DNA of 64,000 nt, taken from NCBI GenBank assembly GCA_002269645.1, contig NIVC01000052.1, positions 372,001 to 436,000 on the forward strand, given 5' to 3'. The translations under genes were made by a program, and so were the position numbers. Under the pieces are notes generated by a model, which saw only the letters and a list, made by a program, of their open reading frames with translations, was not told the origin of the DNA and ran no database searches. This DNA comes from Macrostomum lignano (taxonomy: Eukaryota). Shown piece by piece: positions 1 to 64,000 of the stretch; position 1 is the first letter of the stretch; each line of letters opens with the position of its first letter.

Positions 1-1062
1 AATTTACACATCAACTTTCAATACAATAAATACAATAATAGGTACGGTATTAATGACAGTGTATTTTCGCACAAAGTAGCTACGTTCAAACCACCAGCAC
101 GTAAACAGCTAAAATTTCACTGTTTATGAAATTTTATAAAATTTAACACATCATTTTAGATATTGAAAACTTTTAAAGGAGGGTATTACTGTTGCATGTG
201 ACTATAAAATCGTGGTAGGTATAGCTGATGATGAAACTGGTGATTGGTATCTAGCTTTTTTGATAACTTAGCCGGTTAGACCCCGAAATAGCTATTGTAA
301 TTTGTAACGCTGGAGCCAAATACAAATACAATGGAGCAATTAGTTTCTCTCAAATCTGTCTCTGCCAGTGCCAGTTTAGTCCATAGTAAGTAACCAAAGT
401 AAAATACCCATTAGTGGTCCCGTTTCTAATGTTTATAAATATTAAGCTTCAGTTTACTTTTGGCACAGTATGCAATTTTGAAAATTCACCCTAATAACGG
501 TTTGCACCAGCAGGAAAGCAACTATTTTGTTGTTGGAAATCGGATTAAGCAGTCAAAAGAGTGTATTTCTATGAAAAAGGTACTTTTTTTCCATTTTTTC
601 AAATATTTAAACAGGTTTCGCTCTTTCAATAAAAAAATCATCGCAGTACCTTAAAGTACAGTTAGTTTGGAATTAGATGACGGCGTTGAATTGTTTCTTC
701 CATATTCCAAAAATTATAATGAGCACTTTTCCTCAAATCAGTTTGAGATCATGATTTTTAGTCTTTCGTCGATAACTTTCTGATTTCAAATGTTTAAGAA
801 TTGAACTCCGCAGTGAATCCATACAAAACTATACTCGTTAAATAGATCAGATTCTTCTCTTTAAAATGACACCTCACTTGTGAAATTCGCACTTGTAGTT
901 TTGAAGTTACAGCAGTTTTTGTGAGATTTTTCTTGTCATTTTTTCGATGCACACGTCTCATATTATTATATTCGTCACAAGCCAGACCACCCAATGCGCT
1001 TCGCGCATTGGCTGGCTGTTTGTTCCTCATGCTCGGCACTTTGTGCCTCGCGCGTTCGCTCC
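1..1062 (+). repeat. Direct repeat copy 1 (near-identical to 6203-7583)
   Basis: 1-805 matches 6203-7008 (1-nt homopolymer indel); 806-1062 matches 7322-7583. Copy 2 has an extra 313 bp (7009-7321). Left end lies outside the window. Confidence 0.95.
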
Positions 1063-2449
1063 TACTGGATCCTACTGAAGATACTACCAAGGAGATCAAA
1101 GTGAAACAAAGTAGATTTTAGGAATACATATATAGTACTTAGAAGGCTATGACCCTCTAATCTTGAGAACACCTAAGGATTGGATAATGAATACATAGAT
1201 AATATAATTGCTAAGACATTTAGAGATATTTTGAGTTATTTTGAGAGTTATCTATAATAAATTCTAGGCCAATAGTAGATTGCTCAGTACACAATAATAA
1301 TATTACCAAAAGAAGTAAATTTTTTAGTAAATACTTATTTTTAAAAGAAGTAAATACTTATTTTTAGATTAGTATTCAGACTTATACTTAAAATAATACT
1401 TAGACTTATACTATGACCATATTCTAAGATCTATCCTTAGAAGTTAATTATAGTTTAGTATAGCTTGGTGGCAGCAATAAGATTGAATTTTAAAAAAGGA
1501 TAGAATACCCTTTCTATGATACCAAAATTTAATTTTCATATTCGACTTAGACACATATCTTGTAAAAAGTTTTTAAATGTGACATAATGACTATTTCTTA
1601 TAAATTTAATGCTTTCTTAATATCTGAAGTGTATGCCCCCTCTATGCCTTGTTATACTTCTCTTGAATAGCCTTCTTGACCAATGTGCATTAGCACTAGT
1701 CCTTCCCAACTATTGTATAACATTGTAAGCTACATATTGGTAGTGATTCTATATAATAGCTTAGATTTGATATCTACAAGACCATGTTTTACTCTGCATA
1801 CAAGTGCATTATAATATTTTACCATCATCTAGTTTTAGTTTTAATAATTTTAGTTTACATAAATATACATTTTAGCAAAAGAAAATGACTAGTTCAATAA
1901 AAAGATAGGCTATTTATAATTGCAAATATACTAATTCACATATTATAGCTTTTAATAAATTATTTATCAATTGCCTAATATACATATATGAATAGGCTAC
2001 AATTTAATTCAAGGACATATGATTAAATGTCAATATCTTGAGCATTCTTTATTCAAAGCAGGGTTTTTATATATAGAATATACAAGCAAGCATACAAACC
2101 TTAGAGATTTAGTATATTTAGATGTATACACCTTAATTTTAAAATTGCACTTTGGAATTGAAAAGTGGATATGGTTTAGGTGTAGTCTTATAACTTATTT
2201 TTCTTTTTAAGGTTTAAGCTTTATTTAATAAGAAAAATTGAACTCTGGGCCTTTAAAATTATACTTTGAAATTAGGTATAGAGTGCAATTTTGTACCATG
2301 TCTTGGGCAAAAAACCCAGATCTAAATGAACAATGATATTGAAGGCTAACATTGAAAGCTAAATTTCTAAGCTTAGTAAGATAGCCTTCCATTTTGTATT
2401 CTAATATTCTTATACAACTATTATATAAGGAAAATTGACTTATTAATAA

Positions 2450-3128
2450 TAGAGCTGTCAAAATTAGAGATTTTATTCGAGACAAGATTCGAGACTAGAA
2501 AGGCTTATAAGTCAAGAATTTCAAGACGAGACAAGACAAAGTAAATCTAAAAAATATATTTCAGAATTTCATCTTGTCTTGCTCTTATCTTGCTTTATCT
2601 TGTCTTAAATTTCTTGATAAGATACAATTCTAAAATATATTTTTTAGATTTTCCAGAATACTTTCTTAATTCTAGTTTAAATTCTTTGCTATTTATTCAT
2701 AAGAATTTATGCTTGTAGGCAGCATATAGGCCCTTGGCCCTACTATGTCTATTATTAATTCGTCAAAAGACCTGTGTAGATTGTCTGCTATGATACACCT
2801 TGTTGTAGAACTGAAATGATAACTAAAAGAGCGCATATGCAATGCAAACTCGTATATAATGACGTTTGTTAAATAACTGCTCGACATTGGCTAGATTTTA
2901 CCATTTGAAAATTTCCCTATCAAGCGTGTTACAACAAACAGTTGTATTTATATGAAAATTTGCTCCCCTTTTTATATCTTATCACTTAAAAGCTTTTGAA
3001 AAAAGGTATCAGAAAAGTTCTTGAATCTCGTCTCAAATTTCTTGACAAAATTTGAGATTTCTCGAGATGAGAAAAATGTCGAGATCTTGTCTCGAATCTT
3101 GTCTCGTCAAGATCTCGTGACAGCTCTA
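2450..3128. mobile_element. hAT-like non-autonomous element (MITE)
   Basis: TIR TAGAGCTGTCA (2450-2460) / TGACAGCTCTA (3118-3128); subterminal CGAGAC/GTCTCG repeats at both ends; no clean TSD. Confidence 0.7.
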
Positions 3129-3671
3129 AAATAATATTTAGCTGATTATATAAGGACAATTGCAATGATTCTAGTGCAAAGCACATCAAAAGTATGACTG
3201 CATATTTGTAGATCTTTGGCAAGAGCACCATTTGGCTTTGGTCTACACTCAACTAAAAGCATATTGGAGAAATATATTTGGTTGAATATACCTTAGCTTT
3301 GTAATGTAATTATCATAGACATAGGCTTTAATAATATTACCAATGAATAAATTTTGTTTTATTTGCTAAGATTGTTTTTATTAATTGTTTGTTTTATTTA
3401 GTCAATTATTTTTTAATATGTTAAAAATGGTTACTGCAAATGACAAAATGGTTATTGCAAAAGCCTTCTTTGCCATTATGGACTGTTTTTGTAAAATTTT
3501 TGTCAAAGTGGATTGAATCCCTTGGTATAGGGCCAGTATAAAAAATATTATTTATATATTTAGGTGTATATTAGTTAAGGTATATACTAGTTAAATTTGG
3601 CCTAGGCCTAGCCATATCTTTTTGAGATTTTTTATGGTTAGGTTTAGCTTAGTCAGATCTAGGCCTAGCAT

Positions 3672-4312
3672 GGTTGATGGTCATTTCGTCTGCCGCCTTT
3701 TCGTCTGCCAATATACGATATAGTCGTTTCGTCTGCCAATATATATAATATATAAATCGGAATAACTAATTATATCATCAAGCTTTGCATGGAAGTGTAA
3801 TGTAAATGTCTTATTAATTATAATTTATTATAATGCTAGGATTTTTCTGAAAGTTCCGGAGCTAATATGTTGCATATGAATACACAAAGCCAGAAGCAAA
3901 TATCTCCAACCGTTTGGAGAATTGCATGTCCGATGCTGCCATTTGTTGCACAAAGTCGCACAGTAGCGCATGTTGTCTGGGTCGTACAGTCTGTTTACAA
4001 ATTACGCATGCGTCCATGGTGAAAAATTATCAATAACTCAGAAAATAACTTCGCATTGATGCGTCGAAAGTATTATATAGGTTAGTTAGGTTTCGTAGAA
4101 AATGAAAAAAAAGAAAATGTATCAATATAAATAAGAAAACATACTTAAAACTTGCTTATACTAATTTATTTTAATTCCCTACATAAAAAATACTAAATAA
4201 GTGAACCAAAATAAACATAAATAAAAAAGTTGTTTCGTCTGCTAAAATTCTTTGGTGGCAATCTTCTTTGGTCGCTGCTAAAAAAAGGCGGCAGATGAAA
4301 TGACCGCAGACC
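3672..4312. mobile_element. MITE with ~30-bp TIRs and 8-bp TSD (Merlin/MULE-like, superfamily uncertain)
   Basis: GGTCATTTCGTCTGCCGCCTTTT (3679-3701) vs AAAAGGCGGCAGATGAAATGACC (4283-4305), 1 mismatch; CCTAGCAT flanks both ends (3664-3671, 4313-4320). Confidence 0.8.
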
Positions 4313-4543
4313 CCTAGCATTAAACTAGTTAATGAAGACAAAGTCTTTTCGCCCCAGTGAGCTTTGGGGTTGGAATTTTATAATACCTAGTGTTGTATCG
4401 ATTATTTAAAGACTTTCAAGGCATTATTAACGCTGATGCTCCTAATATTTTGCGTCGTGTCATACATAAAGTTAGCCTAATAGATAAAGTAGGGCGAGAG
4501 TTGTAAAATGTCTCTAACGTCAAATGATTTATAGGAAGGGAAT

Positions 4544-5322
4544 TAGGGATGTCGATTCCCCAGGGAATTATCTTATCGGGGACCCCGGTGAAAAGAAAAA
4601 ATAAGTTAAAACGGCGGATCACTTAGATTGTAAGTGGAATTTTTTAAACTTTGATTTAAGCTTTGTACTACATGTTCAAGGCGCAGGGGTAAAAATTTTA
4701 AACAAAGTTTTTTTAAACTGTATTTGACAATGTGGCATCACGAAATCGTGCGCGCACCTTTATCGGAAAAGTGCATTTGTTGGAATGCATGCTAAACAGC
4801 TACGCTCGTGAGAGGATAATTAATGAATGAGACTGTTTTTATAATCGGAATTTTATTTCTTGCATATATATGTAAATCACCATTTTGTCCTTGTCTAATA
4901 GGGAGTATATGTATGACACCCCCCTATGCGTCAGTGCCTGACGCATGACGCAGCGCTGCGCCTGCGTCAAGCCGTCAACGCAGACCAACACAGCAGTCAC
5001 TAGTCAGTAAGGCTTCTTTTTCCTGACGGGTTTCTTTTCTACGTGCAATTTGCTTGATTGAATGACTTATTAGTGAAAAAACAATCAAACGTGTGTTGTG
5101 TTTCAAATACATGTAATGCATTGAAATAAGCAATTATGCGGTAAAAGAGCATAGACAGAGTTTCAATCAGCTTTCTGTGAATCAGTTTCTTATTTTAATG
5201 GCAAAAATTAAGTTACAAATGCATTTTTTCATATTTTTTCTCCCCAGGGTCCCCGGTTAAATTCCCCGGAGAGTATTCCCCGACAAGCTCCCCGGGGAGC
5301 ACTCCCGGGGTCAACATCCCTA
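4544..5322. mobile_element. hAT-like MITE
   Basis: TIR TAGGGATGTCGA ... GTCAACATCCCTA; CCCCGGGG subterminal repeats; 8-bp TSD GAAGGGAA (4535-4542, 5323-5330) with one extra T on the left. Confidence 0.75.
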
Positions 5323-6202
5323 GAAGGGAAACTACGAGCATAAGTTCTGCAACACATATACAAGTAGCTAAGCATTAATAGACGCACTGCACCGATAAAA
5401 TGTAATGGAATTGCTCGAATCACCGACACCAAGACCCATAAAACTGGAGAAACTGGCAGGATATAGTAGATACATGTAGGTCAGAATCAGAAGTGATCAT
5501 GGGTGGGTGGGTCAAGTGATCATGGGTTCGACCTCGATTGTATTATTCCTTCTTAATCTTATGCAATTAATTGTAAATTAGGTATGAAGTAACAGTAATT
5601 ATCCTTGACCATGCTAGAGTAAAGACAAGTCAAAGTCAAGTTAATAAAATAGACACACAGTGTAACAATAACAATGGTTTTTAGAGCCATTTTTCTTGTC
5701 TGTGTTTGTCTTTGTACATACATGTACATTTGGGAAGACTTATCTGGACCCAATCCCTTCTTATTCTACATGTACGCTGTTTTGGGTATGGGGGTTAGAG
5801 TTGGGCCGTCTGACACCCCCCTCCCCCCCTACCATAGTGGACTGGAGAGAAAGAAGCACATGCTATCGCTATTGGCTAGCCTGTCGTTCTCTTTCTCTTT
5901 ACCTTCTGTCTTGTGTAGCGTACACTATCCAATGCACAAGGCCCAACTTTCCACTAAAGGAAGGTTCATATAGTCCGCCCATGGGCTTCCTCTTGCTTTC
6001 GCGTACACTCAAGGCCACTCACTCTCAACACCAGCCACTAGAGGCTTGTTTTAAATAATCGATCGATAATATTAAATGTACACTTGAAAGCTTGCTTTGG
6101 ATCCTAGCAGAAGGGGGAGAAAGTGGCCAAGGCCACCACACCACACAAGGCAGGCAGGCCGGCCCGAGTGCGATAACGAATGACAAAAAAATAGAAAAGT
6201 AC

Positions 6203-7663
6203 AATTTACACATCAACTTTCAATACAATAAATACAATAATAGGTACGGTATTAATGACAGTGTATTTTCGCACAAAGTAGCTACGTTCAAACCACCAGC
6301 ACGTAAACAGCTAAAATTTCACTGTTTATGAAATTTTATAAAATTTAACACATCATTTTAGATATTGAAAACTTTTAAAGGAGGGTATTACTGTTGCATG
6401 TGACTATAAAATCGTGGTAGGTATAGCTGATGATGAAACTGGTGATTGGTATCTAGCTTTTTTGATAACTTAGCCGGTTAGACCCCGAAATAGCTATTGT
6501 AATTTGTAACGCTGGAGCCAAATACAAATACAATGGAGCAATTAGTTTCTCTCAAATCTGTCTCTGCCAGTGCCAGTTTAGTCCATAGTAAGTAACCAAA
6601 GTAAAATACCCATTAGTGGTCCCGTTTCTAATGTTTATAAATATTAAGCTTCAGTTTACTTTTGGCACAGTATGCAATTTTGAAAATTCACCCTAATAAC
6701 GGTTTGCACCAGCAGGAAAGCAACTATTTTGTTGTTGGAAATCGGATTAAGCAGTCAAAAGAGTGTATTTCTATGAAAAAAGGTACTTTTTTTCCATTTT
6801 TTCAAATATTTAAACAGGTTTCGCTCTTTCAATAAAAAAATCATCGCAGTACCTTAAAGTACAGTTAGTTTGGAATTAGATGACGGCGTTGAATTGTTTC
6901 TTCCATATTCCAAAAATTATAATGAGCACTTTTCCTCAAATCAGTTTGAGATCATGATTTTTAGTCTTTCGTCGATAACTTTCTGATTTCAAATGTTTAA
7001 GAATTGAAAACTTCCACACTTGTGTGTGTATCTTTGAATTGCGCATCAATTGGTGCATAGTATGTATGCTTAACTATTAGCAGTATAGAAAAAAATGCAA
7101 AAAACTGTAAAAGTACATTTTCAATTTTTGCATTTTTTGCAACCAAAGTGCCGACTTTTTGATACAATTGAAAAAAACAACCCAATAATGTTATGCATCT
7201 TAGTAAGGCGCACCTATAACCCTCGAACATTTTTAGCTCGAGTTTTAATGTGCATGAGGAAATGCACTTTTGTAAAGACATAATCTTAAGACAAACATTT
7301 CAACTGAAGCCTGTTCCTTTTCTCCGCAGTGAATCCATACAAAACTATACTCGTTAAATAGATCAGATTCTTCTCTTTAAAATGACACCTCACTTGTGAA
7401 ATTCGCACTTGTAGTTTTGAAGTTACAGCAGTTTTTGTGAGATTTTTCTTGTCATTTTTTCGATGCACACGTCTCATATTATTATATTCGTCACAAGCCA
7501 GACCACCCAATGCGCTTCGCTTCGCGCATTGGCTGGCTGTTTGTTCCTCATGCTCGGCACTTTGTGCCTCGCGCGTTCGCTCCGCTCACCCCACAAACCC
7601 AAGGACACGCGCTTCGCGCGTGTCCTTGGGTTTGTGGGTTTCGCGGAGCTCACTGGGAACTAG
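6203..7663 (+). repeat. Direct repeat copy 2, ending in a perfect 23-bp hairpin and CTAG
   Basis: Matches 1-1062; hairpin at 7590-7638; CTAG at 7660-7663. Confidence 0.9.
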
Positions 7664-10600
7664 GCTAGGCTAGAAGATGAGGATATGTATTTTTTATAAA
7701 AATCAAGGGCTTAATAGAACACTTCTTAGGCCCCCCTAACTTAAATTAAAATGCAAAATTTTATAGATCTAGGCCAGAAAAGAGAAGTCTGTATCATGCC
7801 ATTAACTATCCCTAAAAAAGAATCAAGCTGGGATGATGGCATCATGGGATCATGCCATCAAGACAAGATTGATATCAAGATTTAATAATCAAAAATACAA
7901 TACCACTGCCACTGTAACAAGTTAGGCCTAATAACATGTCATACAATTATCGCAGCACAGATACAAAGCTAAAGGGGTATAGTATAATGTGAACTCTTGT
8001 TTTTTAGTTTCGACGCGAAAAAAACATTCTTTTTCTTTTTTATTAGATTAGGGGCTAGCAATAAACACTACCGAATTTTCTTTTTCAGGTAAAGCATAAT
8101 TTTCATAATAGATAGCGTTTACATAAAATTATAAAAATTACATAAGTCTGCAAGCAGGGCAAGCAGAACGGATAATTCTAATTTATAGTAACAATAACAA
8201 TACAACAATCCCACGACTCTAATGTAAGCGTGTAATAATGCAGGCTCCTAGGCCTACCCTCAAAAAGTAGTTGAGAGCAGGGCTTAGTAATACGTAAAAA
8301 AGAAGTTATACTCCGGAAACTTTCATTTGCATTCTTATAAAGAGATGTAAAGAAAAAAATCAGTAATAAATTTTATAATCTAATTAATTATTATGCAGAT
8401 TAGTGACTCACTCCTTGTCTAAATTTTATTGTACAAGATTTGCAGCTTGTTATAACAATAAAAAGTAATAGATCATATATTTATATTATTGAAATCAAGA
8501 TCTTGATAAAACTAGCAAGAGTAGTCTAGAGCTGACTCTAACTCTCTTCTTTAAACAATTATAAAGTTATTGCTTTTAGCACAGGCAAAAATTTGTTGTA
8601 ACTTTTTTGTGTAAAATTTTAAATCGTAGCATTCTACGAAAGTGGAAGTTTCTAATACCGTCGGTTTTTTGGTTTTTCGATTTATAAATTTCTTCTTCGC
8701 ATACGCATTATGTTTAAGAAAATAAAAAGGCGTAACAGGTCTGATACTGCTAAAGAATCTACTGTCCGACAAGGTGGGTGATGTAATATTTCTATTAATT
8801 TTTTTATGGAAATTGGCTTTTAGTGTAGCAGGCCTGTTTCCTCTATCTCTCAGAATCCCACTAAATGCCACAGAGTTGTTACAGGCCTAATCGCTGCCTA
8901 CTGAGATCCTACCAATTAGTCACCAAGTTGTTGCATCTTTATATCTATTTCTGCCTATTTAATCCTACTCAGCTGTACTAATATGCACTAAATTTGCTAT
9001 TTCCTAGAATCCTATTTCTATACTTACATGTACTTTTACGATATGGGCTATCGTTGCTACAAATTACCCTTGGTAGCTTCAGTGCCCGAGCGGCAAGACA
9101 CTGCTGACTACTGCTAAATTCCTACTCTACAGTCCAAACACGGCATTTACCACAGACCGAGGGGTTTCCTGCTTCTTTTATTACTGTCTCTCACAACTTA
9201 GAACTGCATCACGCTAATCTGGAGCAACCTGAAAAATTTCTCCCTTCCTAGGTAATCCAACCTTCACACTGGGTATTCCACCCTTCTACACCGGGTATTC
9301 CACCCTTCTACACTGGGTATTCCATTGCACCCTTTACACTGGGTATTCCACCCTCTTTACTGGCAATCCCTGCTTATCACTGTACTGGCAAAACCCTCTT
9401 TGCTATCCAACACGGTAACTTAGTCTGCAATACTGCTTCAAAGGACTAATTCAGAAGAACCAAGAAATCTTAATTTCCTGTTAACTGAGTTAGGAACCCA
9501 AAAGGTTGAGGTTGAGGTTAAAAAAATGTTCTTTTTGCCTTGTATTTATAGTGGTTAAATAGTTAACATCTTGTCATGCATTAAAACAACATCAAACTAA
9601 AACAAATTATTTCGCCTTACTAAAACAAAATGGTACATTAAAACAAATTATACAATAGTTGTTATTTTGGCAGGAATTTAATTTCGCAAAAAATACTAAA
9701 TTTCTAAAAATAAACATAGCCATAGGCCCTTCTACATTAGCTATAATACAATATTATCAATATTTCTCGTTTCTTAATTGCTAGGAACTTTAAATTATGT
9801 GCAACATGCCATAAAATTTTTAACATGCAATTTTTTTCGACGTTGGTAATATTGCTATTGTATTAGTACTAGCTAGGCCCTACCAGGGGTCAGGCAAGAT
9901 CTCAATCTCAAGTTAAAAGATTAAGTCATTGTAAGATACTCACTTCAAAAGGGAAAATATCATATCATGTTTACCATAGTTTGAAAGGCGATATATATAC
10001 TGGGAACAAGGGTCTTACCATTTTTAGCATACATTATCCATACAAATGGGGTTGGAAATGTGCCATGCTAGTGCATTCTGGTGCAACAGCTAGGATGAGC
10101 TGGCAAAGAAAAAAATCTGGTGCAGTATAGCGTAAGACAAAAAATTGGCACAATATGATGCAAAACAAAATTCCAATGAGACATTATTTTCTCTGACAGA
10201 AAATTAGCATATAATTTCTTTTTATTAGCACTATTAGTTTGCTAGTATATTGACAGCTTTTAAAAATTAATTTATGTTAACATTGCATTTTCTATGAAGC
10301 AGATTCAAATATAGTGAGGTGGGGGTGGAGAAGAGAAATAGTTCCTTGGTAGGATCGGTTGGGTTTTGAAAATTTGCTAACACCAGTAAGGTGAGGCAGA
10401 TTCCTCATTTGAATCTCCGCCGGCATAGAGTTTACACGAATAACTCCAGAAAATTTGTCGAATTGATGCACTGAGTCTTCTCCTTGGATACTCCATCTGC
10501 CGGGTCCTCAATTCCAGGGGGAGGGTAGTCATGCCATAGTCGAACAGTCTTGTAGCGGCTGGGTCGTTCAAGTGATGAAACACCGGAGATTTTCTGACTT

Positions 10601-11380
10601 CATAAGAAGATGCGTAGAGTGCTGAACTCGTTACTTTCAGTAGGGTAGTTGCTGCCACCACCGTAATTTACGTATTACGGAACATTAATCGGTCTCAGAG
10701 AGACTTTGGTTATTTTACGCCCTACGGGCAATGACTCAAGATAGACTATGGCTTAATGTCAACGTAATATTAATGAATGGATAAATTGAAGTTAACTTAA
10801 GTTTATTTAATAGAATGGAGCAGGCTAAATTGTTTTGTAATATATTATACGACGGTAGATGTCACGCTAGTGCCGGAGGCACAAACTATAAAAGTAATAT
10901 ACTAGAGAGTAGTAGAGGGTGCCGAATTGGTATCGGACAACACAAGCGCACCCGTAAAACAGAGAATAAGTTGTCGCTGAAACTTACTATAAATAAACAC
11001 TTATTATAAAATTAAGGAGCCCGAGGCAGGGGTTTTTCAGCAAGCACAAAAACACATATTATTATATAGAAAAATTAAAAGGTGTTAACCAAGGAGTGGG
11101 AAAACAATAAACAGGGAAGGGAAACAGTGGATGGATCAACCGTGAAACACAGGAAAAGTGGGAAAACAAGCAAAAAGGGCAACCGCAGGAAGAGCAAAAC
11201 CTGGGACGGGAGGACGAAAACACCAGGGGCAGGAAGAGAAATGACGCCAAAGTTCCCGGGTTAGGAGGGCAAAAATCCCGGGAAATAACGTAATTGCAAA
11301 ATTAGTTTTCAATTGTCAGTTAATCTCACAGTGGCATCCCCCTGCCACAATAGGTTTTACCAGTATTTTTCAAATAAAAA

Positions 11381-12830
11381 TTATAGATTTTTGCTTTTTT
11401 TAAAAAAGCTAGATGTACAGCATGAGCAAACTTTTTTACAATTCATGCATGGCATAGGCACACTTTTTTGATAGGGTTTGTTCTGGCAAGTAGCACAATC
11501 AAGCTTTTTTAATAGGATTTGTTCCGGCACAGGCATGGCATGATCTTGACTATAGCATGGCTCTGACAGTAGTGGCATATCAAAAAATTTAGTATGTACT
11601 GCTTTGTGGAGCATACCAAAAAACTTTGCTGACTCTGTAGTATATGCCAACATTTTCTGGTATACATTTGAAAAACCTCAAAATGCAAAGCATGCAAATT
11701 AAAAAATATTTAGTTGTCAGTGTGCATAGTTGTCATGCAGTGTACATGTCATAGCATGATTGTGTATATGTATAGTATATATGATTATTTATTTTATAGA
11801 TTTATATTCTATTTAAAAAATTGAATCAGACCTTCTCTATGAGATTACAGTCTTTCTCCCTCTTAGTCTATTGGCACATATTATGTATTTATTTGGCATC
11901 AGTGTGCAATCGTAAATTTGGTTTAGTGTATTCTAGTATGCACTCAGCATGATCTAGACTTGGGATTACTAATTAAAAATAGTATGCAATGTTTTTTACT
12001 GCTTTCAAATTCAAAAGTTAAGTGAATATTTACAAAACAAGAAAAAACTTCTTTATAACTCTTCCTTCTCTATAAAGCTTTCACTTGTTCTAGCACTAGA
12101 GTGACTTGATAGCATAGTGTCTAAAACTTGTCTGTAAAAGACCTAAAGCTGATAGGTGTTTTGGCTAAGACAAATAAGAAATAAAAAGTAATTAGATCAA
12201 CTATCCCGTTTTTAAAAAAGTATTTTTTTGCTATTGTCTTCTAGATAAAACATATTAAGTAAATAAAAATTCAAATAGAACCATCTAAATACTCTTAAGA
12301 TATACTGTATACTTGCTTAAACCTATCTACAATATGGCCTATCATTACTTAGGAATGTATAGTCTAGACTAGAATTTTAGAATTCTTTCTAGACTTTCTG
12401 GACTTAAAACTATATGATAGCACTTGTATATTTAAAAGTTGGATAAATAGCTTTTTGTAACCATATATGAAATTTTATGAAATAACAATTGTAGTTATAA
12501 AACAAAAATATTTAGTACACGAAGCTAAAACACAAAAAATTGAAAGTATAGAATTTACAATTTTATATTAGGCCCCTATATGTATTGCATATCATTAATG
12601 AAGCAAAGCATGAGGACACAGTTTAATTGTGATGGTTTTGCATGGCATGTCCTCTCTTCAAATGGCAAACTATTGAGTCTAGTAATCTTGTGAAATATAT
12701 AAATATTTGCAGTTGAACATCTAAACTAGGGAATATTATATAGCATACTTTTCTCCACCTTTCTATACTTTTTTTAGCCTCATCATCATCCTCATCAGAT
12801 GGCAGCTCGGACAATCATTCTGAAAATGAG
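11381..12830 (-). pseudogene. Degenerate DNA-transposon coding relic (possibly ISL2EU/PIF-Harbinger-like)
   Basis: Broken minus-strand frames with TAA/TAG stops: FLFVLAKTPISFRSFTDKF (HTH-like), LVIPSLDHAECILEYTKP, HFEVFQMYTRKCWHILQS, and a Cys-rich CATC..CMNC..CSCC stretch. Similarity judged by eye only. Confidence 0.3.
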
Positions 12831-13094
12831 TCCTCAGTGACCACAAAGAGGAAACTACCTGATCGGGGTATTATGGCTCAGTGTGTAAGCTTTTGATGTT
12901 TACATTTTGTTGGCTTCCTGTTTTTTCCATGAAGTTAAGAAACAAATATAAACTCATATGGTTTATTGGAATTATATAACATTTCAAAATAGTCAAGCCT
13001 ACACATACTAGTAATAGTAGTTATTATTGTTGTCAAACTGAAATATTGAATTGTAGTAGCAGACTGCATTAGAGGAGGACCAGGACCAGGACCA

Positions 13095-14036
13095 GTGTCA
13101 GGGACCGCACTGAGGACCAGGGGGTGTCAGGGACCGCACTGAGGACCAGGGGGTGTCAGGAACCGCACTGAGGACCAGGGGGTGTCAGGAACCGCACTGA
13201 GGACCAGGGGGTGTCAGGGACCACACTGAGGACCAAGAAGGAGTGTCAGGGACCACACTGAGGACCAAGAAGGAGTGTCAGTGACCACACTGAGGACCAA
13301 GAAGGAGTGTCAGTGACCACACTGAGGACCAAGAAGGAGTGTCAGGGACCACACTGAGGACCAAGAAGGAGTGTCAGGGACCACACTGAGGACCAAGAAG
13401 GAGTGTCAGGGACCACACTGAGGACCAAGAAGGAGTGTCAGGGACCACACTGAGGACCAAGAAGGAGTGTCAGGGACCACACTGAGGACCAAGAAGGAGT
13501 GTCAGTGACCACACTGAGGACCAAGAAGGAGTGTCAGGGACCACACTGAGGACCAAGAAGGAGTGTCAGGGACCACACTGAGGACCAAGAAGGAGTGTCA
13601 GGGACCACACTGAGGACCAAGAAGGAGTGTCAGGGACCACACTGAGGACCAAGAAGGAGTGTCAGTGACCACACTGAGGACCAAGAAGGAGTGTCAGGGA
13701 CCACACTGAGGACCAAGAAGGAGTGTCAGGGACCACACTGAGGACCAAGAAGGAGTGTCAGGGACCACACTGAGGACCAAGAAGGAGTGTCAGTGACCAC
13801 ACTGAGGACCAAGAAGGAGTGTCAGGGACCACACTGAGGACCAAGAAGGAGTGTCAGGGACCACACTGAGGACCAAGAAGGAGTGTCAGTGACCACACTG
13901 AGGACCAAGAAGGAGTGTCAGGGACCACACTGAGGACCAAGAAGGAGTGTCAGGGACCACACTGAGGACCAAGAAGGAGTGTCAGGGACCACACTGAGGA
14001 CCAAGAAGGAGTGTCAGGGACCACACTGAGGACCAG
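13095..14036 (+). repeat. Minisatellite, 32-bp unit GTGTCAGGGACCACACTGAGGACCAAGAAGGA (first four units 29 bp)
   Basis: About 29 head-to-tail units with no unique spacers. Confidence 0.97.
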
Positions 14037-14050
14037 AAGAGAGGGATCAG

Positions 14051-15622
<1,572 letters not shown>

Positions 15623-15706
15623 AGCTCAGTGTGCTCTGCGACTTTTTCTTGTAAATGATGGAAGTAAGAGATAGGCAAGCTGAGTCTGAGAACAGGTTGG
15701 TATTGG

Positions 15707-16155
15707 GACTGAGTCTGGTGAGCAGGGTGGGACTGAGTCTGGTGAGCAGTGAGGGACTGAGTCTGGTGAGCAGTGAGGGACTGAGTCTGGTGAGCAGTGA
15801 GGGACTGAGTCTGGTGAGCAGTGAGGGAATGAGTCTGGTGAGCAGTGAGGGAATGAGTCTGGTGAGCAGTGAGGCACTGAGTCTGGTGAGCAGTGAGGGA
15901 CTGAGTCTGGTGAGCAGTGAGGCACTGAGTCTGGTGAGCAGTGAGGGACTGAGTCTGGTGAGCAGGGTGGTAATGAGTCTGGTGAGCAGGGTGGGACTGA
16001 GTCTGGTGAGCAGTGAGGGACTGAGTCTGGTGAGCAGTGAGGGACTGAGTCTGGTGAGCAGTGAGGCACTGAGTCTGGTGAGCAGTGAGGGACTGAGTCT
16101 GGTGAGCAGGGTGGTAATGAGTCTGGTGAGCAGGGTGGGACTGAGTGTGGTGAGC
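15707..16155 (+). repeat. Minisatellite, 24-bp unit CTGAGTCTGGTGAGCAGTGAGGGA
   Basis: About 18 tandem units starting ~85 bp after the RNF113A stop. Confidence 0.97.
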
Positions 16156-16907
16156 ATTGTATGTCGTAAATTTGTAAAACTGACCTTAGGCATTTAATGT
16201 TAATTTTAAATGTTGGACTGTAAATACAATGTCTTGCATTTGCGACGATTTTTTGTGCAGCAATATTGTTTGACAAATAAAATTTCGCATTGTTTCAAGT
16301 TGAAACTTAATTTGGTAAATTTGTCCCTACAATGTGCAGCTGTGAATGATTTCTCTGCTGATGTGTTACTTATTTGCTTGGGTCCCAAAAATATTTGCTT
16401 GGGCATTGAACCAGGGGTCTTGGCGCGAGAGTCCTCAGGCTTTGTTTTCCGTAGCAACGCTAGGGAAGGGGTTAAATGTTTGAATATTTATCAAGGTCGA
16501 CTTTATTAAGAAAAGCAGGACGGCAGCAGTTCCTGTTAAGGCAAACAGCCAAGTTGCTTACGGATGAGATCATTTATATTATACACGGCTATTTATAAAA
16601 AAAGATTCTGAAAATATTTTCATCGTAGTATGTCTTGGCAATTGCGATTACTTCAAATATTTCCTGTTTATCTACATGTACTTGTTGAAGGTATGCTATA
16701 ATTGCAAGGGCCAGAATTTATGAAATAAAATGCTTCCGTACAAGAAAATAGCGGTCTAAATCTGCTTTGCAACGACAGCCAGACTAACTTTGCTGCTGCT
16801 TGTATTTTTAGTGAATGAGAAGACCTGCGGAAAATGTGAGTCATACTGAGCACGCATGTTGCTATCCGCAAATCGCTGCTCAGCATCCTACTCTATTGCA
16901 GTTGCAG

Positions 16908-18545
16908 GCGAGCTCCCCATTCGCCGGAGCCGCGTTCATTTGGCGATGGACCAACCTGCTTCTACAGCAGAAGCCAGGATGATGAAGAATCCATATTGAG
17001 CAACAAGACACACAGCTATAACTACGTCCAAAGCGCCAGCAAGCACGAGGCAGACGGCGGGTTTCACTGGTTCGCAGTGCAGCTGAATGAGCCAGTGCTC
17101 ATCAGATCTGTGACTGTGAAGGGCAGAGAGGGTGAGTCACTCACTCAAATGCGTGCTCCAAGTCTGCTGTCTCTGCTCACGGTGCTCTCGCATTCCAGAT
17201 CATGCATCGTGGGTCTTTGAAAGAGCCACAGGCATTGAGATCTGGACATCAGACAGCAGCAGTCAGCTGTTCTCTGCATGCTCAAGGAGCATGAGCAGCC
17301 AGTTTAAAGAGTCCCAACAGCACTGGAGACTGTGTGGCTTCATTCAGAGTAAAAGCTTACAGATTAGAGCTGGAGAGATCTTTACAGTGAGCTGTATTGC
17401 AGAGGTAACTCTTTGATCTATCGAAATATTTAAATCTAAGCATGATGTTCGGTTTCAGTCGCTTTAGTCTTGAGAAATCAAAACATTGACTTCAGTAGCA
17501 AACTGAAGCAGCCCTGAGTGAAAAAGTTACCTGTTTGTGCCATTCCCATCGTAGATCAGACACCTGCTGCTCCGCAAAGACGTATCCGCGATTCAATCGT
17601 CAAGCTATTTCGACTTCCTGAAGCATAGCAGATCTCAGGCTGCAGAGAATGCAACTAAGTTAGTCTGCTTCATGGTTTTGAAAATGGTCTGGTTGTTATT
17701 AGTCACAGTTCTATTGTACATTTCAGAGATTTCGAAGCCCCAAATGTTTCTAGAAGGATCCAACTTCACGGTGCGCTGTGTTCCCCACTGTCAGGGCTGC
17801 GGTCTGTCCGGAAATTGTAGCATCCCTCAGCTCTGCTTTCCATCTGGCAGCTGTGTAGTCGGTCAGCAGGTGCAAATTTTAAAGGCACGGCTTCTGCACT
17901 CTGGAAACTTCACCTGCAAACTAGGTCACGTTGTGAGGCCGTCACTGTTCTGCGTGAGTACGATTTGGGCAGGAACTTGTGCAATTATTTTGATATTCAA
18001 CTCGCGGATGTTATTTTAAACACTCGACAGGTCATTGTCGTTCATCAAGTGAACCATTTTTGGGGCAGTTTTCGCAGCGGTCCTTGTCGCTGTCGGATTC
18101 GTCCTTGGCTTCGTGGCTGCGACCATCATTGTGTGCGGGTTTTTCCGAGTAAGTCGTGCTCGGTGAGATCCCCGATTTTGTAAGAATCTTTCTGATTAAG
18201 AGTTTCAAGTTTTCTGCTATTATTGATAGTATTATTAATTATAATTATAATTATTCAAAAAAATTATTTCGATAGTTTTCGATAGAACCGACGAGCCGGG
18301 ACTTATATACGCTTGTGCGGCCCCAAAAATATCCCAAACTTTCTCAAGACATCTTGTTATCAGTAATATTCCGCAGGGTGCTGCGTGCTTATCTGTCATC
18401 TGAACAACCCCACGCTCTGCTTTGCACACTACTACTACTACTACTAAAGCCCGTTTTTATGCGTCTTATTATCGTTTTTATTCAGGTGTCCGCCTACTGG
18501 CGCAGTCCTGCTGGAGTTAACACAGTCAGGGTGATGAGTCGATAA
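16908..18545 (+). pseudogene. Lectin-Ig receptor copy A (frameshifted)
   Basis: Exons 16908-17131, 17199-17404, from 17555, Ig exon (~17727-17950), TM exon (~18031-18148, AVFAAVLVAVGFVLGFVAATIIVCGFFR). A ~19-nt deletion near 16945 and a +1 shift in exon 4 relative to paralogs. Confidence 0.75.
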
Positions 18546-18613
18546 AGCGCGACTGTGAAGTCTTTTATGCTGCTCAGCTTGTTCGAGCATACGAACGATC
18601 GATCACACAAACG

Positions 18614-19400
18614 AAAGGGGATGTGAACTTAAGCTCCAGAATGAAGCTCGAATGAGGCCAGCAGACCAAACCGACTGGAATCGATAACTTGTCGGCCCAG
18701 ATGACTAGAAACGCTGACACATCCCACCCGAGTCTATTCTACGGGGTCCTGTGGAAGATATGAGATAAATGGGGATTTAATGTGAACTTAAGGCTCTAGA
18801 GTTTATCTCAAGGAAGCGCAGTGTTATGCATCCCTTAAGCCATGTTAAGGATAGTGATTATTTTGGAAACCAAGAAGCGAGTCAATGGCCCTCACATTTC
18901 AGTTTTTGGTTTAGGCCGCGACTTTTTTACGGTCTAATTGCCTAAGACCATAAGGTGCCATCAGCGCCACTCGGGCTGGCGGGTGGGGAAGCGGTCGCCC
19001 CCCCTCCCCACCTTAGGAGGCGACCCGCAAAAATTGTTCGGGAGGACCAACCGAATTTTCGCAAAGAATCCAAGCCCGCTTTACTCCACCCTCCCTCTGC
19101 TAATCCAAGCAGTTGGATCCACTCCCTCTCCCTCAGAAAATCTTTATATTATGGTATTTTTCGACGACATTCTTATTTATAGTTTTGAAAACCGATTCGC
19201 AAGCATCAGAAGTGTGAGATCAATATTTATATGCGATTTTACCAAGAATATTTTTTTCTAATTTGCCTTAACGTTAGAACCTTGCAGAGATTTTTCCAGA
19301 CGGTTATAGTCATCTGGGCCGACAAGTTATCGATTCCAGTCGGTTTGGTCTGCTGGCCTCATTCGAGCTTCATTCTGGAGCTTAAGTTCACATCCCCTTT
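18614..19400. mobile_element. MITE-like element with perfect 94-bp TIRs
   Basis: 18614-18707 is the exact reverse complement of 19307-19400. Absent at the paralogous site near 34135-34165. Contains a GC-rich MITE-like fragment (~18960-19130). Confidence 0.85.
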
Positions 19401-21505
19401 GTGAACTCCGACAGTATAGGCTTTCGGTCTGGCTTCTGATTGAATTCTCGATAGAGGTTTGGAATTCTATATTACGCGCGTACATTTTCAATACCCCTTT
19501 TCTATGTAATCTAGTAATTCTATTTGTATCAAAGCACTAATAAAGTTCGTCTAGTACTGCTTTCCAAAACAGCTACATTGGCTGCTGGCTTTCTGTTATA
19601 ACCTAAACCTTTGGCGCTCTCGTAGTCTTTTCTGTGCGACTGTTGCTTTTTTAATCCTGAACTCACACAAGTACTCGCGGTCTCTTGAACGATTCAGTTT
19701 ATTCACTAACTACAAAATAAAAACAGTCTTCATTAACTAGACTCAATGAAGACCAAATTACTAAATAATTTTGTAAATGAATGCATCGTGAGCGAAGGTG
19801 AAAAATTCTAGAAGCGGAGTTGCATCTGAGGGATAGGTGTCATGGTTTCTGGTGGAAGTGGCAGCTATCAATTCGACACGTATTGATAATGTAGAGTACT
19901 GAATAAAGTTACAGAACAATAAGGACGCTCTCTTATTCCCTTCAGAATGAAAGTCTATCAACAAGCGGGGTGTCAAACAAGTTGCAGCTGTGAGCAATAG
20001 AATTCCATAGCATCCTTGCGAGACGATCTAGACAAAAAATATATCGCTAGGGATACATTTGGCTGCCTCGCAACAAGGACGTCACGGGGGCATTCCATAT
20101 AAATAATAGTACTGGCTTATGTACAGTATAACAACAAGATACACCTCGCCCAGCTTCTCGTGAGACAGAGTCCTACGGTGGCTATATTTAAGTGCAATTT
20201 CATCCCAGTTGCTTGAGCGAGTCAGAGCGGGTGTCTGTGCACTTTACATTTTCTGTACCACAGCCGGTAACAAAAATGAGGACAGATGCAGCAGCAGCAG
20301 CACTGGAGCTGATGGGGCACGGCAACAGGTGAGCTTCTCTGCATTGGCAGTTGGAGTGGCTGCAGGCAGGGATTGCAGAATGCGGTCAGCAGGATCTACA
20401 TTAAGCGCAGTGCACTGTTGAATCTTTCCTTAAATGAATGTTTTTCTACAAGCAACCTGCATGGTCTCTTTTTATCGTGGGTATCATTTTATCTATAAAG
20501 AAGAGACTATTGTGCTATTAACGTCCATGCGAGTCAAGTGTACATGCCTAACGATAAATAAAGTTAGGGTTGCTGTACACTCCTGTGCGAGTGTGTGCCT
20601 GTGCGTATGACTGCGTACGTATTCGCGCGCTTGTGTGCCTGCTCGGCAGAGTCGGCGGAATGGGCAGCAATGCCTCTCTCTGGCCGGTTGTGCGACAATG
20701 TCGCTTATGCGCCACGATGCAGACAGCGTCTGCTTCTTAATAAGAAGGCTCACGGGGGATTGCTTAGCTGCTGAGACTCAATCGGGAAGTTCCTGGTAGG
20801 CCAAACATCAAAGGGATGTTGCTGAGATGCCAACGGTCAAGAGGATCGGCTTGATGCCAAGGCTCGAAGGAAATGCTGATAGCTCGTATATCTTAGACTA
20901 AAAAGCTGGCTTTCAGGGCGGGTGCTTTTTGCTTTGGAAATCTTTTTCTTTAAGAAACTAACAATTGTGACTCTAGAGCGCTTTATGTACATAAAAGACT
21001 GCCAGATGCTGTGAACTAATAAGCAATTGCTACACCGATATGGCAATGCATCGATAAGCCGTCAGTTTTGTCATTCAAATTAAAAATGTCATTGGAATAT
21101 GAGGACAGAAACATGTCATAAGAGTAAACATAGCGAGTGTTGTCATAAATAACAAGGAGGCCAATTTACTGGCTTGTGAAACCATGCTTTGAACTTGAAA
21201 TAGCCGATTAAGGGCAATTTAGCTGAAGAGGAAATGCGTCATCCATTGCGCCTCAGCCACAACTCCTGTGTCTCTGAATACTATATGGAATAGCAATTGT
21301 AGTCTGGCTTGTTGGTGCCTTAGATGTGCACGTCTGGCTGGTTTGGGGGTTGGGTTTAGTGCTGCGGCGTGTGCGTGCTTAGGGTGGTTACACCCACCCC
21401 AACTTTGGCATTAAATATATTGGCGTGAGCCAGTGAGGTCTCCTCACGTTTTGTTATTCTCTGCAATTCAACCCACGGTCTTACACTGGTGGCAGCGGTC
21501 TCAGT

Positions 21506-22300
21506 ATGGCCAAATCAGAGCAAGCCAGTTTATTGCCTTCAAAGTTCAGCGGCGACTTCAACGTGAGAATGTGGCTAAGCACGTTTGAGGACTTCGCCGA
21601 CGACTGCGAATGGGACGACAAGAAGAAGGCAAAGAAGCTGAGACTGCTGGTGACAGGAGAAGCGCAAATCTTCGTCTGGGAGCAGCCGGCAGACGTGTCA
21701 GCCAGCTATGAAAGGCTGAAGGAGAAGCTGATCGAGTGCTTCGGCAACAGTCTGAGCTGCTACAGAGCAATGGAGGATTTTGTAGAGCGAAAGCGACAGC
21801 CCAACGAGTCGCTGAGGGAGCTCGCCTACAGCCTGAAGCTTCTCCACCTTCGGGCCCGCCCGGACGACTCCGTGGCGGCTCGGGAAAAGGACGTGAAGTT
21901 TCGCCTGATGCGCCTCCTGCCATCTGCCGTGAGAGATGCGCTGTTGAAGGACCAGGACGCGGACTCGTGTTCGCTGGCCGCCATCGTCGACAGAGCTGCG
22001 CAGCTTGAGCTGGTGAGCCACGCAACTACAGCCTCATCAGCCGCGGTGTCGGTAGAAGACAGACGGCTGAGCCAGCTGGAGCAGCAGGTGCAGCAGCTGA
22101 CAGCCAGCGTGCGAACGGGACCACCCGGAAGAGACAGGCGTCAGAAGGGACCCATTAAGTGCTTCAGCTGCGGCGAGCCGGGTCACATTGCTAGGCGGTG
22201 CCCAAAGGCGATCGGCAGCCGCTGCAGCCGGTGCTCAGGCAAGGGTCACTCCGCCGCGGTGTGCCCGACACCAACTGGTCAGCCGCAGGGAAACTTCTGA
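21506..22300 (+). CDS. gag: Gag with two CCHC zinc knuckles
   Basis: CFSCGEPGHIARRC and CSRCSGKGHSAAVC; ATG 20 nt after the 5' LTR. Confidence 0.93.
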   Translation: MAKSEQASLLPSKFSGDFNVRMWLSTFEDFADDCEWDDKKKAKKLRLLVTGEAQIFVWEQPADVSASYERLKEKLIECFGNSLSCYRAMEDFVERKRQPNESLRELAYSLKLLHLRARPDDSVAAREKDVKFRLMRLLPSAVRDALLKDQDADSCSLAAIVDRAAQLELVSHATTASSAAVSVEDRRLSQLEQQVQQLTASVRTGPPGRDRRQKGPIKCFSCGEPGHIARRCPKAIGSRCSRCSGKGHSAAVCPTPTGQPQGNF

Positions 22301-22330
22301 GGGTCGGCAGCCTGGGGCCAGCACCGACCC
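22288..22330 (+). promoter_or_regulatory. -1 programmed ribosomal frameshift signal
   Basis: Slippery G GGA AAC (22288-22294) in gag phase, 6-nt spacer, then stem GGGTCGG (22301-22307) / CCGACCC (22324-22330); pol is in the -1 frame. Confidence 0.8.
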
Positions 22331-25300
22331 GCTCAAAAGGGGCCCTCAGATCAGCGCCTTCAGTCTTCGTGAAGGTGCACTTTGGCAGCGTGTCAGCGCC
22401 TGCTCTGCTCGACACCGGCGCGCAAGTTTCGTTGATGGACAAGTCACTGTTCGACAGATTGCTGTGCAAGATCGACTCCACCGACATCGGTGCGCTGCCG
22501 ACGGCTGTCGATGGATCCCGGCTGCGCTGCCTTGGCCTGTCAGCAGCGGATGTTTCGATCGGCCAGACCATCCGCGTGCGCCATCGCTTCACAGTCGTGG
22601 ACGGCATCCAGCCCAGCCTGATCATCGGCATGGACTTCATTGGCGAGGTGTCGCAGGCGATGACCATTGACATTAAAGAAGGCGTCGTCAGGTTCGACGG
22701 CACAGCTGTGCCTTTTAGCAGCGAGCCGGCTCGAGCAGACTGTCGCCTGGTGCCGAGTGTCCTGGTGGCGCGTGTGGCGGCAACTACGGAGCTGCCCGCC
22801 CGCAGCGAGAAGCTGGTGTGGCTCAAGGTATATTCCAGCGGCGAGCAGGGAGTCTTTGAGCCGTCTGAGGACTTCGTGAAGTCCACTGCCGTCCTGCCGG
22901 CCCGCGTGCTGGCGGTCTCGGACGACTGCCGCATCCCGGTGAAAATGTGCAACCTGGCAGAGGAGCCCGTGTTGCTGTACGCCAACAAGGCGGCCGGCAC
23001 GTTCGAAGGCGCGATGACAGACGGGGACGGTCGCCAGGAGGCGGCCCAGGAGAACCCCGTCGGTTGGAACATCAACGCGGAGCTGCCCGAACCGGATGCT
23101 GCGAGGATGCGACAGCTGTTGGAGAGCAACGAGGACCTGTTCGCCAGGCACGAGTACGACCTGGGCACGACGGCGTTGCTGCAGCACCAGATCGAGCTGG
23201 AGCCGGGAGCGCGGCCACACCGGCAGGTCCAGCGCCGGCTGCCGCTGTCTGTGCGAGACCAGGTGGACAAGAAGATCGGTCAGATGCTGGAAAGCGGCAT
23301 CATCGAACCGTCGACATCGCTATGGGCCAGCAACCTGCTGGTGGTCCGCAAGAAGAACGGCGACATCAGACTGTGCACGGACTGGCGGCAGCTCAACGCC
23401 TGCACGGTCAAGGATGCGTACCCGCTGCCGCACCTGCAGCAGGCCATGGATGCGCTTGTCGGATGCTTCTGGTTCTCCACCATCGACTGCCGGCAGGGCT
23501 ACCACCAGGTGGAGGTGGCGGAGGAGGACCGGTACAAGACGGCTTTCTATTCGACGCGCGGCCTGATGCAATTCTGCAAGATGGGCTTCGGGATGTGCAA
23601 TGCCCCGGCGACGTTCCAGCGGCTCATGGAGCTGGTGATGTCCGGCCTGTCCTAGGAGTCCGTGCTGACTTATATCGACGACATCATTGTCTTCAGCAGG
23701 ACGTTCGACGAGCACTTAGAGAGGCTGGCGGAAGTTTTTAAGCGGTTGCGAGACGCGGGACTCAAGCTGCACAAGGCCAAGAGCGCGTTCGGCCATCGCC
23801 GGGTGCTGTACCTGGGACACCTGATCAGCGAGCAGGGCATCGCACCGGATCCCGGCAAGGTCGAGGCCATTCGCAGCATGCCCAGCCCAACGACGAACGA
23901 GGGGGTGAAGCGGTTTCTTGGAATGCTGGGTTTCTACCGCCGGTTCATCCCAGGCTTCAGCCAGACGGCGAGGGTCCTGCACGACGTCAGCGTGAAATCG
24001 AGGGACTTCGCGTGGAGCAGCGACTGCGAGCGAGCGTTCCGCGAGTTGAAGGACCGGCTGACGACAGCTCCGGTGCTGAGACTGCCAGATTTCACCAAGC
24101 AGTTCGTGCTCAGCTGCGACAGCAGTCAGTTCGCCGTCGGTGCGGTGCTCAGCCAGTTGCACGGTGACGCTGAGCTGCCTGTGGCGTTCGCCTCTCGCAC
24201 CCTCAACAAGGCCGAGCGCAACTACTCGGCGACCGACCGCGAGCTGCTGGCGCTTGTCTGGAGTTTGAAGCACTTCAGGACGTACCTGCTGAGTGTTCCG
24301 AGCTTCAGAGTCTACTCGGACCACCGGCCACTGCAAGGTCTGCTGGCAACGGACCCCGAAGGTCGGCTGGCGCGATGGCTTTCGACGCTGCAGCAGTTTT
24401 TGTTCGAGCTGCTGTACCGGCCTGGCAGGGACAACGTCGTGCCGGATGCGCTGAGCCGGGTGGCCGGCACGCGCCTGCAGCCTCGGTGGGACGACAGCCG
24501 CCTGCACGAGGAGCAACTGCAAGACCCGCTGCTGAGCAAGGCGTTCCAGGCGCTGACCGAAGGGATTGACAGCCTGTCCGATTCATGGGCGGCGCAGGTT
24601 CGCGAGCTGCTGGACGAGGCCTCGGTGAGCTCGGCGGGAGTCCTGCTGGTCGGTGGCCGGCCAGTCATTCCCGGTCACCTGCGGCCACATTTCCTGCAGC
24701 AGGCGCACTCGTGTGACCAGAGCGGACACCTCGGCGTCGACAGGACCGGAGCGAGATTGTCTGAGCGCTGCTGGTGGCCTGGTCTGCGACGGGACGTCGA
24801 GAACTGGGTGGCCAGCTGCGCGGTCTGCCTGGCCAAGAAGAGTCCAACCAAGCCGCAGAAGGCGCCGCTACAGTCGACGTGCCAGCCGACGGCTCCGTGG
24901 CAGCTGGTGCAGATCGACATCAAAGGGCCGCTTCCGCGTACGACTGATGGCAAGGCGTACATCCTGAGCATGTGCGACGCCTTTTCCAAGTGGATGGAGA
25001 CGGCAGCCCTGGCGGTGATCGACGCGGTTACGGTGGCGGATGCACTGCTCAAGTCGGTGGTTCTGCGTCACGGTGCTCCTCAGGTGCTGCACAGTGACCA
25101 GGGACGGCAATTGGAGAGCGAGGTGTTCGGCCGGCTCTGCGAGCAGCTGGGCGTCGAAAAGACGCGCACGTCGCCGTTTCATCCGAGCGGCAACGGAATC
25201 GTCGAGCGAGGCAACCGGACGCTCGGCGATATGCTGGCGACGACGGTGGCCGAGAACCAGCAGGATTGGGACAGCAAGCTGTCGTATGTAACCTGGGCCT

Positions 25301-26000
25301 ACAACACCTCCGTGCACAGCACCACCGGCCTCAGTCCGTACCAGGTCCTCCACGGCTGGCCACCGAGGCTGGATCTCGACAGCTGGCTGATAAGCGGCGA
25401 CCGGCCGGCAGCCGACGGTGGACATCACGGCTTCCTGCAGCGGACTCAGGAGAACCTGCAGAGCGCTTTCGACACGGTGCACGGCCGGCTGGGGAGCGCC
25501 CAGGTCGAGCGCAACCGCTGGCCAACCAGGACTCTCGGTTCGTACCGTTCGAAGAAGGCCAGCTCGTGATGCTGCGCAACTCCGTCGTCAAGCGCGGCCA
25601 GACGCGGTGCCTGAGCGCCAAGTGGAAGGGGCCGTACCGAGTCCTGAGGCGCCTGGGCGAGGTCAATTACCGCATCCAGGACGAGACCGGCCGCAGGCGC
25701 CGGCTGGGGGTGCACCATGACCGCCTCAAGCGCTTCGTGCAGCGGCGGGCGTCACTGGAGCTTCCGGCCGCAGCAGACCACCAGCCGCCGGCCGCCGACT
25801 TCGACAACGACGGCACCGTCGCTGAGCCGCCCGGGCAGGCGGCCGATCCTGGCGGCGACGCGGTGACCTTCTGGCCCGAGCTGCAGGCAGACGAGGCACC
25901 CGAGGAGCAGCCGGCGGCACCGGCCGAGCCGGTCACGGTTCCGCAGCGGTCGGCGAGAGAGCGGCGGCCACCTGACTTGTACATGGCGGGCTTTGCTTAA
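22288..26000 (+). pseudogene. pol: Pol (protease, RT, RNase H, integrase with GPY/F module), -1 frame from gag; two lesions
   Basis: LLDTGAQVS; YPLP, FSTIDCRQGYHQV, YIDDII; CDSSQFAVGAVL, RNYSATDRELL; H..GHLG...WWP...CAVC, IDIKGP, SDQG, GIVER; KWKGPY. In-frame TAG at 23653-23655 (Trp expected) and a 1-nt frameshift near 25518. Confidence 0.92.
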
Positions 26001-26282
26001 CTCTGGAACTGTCTTTTGCTTCTAGGGGGAAAGTAGTGTAGTCTGGCTTGTTGGTGCGCGTGCACTTAGATGTGCACGTCTGGCTGTTTTGGGGGTTGGG
26101 GTTTAGCGCTGCAGCGTGTGCGTGCTTAGGGTGGTTACACCCACCCCAACTTTGGCATTAAATATATTGGCGTGAGCCAGTAAGGTCTCCTCTCACGTTT
26201 TGTTATTCTCTGCAATTCAACCCACGGTCTTACACAATTATAAACCTTTAACTGTGTTGGTCATTCTTTGTCAGCACAATGT

Positions 26283-26553
26283 CAGTCCCCTTGTCCTTCC
26301 CCCGGTTTCCGCAGGGCCCAGCTTGGACTCAACCGCAAGGACACCAGGGCGGTAACCATGGCCCTCTCGGGTCATGGCTGTTTTGTCAGGCACGAACCTC
26401 TCCGACGTTTTCACGTCCTAGAATCTCTGCCAGTTCGTCCGCTACCTAAGAGCTACCGGGTGAGCGACCATCCACCTCCTGGGGGTTCGCGGAATGGGCG
26501 GCGACGCCTCCCCGCTGTATCCGGATGTCCAGAATTCCCCTGCAGCTAAGTCA
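26283..26553. mobile_element. Unclassified 271-bp GC-rich insertion with 10-bp TSD
   Basis: AGCACAATGT at 26273-26282 and 26554-26563; the empty site is visible in the paralogous spacer at ~35011-35035. Confidence 0.7.
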
Positions 26554-26826
26554 AGCACAATGTTTGACACATCAAAATCTTTTCACATATACCTGTGGCT
26601 TTTCAACTCAGTGATTTCATTATATTTAGCCACACAATTTCGCCTTTAGACAGCTTTTTACAGGTGTAAACTATATTTATTTAAACCACAGCCATTACTG
26701 CTGTCTGAATATTGATTTAAACAGTTCTTGATGTTTTGAATAATAGAATTTGAATATAACAGGGATACTGGTGCATACGCAATTCGTGTCCATCTCCTTT
26801 TTCACATTTCCGCAAATCAGACAGAC

Positions 26827-29800
26827 TCAGCCAATGTAAATTTCAGCTGCATTCTCCAGCTTGTACTCAGAGTTCTCATACTCTGTTGCCGCATCCTGAG
26901 GTCTCCCAGCAGCTGATCCTCCGCCTCGGCTCAACTGAAAGCGAAGTTTGCTGCGGATTATCCTTACGCGAATAGTACGAGGGCTGTCCCAAAAGTAGTG
27001 TTAGTTTTCATTACGTCTTTCATTCTGATGATCCAAATAAAACCATTTTGCACCATTTTATAATGGCAACTCTCTTCTTCATGTGTAAGATATATCGTGG
27101 TTTCAGGTCGGTATTTGTTTAAATGAAATTAATGAAATATTAATGAAATGGTTAACTTAATGCCGAACAAGTTTAGACCATAGACAAAGCCACAAAACAA
27201 AACAAGCTTAGGGTTATAGAGGACTGGACTCAACAATAAATTAAGTTTCAGTCGGGTGTAAAAGTGTCAGCGAGCAAAGTAGCGTAGGAGGCTTGTCTGT
27301 TAATCATTGATGATGACAGTTGCAGTCCTTGAACTTAAAGTTCACGGTAGTCTGGCCCGTCTATAGTCTATTGCTTATAGCCAAGGCCTCTCACTGGCAG
27401 CGTATTAAGAATTCTAAGAGCATCGGAGCCATAGACGAAAATGGAATTCAAACTGGATGGGGGTATGGGTTCCGGGATTTATTCGAAAACATCCCCTCCC
27501 TGAGCAACAATTAAATTACATCCATGATTTTTGGCGCAGCAAAATGAAGGAAAAAGCAATGAAGCTTAAGCCGAGTGGGAAATATTCTGCTGCTTTAAAA
27601 TTTTTATGGTTCTCAAAGTTTTTCCATAGATGTCTCTTTGTCAAAGCAGCCTAAAAAAGAAGTCTGAGTGGCATTCAATCAAAAGTACTTTAGCTACTTT
27701 CCACTAGCTTGTTGACCTGTGGTCGAGTTTGTGCTGCATTTTGTTCATAACTTTTGTTTCCATTGTTTTTAAAGCTGTTAAAGTTAATATGAAGAGAGTT
27801 GCCGCTATAAAATTGTGCAAAATGATGTTTTTTAGATCACTACTTTTGGCCTTGTAATAATTGATTAAACCTGCCCCAATTGGCAGATGTGCAACCGACA
27901 GCTCAGCCGCAGCTATTGCGCGGCGCATCTGAAGGCTGCGTACGGCTGTTCAGTCCAAGGACTGGAGGGTCGCCACAGACACTCTCAATTACCCCAGCTA
28001 ATGCTGGCGCCCATTTTACAGCTGGGTGAACTGCAGCACTGCAGAGTTAGGCGTTTTGCTCAAGAACACTAATTGTTTCTTGTTGGTTGAGAATCGAACC
28101 CCTGACCTTCAAGTCGTGAGTCCGACACTCTGACCTCTACAACCACCTTGTAGCCGACGCTTACGCGAAAAGCGAAACAGTGACAAAAATAAGCATCAAG
28201 TCTGCATCAAGCAGCCACTCACCATTTCAGTTTGCTCTGCAGTGCCTTGCATCTGTTGAGCAGGTGTCGCCTGACAACGGACACCTGTTAACTACAATTA
28301 TATAATAATCAAGTACTTTTCGTAAACATTTTCTATGTGATGCCAGGTGATTTCAGAGTTGGTAATTCACAAACAGATCTCACTCGGAACAAAGCGCAAA
28401 GGAGGCTGGATGCAGCAAAGCCGATCCCAAAGAAAGCAGCTGCACAGGCTGCGTGCCCTTTTGCGCCGAGTTCACTCAGCTTTCCTGGGCAGCTCAGTCG
28501 AGCTCTGGCGCTGTGGACTTGCCTGAACTCGATTCCTTCCGGGAGAGTCTGCACCGCACTGCAGGTGACCAGAGCACGGCCCAGCCTTTCATCAGTGTCC
28601 AGTTTCCATTGGCTGACTGAGCCATCCCTGCTCGAGCTCTGCTCGACCAGTGTCAGGCGAGTGAGATTTCCTATGAGCAATTCATCGGATTCAGCGCTGC
28701 ATCTGTGCTCAGGCAGCGGCTTAGAGACAGAGGATGAGAATATAACGATTATGTCAGACAGTCTCTGACAATTGTCGGACTTCAGCACTGAGATTAACAC
28801 GGTTGACGGCGGGTCTGTAAGATGGGGATCAGTGGACTAGCTTATCTATGCTCTGGTTTAGGAAAACCCACATAAAATATGTCCTTCAATAACAGATGAT
28901 TAATAACATTAACAGGAAAAATTTCACTTCTTCCAAAAGTTGTTATCTTCCTCATCCAAACTACGGTGACTTGCAAGTCTGAGTTGAGACAGGTGCAAAA
29001 CCTCATCAACTTATTTGAAGGTAAACCCTTCGTAATTTTCTAAATACCGGAATTTGCCATTTTACAATTTACATAATCCTTAAAAGTGATTTTGCTGTTC
29101 CTATAAAGAAATGCAAATGGTTCTGCAGAACCTCGAGCTCACACAGCACAGCTACTGTCGTGCGCATCTCCACAGAGCCCAGTCTGCAGGTGTAGCTTCC
29201 AGCGTGCTGAGGCTGCGCTCTGGGAACCCGCAGCTCCTGTGATGCAGTGCAGCTGCCGTTCGGAAAGCAGAGCTGCTGCTGCACATTGGATGGCGTGAAA
29301 GTCGGCTTGCCTCCACACATCTGAGTGCAGCTGACAATGAAGCTGGAGTTCTCAGCCAGAGCACCAGGTCCTGACAGCTCTGCAATGCAGATCAGTTTCA
29401 TTGGGTTCGCATAGATGATTCAAATCAGTTTTGTTGCTTCTACGGGTAACAGGTGCAAATTTTATTAAATAAATCGAATATTTTCCCTCACTCAGCTGCA
29501 CTGCTTGAAGCCTCAGGTCAGTAAAGCTCAAGAAGTCATGGTAACTCGAGCTGTTTGCTGCAGCAACGTTTTTACGGAGCAGCAGGTGCCTCATCTAGAA
29601 TTCATTTTATCACAGATCATCATTCAGATGTTAAAGTTTCAATGCAACAAAAGGCGTAGATAAAAATGATTATAATAACTTCTCACCTCTGCAACGCAGT
29701 TCACTGTGAAGTTCTCTCCAGCTATGATTTGTGAATTGTTGCTCTCCGTGACCCCACACAGTCTCCAGTGCTGCTGGGACTCTCTGAACTGGCTGCTCAT

Positions 29801-30363
29801 GCTCCTTGAGCTGCAATGATCCCCTGAGAACAGCTGACTGCTGCTGTCTGATGTCCAGATCTCAATGCCTCTGGCTCTTTCAAAGACCCACGATGCTTCA
29901 TCTGGAATGCGAGAGCACCGTGAGCAGAGACAGCAGACTTGGAGCCCGCATTTGAGTGAGCGACTCACCCTCTCTGCCCTTCACAGTCACAGATCTGATG
30001 AGCACTGGCTCATTCAGCTGCACTGAAAACCAGTGAAACCCGCCGTCTGCTGAGCTCTTGTCTTTGCTGTGGAAGAACCGGTAGCTAAAGGTTTTGTTTT
30101 TGAGCACGGATTCCTCATCAGTGTGGCTTCTGTTGTAAAAGCAAGTTTGGCCGTCATCAAAGGACGACTGCCAGGAGCTCATGACGCGGCTCTGGCGAAT
30201 CGGGAACTCACCTGCAGTGGTGAGCACAGGAAGTCAAGCACAAATTGGTAATTTGTTTTAGCATAGCATGAGATTCAGTAGCAAGCACAGACTTACAGTC
30301 TCCGTAGACTGTAGCGCTCACCGATGCCATCAGCAGCGACATCAAACGGAGCCAGGATCTCAT
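26827..30363 (-). CDS. Lectin-Ig receptor copy B (intact): SP, F-type-lectin-like, Ig, Ig-like, TM, YENS tail
   Basis: Exons 30363-30297, 30211-29969, 29901-29687, 29594-29492, 29379-29143, 28814-28384, 28284-28223, 26950-26827; all GT-AG, phase-compatible, no stops. SP MRSWLRLMSLLMASVSATVYG; Ig HAGSYTC; tail ...TEYENSEYKLENAAEIYIG*. Confidence 0.82.
27855..28147 (-). mobile_element. tRNA-derived SINE
   Basis: A/B-box-like head (GGTTGTAGAGG...GGTTCGATTCT) and a body with GAGCAA...TGTAAAATGGG; other copies at 35101, 35745, 42385, 52975. Confidence 0.8.
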
Positions 30364-31040
30364 TGACAAGTACTTTCTTCAAGATTTTATTCTCTTCTGA
30401 AGTGTCTTGTTGACGGCGACGTATTCGGGAAAAATTCGAAAAAGAACTTACGCTCGAGTTTAGCGATCTTTTGTTTAAAGTCTTTCGGACGGTCACGTGA
30501 TTCACAGCATATGCATTCCTAGCCCGCCCAGTTGATGTTACCGTCCGAATATAGCCAACTGCTGCCAAGAATACCCTGCAGCAATCTTAAACTCATTCAC
30601 CACTTGCAATTGCAACCAGTTTAACTGAGGTTAATAAGTGGTTGTTCCAGTCAGAAATCGGACAGCGCCTCCGTTCTAAACATTCACTAATTTGGATGCA
30701 TTCGGCGCAGCTTACTGAGGTTGACAAGTAAAAATAGACACAAATTTATTAACAAAAACCAAATTCACGGATGTCGAAGACTTTGCGCGACGAATCTGAC
30801 AGAATTCATGATTGAATTTTTTTGACGCTTTGATAAACAAAAACTTGAACGTGAAGATTATTTCAAAGTTTTCTTAAACACTAGACTAAATAGTAAAATA
30901 CCAATTGATTTAGCAGAAAAAAATCCATTATGAACGCAACATATTCATTATAAAGGAAGCTAATGCGCCACTCTTAAATGTTCACCAAAGAACTCCATGG
31001 GCCTGCAGCCTCCAGATGCTCGATATTTTCCATTTTATAT

Positions 31041-31309
31041 CTGGAATGCGAGAGCACCGTGAGCAGAGACAGCAGACTTGGAGCACGCATTTGAGTGAGT
31101 GACTCACCCTCTCTGCCCTTCACAGTCACAGATCTGATGAGCACTGGCTCATTCAGCTGCACTGCGAACCAGTGAAACCCGCCGTCTGCCTCGTGCTTGC
31201 CAGCGCTGTGGAAGAACCGGTAGTTGAGGGTTTTGTTTTTTATCATGAATTCCTCATCGCGGTGGCTTCTGTTGTAAAAGCAAGTCCGGCCGTCACCAAA
31301 GGACGACTG
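31041..31309 (-). pseudogene. Orphan lectin exon-2 fragment plus 67-nt intron (copy H)
   Basis: KNKTLNYRFFHSAGKHEADGGFHWFAVQLNEPVLIRSVTVKGRE; 5'-truncated; no exon 3. Confidence 0.85.
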
Positions 31310-31989
31310 TAGGAAGTGAAGCTATCTGAACTATCTGAGCTATCTGATCTGAAGCTATCAGATTAAAGACAGTAAAGACAATATATTTTAAGACCAAAAT
31401 TTTTAATCTACTATTTCAGATTTCATCGTTTTAGAATCTGAAGCTTCAAATACGCTATTAATTAAGTAAGGTAATAAATAGCTAGTCAATTTACCCGCAT
31501 GGCTAACCGATATTGTGAATACGAGCTTGAGCTGTCGGTTGCACATCTGGCCCAATTGCATGGCAGGTGCAATCAGTTATGAAACCCAAATATACTAAAT
31601 TTATTACTAAAGGTGGTATTGGAAGCATTAGGCTGAATGACACCTGTACACTAGCATTGAGAAACACTGCAAGAGGGCAAGCGACAATAATGACAAACTT
31701 ATAAATGTGCAACGCATGTGCTGGCGTCAAACATGCTTCAGAAGTTTAAAATTATTGATCAGATTTAGCACCACATCAAGTGAAAACGTGTTGCAAGCTG
31801 TGTACATAAATTCAGCTGAAGCCTACCCTGAATGTACACATTGTACATCTACATTTATATATTTACGAGTAGTAATGCAAGCGTTTGCAAATACTTTTTC
31901 GTTTTTTGGCTAGCACCCCTAGACTGAAAAGTGATGGGGCTGAGCTCCATCAGGGCCTGGCCTGGGCCTGGCAGTTGTCCTTTGAAATC

Positions 31990-34194
31990 ATCTTTGGTGA
32001 TTCTACGTGTTTCTATCCACAAAGCGTTTCGCATGAAGATGCACGAGTTTCAGCTGCCGGTTCTTCCACAGGGCTGGCAAGAGCTCAGCAGACGGTGGGT
32101 TTCACTGGTTCGCAGTGCTCAGATAGAGACAGTGCTCATCAGATCTGTGACTGTGAAGGGGGAGAGGATGAGTCGCTGTGCTCACGGTGCTCTCGCATTC
32201 CAGATGGGGCATGGCAAGTCTTTGAAAGTTCAATGCATCACTGCATCTCTGGAGACGGTGCGGGCTGACTGAGGGCGGCCCAAGCCTTTCCGCTGGTGAA
32301 AATTTCACAGTTGATTGCATGGCTGAGGTAAATACATTTCAAATTTAAACTGGCTGGATATATTTACCAGCAAACTCTACTATAATGGATAATAAATAAT
32401 CTTAGCGATCGTACTGAATCGTGATAGCTTCGACTTTAATACATCGTTTTTTACTTTTACTTTTTAACCATACTACTTAGGAAGTAGAATAAACAACCTG
32501 CTGCAGAGTTGTTAGAAAGTTGTTTTTCAAATAACAAATTCTCAGGTGAGGTATCTTCTTCTTAGAAGAATCATTACAAACGCGGACGTCTCGAGCTCTC
32601 TTGACTACATGAGTTACGCTGACCTCCGGCTTCAAAGGTTGCAGCTGAGTAAGTCACAACTGTGGTGATTGCAGCTGCTCAAATGTCAGAAATATCGTAC
32701 CTGGACCCGATTATACGTTTTAGGGATCTCAGAAGCTCAACTCGTTGCGGAGAACTCCAGCTTCACAGTGAATTGCTCATTGGGCTGCACAGGCCAGTCA
32801 GATGCTGGCTTAGCAGCTCTGATGCAGCTCTGCTTTCCGAGCGGCAGCTGCACTGCATCACAGGGGCTGCGGGTTCCCAGAGCGCAGCCTCGGCACGCTG
32901 GAAGCTACACCTGCAGACTGGACTCTGTGGAGATGCGCACTGCGGTCTCTGTGCTGTGTGAGTGCAGACTTGGCATGGGCTGGCAAGCATGTCTCATTGT
33001 CTCTTTCATTTTATTTCCGATAGATTCAAATTTCTATTTATTATTGATAAATATGACCATTTTTTTCAATTATAATATGGTCACTTAATGAATTTTACAG
33101 CATTATCCCCGCGTCAAGTGGTGATGAAGAGCTCCAGTTTCTCAGTCTGCACTGCAACGACTCAGATCTGTGCTCAAACTCAGCGGACTGCAGCTCTGCT
33201 TGCCGAACGGAAGCTGCACAGGCAGCCACAGGATGGCCGTTGCAGTGGCGCAGCCTCAGCACTCTGGAAACTACACCTGCAGGCTGGGCTCTGTGGCCAC
33301 TCGGACTTCGGTCACCGTGCTGTGTGAGACTTTTTGAGTTTCAAAGGCTGTGTTTGACTAAGTAGATCTCTTCAATGCCCTAAAAAGTTCTCTCTAACCC
33401 TGAAAAGTATCTACTCTACTCTCACCCAGTCTACATGAAAGAAGTTCCGCGGAGCTGCTCAAGTAAACCGACTGCTCTCTCAGCAGCAGTGATCTTCACT
33501 GCTGTGGGATTCGGGTCCGGCTTCATCGCCGCTACCAGCCTCCTCTGCGCGTTCTTTCGGGTGAGTTTCCTGAGATCCAGTGAGCTCATGAGCCACAGCT
33601 ACACATGGGCTTGGCTTCCAATTGCAGGTGTCAGCTCGGCAGAGCAGCTGCTTTCAGCAGGGGTTCGCCATCCAGGAGTCGAGAGGCGCTCAGCAAGTCG
33701 GCATGGCGAGTAGCTGGAGCCGAGGCCGAACATCGGCAGCTGGGAGACCTCCGGATGCGGCCACAGAGTATGAGAACTCTGAGTACAAGCTGGAGAATGC
33801 AGCTGGAGTTTACGTCAGCTAGACAGTTTTGCCTGTGAGAAACAGTGAACACATGCTTGACGTCAGCTGCTTTAGCAAGTTGTTGCAGATGTTGGAATTC
33901 AGCCAGTAAACTGCTTTGTTGCTGCAACATGCAACTCTCGAACAGGTCGTGGTCCGCCAAGTGAACCACCCGATGCAGCGTTCGCAGCCGCCCTTGTCGC
34001 GGTCGGCTTCTTTGTCCTTAGCTTCGTGGCTGCCACCATCCTTGTGTGCGGGGTTTTCCGAGTACGCCGATGAGCTCTCAGAGTTTGTTAGAATCGTTTC
34101 TGATTATGAAACCCCGCATCTTTATGCAACCTACGAACGAACGGTCTTGAAATTTGTGGAATCCGACAGTACAGGCTTCAGTTCCGACTTCTGA
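31990..34194 (+). pseudogene. Lectin-Ig receptor copy D (degenerate lectin exons, two Ig exons, two TM exons)
   Basis: Eroded exon 2/3 at ~32000-32330; Ig exons ~32720-32957 and ~33107-33322 (10-nt deletion); TM ~33450-33560; YENS tail 33628-33822; second TM-like exon ~33945-34060. Confidence 0.75.
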
Positions 34195-35100
34195 TTGAAT
34201 TCTTCATAGAAGTTTAAAATTTTATACATTACAATTTCAATATCTTTTCTATCTATTCTAGTAGTATTTCTGTTTCTATGAAAGCACTAATAGTTTGTAT
34301 AGTACTGCTTGCTGGCTTCCTGTTATGGCCTAAGTACGAGCAAATGGTCTTTTCTGTGTGGCTCTTGCTTATTTAATCCCGAAATTACGTCCTCGTATTC
34401 AGTTGAACACTTCAGTTTATTCACAAACTAATCAATAAACAGTCTTTATTCACTAAACTCAATGAAAACGAAGTTACTAAGGAATCGTGTAAATAAATAC
34501 ATCTTGAATATTAGTGAAGAAGCTCCGCAACATGGAAAACCGCCTCTGTAGAGCCAATTGACTCAGCTCACAACACTGCATATTGGTTAAATTGAAATCT
34601 CGGCTTGCGTCTGCTTGTGCAATATGAACGCCCCTGTCTGGAGTGTGTGCCTGTGTGAATGGATCCTTGTGCTTGTATGCCTGCTCAGGGGAGTCGGCAG
34701 AATTGGCAATATTGCCTCTCGCTGGTTGTGTGCCAATGTCGCTTAAAGTGCGCCAGGGTGCACACAACCCCCCTGCCTCTAAAAAAATAAAAACATGGTT
34801 GCTAATTTACTGGGTTGTGAAACTAAGATTTGAACTTGAAAACCATTTGCCGCAGCCAAAACTCCTAAAAGTCTCTGAATAAATGGAAACAAATTCAGGA
34901 GTAGCTAAATGGTAGAGTGTCACCTCAGAGAGGTTCCAAGATTCGCGATACCGATAAACTCAAACTGATCTTCCAGTCAAAAAAGCAATGAGAAGACTTC
35001 AACTGTCATACTTTGTCAGCGCAATGTCAGACAAATTTCAATATTTTCGCATATACCTGTGGCATTTCCGCTCAGGTTCCGCTTGATTATTCTATTTTGA

Positions 35101-35395
35101 AGGTTGTAGCCTAGTATTTAGAGCGTCGGACTCACAGGTTGAAGGTCGGGGGTTCGATTCTGCCACTTGGAACAATTTGTCCTTGAGCAAGACACTCAAC
35201 TCTGCAGTGCTGCAGTTCACCTAGCTGTAAAATGGGCGCCAGCATGAGCTGGGGTAATTGAGGGTGTGTGTGTGGCGACCCCCCAGTCCTTGGACTGAAC
35301 AGCCGTACGCAGCCTTCAGATGCGCCGCGTAATAGCTGCGGCTGAGCTGTCGGTTGCACATCTGCACATTATGGCAGGTGCAATAAATCAAATTA
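35101..35395 (+). mobile_element. tRNA-derived SINE (full length)
   Basis: GGTTGTAGCCTAGT...GGTTCGATTCT head, GAGCAAGACACT and TGTAAAATGGG body; same family as 27855-28147. Confidence 0.8.
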
Positions 35396-35561
35396 TGTGG
35401 CAACAAAATTTTGCCTTTAAACAGCTATTAAGGCCACACTAGTCACAACAGATGGTCTGAATATAGATTTAAACAGTGCCGTGAGTATGTGGAACTTGAA
35501 TATACGAGTAACAGAGATAACATGGTGCGTAAGCATTTCGTGTCAATCTCCTTTTACAGAC

Positions 35562-38294
35562 TCAGTCAATGTAAACCCCAGCTGCGTTCTCCAGCTTGTA
35601 CTCAGAGTTCTCATAATCTGTGGCCGCATCCTGAGGTCTCCCAGCTGCTGATGCTCCGGCGCGGCTCAACTGAAAGCGAATTTTGCTGCAGATGCTGCTT
35701 ACGCGAATAATAATAACAATAATAAAACATAATAATACTTAATACGCAGAAGGCTGCGTACGGCTGTTCACTCCAAGGACTGGGGGGGGGGGGTCGCCAC
35801 AAACACCCTCAATTGCCCCAGCTCATGCTGGCACCCATTTTACAGCTGCGCGAACTGCAGCACTGCAGAGTTAAGTGTCTTGCTCAAGGACCTTATAACT
35901 GCTAGGCTAAAACCCCCTTATAGCCTAAACAGTGAAAAAAAATATAGGCATCAATTCTGCATCAAGCAGCCGCTCACCATTTCAGTTCGCTCAGCACCTG
36001 GAATCTGCTGAGCAGGTTTGGCATGACAATGGACACCTGTCAACTGCAATTATATAATATTCAAGAAATTATTGTAAATAGCGATGCCAGATGATTACAG
36101 AGTTGGTAATTCACAAACAGATCTCACTCGGAACAAAGCGCAAAGGAGGCTGGATGCAGCAAAGCCGATCCCAAAGAAAGCAGCTGCACAGGCTGCGTGC
36201 CCTTTTGCGCCGAGTTCACTCAGCTTTCCTGGGCAGCTCAGTCGAGCTCTGGCGCTGTGGACTTGCCTGAACTCGATTCCTTCCGGGAGAGTCTGCACCG
36301 CACTGCAGGTGACCAGAGCACGGCTCAGCCTTTCATCAGTGTCCAGTTTCCATTGGCTGACTGAGCCATCCCTGCTCGAGCTCTGCTCGACCAGTGTCAG
36401 GCGAGTGAGATTTCTCACGAGCACTTCATCGGATTCAGCGCTGCATCTGTGCTTAGGCAGTGGCTTAGAGACAGAGGATGAGAATATAACAATCAAATCT
36501 GACAGTCTCTGACAATTGTCGGACTTCTGCACCGAGATAGACACGGATAACGGCGGGTCTGTAAGGTGGGGATCAGTGAAATGGCCTTATCCATGCTCTG
36601 GTTTAGGAAAACCCACATAAAATATGTCTAGTTAACTTATTTGAAGATAAACACTTCATTTATACAATAGATAGATACATATTCTGGATTCCGGTATTCA
36701 AAATTTTACAATTCACAAACTCCCAACAGTAATTTTAAACTGTTCCTATAAAGAAATGCAAATAATTTTATAAGCAATAGCATCGAAAAGTCGCCATCAC
36801 AGAGGATTCCGTTTGTGGTCGCCACTTTTGAGAGTGCAGGTAAAGTCTCTCAATCTTTGCGAGTGACGCAACTCAGCTTCGCCGCGGCAGACTTGAGTTG
36901 AGGAATGGAGTGGGGGGAGCGGTGTGCGAGGGTTGGGCGGATTAAAGCTACCCCGATCAGTTTTCTTGTATATCTTATATTTCAGAACAGTCCAAGAGAA
37001 ATTGCTCACAGGCGAATAGAATAGTGACTATTCAATGTTGCTGAGGATACATAACCTCGAACTCACACAGCACAGCGACTGTCGTGCGCTTCTCCACAGA
37101 GCCCAGTCTGCAGATGTAGCTTCCAGCGTGCTGAGGCTGCGCTCTGGGAACCCGCAGCTCCTGTGATGCAGTGCAGCTGCCGTTTGGAAAGCAGAGCTGC
37201 TGCTGCTGCACATTGGATGGCGTGAAGGTCGGCTTGCCTCCACACAGCTGAGTACAGCTGACAATGAAGCTGGAGTTCTCAGCCAGAGCACCAGGTCCTG
37301 ACAGCTCTGCAATGCAGATCAGTTTCATGGGGTTCGCATAGATGCTTCCTAGCAGTTTTGTTGCTTCTACGAGTAATGTAGGTGCAAAGTGTATTAAATA
37401 AATCGAATATTTTCCCTCACTCAGCTGCACTGTTTGAAGCCTCAGGTCAGTACAGCTCAAGAAGTCATGGTAACTCGAACTGTTTGCTGCAGCAATGTTT
37501 TTACGAAGCAGCAGGTGCCTCATCTGGAATTCGTTTTATTACAGATCATCATTCAGATGCTGAAGTTTCCATGCAACAAGAGGCGTAGATAAAAATGATT
37601 ATAATAACTTCTTACCTTTGCAACGCAGTTTACAGTAAAGATCTCCCCAGCTGCGATCTGTGAATTGTTGCTCTCTGTGACCCCACACAGTCTCCAGTGC
37701 TGCTGGGACTCTCTGAACTGGCTGCTCATGCTCCTTGAGCTGCAGTGATCTCCTGAGAACAGCTGACGGCTGCTGTCTGATGTCCAGATCTCAATGCCTC
37801 TGGCTCTTTCAAAGACCCACGATGCATGATCTGGAATGCGAGAGCACCGTGAGCAGAGACAGCAGACTTGGAGCACGCATTTGAGTGAGTGACTCACCCT
37901 CTCTGCCCTTCACAGTCACAGATCTGATGAGCAGTGGCTCATTCAGCTGCACTGCGAACCAGTGAAACCCGCCGTCCGCTGAGCTCTCATTCGCGCTGTG
38001 GAAGAACCGGTAGCTGCGGGTTTTGTTTTTAATTATAAACTCCTCATCAGTGTGGCTTCTGTTGAAAAAGCAATTCGGCCCGTCATCAAAGGACGACTGC
38101 CAGGTGCTCAGGACGCGGCTCCGTCGAACCGGGAACTCGCCTGCAATCCATGGATATTTCAAGATTGCTTTATGAATTTTGATTCAAGCTTCTTTGCAGT
38201 TCCTACTCACAGTGAACTCACAGTCTGTGCGAGGTTCGGCCCTCGCTGGTGATGCCAGGAGCAGCAGAAGTATCTGAGCGGGCAGCAGTGCCAT
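35562..38294 (-). CDS. Lectin-Ig receptor copy C (intact): SP, F-type-lectin-like, Ig, Ig-like, TM, YENS tail
   Basis: Exons 38294-38222, 38140-37898, 37830-37616, 37523-37421, 37306-37067, 36558-36128, 36036-35977, 35685-35562; GT-AG, phase-compatible. SP MALLPAQILLLLLASPARA; tail ...TDYENSEYKLENAAGVYID*. Confidence 0.82.
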
Positions 38295-38650
38295 CTTCAG
38301 TCCCACATTTTCACTTTAGGTAAATCATTCAACGGAGACAGTGGTGTGAAACAAACCATATTATACAGATACTTCCAACTTAACCGCTGTGGCTTAAGTA
38401 CTTAGATAGAAACTTCTGTTTTGGTGTCTACAATGTCAGATTAAAGACAGTAAATACAATCTGAGTGCGTAAATCTTTTGAATTTACACTGAAGCATAAC
38501 TTTAGCATTCATAAACAGCATAAATTGCGATAGATTTGTAACTAACTGTGGCAGTCAGCACCAACGAAGGTTTTAATGCTGAATTGTAGTGAATAACAAG
38601 AGATTAGTGTCCGATATCCAATAAGCCAAATTTCTTATTGCTGTCTCGAA

Positions 38651-39871
38651 ATGCAAATGCCAATGTGGCTGCTGCTGCTGCTGCTTTCTTTCTTTCTTTC
38701 TGTTTCAGGGCGCGCCCGAGCCGGAGGACCGATAGGGGCGGGGGCGCTAGTGGCGCCCCATACTGCGCCGGATCTCGGCAGGCCTAGGGGCGGGCTCCAG
38801 AGTGGGCCGACCTGGCGCCCGCGCGCAGTTGGTTGACTAGGACCTGCTGTTTTCTCGGCAGGCCTAAAGGCGGGCTCCAGAGTGGGCCGACTGCTTCGGT
38901 GTCCAGGTTGTGGCGGCTGCGGCGGGCTGCCGCTTTGGCGGCGTCCGCCTGGATCGGGACCTGGCTTTGATCGAGAGTAGCTGCCCGGGCCGCCGCCTGG
39001 TCGGCCGCCTCGTTGCCGGTGTGAGTGCAGACTTGGCATGGGCTGGCAAGCATGTCTCTGTGCTGTGTGAGTGCAGACTTGGCATGGGCTGGCAAGCCTG
39101 TCTCTGTGCTGTGTGAGTGCAGACTTGGCATGGGCTGGCAAGCATGTCTCATTGTCTCTTTCATTTTATTTCCTACAGATTCAAATCAATGCCTTTAATT
39201 TTATGATGGTGTCAACTAATCCTGGGAAAAGCAATTTTGTCAAACTTCTATTTACTATTGATAAATATGACCATTTTTATTCAATTCTAATATGGTCACT
39301 TAATGAATTTTACAGCATTATCCCCGCGTCAAGTGGTGATGAAGAGCTCCAGTTTCTCAGTCTGCACTGCAACGACTCAGATCTGTGCTCAAACTCAAGC
39401 GGACTGCAGCTCTGCTTGCCGAACGGAAGCTAAAAGTTCTCTCTAACCCTGAAAAGTATCTACTCTACTCTCACCCAGTCTACAGGAAAGAAGTTCCACG
39501 GAGCTGCTCAAGTAAACCGACTGCTCTCTCAGCAGCGGTGATCTTCACTGCTGTGGGATTCGGGTCCGGCTTCATCGCCGCTACCAGCCTCCTCTGCGCG
39601 CTCTTTCGGGTGAGTTTCCTGAGATGCAGTCAGCTCATGAGCCTCAGCTACACATGGGCTTGGCTTCCAATTGCAGGTGTCAGCTCGGCAGAGCAGCTGC
39701 TGTCAGCAGAGGTTCGCCATCCAGGAGTCGAGAGGCGCTCAGCAAGTCGGCATGGCGAGTAGCTGGAGTCGAGGCCGAACATCGGCAGCTGGGAGACCTC
39801 CGGATGCGGCCACAGAGTATGAGAACTCTGAGTACAAGCTGGAGAATGCAGCTGGAGTTTACGTCAGCTAG
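38651..39871 (+). pseudogene. Lectin-Ig receptor copy E (internally deleted)
   Basis: SP exon MQMPMWLLLLLL is interrupted at ~38683 and resumes at the end of the Ig1 exon (~39020, repeated three times); partial Ig2, TM and YENS tail are near-identical to copy D 32955-33930. Confidence 0.8.
38683..39019 (-). mobile_element. 5'-truncated RNase H-bearing LINE fragment with (GAAA)n tail
   Basis: Minus strand reads GNEAADQAAARAATLDQSQVPIQADAAKAAARR, resembling the GNExADxxAK end of LINE RNase H; (CTTT)n on the plus strand at 38683-38700. Confidence 0.6.
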
Positions 39872-40218
39872 ACAGTTTTGCCTGTGAGAAACAGTGAACA
39901 CGTGCTTGACGTCAGCTGCTTTAGCAAATTGTTGCAGATGTTGGAATTCAGCCAGTAAACTGCTTTGTTGCTGCAACATGCACCTGTGCTAACATAGGTA
40001 GCGACAAATCTTACACAGACTGCTTAATTGCACTCATTTAGAAATATGATTAGAATTTGATGTGCAATCCCAATGCTTTTCCGATAAAAAATGCGATTAG
40101 GTAGACATGAAGCAGGGGTCAGAAATCTCGGGCCCGCGAAGTCTGTCAGGCCCTCGGGTTGTTAGAAACTTCACACTAGCAATCCGGCCCGCTCAAGGTT
40201 GGTGTCTCTCTGCAGCTC

Positions 40219-40415
40219 TCTTCTCTCTTCTCTACTCTCTCCTCTATCTCCTGTCCTCTTTCCCTTCTTTCTCCTCTCTCCCTCTTCTTTCCTCTCCTCT
40301 CCTCTCCTCTCCTCTCCTCTCCTCTCCTCTCCTCTCCTCTCCTCTCCTCTCCTCTCCTCTCCTCTCCTCTCCTCTCCTCTCCTCTCCTCTCCTCTCCTCC
40401 CCTCCCCTCCCCTCT
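40219..40415 (+). repeat. (CCTCT)n microsatellite / polypyrimidine tract
   Basis: Near-perfect pentamer run at ~40290-40400. Confidence 0.95.
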
Positions 40416-40802
40416 CATAACCCCTACCTTAGAATAGAGCATAACCTTGGCTAACTCATCGTGAGGCTTGAAGATAGCTTATGAAATGCAAGCTTGATGT
40501 CCTCATTTACGGAATGAAGTCGATTTTAAATTTTACTTGAATTTAAATCAAAATTTTTCTTTCGACATCTATGCTATATCGACTTGTTTATTTAATCACT
40601 TAAGCAAATAGACTAACTATAAAAAGCGAAACAGCAACTTACTATGTTGGTAAATTATTTTAGAAAAAGCCAGACTAAAGGATAGCAAAGGTAAAAAGAA
40701 ATTGTAAATAAAAATATTTGAACAAATTTTAATCAAGCGTTCTGCTCGATTTCCACTTTGTACGAGACGGACATTATCAATTTTTATCGATCGCCTCACG
40801 CC

Positions 40803-41839
40803 GAGTGCACGACAATTGACTGCCACAATTTGACTGCCGACAAAATGACTGCCGACAAAATGACTGCCGACAAAATGACTGCCGACAAAATGACTGCCGA
40901 CAAAATGACTGCCGAGCAATTTGACTGCCGAGCAATTTAACTGCCTCATCTCTTCCCTCTTCTCACTCCCTCTTCTCACCTCTACTCTTTCCTCTCCCTC
41001 ATCTCTCCCCTCCTCTCGCTTCTTTCTCCCCAGTAGCGCAACCAGAAATTTTTTGAGGGGGGGCGGATTTGAGAGGGGAGGGTAAAGTCCCGGGAGGATG
41101 GGGGCGGAGGGGTGGCTCTGTTTTTGGCGAAAATTCGCTTGGTCCCCCTTTGATTTTTTTGGGTCTCCGCCTAAGGGGGGGCGACCGCCCCCCGCCCCCC
41201 CCCTGGTTGCGCCACTGTTTCTCCCCTATTCTCTGCTCTCTCCTCACCCCTCGTCTCTCCTCTTATCTTCTATCTTTTCTCTTATCCCCCCTCTCGCCTC
41301 TCCTCTCTTCTAACAGTATATTTCTTCTCCTTTCCACTCGCATCTGGCCCGCAGCCATGAGCTGGATTCTTTATCTGGCCTTTGAGGTTAAAGTGTGCCG
41401 ATCCCTGCTTCGAAAGCCAGTTTGTGGGACGTAGTACTCTCATGGTTGTTATTATTTCTCATGCTTTAATCACGTCCTCTTTCTGGCCAATTAGCAGCCC
41501 TGAGAGGAGTTTGTGTATCTCCAGCTCCACCGCAGTTTGCAGCAGTCTAACAACCAAGGAAATATGCATTCTTAAGGAGGCCATTTAAATTTTAAGGTAC
41601 CTTTATGTGAAACTCAATGTTAAAATTTTCAAGGTGTAACAACTACTACTGGATTGCATTGTAATCGGTTATTCATTAATTTTTGCTGGCAGTCAGTCAA
41701 ATTGTGGCAGTCAAATTGTGGCAGTCAAATTGTGGCAGTCAAATTGTGGCAGTCAAATTGTGGCAGTCAAATTGTGGCAGTCAAATTGTGGCAGTCAAAT
41801 TGTGGCAGTCAAATTGTGGCAGTCAATTGTCGTAGACCC
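40803..41839. mobile_element. Mutator-like MITE with 9-bp TSD and tandemly repeated TIR motifs
   Basis: TSD CCTCACGCC (40794-40802, 41840-41848); ends GAGTGCACGACAATTGACTGCC / GGCAGTCAATTGTCGTAGACCC; arrays of GACTGCCGACAAAAT and GTGGCAGTCAAATT. Confidence 0.8.
41031..41217. mobile_element. hAT MITE nested in the Mutator-like MITE
   Basis: TIR CAGTAGCGCAACCAG / CTGGTTGCGCCACTG; 8-bp TSD TTTCTCCC (41023-41030, 41218-41225). Confidence 0.88.
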
Positions 41840-42384
41840 CCTCACGCCATGTTAGTCTCTGAATTATCTACTGTACGCTCTGTACTCAGCAATCAAAATT
41901 ACATTTGTATCCAGAGGCTCTTGCCGAGAAGGGTGTTGTTTAGTTTGCAGTGTTTTTGTAAATTAATGTGACTGCACTTGGAATCGAGCCTGGGCCGCTG
42001 GCACATCAGAGCGCCGCATTAGACCACTGGGCTACGGCCCCATTTGTCTTGGAACTACCAACTGACAATATTAAATCGAAGTCAAGATTTACAAGTACAT
42101 AACAAATATAACAAAATTGCGCAACAAAAATTGTACAAAAAACTCACTGCTCCTCTCAGAATGAAGATTGACAAACATCGAGTTGTGCATCTTGTAAAGG
42201 GATGAGCAGGGACTCAGCAGTACAGGATAGCGAAAAACCAGCTCTCTATATTTTATAATAAATTCTATGGAGCACTAGAGAAAACCAGCCTCCAACTATT
42301 TTCTGCATGATTTGGCCAGTTTCCCGTCCCTAGTTTAAGTAGTCCCTGCTCTCGACCCAATCGACTTAAGTTAAGTTAAGTTAA

Positions 42385-42615
42385 GCAAGACACTTAACTC
42401 TGCAGTGCTGCAGTTCACCCAGCTGTAAAATGGGTGCCAGCATTAGCTGGGGTAATTGAGGGTGCGTGTGGCGACCCCCCAGTCCTCGGACTGAACAGCC
42501 GTACGCAGCCTTCAGATGCGCCGCGCAATAGCTGCGGCTGAGCTGTCGGTTTCACATCTGCCCATTAGGCTAGGTGTAATCAATTATTATTAATACTCAT
42601 ATTTATTATTATTAC
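42385..42615 (+). mobile_element. 5'-truncated SINE copy
   Basis: GCAAGACACTTAACTC...TGTAAAATGGG body with an (ATT)n-like tail. Confidence 0.75.
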
Positions 42616-43469
42616 TATGACTGCGTACGTATCCGCGCGCTTGTGTGCCTGCTCAGAGGAGTCGGTGGAATGGGCAGTGATGCCTCTCGCCGGTTGTGCT
42701 ACAATGTCGCTTAAAATGCGCCAGGGTGCACGCTGCAACCCTTGAGCATTGACTTCAAGCTCACTGCACCGCAGAGCTGATCATAAACCCCATCGAGCAT
42801 GTCTGGAACTTCCTCAAGCGCAGCATACTCGTACAAAGAGAAAATCCACCGCAGAATGTTGTGCAGCTGCGCCAGGCCATTGCAGATACTTGGCAGAACC
42901 TTTCCCAGAACTTTCTGCGCCGCCTCATCTTGGAGATGCCGCGTAGAGTCGCCACACTGCTTCGTGTACGGGGATACCTCACGTGTTATTAAGCATTGCA
43001 ATTTCTTCTTCTTATGCAATACATAATTAACATGCAATATTGTTTGAATATTGCTTGAGAATCGATGCACACCTCAATCAAAATAATTAATAAGCAAACA
43101 CACTCGTAAACTGCTGAACTGCTGAAGTTGTCTTTGACTGACGCACGATATGCTTGCGGGTTTCCGAGTATCAGTGAGCTTAGTGCGGAAGAGCTCTGCA
43201 ATTTCTGACAGGAAGATTAATGGGATAAAGGCGGTGACTGGAAGTTACCTAAAAGAGTCGCACAAGGAGTTCATGCCTCAAAAAGCGCGACTTGGATGAA
43301 AGCATGGACTTCATCTCGGCTGGCTGGAAATCTATCTATAAGCAATATCCGATCGTCAGCACCAATGCATGAGCAATTTGCGCGCAATTAAAGATCACTG
43401 GAATTCACGCAGACTGTGAGTCTGTACTTAATCCCTAATGAGTTCACTTCTCAGCACTACAATAATGTT

Positions 43470-43830
43470 GCGCTTCATCGCTGCTACCTCTGCAGCGTTC
43501 TTTTGCGCGAGTTTCCTGAGATCCAGTGAGCTCATGAGCCTCAGCTATACATCGGCTTGGCTTCGGCTTGGTTTGGCTTCGGGTTGCAGGAGTCAGCCCG
43601 GCAGAGCAGCTGCTGTCAGAGACTCAGAGGCTCGCCATCCAGGAATCGAGAGGTGACCAGCAAGTCGACACGGAATTTTGCTTCAAAGGACTCTGATCTT
43701 AACTCAGACAGTTTAGAGTCATTCTGTAGAGCGTATCACTTCATTTTGAAGCTGCAGAGAATGAGAACTCTGAATATGAGCCGGAGAATGCAACTGAAGT
43801 TTACGTTAGTTGGACAGTTGAAAGTAAGCT
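43470..43830 (+). pseudogene. Receptor relic G (TM end plus degenerate YENS-type tail exon)
   Basis: Resembles 33520-33830 (CTTCATCGCTGCTACC..., ATGAGAACTCTGAATATGAGCCGGAGAATGCA). Confidence 0.6.
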
Positions 43831-44937
43831 GAAAGTAAGGCAGCCGTTCTGAGCTCGAGTCAGCGATGGTCTTGATGGCAGATCCGCTGTTCGCCTCCAG
43901 TCCAATACTCGTCGGTCGTAGCGGATGCCTCGCGAAGTAATTCATGAAAGCCTTCGTGTTAAACAACGAAACGGGCAGCACCACAGTCCAGTTGAAGTCG
44001 GATCATTTGCCCGTCCAAACAACAGTCGCAGACTAACGTTTCTGACGTGTTGGGGGGGGGGGGTTGTCACTGACTATTGACTGGTTGTCGTTCCGATGCG
44101 AGGTACACAGGTTTCCTCAAGGAGTTCATCCCCGATCAACTCTTGAAGCGTCGTGAAAAGTGCCGAAGTTGCAAGTTCTCCTAAGGCCATCATCTAGTCA
44201 CCGATGCTCTCGCTGTCGTGCTGGGCTCGCTACAAAAAAGGCGAATGACGCTCTGCAATGACACTTCTTGACTTCTCTTCTGAATTTGTACTTAAATTAA
44301 AGTACAAAAACATATTAACAACGACGATGGTGTTTAAAATCTTCAAGAGAAGAGTGCCGGTTTGTAACGATCTGGCTTTCTTAGTCAGTTAGTGCGTTAA
44401 TATTGTATATGAAAGAAAGGCTTGGCAGGACAAGATTTGAGTTTCTTTGGAAAAGCAACGTGAGTTCGAGTCCTGAGGCTCCTCCATCGTCTTCTGTCAC
44501 TAGGTGCAGAAACCTGTTAATGCACCTGCTTGAGCTGCCATGACTAAATATGACAACAAGCAGGTATCAGCAATGGTAAAGTTTGCATTAACTAACATAT
44601 TCACGCGCTGAACATGTGTTGACTTCTCCCACGTGTCCACAAAGTTAATCAGCTTGAGGGCCATCCGTCGGTGTTAAGACAATCTTAACACTGAAGTGTG
44701 TATTAGGGACGGAATCAATTATCAATAAACCAATAATAGCAATACAGCGCTAAAATTAATATTACCAAATCAAAATATAAGACTGCGTGCCCAAATGTTT
44801 TGAATTTACTCTGAAATATAATTTTAGCATTCATATCTAGCATAAATTGCCAGCGATCTGTAACCGTGACAGCCAACACCAACGGAGCTTTCATCAATGT
44901 CTGAATTTCAATAAGCCACACTTATTGGTGTTTCGAC

Positions 44938-47900
44938 ATGCAAATGCCGATGTGGCTGCTGCTGCTGCTGCTGCTGCTGGCCTCATCAGTGAGCACCAGC
45001 ATCCGAGGAGACTGTGAGTGCGTTTTCACCAAATCAACAATTATAAATGAATAGCACGGAATTAAATTGAGCTGACTGCTCAGCCTGTGCTCACCATTGC
45101 AGGCGAGTTCCCGATTCGCCAGAGCCGCGTCCTGAGCTCCTGGCAGTCGTCCTTTGATGACGGCCCGACTTGCTTTTACAACAGAAGTCGCGCTGATGAG
45201 GAATCCGTGCTCAAAAACAAAACCTTTAGCTACCGGTTCTTCCACAGCAAAGACAAGAGCTCAGCAGACGGCGGGTTTCACTGGTTTGCAGTGCAGCTGA
45301 ATGAGCCAGTGCTCATCAGATCTGTGACTGTGAAGGGCAGAGAGGGTGAGTCACTCACTCAAATGCGGGCTCAAAGTCTGCTTCCTCTGCTCACGGTGCT
45401 CTCGCATTCCAGATCATGCATCGTGGGTCTTTGAAAGAGCCAGAGGCGTTGAGATCTGGACATCAGACAGCAGCAGCCAGCTGTTCTCAGGAGATCACTG
45501 CAGCTCAAGGAGCATGAGCAGCCAGTTCAATCAGTCCCAGCAGCACTGGAGACTGTGTGGGGTCACGGAGAGCAACAATTCACAAATCATAGCTGGAGAG
45601 ATCTTCACAGTGAACTGCGTTGCAGAGGTAAGATTACAGATAGAGATGTGTACAAAAAGTTGAAAAGCTGAGGGCGTGATCAACTCAAGTAATTAATGAT
45701 CATGCAATGCATGGAGGAGGAACTCTCTTGACCTTAAATCCATTTCGATACTTATAAATCTGTTTGACACATCTTTCTAAGTCTATTTCAACAAAATTGA
45801 TATGCAATTCAGACAGTTCTCGTTTCACTCTCAATTGTCTCTTAAGACAAATTCATATTAATCAGTCATCATCTTATTTAGATAAGTTTTATTCAGTCAT
45901 TTGGGCGACACTTTCCAATCTTTCCAATCTTTCTATTCGATGCTGGCATGCCTAAACAGACGCATAGAAATAATTTTCTAAAATGATATTACGAAATTGC
46001 ATAATGAGATATCTGAATCACAGAATTTACAAAACACACAGTATATTCTGTGGTCTGAATTGCATATCGGTTTTGTTGAATTAGACAGGGAAAATGTGAT
46101 AACTCATAACGTATTTTGTTTTATCATTCGATTCTCTCAACTTTAGACAAGGCAGCTGCTGCTCAGAAGAAACATTACGTCAGCCGATGCATCGAGCTAT
46201 CACGATTACATGAGCTTTGCAGATCTCAGGCTTCAAACATTTCAGCTGGGTGAGTCCGCAACTCTGATATGTAATTCTGCAGATTGTGGATACTGTCGAA
46301 ACATGAATTAATGCAAAAAGCCCATCAAGATGATGCTCTTTGAAAATCCACTTTGGAAATTTACAGAGGCCTCAAAAGCTGAGTTGGTGGCGGAGAACTC
46401 CAGCTTCTCAGTGAGCTGCGCACTGCGATGCAGCGGCCCACCGGACGCAACTTCAAGGGATCTGCAGCTCTGCTCTCCGAACGGCAGCTGCACTGCATCA
46501 CAGGAGCTGCGGGTTCCCAGAGCGCAGCCTCAGCACTCTGGAAACTACACATGCAGACTGGGCTCTGTGGAAAAGCGCACTGGCGTGGCTGTGCTGTGTT
46601 AGTGGCAATACTTTGTTCGGCTTCATTTTAAATATACTTTCGGGCTTTCTCAAATGATAGAAATATTATTAAATGCTCGCATGGTCGAAACACAGAAAAT
46701 TATTCTCTTTGTAAATCTTGCTGCATCACTTAACATGCATTTTTTATCAAGCTAGCATTTTCAGAAGCGGTCAAGGAATATTGTGCTAAACTCGATCTCT
46801 CCAGCGCCCTCAGGCCCACAAGTGGTGGCGGAGAACTCCAGCTTCTCAGTGAGCTGCTCGCTGCACTGCAGCGGCTCAGATCTGTGCTCAAATTCAAGCA
46901 CACTGCAGTTCTGCTTGCCGAACGGCAGCTGCACAGGCAGCCACAGGATGGCCGTTGCAGTGGCGCAGCCTCAGCACTCTGGAAGCTACACCTGCAGACT
47001 GGGCTCTGTGGCGACTCGGACTTCCGTCACCGTACTGTGTGAGCTCTTGAAACTTTATATTTTGATGTGCACAAGCGACTAATGCTTTGAAACTTCTGAA
47101 AATGCTTCCAGTGAAAAGAAGTTTATTCTAAATATTAGAACTAGAATCATGAACGAGTAGGCACACGAGTCACAACGTGGCGCACGTTTCGCACCTGGAA
47201 ATGAATGCTCTGTACATTATTTTTGTCTGACTTACGCTCGAATTCATTCCTAATTGACTTATTACACGCTTTTGTTTTCGAAAGCCCAGCTGAACAAATG
47301 AATTTGCTTCATTGGTTGAGTAACAAAAATTACCTGCCTCTTTCTCATTCAGCATCCTCTCAGCCCCAGATCGTGGCGCAGAACTCCAGCTTCTCAGTGA
47401 GCTGCTCGCTGCACTGCAACTGCTCAGATCTGTGCTCAAACTCAAGCGGACTGCAGCTCTGCTTGCCGAACGGCAGCTGCACAGGCAGCCACAAGATGGC
47501 CGTTGCAGTGGCGCAGCCTCAGCACTCTGGAAACTACACCTGCAGACTGGGCTCTGTGGAGTCTCTGACTTCAGTCACCGTGCTGTGTGAGTGGGCGAAC
47601 TACTTTGATTTGCATGTACACTCTTCTATAGATGGTTTAACTGAGAAACCTAATCGAGCACTGACTGCATCGCTGCAGACCCGCCATCGAAGGTGTACAT
47701 AACATTTCTGAATCAGGGTAGCTGCGTCAGCCCATCGGATGTGACAGTGCAGTTCGCTTCCTCTGCGTCTCATCCGCGTGTTGAGCACAAATGCAGCGCC
47801 GCTGACGCCAGGGGTGTCTCACTGCTCAATATGACACGCCTGTCTTTGGTGAGTTGCAGTTTGAGAAGATATGAGTCAAGATTGGCTGACTGAATCATAT

Positions 47901-49294
47901 GACGCGATGCGCATTGCAGAGCTCGGGTGGAGATGGCTCCGTCAGCCAGTGGAAACTGGACAGCGATGGAGAACAGAGTCTGGGACTGAAAGTCCGCATC
48001 AACTGTAGCGCACTGCAGAAGCTTCCAAAAAAAATCAGCTTCCAAGCCGCCAACCTCCAGGACTCAGCTGAGCTGACCTGCCCAATGCTTGCCACCATCC
48101 AATCTCTCACTGGTGTCCTCGCAGCATCCGCCATCTGTAGCGCCGGTCTGGTCTTCCTCAGTGCAACCATCGCAGCTCTGGTAAATGATAAGCCTCTCCT
48201 TGAGTCAGTTCTCGTCACAGACACACACTAGTTAACTTACTAGATTGCTTGAAAAAACATGAAACACCTAAATACAGCGCGTGTGCATGGCGAGCAAGAG
48301 ATAAGAGGAATGGTGTCCCTGCCCCCAGCCAGGCCGATAAACAGTTAGGCGCTATGTCTAACCTTAACCTCTCTCCTTACTGCTCTCTCATTGGCTGAGC
48401 TAGATTGGGCCTGCCCCCTAGGCTGAGTTCGTCCGTCTAACTTTCACCTCTCTCCTTACTGCTCTCTCATTGGCTGAGCTAGATTGGGCCTACCCCCTAG
48501 GCTGAGTTTCGTCCGTCTAACTGTAACCTCTCTCCTTACTGCTCTCTCATTGGCTGAGCTAGATTGGGCCTACCCCCCTAGGCTGAGTTTCGTCCGTCTA
48601 ACTTTAACCTCTCTCCTTACTGCTCTCTCATTGGCTGAGCTAGATTGGACCTACCCCCCCCCCCTATGCTGAGTTTCCGTCCGTCTTGCATTTACTGTGT
48701 ACATGGAGTTAAACATTATCAACTCCATTATGCTGGTGAGGTCGGAAACCTCGAGGACGGAGAGGAAATTTTATCTGCGACAGAAAATTTAAGTGACACT
48801 GCGCAAAACAACTACTGAAAGAGTCGACGCTATATATATATTTTTTGCGAGTGGCATATCTATTTTTATATCTGCAGTTCTCGTGTACTAATTGCACAAT
48901 GCCCTGCGTTTCAGCGCAAGGCTCGGTCCAGCCACCTGCCAGCAGCCCCGCTAAACGTCAACTCAACTTGCATCGTGGACTCGGAGCTGCAAGCGGTTGC
49001 TGAAGAAGCTCCCGTACAAGGCGGGGTGAGTCTCTGCTAATGGGATAGCCATTGCTTTTTGGAATGCAAAAGACAGCGGGTCATTTGGCTTCGGTAGCGG
49101 CTGTCGGGTGCTGCTTAGATGTCAAGCAGATGGAGCCGCCTGCCCACCTCACCCGATTCCAGGCAGTCGGCAGCAGTGAACCGGAGTGCAGCTACCTCAC
49201 TGTGGCCGCCGCTGCACCCGCTGGTCAGGCTAAGCTGCGCGACTCCGACAGCGAATGCACCGAGTTCATCGAGATGGTGGCTGACGGCGACTGA
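44938..49294 (+). CDS. Lectin-Ig receptor copy F1 (intact): SP, F-type-lectin-like, 3x Ig, Ig-like, TM, SYLTV tail
   Basis: Exons 44938-45013, 45103-45345, 45413-45627, 46147-46249, 46367-46597, 46805-47038, 47353-47586, 47679-47848, 47920-48180, 48915-49025, 49163-49294; GT-AG, phase-compatible, open. Ig motif HSG[NS]YTC three times. Confidence 0.85.
48356..48685 (+). repeat. ~80-bp tandem repeat x4 (intronic), two ATTGG/CCAAT boxes per unit
   Basis: Unit GTCTAACTTTAACCTCTCTCCTTACTGCTCTCTCATTGGCTGAGCTAGATTGGGCCTACCCCCTAGGCTGAGTTTCGTCC. Confidence 0.9.
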
Positions 49295-49624
49295 CTCAGC
49301 TGGGGTGCTGCAGGCTGGAGAGAAAGCAATGAACTAAACATTTAACATTTCACTCCGGCATCTGAAATTGATCTTGAATGGATCTAAGATCCTAATGATC
49401 TTAAATTACTCGCAATAAATGAGTTAATTCAGAAATCGTTAAAACAAAACATGGTTGTTAAGTGGAAATACAAAATGGAAAATATCGAGCATCTGGAGGC
49501 TGCAGGCCCATGGAGTTCTTTGGTGAACATTTCAGAGTGGCGCATTAGCTTCCTTTATAATGAATATGTTGCGTTCATAATGGATTATTTTCTGCTAAAT
49601 CAATTGGTATTTTACTATTTAGTC

Positions 49625-50401
49625 TGTTGTGAATTCGTAACTCAATGTATTTGCCCTTACTGTAGTCTCTCTATCTCTCTCTCTCCCTCTGCCAACCCTC
49701 CCCACCCCTTCCATGCTTGCAACTTGTTGTGAGCTATTTTCTTAGAGTACTTTATGTATTTTTTTGGTGCCACTGCACTAGACCCAATCAATTGATGAAC
49801 TATTATTGTAGTTGTTTATTTGTCTAGCCTATGTCTGCAACTTTCTCACCCCTGATTATTATTATCCCTCCCCCTCCGTGCTCTCTCATTGGCTGTCGCT
49901 GTTTTCTGTAATTCTGGTTTTCTACCCCCCAGTCGCGTTTTGTGTGGCTGCAGCCAATCCCCGCTCGCTCTCTCTACGCACCCCGCCTTTTCTCTTACCC
50001 TGCAGCTTTTGCCCCACCCCATGTTGTGCTGGCAGATATTTATTGGCGTGCGCTCCTGTCCTCTCCCCCCCCATGCGACCGCTTCTCCTCTGACTCCTTC
50101 GCCGCAAATAGTATATGACAATAAACCAAAAACAAGCGTGCCAACAATCGTCTTCAACATAGACGCCCAGCGCGCCAAGTATCAGCGCCACAGTAAGTAT
50201 CGTTCTGTTCCTGTTATTTCGGGGTCAAGTGCCTCTAGGACTTTGTCACCGGGGCCTGTGCGTTCGCTGCGACCCTGGTTGCTGGCCTACTGCCTGCGCG
50301 TTTGTGCGACAGTGGGTTGGCAAGCAGCAGGACTGGGGCTGCGTTTTCCTGCTCGTACAGAGCGCCAGACGTAGCTGGCTGGTCCGTCTCGGGACACAAC
50401 A
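49625..50401. mobile_element. Solo-LTR-like insertion upstream of F2
   Basis: Ends TGTTGTG...CACAACA; internal AATAAA; absent from the inverted paralogous flank near 30870; no TSD found. Confidence 0.55.
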
Positions 50402-50855
50402 TTAAGATTATCATTATCATTATGATGTTTAAGAAAACTTTGAAATAATTTTCACGTTCAAGCTTTTGTTTATCAAAGCGTCAAAAAAAATTCAATCATG
50501 AATTCTGTCAGATTCGTCGCACAAAGTCTTCGACATCCGTGAATTTGGTTTTTGTTAATAAATTAGTGTCTATTTTTACTTGTCAACCACAGTAAGCTGC
50601 GCCGAATGCATCCAAATTAGTGAATTTTTAGAACGGAGGCGCTGTCCAATTTCTGACTGGAACAAACACTTATTAACCTCAGTTAAACTGGTTGCAATTG
50701 CAAGTGGTGAATGAGTTTAAGATTCCTGCAGGGTATTCTTGGCAGCTTTAAACAAAAGATCGCTAATTTAAGTTTTTTTTCGACCATTTTCCGAATACGT
50801 CGCCGCCAACAAGACACTTCAGAAGAGAATAAAATCTTGAAGAAAGTACTTGTCA

Positions 50856-53800
50856 ATGAGATCCTGGCTCCGTTTGATGTCGCTGCTGCTAGCATCGGTG
50901 AGCGCTACAGTCTACGGAGACTGTAAGTCTGTGCTTGCTACTGAATCTCATGCTATGCTAAAACAAATTACCAATTTGTGCTTGACTTCCTGTGCTCACC
51001 ATTGCAGGTGAGTTCCCGATTCGACGGAGCCGCGTCCTGAGCACCTGGCAGTCGTCCTTTGATGACGGCCCGACTTGCTTTTACAACAGAAGTCGCGCTG
51101 ATGAGGAATCCGTGCTCAAAGACAAAACCTTTAGCTACCGGTTCTTCCACAGCAAAGGCCAGAGCTCAGCAGACGGCGGGTTTCACTGGTTTTCAGTGCA
51201 GCTGAATGAGCCAGTGCTCATCAGATCTGTGACTGTGAAGGGCAGAGAGGGTGAGTCACTCACTCAAATGCGTGCTCAGAGTCTGCTGTCTCTGCTCATG
51301 GTGGTCTCGCATTCCAGATGACAAATCGCATGTCTTTGATAGAGCCAGAGGCATTGAGATCTGGACATCAGACAGCAGCAGTCAGCTGTTCTCAGGAGAT
51401 CACTGCAGCTCAAGGAGCATGAGCAGCCAGTTCAGAGAGTCCCAGCAGCACTGGAGACTGTGTGGGGTCACAGAGAGCAACAATTCACAGATCATAGCTG
51501 GGGAGATCTTCACAGTGAACTGCGTTGCAGGGGTGAGATTACAGATCGAGATATGTTTACAATAAAATCTAAAAAATCGGAGGGCGTGATTAACTCCAAA
51601 TTATATGAACTCTCTTGACCTGAAATACATTTCGATACTCCCAAATCTGTCTGATAAAGTGGTGGCATCTCGTAACGCATTTATGTTTTATCATTTGATT
51701 CTCTCAACTTTAGACAAGGCAGCTGCTGCTCAGAAGAAACATTACGTCAGCCGATGCATCGAGCTCTCACGATTACATGAGCTTTGCAGATTTTAGGCTT
51801 CAAACATTTCAGCTGGGTGAGTCCTTCATCTTCAGATTGAGGATAGTGTCGAAATATGAAGATAAATGCTTTAAATTTCATCAAGAAGAAGCTCTTAATA
51901 AGCCATGTTAACAAATTACAGAAGCCTCAAAAGCTCAGTTGGTGGCGGAGAACTCCAACTTCTCAGTGAGCTGCGCACTGCGATGCAGCGGCCCACCGGA
52001 CGCCACGTCAAGGGATCTGCAGCTCTGCTCTCCGAACGGCAGCTGCACTGCATCACAGGAGTTGCGGATTGCCAGAGCGCAGCCTCAGCACTCTGGAAGC
52101 TACACCTGCAGACTGGGCTCTGTGGCGACTCGGACTTCGGTCACCGTGCTGTGTGAGTTCTTTTAACTTTACATTTTGATGCAGTATGTCAACAATGTCA
52201 TTAATTAGCAGGAGTAGACGGAATAAGTTTTTTTTTCAATAAAATTCGAATTTGCTGTTCAGTTAGAAATAATCTTTGCAGACCCGCCGTCGAACGTGTC
52301 AGTCCCAGTGCTGCACTGTCAGAGTCAGTCAGTTGGGATGGTGCAGTTCGCATCGTCGGCATCTGAGCCGGCGCCTGAGCACAGATGCAGCGCTGAGTCT
52401 GTTGGTGGAATGACAGCGCAGAATCTTACTTTTCAGTCACTGGTATGTTTCCTGTATGCTCTGCTCTGATAGATCCTGTGTTTTTGGAGAATCACAATAC
52501 AGTATGCCGATGCGGCATTGCAGAACTCAAACGGGAGCGGCTCCTTTAGTCAGTGGAAGCTGGACATTGGCCGGGACTGGCCCAATGGCGGGACTGTACT
52601 CATCAACTGCAGTGCTCTGCTGCTAAATAATCTCAGCTTCCACTTGTTCCAGTCGAGCATTGTACAACTCAACTGCTCAACGTCTAGGACCATCGCAGCC
52701 CCGATCCTCTTCAGTGTCGGACTGACCCTCTTGGCTGTTGCAATAACTGCTTTGGCCGTGTTGGTGAGTCAGGAAGTAAAAACACTGTTTTGGCGCTAGT
52801 ATATTTCACAATAAGTGACAACTCCTGGAACAGCTTCAGCGCAGGGCTTGTCCGTCAAGAGATGAGCCACCAGCAACCGGATTTAGTCCAAACTCGGACT
52901 GCATCGTCGCCTCCGACACTCGAATAGTTGCTCCAGTGGAACGAGAGACTCCTGTGAGTCTGGCTTGTAATAATAATTATTACTATTAGCTCGCCAAAAA
53001 CCCTCAATTACCCCAGCTAATGCTGGCACCCATTTTACAGCTGGGTGAACTGAAGCGATGCAGAGTTGAGTGTCTTGCTCAAGAACGCAAACTGTTCCAA
53101 GTGGGTCGAGATTCGAACCCCCGACCTTTCATTAGAGTGGGTGCCATCTCATTAGAGTGGGTGCCATCTCATTAGAGTGGGTGCCATTTCATTAGAGTGG
53201 GTGCCATCTCATTGTAGTGGGTGCCATCTCATTGTAGTGGGTGCCATCTCATTGGAGTGGGTGCCATCTCATTGGAGTGGGTGCCATCTCATTAGAGTGG
53301 GTGCCATTTCATTAGAGTGGGTGCCATCTCATTAGAGTGGGTGCCATCTCATTAGAGTGGGTGCCATCTCATTGGAGTGGGTGCCATCTCATTAGAGTGG
53401 GTGCCATCTCATTAGAGTGGGTGCCATCTCATTAGAGTGGATGCCATCTCATTAGAGTGGGTGCCATCTCATTAGAGTGGATGCCATCTCATTAGAGTGG
53501 GTGCCATCTCATTAGAGTGGGTGCCATCTCATTAGAGTGGGTGCCATCTCATTGGAGTGGGTGCCTCTCATTGGAGTGGGTGCCTCTCATTAGAGTGGGT
53601 GCCATCTCACTGGAGTGGGTGCCATCTGACTGGAGTGGGTGCCATCTGACTGGAGTGGGTGCCATCTCATTGGAGTGGGTGCCATCTCATTGGAGTGGGT
53701 GCCATCTCACTGGAGTGGGTGCCATCTCACTGGAGTGGGTGCCATCTCATTGGAGTGGGTGCCATCTCACTGGAGTGGGTGCCTCTCATTGTAGTGGGTG

Positions 53801-54091
53801 CCATCTCATTGGAGTGGGTGCCATCTCACTGGAGTGGGTGCCATCTCATTGGAGTGGGTGCCATCTCACTGGAGTGGATGCCATCTCACTGGAGTGGGTG
53901 CCATCTCACTGGAGTGGGTGCCATCTCACTGGAGTGGGTGCCACCTCACCCGATTCCAGGCAGTCGGCAGCAGCGAGCCGGAGTGCAGCTACCTCACTGT
54001 GGCCGCCGCTGCACCCGCTGGTGAGGCCGAGCTGCTGGACTCCGACAGCGAATGCACCGAGTTCATCGAGATTGTGGCTGACGGTGACTGA
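50856..54091 (+). CDS. Lectin-Ig receptor copy F2 (intact): SP, F-type-lectin-like, 1x Ig, Ig-like, TM, SYLTV tail
   Basis: Exons 50856-50922, 51008-51250, 51318-51532, 51714-51816, 51922-52152, 52282-52442, 52524-52763, 52834-52953, 53960-54091; GT-AG, phase-compatible, open. TM PILFSVGLTLLAVAITALAVL. Confidence 0.85.
53128..53945 (+). repeat. Minisatellite, 20-bp unit ATTAGAGTGGGTGCCATCTC
   Basis: About 40 units in the last F2 intron, abutting a SINE fragment (52975-53127). Confidence 0.97.
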
Positions 54092-54705
54092 TTGAAATGG
54101 TTGCTTATCAAGGAACTGCTGGCTGAAAAGCATGGAAGTGACGTAGTGCTCGTAGTGCTGTTAAATCGCTTTTTAGTTGGAAAGCAAAGTACCTTATTCA
54201 TTAATTCGAAGGTAAGGAAAATTAAGCATATCAACCTTCATTCTACCAATTTTTAAAATTAGTCAAAATGTGTTTAGAGTATTACTAAAAATAGGCACAG
54301 ATCTAAACCGCGCATTAAACACTGACAAAGCTTAATTTCGTTATTCGAGAAGTGCAGAATGCGACAGGATTGTCATACATTAATCTATTTATCAAGCTTT
54401 GCATCCTGTATTTGTATTCCATTTCTTCACGGCTGTCTTGCTGATGTGCCCTTGAATATCCCTGTAGAATATAATTAGTCTGGCTGCATGCCGAGTAAGA
54501 TTTCGATGAACCTCGGTCGCCACTTTCTGTTATTCAGGCTGCACTACACAAATAGTCACAGGTGAATGTTTGAGTGCGGATGCACCTGTCTGCTTTCTGA
54601 ATTGCTGCAACATTGCTGGGTTCGAATCAGAATGTTTTCAGCCTCCTACAGAGGCTGTCAGTACTTCTCAGATGTGTTAGCATTCAACGGATGTCAGTAT
54701 TTTAC

Positions 54706-56812
54706 GTGTCAGCATCCCTCAGATGTGCCAGCATCCCTCATATATGTCAGCATCCCTCAGATGTGTGAGCATCCCTCATGTATGTCAGCATCCCTCAGAT
54801 GTGTGAGCATCCCTCATATATGTCAGCATCCCTCAGATGTGTGAGCATCCCTCATATATGTCAGCATCCCTCAGATGTGTGAGCATCCCTCATATATGTC
54901 AGCATCCCTCAGATGTGTGAGCATCCCTCATATATGTCAGCATCCCTCAGATGTGCCAGCATCCCTCAGATGTGTCAGCATCCCTCACATGTGTCAGCAT
55001 CCCTCAGATGTGTCAGCATCCCTCAGATGTGTCAGCATCCCTCAGATGTGTCAGCATCCCTCAGATGTGTCAGCATCCCTCAGATGTGTCAGCATCCCTC
55101 AGATGTGTCAGCATCCCTCAGATGTGTCAGCATCCCTCAGACGTGTCAGCATCCCTCAGATGTGCCAGCATCCCTCAGATGTGTCAGCATCCCTCAGATG
55201 TGTCAGCATCCCTCAGACGTGTCAGCATCCCTCAGATGTGCCAGCATCCCTCATATATGTCAGCATCCTCAGATGTGTGAGCATCCCTCAGATGTGTCAG
55301 CATCCCTCAGACATGTCAGCATCCCTCAGATGTGCCAGCATCCCTCATATATGTCAGCATCCTCAGATGTGTGAGCATCCCTCAGATGTGTGAGCATCCC
55401 TCAGATGTGTGAGCATCCCTCAGATGTGTCAGCATCCCTCAGATGTGTCAGCATCCCTCAGATGTGTCAGCATCCCTCAGATGTGTCAGCATCCCTCAGA
55501 TGTGTCAGCATCCCTCAGATGTGTGAGCATCCCTCATATATGTCAGCATCCCTCAGATGTGTGAGCATCCCTCATATATGTCAGCATCCCTCAGATGTCA
55601 GCATCCTCAGATGTGTGAGCATCCCTCAGATGTGTGAGCATCCCTCAGATGTCTCAGCATGCCTCATATGTGTCAGCATCCCTCATATGTGTCAGCATCC
55701 CTCAGACGTGTCAGCATCCCTCAGATGTGTCAGCATCCCTCAGATGTGTCAGCATCCCTCAGATGTGTCAGCATCCCTTAGATGTGTCAGCATCCCTCAG
55801 ATGTGTCAGCATCCCTCATATGTGTCAGCATCCCTCAGACGTGTCAGCATCCCTCAGATGTGTCAGCATCCCTCAGATGTGTCAGCATCCCTCACATGTG
55901 TCAGCATCCCTCACATGTGTCAGCATCCCTCATATGTGTCAGCATCCCTCATATGTGTCAGCATCCCTCACATGTGTCAGCATCCCTCAGATGTGTCAGC
56001 ATCCCTCATATATGTCAGCATCCCTCACATGTGTCAGCATCCCTCATATGTGTCAGCATCCCTCATATGTGTCAGCATCCCTCAGATGTGTCAGCATCTC
56101 TTAGATGTGTCAGCATCCCTCAGATGTGTCAGCATCCTTTAGATGTGTCAGCATCCCTCAGATGTGTCAGCATCCCTCACATGTGTCAGCATCCCTCAGA
56201 TGTGTCAGCATCCCTCAGATGTGTCAGCATCCCTCATATATGTCAGCATCCCTCACATGTGTCAGCATCCCTCATATGTGTCAGCATCCCTCATATGTGT
56301 CAGCATCCCTCAGATGTGTCAGCATCTCTTAGATGTGTCAGCATCCCTCAGATGTGTCAGCATCCCTCAGATGTGTCAGCATCTCTTAGATGTGTCAGCA
56401 TCCCTCAGATGTGTCAGCATCCCTTAGATGTGTCAGCATCCCTCAGATGTCTCAGCATCCCTCAGATGTGTGAGCATCCCTCATATGTGTCAGCATCCCT
56501 CAGATGTGCCAGCATCTCACAGATGTGTCAGCATCCCTCAGATGTGTCAGCATCCCTCAGATGTGTCAGCATCCCTCAGATGTGCCAGCATCTCACAGAT
56601 GTGTCAGCATCCCTCAGATGTGTCAGCATCTCACAGATGTGTCAGCAACCCACAGATGTGTCAGCATCTCACAGATGTGTCAGCAACCCACAGATGTGTC
56701 AGCATCTCACAGATGTGTCAGCAACCCACAGATGTGTCAGGATCCCATAGATGTGTCAGGATCCCACAGATGTGTCAGCATCCCACAGATGTGTCAGCAT
56801 CCCACATATGAT
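54706..56812 (+). repeat. Minisatellite, 19-bp unit GTGTCAGCATCCCTCAGAT
   Basis: About 110 units between F2 and the TBCD 3' end. Confidence 0.98.
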
Positions 56813-57223
56813 GTCAGTGGTTCTCAGATGTGTGAGCACCTCATTGAGGTTGAAAGTACTTATGACAAGCCTGCAACAAAAGTACATTAAATAATGATTT
56901 AAACGACTTAAAAACTAAAGCCAAAGTCTTTGCCGAACAAAGTTAAACTTACGAAAGCAGATGCTCAAGCAGCAGGGCATACAGTTATATTAAATCATAT
57001 TATTGAAAGCTAGAGTAACAATTAAAAAACATAAAAAGCAACTCAGTAAAATGAAGCCCTGTTAACATTCGGGAATAATTCAGCAGAGTATCTCATTCAG
57101 AAGCCAATCTCGCAGCTATGTTGCAGAGAATTACGCAAAACAAACGGGATTTGAAGAAACTGGGATTAAATTTGTTAGCAACTGTCCGAGGTCAAAATGC
57201 TGTTTCACATTTCGAAGCCATAA

Positions 57224-60200
57224 TCAGCTGGCGCTGGCCGCGGCTCCAGCCTTGACGGTTGGCACCGGCAGGTGCAGCAGTTCGCACAGGCGGTTGCGCA
57301 CAGGTCTCACCTTCTCCAGGGCCTCCTCCCAGACCGTCTCCAGCAGCAGGCTGCTCACCTGAGATGAGAAAAAAGATGCAATGCACATACTTGACTAGGG
57401 AATCCCAATATGTACATACTTGACTAGGGAATCCCAATATGTACATACTTGACTAAGGAATCCCAATATGTACATACTTGACTAAGGAATCCTAATATGT
57501 ACATACTTGACTAAGGAATCCCAATATGTACATACTTGACTAAGGAATCCCAATATGTACATACTTGACTAAGGAATCCCAATATGTACATACTTGACTA
57601 GGGAATCCCAATATGTACATACTTGACTAGGGAATCCCAATATGTACATACTTGACTTGACTAGGGAATCCCAATATGTACATACTTGACTAGGGAATCC
57701 CAGAATGTACATAATTGACTAGGGAATCCCAATATGCACATACTTGACTAGGGAATCCCTGGATGTACATACTGGCTAGGGAATCCCAATATGTACATAC
57801 TTGACTAAGGAATCCCAATATGTACATACTTGACTAAGGAATTCCAATATGTACATACTTGACTAGGGAATTCCAGGATGTACATACTGGCTAGGGAATC
57901 CCAATATGTACATATTTGACTAAGGAATCCCCAATATGTACATACTTGACTAGGGAATCCCAATATGTACATACTTGACTAAGGAATCCCAATATGTACA
58001 TACTTTACTATGGAATACCCCGATAGTTACCTCATCGACAGTCTCCACTGGCACAACCGAGTCAAACAGCAGCACAGCCTCGTACAGCTTGGAAGCGGCA
58101 TTGCGCCTCACCACCGGGTACTTGTGGCCCAGATGCAGCATCAGCGGCTTCAGCGCCCTGTCTGGCGGAGGAAACTGCAGCGCCGCGGTCAGCGTGTCCT
58201 GAGCGATGAGCAGTTTTCTCCAGTTGGTGCAGCCGGCGACCTCGGCCTTGACCAGAGTCACCACGTTGTCCAGCAGTCGCTGGGCGTCCACCTCGTCGGC
58301 TAGCAGCAGCCTCTCGGAGATGAAGGCGTCACGCAGCAGGCAGGTGAGGCTGCGCATGGCGGGCACCGTCAGGCGGTCCTGCCTGGCCCGCTCCTCCAGC
58401 AGGCGGGCGTGCAGGCGCAACACCTCCAGGGGGAAGCCCGGCTCGGACTGCAGTGGAAGAGGAATTCATGGGGATTGTGCTGCCGGAAATGAGGACTGAG
58501 GAACTGAGGATCTGGGAGGTTGGCCCAGCAACTGCCACTCTGGGAGGCTGGCCCAGCAAATGAGGATCTGGGGAGGCCGGCTCCAGCAACTGAGGATCTG
58601 GGAGGCTGGCTCAGAAACTGAGGATCTGGGAGGCTGGACCAGCAAGTGAGGATCTGGGAATGGTGGCTCAGCAACTGAAGATCTGGGAGGCTGGACCAGC
58701 AACTGAGGACCTGGGAGGCCGGCCCAGCAGGATCTGAGGTCAGTGAACAAAGGCAGCTCGGCAGAACCTACCTGGGCACAGTCGGCCACCACAGTCAACA
58801 GGGCATCGCTGGCGGCTCGCTCGGTGCTCTCTGTGAGGCCGCCCACGCTGACCACGAGGCCGGTGAGCAGGGCGTAGCGGAACCTGGCGTTCGGCACGCT
58901 GCCCAGCAGAGGCGCCAGCGCCGGGAAGGCATCGCTCGGGTTGGCCCAGTTGAAGGAGGCTGCAGCTCCGTCGCCGTCGCCGCCGGATGCCTCGGCCGCT
59001 GGCAGGCCGGCCAACATCTGGCGCAGCGCCGCAGGCGCCAGCCTTTCAGGCAGGGCGGCCACGGTTCGGCGAAGAGATTCGCCGGCGACTCGGCGCATCC
59101 GGTCGATTTTCTCTGCCGCCTGCTGCACCAGGCCGCAGAACAGGTCCTCCGCCAGGCCTGTGTGCGGTTTCATGAACTCAATATGCTACTTATAGCGACC
59201 AAAACTCAATACCTGCGCTGGTTATATGATAGCATATGATAGTACTTACAGTAGTATGATAGTACTTACAGTAGCATGATAGTACTTACAGTAGCATATA
59301 CTAGCATTTACAGTAGTATATAATAGTACTTATATGATAGTAATTACAATAGGATATGATAGTACTTACAGTAACATATGATAGTACTTACAGTAACATA
59401 TGATAGTACTTACAGAAGTATATGATAGTAATTACAGTAGTATATGATAGTACTTACAGTAGTATATGATAGTACTTACAGTAGTATATGATAGTACTTA
59501 CAGTAGTATATGATAGTACTTACAGTAACATATGATAGTACTTACAGTAACATATGATAGTACTTACAGTAACATATGATAGTACTTACAGTAACATATG
59601 ATAGTACTTACAGTAGCATATGATAGTACTTACAGTAGTATATGATAGTACTCACAGTCACATATGATAGCAGTTACAGTAACATATGATAGTACTTACA
59701 GTAGTATATGATAGTACTAACAATAGCATATACTAATACTTTACTTACTTTACTTACTTTGTTAAGTTCGAGCGCATATACTAATACTTAAAGTAGAATA
59801 ACTTACTACGTACACTAATTACTGCTTTCAGTAGCATACATCAACACTTACAGTAGAATGTACTATTCATAGTAGCACAAAACTACTTATAGCACTAAAC
59901 ATAAAGCATTTCGCTGTACCTGGCGACACCCGGTTAGCGATACGTGGCCCGGACAGGCACACCAGATCAGCTATGCCGCACAGGGCCGCCTCCCGGGTGA
60001 GGCTGCCCACATCGCCCCGCTGGTCCACCGTGTAGTCAGTCAGGCCAGCCAGCAGGCACCGGGCGGCCCTGTCAAACACTCCGAGCAGCTGCTTATCCTC
60101 AGCATCCGTAGCCGCTGCTGGCGATGAGGCGGAAGCTGAAGCGAATGACAGGCAGGCGGACACGAGGGCGCGCAGAGCCGCCCGTCTGGCGTAGGCCCAG

Positions 60201-63200
60201 GTGCGTGTGTCCACTGCGGTTCGGGCGCTACTGCAGCTGGAGCAGTCGGCCAGGCAGTCGAGAACCCGGTCTAGCAGGGCCGCCTGCTCAGCTGAGCTGC
60301 CCGATGCTGATTGGTGGCGATAGTATGAGCTGGGCAGCTGGCCCAGGGCTGAGCAGTGGCCAGCCCGGTGAGACTCCTGCGAGGCCGACAGCGCCTCGGT
60401 GCAGTACCTGTGCAGGTTGGGGCACGGCAGGCAGTGAGGGATTGACGGAGCTGAGCTAAGGCAAAATATGGGCCGGCTACTCAACACTTGACCAGCAGCA
60501 AGACAGTCGTGAGTAATAAGCTTTGAAAGAAGTGATCAAGCAGTGAAAATACAATGAAGGTCAAGCAGTGAAAGATCAATGAAGGTCAAGCAGTGAAAGA
60601 TCAATGAAGGTCAAGCAGTGAAAGATCAATGAAGGTCAAGCAGTGAAAGATCAATGAAGGTCAAGCAGTGAAAGATCAATGAAGGTCAAGCAGTGAAAGA
60701 TCAATGAAGGTCAAGCAGTGAAAGATCAATGAAGGTCAAGCAGTGAAAGATCAATGAAGGTCAAGCAGTGAAGGATCAATGAAGGTCAAGCAGTGAAATA
60801 TCAATGAAGGTCAAGCAGTGAAAGATCAATTTAAAGGTCAAGCATCCAATTGAACAAGGGGAGCTCTGGATGATTAATAAGTTATCAGCAAAGAATAATC
60901 AGAGTGAATTCCTCAAATATCAGCACCTGTCCAAGTAATGTACTAAAAAACTCACTTCTCAACTAGCCGCACATCAACCGGTTCACCGTCCAGAAAAGGC
61001 ATCAGCGCCTCGGCCGCCGCCTCCTGAACTGTGGCCTCCCGATGCCGCAGACAGTCGTCTAGGAAGGCCTGCCAAACGGAGCGCACTTCCGGGGGCACCG
61101 GAAACGGTCGGGCCCGGCAGAGCCGCTCCACTAGGGTGCAGCAGGCGCGGCGAATCAGTTCGCCAGCCAGGCCACGCATGTAGCCAGCGTTGCTAAGGAC
61201 GCTAATGAGGTTTAGAACTCCGTCGGCAAGACTGGGCTCGATTTTTCCGGATGCTTCTAAGCCGGCTGCGAAATGAAGGGTATAAATGTGCATACTTAAA
61301 AGGTACGATTTATAAGTGCATTTGCACTTTACGAGTACATGTGCTAAATCAGTGCAAGTGTACTTTAACAGTGAATATGTACTTTTAACAGTGCATGTGT
61401 ACTTTAACAGTGAATGTGAACTAAATCATTGCAAGTGTACTTTAACAGTGAATATGTACTTTTAACAGTGCATGTGTACTTTATATAACAGCAAATGCCG
61501 TATGAAATTTCTAAATCTCACCGTCTCCAAGAGCGTAGAGACTGTGAGCTAATGCCAGCACGGCACCGTGTCGCAGGCAGAGGTCCAGTCCTTGAGCCGA
61601 GGCCACCAGCTGGGGCAGGTGGCTACCAAGGCAGTGCTCGGCATCCAGGGGCACCAGACTGCCAAAGGCTTCGGCGGCCAATTCCCTCAGAGCCGGATCC
61701 CAATGGCCGAGCTTGTGCTCAACCAGGTGAGCCAGCATCGGGCGCAGGTAGGTGACGCCGAACCCGGCCACGAACAGGCTCAGCCGGGTGAAGGCGTGAC
61801 TGCGGTTGCCCACGGCAAAGTAGTCGCAGTTGGTGACGATTTCGATGCCGTTAGGGAAATTGCCCTGTCGGCCGACATGCTCTTGGAATGCGGCGGCAGC
61901 GGCGCGGCGCACGTTGATTTCCCGATCGAACAGAGAGGTAACAACCAGGGCGGTTGCTATGGAGACCACGTGAGGCTGCAGCACCACCGGGTGGTAGGCG
62001 CGAGCGAAGGACCAGAGCACGTAGCAGGCGGCGTCGCGCACGTTGGAGCCGTGATTGCTTTCGCCCGAGCGTTCATCGTACACCTGGACAAGGGGGGTGA
62101 GTTAAAAGGGATTTCTTGGGTCACTAAAGCCTTTCAAATCTCAGCAATCCTAGATTAAAAAATATATATTGCTTGAAATTGCAATCCTAGATTGCTTTAT
62201 CGAAATCTCACCCCCCTAGAATTCAAATATCGCACTGAAATACCTAAAATCTCACCCCTAGAATTCTAATCTCGCAATGAAATGCTATAAATCTCAGCAC
62301 AAAACGACATGCCAAGCCCCCATTCGCCAGCTCACCAGCGACTCCTTGACGGAGGCCAGCACAGCGGGCAGACGGTCAGGCAGCAGGAGGCCCCGCCTGG
62401 ACAGCTCAGCGGTGGCCAGGCAGGCTCCATGCCAGGTCTCGTAGCTCTCCAGCCTGTTGAACTTCGACAGCAACGCGTCGACGACTTGGTCGGCCAGGCC
62501 GAGGGGCAGCCGGCCGGCCACGCGGCCGATGCCTTTGGCAGCTGACCAGCGCACAATGCTGTCCCGGTTGCTAAGGGCGCCCAGCAGGTGGTCCAACACC
62601 GTCTCCACCTCGGGGGCCACCTCAAACTGGCAGATTAGGGCGAATAACCGTGATCTTCTATCTTACCTGATCTACCTGAGCTATACCTGATCTACCTGAG
62701 CTATACCTGATCTACCTGAGCTAGACCTGATCTACCTGAGCTAGACCTGATCTACCTGAGCTAGACCTGATCTACCTGAGCTATACCTGATCTACCTGAG
62801 CTATACCTGATCTACCTGAGCTAGACCTGATCTACCTGAGCTAGACCTGATCTACCTGAGCTAGACCTGATCTACCTGAGCTATACCTGATCTACCTGAG
62901 CTAGACCTGATCTACCTGAGCTAGACCTGATCTACCTGAGCTATACCTGATCTACCTGAGCTAGACCTGATCTACCTGAGCTAGACCTGATCTACCTGAG
63001 CTAGACCTGATCTACCTGAGCTAGACCTGATCTACCTGAGCTAGACCTGATCTACCTGAGCTAGACCTGATCTACCTGAGTTAGAACTGATCTACCTGAG
63101 CTATACATAGGCTATATACCTGATCTATAGCTGATCTAAATCCTACAGATCTACATCTATACAGTTGATCTAACAGCCACTGACCCTTCATCTACAGGCC

Positions 63201-63656
63201 CCAATCTACACTCTATGATCAATCCCTCAGTTCCTCACGTCATCTTCCAGCTCCTCCTGCTCCTCCTCATCCTTGTCAGTGGCGGCAGCGGCGCTAGGCT
63301 GATTCGGCGCAAGATTGGCGACCAGAGACCGGTGGCCGCGCTTATAGCGCCAGGCTGCCAGGCGTTGGCGCAGGAAGATGGCGCCAAGGCGCTGGATAAG
63401 CTTTGCGCGCAGTTTATTGAGCAGGCCTTCGGTGTGCCGCGCCAATCGCTGGCAATGGCGCAGGGCGCAGGACAGCAGCGGGCCGGCGTGGGGCAGCAGG
63501 TCCTCCCTACGGCCGAGTTTGCACAGCAGGCCGAGGCTGCGCAGGAGGCCGCAGTGCTTGTAGGTGTCAGCGTAGCTCTCCAGCGGCCACGAGTCCAGCC
63601 GCTCGATGGACCAGGCCGCGAACTCGGCCAGTGAAGCGCCCGGGCGGGTGTAGAAT
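57224..63656 (-). CDS. TBCD: Tubulin-specific chaperone D (3' part; 5' exons outside the window)
   Basis: Exons 63656-63239, 62626-62336, 62083-61522, 61265-60956, 60407-59920, 59157-58772, 58447-58031, 57358-57224; phase-compatible. Motifs DSIVRWSAAKGIGR, WHGACLATAEL, GSNVRDAACYVLWSFARAY, LFDREINVRRAAAAAFQEHVGRQG, RGDVGS, LGHKYPVVR, VRNRLCELL. Confidence 0.96.
57382..58012 (+). repeat. Intronic minisatellite, 29-bp unit TACATACTTGACTAGGGAATCCCAATATG
   Basis: About 21 units in the last TBCD intron. Confidence 0.95.
58488..58735 (+). repeat. Intronic minisatellite, ~28-29-bp unit GAGGATCTGGGAGGCTGGCCCAGCAACT
   Basis: About 8 degenerate units. Confidence 0.9.
59225..59740 (+). repeat. Intronic minisatellite, 22-bp unit TATATGATAGTACTTACAGTAG
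   Basis: About 23 units. Confidence 0.95.
60535..60845 (+). repeat. Intronic minisatellite, 25-bp unit AAGCAGTGAAAGATCAATGAAGGTC
   Basis: About 12 units. Confidence 0.95.
62665..63120 (+). repeat. Intronic minisatellite, 20-bp unit ACCTGATCTACCTGAGCTAG
   Basis: About 22 units. Confidence 0.96.
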
Positions 63657-63744
63657 CTGGGCATTGGGGATATGGAGACATTCTAACGAGATCAAAATAA
63701 ACCACTGAAATTTTTAAGTTAAAAAATCGAGCAATTAGGAACGT

Positions 63745-63970
63745 TGCTGAGATAGCAAGGCTCAAGGGTGGAGTTGCTGAGATGTCAAGGCTTACGGGGG
63801 GGAGTCGCTGAGATGTCAAGGCTCACGGGGGGGAGTCGCTGAGATGTCAAGGCTCACGGGGGGGAGTCGCTGAGATGTCAAGGCTCAAGGGTGGAGTTGC
63901 TGAGATGCCAAGGCTCAAGGGGAGTTGCTGAGATGCCAAGGCTCAAGGGGGGTTGCTGAGATGCCAAGGG
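63745..63970 (+). repeat. Intronic minisatellite, ~29-30-bp unit CTGAGATGTCAAGGCTCACGGGGGGAGTCG
   Basis: About 7-8 units. Confidence 0.9.
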
Positions 63971-64000
63971 TCAATTGTAAGTTGTTGGTAGGCCAAGCCA

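Follow-up and report, generated by a model that had tools for sequence, protein, structure and literature searches.

Nine related loci between 16.9 and 54.1 kb of the analysed window, a 64,000-nucleotide stretch of the genome of the flatworm Macrostomum lignano, probably form a tandem cluster of a Macrostomum-restricted multigene family of type-I membrane glycoproteins that carry an F-lectin-like head on an Ig stalk. For this family, the analysis below demonstrates the structures of the genes, the folds of the domains, a restricted taxonomic range, purifying selection acting on the head and mosaicism at the level of exons. The membrane-protein family is real and new. A literature search returned no paper on it, and the arrangement of an N-terminal F-lectin-like head above an Ig stalk, which the original prediction had put forward as undescribed, is absent from two reviews of F-type lectins.

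The loci were identified by tblastn and hand splicing. In tblastn searches of the window with the exon types, family exons were confined to positions 16936-54088 (E-values down to 1e-53), and the limits originally proposed for the cluster, 16908 and 54091, correspond to the first exon of locus 1 and the stop codon of g9 (Table 1). Within the span of about 37 kb, four copies are intact and five have decayed, the latter being frameshifted or truncated. As predicted, g2, g5, g8 and g9 were each spliced into an uninterrupted open reading frame (490-669 amino acids, 8-11 exons) with AG/GT at every junction. Several of the predicted junctions recur in public M. lignano gene models, which are themselves predictions. 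P0002 is exactly g5 over 280 amino acids across the Ig, M, TM and tail exons and omits L2 and L3, P0007 is identical to g8 at 182 of 183 residues across L2, L3 and Ig1, and P0012 shares 72 identical amino acids with g2. The window genes are represented in the public set by fragmentary models. The NCBI annotation of assembly Mlig_3_7, an annotation that we take to be transcript-based, includes relatives of the family.

Table 1 Coordinates of the family loci and the adjoining retrotransposon in the window (SP, signal peptide; L1-L3, head exons; M, membrane-proximal domain).
Feature	Position	Strand	Description
Locus 1	16908..18180	+	Pseudogene or decaying copy (tblastn, three-frame reading); L1 16908-17130; L2 17198-17404; L3 degenerate 17558-17620; Ig 17726-17932; TM-like exon near 18060-18180
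Ty3/gypsy LTR retrotransposon	21342..26192	+	Between locus 1 and g2
g2	26827..30363	-	Intact, 8 exons, 490 aa, tail A; SP 30297-30363; L1 29969-30211; L2 29687-29901; L3 29492-29594; Ig 29143-29379; M + TM (single exon) 28384-28814; tail 28223-28291, 26827-26934 (incl. stop)
Locus 3	31109..31339	-	Lone L1 exon remnant with in-frame stops (tblastn)
Locus 4	31966..33819	+	Pseudogene; L1 frameshifted, half of L2 left; intact L3 32549-32647 and Ig 32729-32956; second Ig frameshifted 33188-33322; TM exon + tail A 33673-33819; M domain absent
g5	35562..38294	-	Intact, 8 exons, 492 aa, tail A; SP 38222-38294; head 37898-38140, 37616-37830, 37421-37523; Ig 37067-37306; M + TM 36128-36558; tail 35978-36043, 35562-35669
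Locus 6	38651..39868	+	Fragment; g8-like SP exon 38651-38719; TM exon + tail A 39722-39868
Locus 7	43438..43810	+	Degenerate TM + tail A remnant (..ENENSEYEPENATEVYV)
g8	44938..49294	+	Intact, 11 exons, 669 aa, tail B, 3 Ig exons; SP 44938-45013; L1 45103-45345; L2 45413-45627; L3 46147-46249; Ig1 46367-46597; Ig2 46805-47038; Ig3 47353-47586; M1 47679-47848; M2 + TM 47920-48180; tail 48915-49025, 49163-49294
g9	50856..54091	+	Intact, 9 exons, 501 aa, tail B, 1 Ig exon; SP 50856-50922; head 51008-51250, 51318-51532, 51714-51816; Ig 51922-52152; M1 52282-52442; M2 + TM 52524-52763; tail 52840-52953, 53960-54091

In locus 1, L1 carries a frameshift and has lost the FFHS histidine, and both the M domain and the tail are missing. 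Locus 4 has an intact counterpart on another contig (L001 18711-21032) at 93-94% nucleotide identity. Locus 6 also has a partial Ig and a GC-rich insert containing 46-nt repeats, and its 3' part matches locus 4 at 97.8% identity. Repeats and transposons are abundant in the region, and the last intron of g9 contains a minisatellite of 41 copies of a 20-nt unit. The Ty3/gypsy element encodes zf-CCHC, aspartyl protease, RVT_1, RT_RNaseH and rve domains (Pfam), is flanked by 104-nt direct repeats and has a GC content of 63-66%; it lies outside the family, yet is part of the history of the locus. Four intact and five decayed copies, with a retrotransposon insertion adjoining locus 1, bear out the predicted birth-and-death evolution.

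Each intact protein consists of a signal peptide, an N-terminal domain of about 187 amino acids (the head), one to three Ig domains, a membrane-proximal beta-sandwich, a TM helix and a tail with tyrosines, an architecture that agrees with the original prediction of a tandem receptor-like cluster in each of these modules. The head is encoded by three exons of 243, 215 and 103 nt. The Ig exons are symmetric (phase 1-1, 231-240 nt) and encode H[AS]G[SN]Y[TI]C and extra cysteines without the core Trp; in g8, Pfam Ig_2 scored 36.7 bits against a cut-off of 27. Their number varies as expected, from one to three in the window and from zero to three across the family. The membrane-proximal domain, with its YPPS...PEH.C signature, was modelled by AF2 as seven strands (pLDDT 79.7), and its Foldseek matches were weak and Ig-like (nanobodies, SYG-2 D4 and RAGE). 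A single hydrophobic segment (Kyte-Doolittle 19-mer above 2.0) follows, at residues 410-434 by hydropathy in g2, and the proteins carry 8-18 N-glycosylation sequons and 14-27 ectodomain cysteines. Tail A reads (D/E)YENSEYKLENA..Y(I/V), its last 17 residues being almost identical among proteins with differing juxtamembrane parts; tail B reads EPECSYLTV...SECTEFIEIVADGD and has an acidic C-terminus. For the proposed signalling function of the tails, the tyrosines proved to be conserved, but neither type matched a canonical ITAM or ITIM.

The head models as a galactose-binding-like jelly roll (AF2 pLDDT 79.4, pTM 0.82). F-type lectins were its best structural matches, among them the Anguilla anguilla agglutinin (AAA, 1K12), striped bass MsaFBP32 (3CQO) and the lectinolysin FTLD. 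In Foldseek the best PDB matches, 3cqo_A and 1k12, had E-values of about 9e-5 and TM-scores of 0.50-0.58; CBM32, discoidin and muskelin domains came next. The TM-scores lie only around 0.5, and the structure models were built on shallow alignments of 9-19 rows. At the sequence level, the PDB gave no match. Profile alignment with hhalign to F-type lectin domains gave probabilities of 83.8-84.8% (E 1e-6 to 8e-6, 73-146 collinear columns), with collinearity kept between the N-terminal xxQSS strand and the C-terminal L.L.E/D.x.V strand. In this alignment WWRVDL...SVTITNRxD...ER..GAEI corresponds to HWFAVQL...SVTVKGRED...ER.RGIEI, and R79, D81 and R86 of AAA pair with an invariant R, D and R. Discoidin repeats, used as a control, reached only 35% against the 84% for F-type lectin domains. 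The discoidin-domain membrane receptors (DDR1/2, neuropilins, CASPR) are likewise type-I membrane proteins with a galactose-binding-like jelly roll, of the F5/8 type C kind, at the N-terminus or elsewhere in the ectodomain, and the weak Pfam matches of the head are to F5_F8_type_C_2 and F5_F8_type_C (14-17 bits against cut-offs near 28); unlike them, the family lacks kinase, CUB and laminin G domains.

The predicted galactose-binding-like fold is therefore supported, but the assignment of the head as an F-type lectin goes beyond the evidence. The head is longer than an F-type lectin domain (about 187 versus 140 amino acids) and contains a family-specific, invariant 16-residue insertion, SGDHCSSRSMSSQF. 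It does not fit the fucose motif HX24RXDX4(R/K), as a 3-residue insertion precedes the last Arg; the h2DGx calcium motif is not at the aligned site, and the vicinal Cys82-Cys83 bridge is absent. With these features lacking and the Pfam scores below threshold, the head is best termed F-lectin-like rather than a proven F-type lectin. Since the sugar and calcium motifs do not match and AAA His52 aligns with Ser, although within a low-confidence stretch, sugar binding may be lost or different. F-type lectins are also secreted or built of tandem FTLDs, whereas the Macrostomum proteins are membrane-anchored on an Ig stalk.

The family is known so far only from M. lignano in present databases. An exhaustive search of 1.84 billion protein representatives with the N-domain profile returned 22 matches, nearly all from this species, and no orthologue in other flatworms; one distant match, P0025, is a collagen protein with multiple discoidin domains. 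A second contig holds another cluster, with members that have zero, two and three Ig domains. The family is small: about two dozen distinct records represent its proteins, and many of these are fragmentary.

Exons are combined as a mosaic across the cluster, one and the same head being joined to two kinds of 3' half and tail. The predicted tail swapping is supported. The head exons and intron of g2 and g8 share 95.6% nucleotide identity despite different 3' halves and tails. Between g8 and g9, dS was 0.074 in the head and 1.46 in the M domain; between g2 and g5, which are 92% identical in nucleotides, it was 0.226 and 0.085. The same head on different 3' halves is suggestive of gene conversion and of a design akin to that of paired receptors. 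CD33-related Siglecs and paired receptors (Siglec-5/14, Siglec-11/16, KIR) have an N-terminal glycan-binding head, variable Ig spacers, a TM segment and alternative tails with Tyr motifs, and lie in tandem clusters with pseudogenes and with head exons homogenised across tails. By analogy, the layout and evolution of the family appear to resemble theirs in head, spacers, TM, alternative tails and homogenised head exons. The Siglec head, however, is a V-set Ig and that of the family a lectin-like jelly roll, the family tails lack a canonical ITIM or ITAM, and homology does not extend beyond generic Ig.

Substitution rates show purifying selection on the head. No part of the protein is more conserved (84-87% amino acid identity among window genes, dN/dS 0.29-0.62); the M domain has a dN/dS of 0.28-0.56. 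Values of 0.8-1.2 were obtained for some Ig-exon pairs, resting on 3-15 synonymous differences. The original prediction of diversifying selection, and with it that of a diversified immune system, is not supported by these data. A FREP- or VCBP-like system of innate immunity or allorecognition, with variable lectin-Ig receptors selected to recognize diverse non-self glycans, is accordingly considered unlikely. It would account for the birth-and-death of genes in tandem clusters, the pairing of a lectin-like head with IgSF domains, the varying number of Ig domains and the existence of two tails, the elevated Ig values, and the concentration of head substitutions in segments aligned to the loops around the F-type lectin binding site; yet no hypervariable region was seen in the family, the family is small and the tails carry no canonical immune signalling motif. 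Snail FREPs, CREPs and GREPs and amphioxus VCBPs are multigene invertebrate families that likewise combine IgSF with lectin-type domains. They are mostly secreted, with N-terminal IgSF and C-terminal lectin domains of fibrinogen, C-type, galectin or chitin-binding fold, so that the Macrostomum proteins differ in domain order and lectin fold, and the hallmark diversity of those families was not seen.

Somewhat less doubtful is a role as adhesion or developmental surface molecules whose head has exchanged sugar binding for protein-protein contacts. Drosophila Furrowed (CG9095), composed of an FTLD, a C-type lectin domain, CCP repeats and a TM segment, offers a parallel: it too spans the membrane as a type-I protein, its degenerate FTLD being raised on small disulfide-bonded modules, its canonical fucose triad is partly lost, and its sugar binding has been proposed to be lost or different. 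The unconserved His, calcium motif and Cys-Cys bridge, an Ig-like stalk typical of adhesion molecules, and a strongly conserved head whose invariant insertion fits a fixed endogenous partner are consistent with such a role. On the other hand, the sugar-binding segment keeps its two arginines and its acidic residue without variation, core adhesion molecules do not usually expand in tandem within one lineage and leave many pseudogenes, and orthologues from other flatworms are lacking among the representatives searched. Furrowed itself is a conserved single gene, and its CCP/Sushi and CTLD modules were not found in the family by Pfam. Recognition of gametes or partners by fast-evolving proteins of a sexually selected hermaphrodite, by analogy with the F-type lectin oyster bindin, seems improbable. 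Single-lineage restriction, quick copy turnover and mosaic evolution would suit it, and F-type lectins take part in bivalve fertilisation (PMC5712786), but the family's proteins are anchored in the membrane and bear Tyr motifs on the cytoplasmic side, unlike secreted acrosomal proteins, and the head is under purifying selection. That the cluster is a non-functional decaying array with chance or artefactual reading frames is very improbable: five of nine loci are broken, repeats and transposons abound and the public models are in fragments, but four frames run uninterrupted through 8-11 exons whose splice sites are canonical, the head and M domains have dN/dS values clearly under 1, and relatives are annotated in Mlig_3_7.

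For the favoured reading, a Macrostomum-restricted family of membrane glycoproteins, tandem gene duplication and duplication of symmetric phase-1 Ig exons would have built the cluster, gene conversion or recombination would keep the 5' (head) exons alike on unrelated 3' halves, and pseudogenisation and transposon insertion would add further turnover. Outermost on the cell would be a divergent F-type-lectin-like jelly roll of the galactose-binding-domain-like superfamily, raised on zero to three Trp-less Ig-like domains with extra disulfides. Nearest the membrane would lie one Ig-like sandwich, followed by a single TM helix and a short tail in the cytoplasm, either type A (..YENSEYKLENxxxxY..) or type B (..CSYLTV.. 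with an acidic C-terminus). The head would bind a ligand at the cell surface, most probably a glycan, and this ligand would be conserved and not highly variable; the Ig stalk would set the reach, and the conserved Tyr motifs may link binding to phosphotyrosine signalling or endocytosis.

Exon types from a single gene model, assembled by hand from the sequence, were used as tblastn queries against the window. Family exons were restricted to positions 16936-54088, where they formed nine loci. Four of the nine (g2, g5, g8, and g9) could be spliced into complete open reading frames with AG/GT at all junctions and the other five were partial or broken, which bears out the tandem cluster of about nine related loci, four of them complete, that had been predicted from the sequence. 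Public gene models matched the window exons: the database protein P0002 shared a 280-amino acid identical run with g5, P0007 was identical to g8 at 182 of 183 amino acids, and P0012 had 72 amino acids in common with g2. On these matches the window belongs to the free-living flatworm Macrostomum lignano or to a near-identical source, and the fish origin that the Ig-like exons had first suggested was rejected. The predicted structural details were likewise all present. The N-terminal domain, hereafter called the head, is coded by three exons (L1, L2, and L3; 243, 215, and 103 nt). The Ig exons that follow are 231-240 nt long, have 1-1 phase, and carry an H[AS]G[SN]Y[TI]C motif with extra cysteines and without the core Trp. 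They lead into a membrane-proximal domain (M domain) with YPPS...PEH.C. The intact proteins contain a single hydrophobic transmembrane (TM) segment, 8-18 N-glycosylation sequons, and one or three tail tyrosines.

Features of the window and their coordinates (window positions; aa, amino acids)
Feature	Position	Strand	Description
g2	30363..26827	-	8 exons, 490 aa, 1 Ig exon
g5	38294..35562	-	8 exons, 492 aa, 1 Ig exon
g8	44938..49294	+	11 exons, 669 aa, 3 Ig exons
g9	50856..54091	+	9 exons, 501 aa, 1 Ig exon
Locus 1			first head exon frameshifted; without membrane-proximal domain, without tail
Locus 3			lone head exon with stops
Locus 4			L1 frameshift, L2 half present, second Ig frameshifted
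Loci 6 and 7			fragments: signal peptide and/or TM + tail
Insert at locus 6	38720-39150		GC-rich, 46-nt tandem repeats
GTCGAGCAG in g2	28620-28660	-	in place of M-domain intron
GTCGAGCAG in g5	36365-36400	-	in place of M-domain intron
SGDHCSSRSMSSQF in g8	45490-45535		in head; g8 residues ~129-142
ZU5 match in g8	~47390-47720		residues 386-453, Ig3/M1
RNF113/CWC24-like ORF	15050-15622	+	CCCH + RING zinc finger; conserved housekeeping gene flanking cluster
Tubulin cofactor D (tubulin-specific chaperone D, TBCD) exons	57950-63664	-	conserved housekeeping gene flanking cluster
Ty3/gypsy LTR retrotransposon	21342-26192	+	between locus 1 and g2
806-nt direct repeats	1-805, 6203-7008		99.9% identical
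Minisatellites	13094-14039, 15705-16156, 48356-48658, 53129-53948, 54706-56817, 57381-58016, 59332-59731, 60536-60844, 62665-63103		periods 19-81 nt

The window is repeat-rich, with a GC content of about 45%. The Ty3/gypsy element has long open gag and pol reading frames with zf-CCHC, protease, RT, RNase H, and integrase domains and a GC content of 63-66% against about 45% around it. Direct repeats of 104 nt, 94% similar to each other, flank it. The two 806-nt direct repeats lie 6.2 kb apart and enclose an AT-rich interior (30-38% GC) with no long ORF. They probably represent the two LTRs of a recent non-autonomous element, and the edge of the window may truncate the left one. Long minisatellites of up to 111 copies are unusually dense; several lie within introns of g8, g9, and TBCD, and their translations appear as long spurious ORFs. 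At locus 6, the GC-rich insert directly follows a g8-like signal-peptide exon and disrupts what was perhaps a full gene at one time.

The stalk exons belong to the Ig superfamily (Pfam Ig_2, 36.7 bits against a cut-off of 27, with three stretches in g8), and a VSC...YTC pattern was seen in all copies. The M domain was modelled alone, from the M domain of P0002, with single-exon translations among the alignment rows. The AF2 model was a seven-strand sandwich (pLDDT 79.7), and its Foldseek matches, to nanobodies, SYG-2 D4, RAGE, and CopC, indicated no more than a weak Ig likeness (E of at least 6e-3, TM 0.4-0.55). Pfam scans matched nothing in this domain beyond an odd ZU5 assignment in g8 (24.7 bits against a 21-bit cut-off). 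ZU5 is a cytoplasmic domain and the matched region is extracellular, so this match was judged to be probably spurious. A phase-0 intron splits the M domain in g8 and g9, and the domain is a single exon in g2 and g5. In the latter two genes the intron is replaced by nine in-frame bases, GTCGAGCAG (V-E-Q). This segment begins with GT, ends with AG, and looks like the remnant of an almost wholly deleted intron that is now translated.

The head was modelled on the database paralogue P0001, using an alignment of family members and window exons. The AF2 model was mainly beta (pLDDT 79.4, pTM 0.82), and its top Foldseek matches in the PDB were F-type lectins, namely MsaFBP32 (3cqo_A, E 8.7e-5) and the Anguilla anguilla agglutinin AAA (1k12, E 9.8e-5), with TM of 0.50-0.58 and 16-17% identity. 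The F-type lectin domain (FTLD) of lectinolysin also ranked high. Close behind, by a small margin, came CBM32 modules, the EndoS2 CBM, muskelin, and other discoidin domains. From this ranking the head is predicted to be a galactose-binding-domain-like jelly roll for which F-type lectins are marginally the best match; the galactose-binding-like fold anticipated for the N-terminus, and specifically the F-type jelly roll, was thereby recovered with AF2 and Foldseek.

Pfam scores on the head were below cut-off for both F5_F8_type_C_2 (PF22633, 16.2 bits against 27.8) and F5_F8_type_C (PF00754, 14.5 bits against 28.2), with these sub-threshold matches falling at one same place in several distant paralogues. 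HMMER searches of PDB sequences, one querying the whole protein and the other the head profile, returned no usable match. An FTLD profile was then built from the AAA sequence (checked, 100% identity to 1k12_A) and three more solved FTLDs taken from the Foldseek output. Aligned to it with hhalign, the family head profile scored 83.8% probability (E 7.9e-6), and 83-85% over 136-146 collinear columns when spliced full-length heads and distant paralogues were added; overall, probabilities against the four solved FTLDs were 83.8-84.8% and E values 1e-6 to 8e-6. As a control, the head profile was compared with the discoidin repeats of P0025; this collagen protein has five of them, all true F5/8 type C domains. 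The comparison gave 35% against 84%, and discoidin (F5/8 type C) was therefore placed below FTLD as the nearest family.

The fucose-binding motif of FTLDs is HX24RXDX4(R/K), with the triad His52/Arg79/Arg86 (PMC5712786). The family reads H-X31-R-E-D-X7-R at this place and so lacks the motif. Arg79, Asp81, and Arg86 of AAA align to an invariant family R (GRE), D, and R (ER.RG), with a three-residue insertion between the D and the last R relative to AAA. In a low-confidence stretch of the extended alignment, AAA His52 pairs with Ser, and the family's invariant His pairs with AAA His47. The segment aligned to the calcium motif h2DGx is ESVLkNK, and an invariant ADGG lies elsewhere in the head, between the His and the HWFAVQL strand. 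The vicinal Cys82-Cys83 disulfide has no counterpart, there being no cysteine in the aligned RED....ER segment. With these three features missing and the Pfam scores sub-threshold, the original prediction of an F-type lectin was overstated: judged by its sequence, the head lies outside the definition of that family, in much the same way as Drosophila Furrowed (PMC5712786). The fold and profile matches, taken with the motif failures, lead us to call the head F-lectin-like and to place it on what is probably a highly divergent branch of this fold; putative sugar binding by it is plausible. The segment SGDHCSSRSMSSQF is invariant and family-specific; it is an insertion relative to FTLDs, its conservation exceeds that of most of the fold, and it may belong to a rebuilt binding site.

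Among the four intact genes, dN/dS (Nei-Gojobori) was 0.29-0.62 for the head, 0.28-0.56 for the M domain, and 0.34-1.18 for Ig exon pairs, the last with just 3-17 synonymous differences per pair. The head is the best-conserved module, with 84-87% identity among window genes and many positions invariant family-wide. Its substitutions cluster in a few segments that align with loops around the F-lectin site. Since loops vary whatever the protein, and since the family has no evident hypervariable region, diversifying selection, which had been proposed for this locus, is not demonstrated.

Within a gene pair, synonymous divergence differed sharply from one module to another. For g8 and g9, dS was 0.074 in the head and 1.46 in the M domain; for g2 and g5 the values were 0.226 and 0.085. 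The head exons of g2 and their intron have 95.6% nucleotide identity to g8, its 5' flank and signal-peptide exon have 94-97% identity to g9, and its 3' half is g5-like with the cytoplasmic tail type called tail A, g8 and g9 having a second type, tail B. From this discordance, and from the mismatch between the g2 head and 3' half, the cluster is an exon-level mosaic, probably from gene conversion or unequal recombination, with the same head borne on two kinds of 3' half. Tail A contains YENS, YKLE, and a terminal Y(I/V)x, and tail B contains CSYLTV (Cys at -2) and CTEFIEI (Phe where Tyr is expected). An ITAM is defined as YxxL/I-x6-12-YxxL/I and an ITIM as (I/V/L/S)xYxx(L/V/I); on inspection, neither tail has either motif. 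TVYLEI, which fits TxYxx(V/I), occurs in P0004 and P0005 only. There is a resemblance of YENS to a pYxN site and of YLTV to a YxxPhi site.

The head profile was scored without a word filter against 1.84 billion representative proteins, and 22 had E <= 1e-3. By cluster look-up of ten of these and the source names from protein searches, 18 of the 22 could be placed in M. lignano. Those not so placed are P0018, P0025, and the repeat proteins P0016 and P0024; apart from the last three, P0018 is the sole head relative found beyond M. lignano. It is a distant head copy in one uninterrupted ORF (284-919 of record L003, a 1.6-kb contig of JGI metagenome 3300040801). The M domain is equally restricted, its profile search adding just one further M. 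lignano protein. Distant M. lignano paralogues (P0019/P0027, P0020/P0030, and P0023/P0026) still show the same layout, running from a signal peptide through the head and an Ig-like region to a TM, and P0004 and P0005 have zero Ig domains. A second cluster of the family lies at 2086-21032 of record L001 (NIVC01002544.1, 89160-111382). Besides a fragment of a head exon, it comprises three genes: P0004, with 0 Ig exons; one with 3 Ig exons and tail B; and one with 2 Ig exons, to which the window pseudogene at locus 4 corresponds as a decayed version (93-94% nucleotide identity to this intact gene). The second cluster may be a homeologous copy in a partly duplicated genome. UniProt names of family fragments (P0005-P0013, P0020-P0028) are mutually discordant: Ricin B-type lectin, CUB, MATH, fibrinogen C-terminal, Sushi, Pep_M12B_propep, and coatomer zeta. 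None of these domains was reproduced by Pfam on P0001, P0004, P0018-P0020, P0023, P0026, P0027, or P0030.

A literature search found no published description of the family, in agreement with the expectation that it was undescribed. Two F-type lectin reviews (PMC5712786 among them) list CTLD, HTLD, pentraxin, CCP, FA58C, and TM as FTLD partner domains; Ig is not on these lists, and the combination of F-lectin-like head, Ig stalk, TM, and Tyr tails is absent from the listed architectures. The family is lineage-specific and arranged in tandem, and its members set a lectin-fold head on a stalk of IgSF type.

The analysis shows that the proteins are membrane glycoproteins of type I and are under purifying selection; they have a lectin-fold head, an Ig-like stalk that varies, and tails with conserved Tyr. 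We infer, with fair confidence, that they are cell-surface receptors or adhesion molecules, the head of which would bind a fairly constant ligand at the cell surface, most likely a glycan, and the tails of which would recruit phosphotyrosine-binding or endocytic machinery. An adhesion role without sugar binding by the head is doubtful. The diversified immune system of the original prediction appears unlikely, given the conserved head, the lack of a hypervariable region, and the state of the selection analysis. Snail FREP, CREP, and GREP and amphioxus VCBP proteins have an N-terminal IgSF region followed by a C-terminal fibrinogen, C-type, galectin, or chitin-binding domain, are mostly secreted, and are highly diverse in sequence. 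The present family has the opposite domain order, a TM, and a conserved head, and Pfam scans of g8 and its relatives contained no fibrinogen, C-type, galectin, or chitin-binding domain. It also differs from Furrowed and selectin-like proteins, which combine a C-type lectin domain with CCP/Sushi, as neither CTLD nor Sushi was matched when g8 and eight relatives were scanned with Pfam. From the earlier interpretation, the architecture, lectin-like fold, birth-and-death, and tail swapping stand, and the F-type lectin assignment and diversified immune system are overstated. A reproductive role is very unlikely, and a non-functional array extremely so.

By analogy, the cluster could be a flatworm paired-receptor system for lineage-specific innate recognition, with one F-lectin-like head that conversion would hold nearly identical across genes with alternative cytoplasmic tails, A (YENSEYKLEN..Y) and B (CSYLTV with an acidic end), although we consider this quite unlikely. 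Such a system would parallel, by convergence, the Siglec (Siglec-5/14-type) and KIR activating/inhibitory pairs, differing in that the head is non-Ig and lectin-like; if true, the same ligand would lead to opposing or different responses via tail A and tail B. One head on two tail types offers a concrete hypothesis for the origin of alternative-output receptor families outside vertebrates. The head would also add a divergent branch, missed by current Pfam models, to the "extended F-type lectin fold" group. If it does bind glycans with a partial canonical triad, it would inform how an F-type binding site can be rebuilt. M. lignano serves as a laboratory model in work on regeneration, stem cells, and sexual selection. 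To our knowledge its surface recognition receptors are essentially uncharted; the family is a candidate lineage-specific set of lectin-like surface receptors in this animal.
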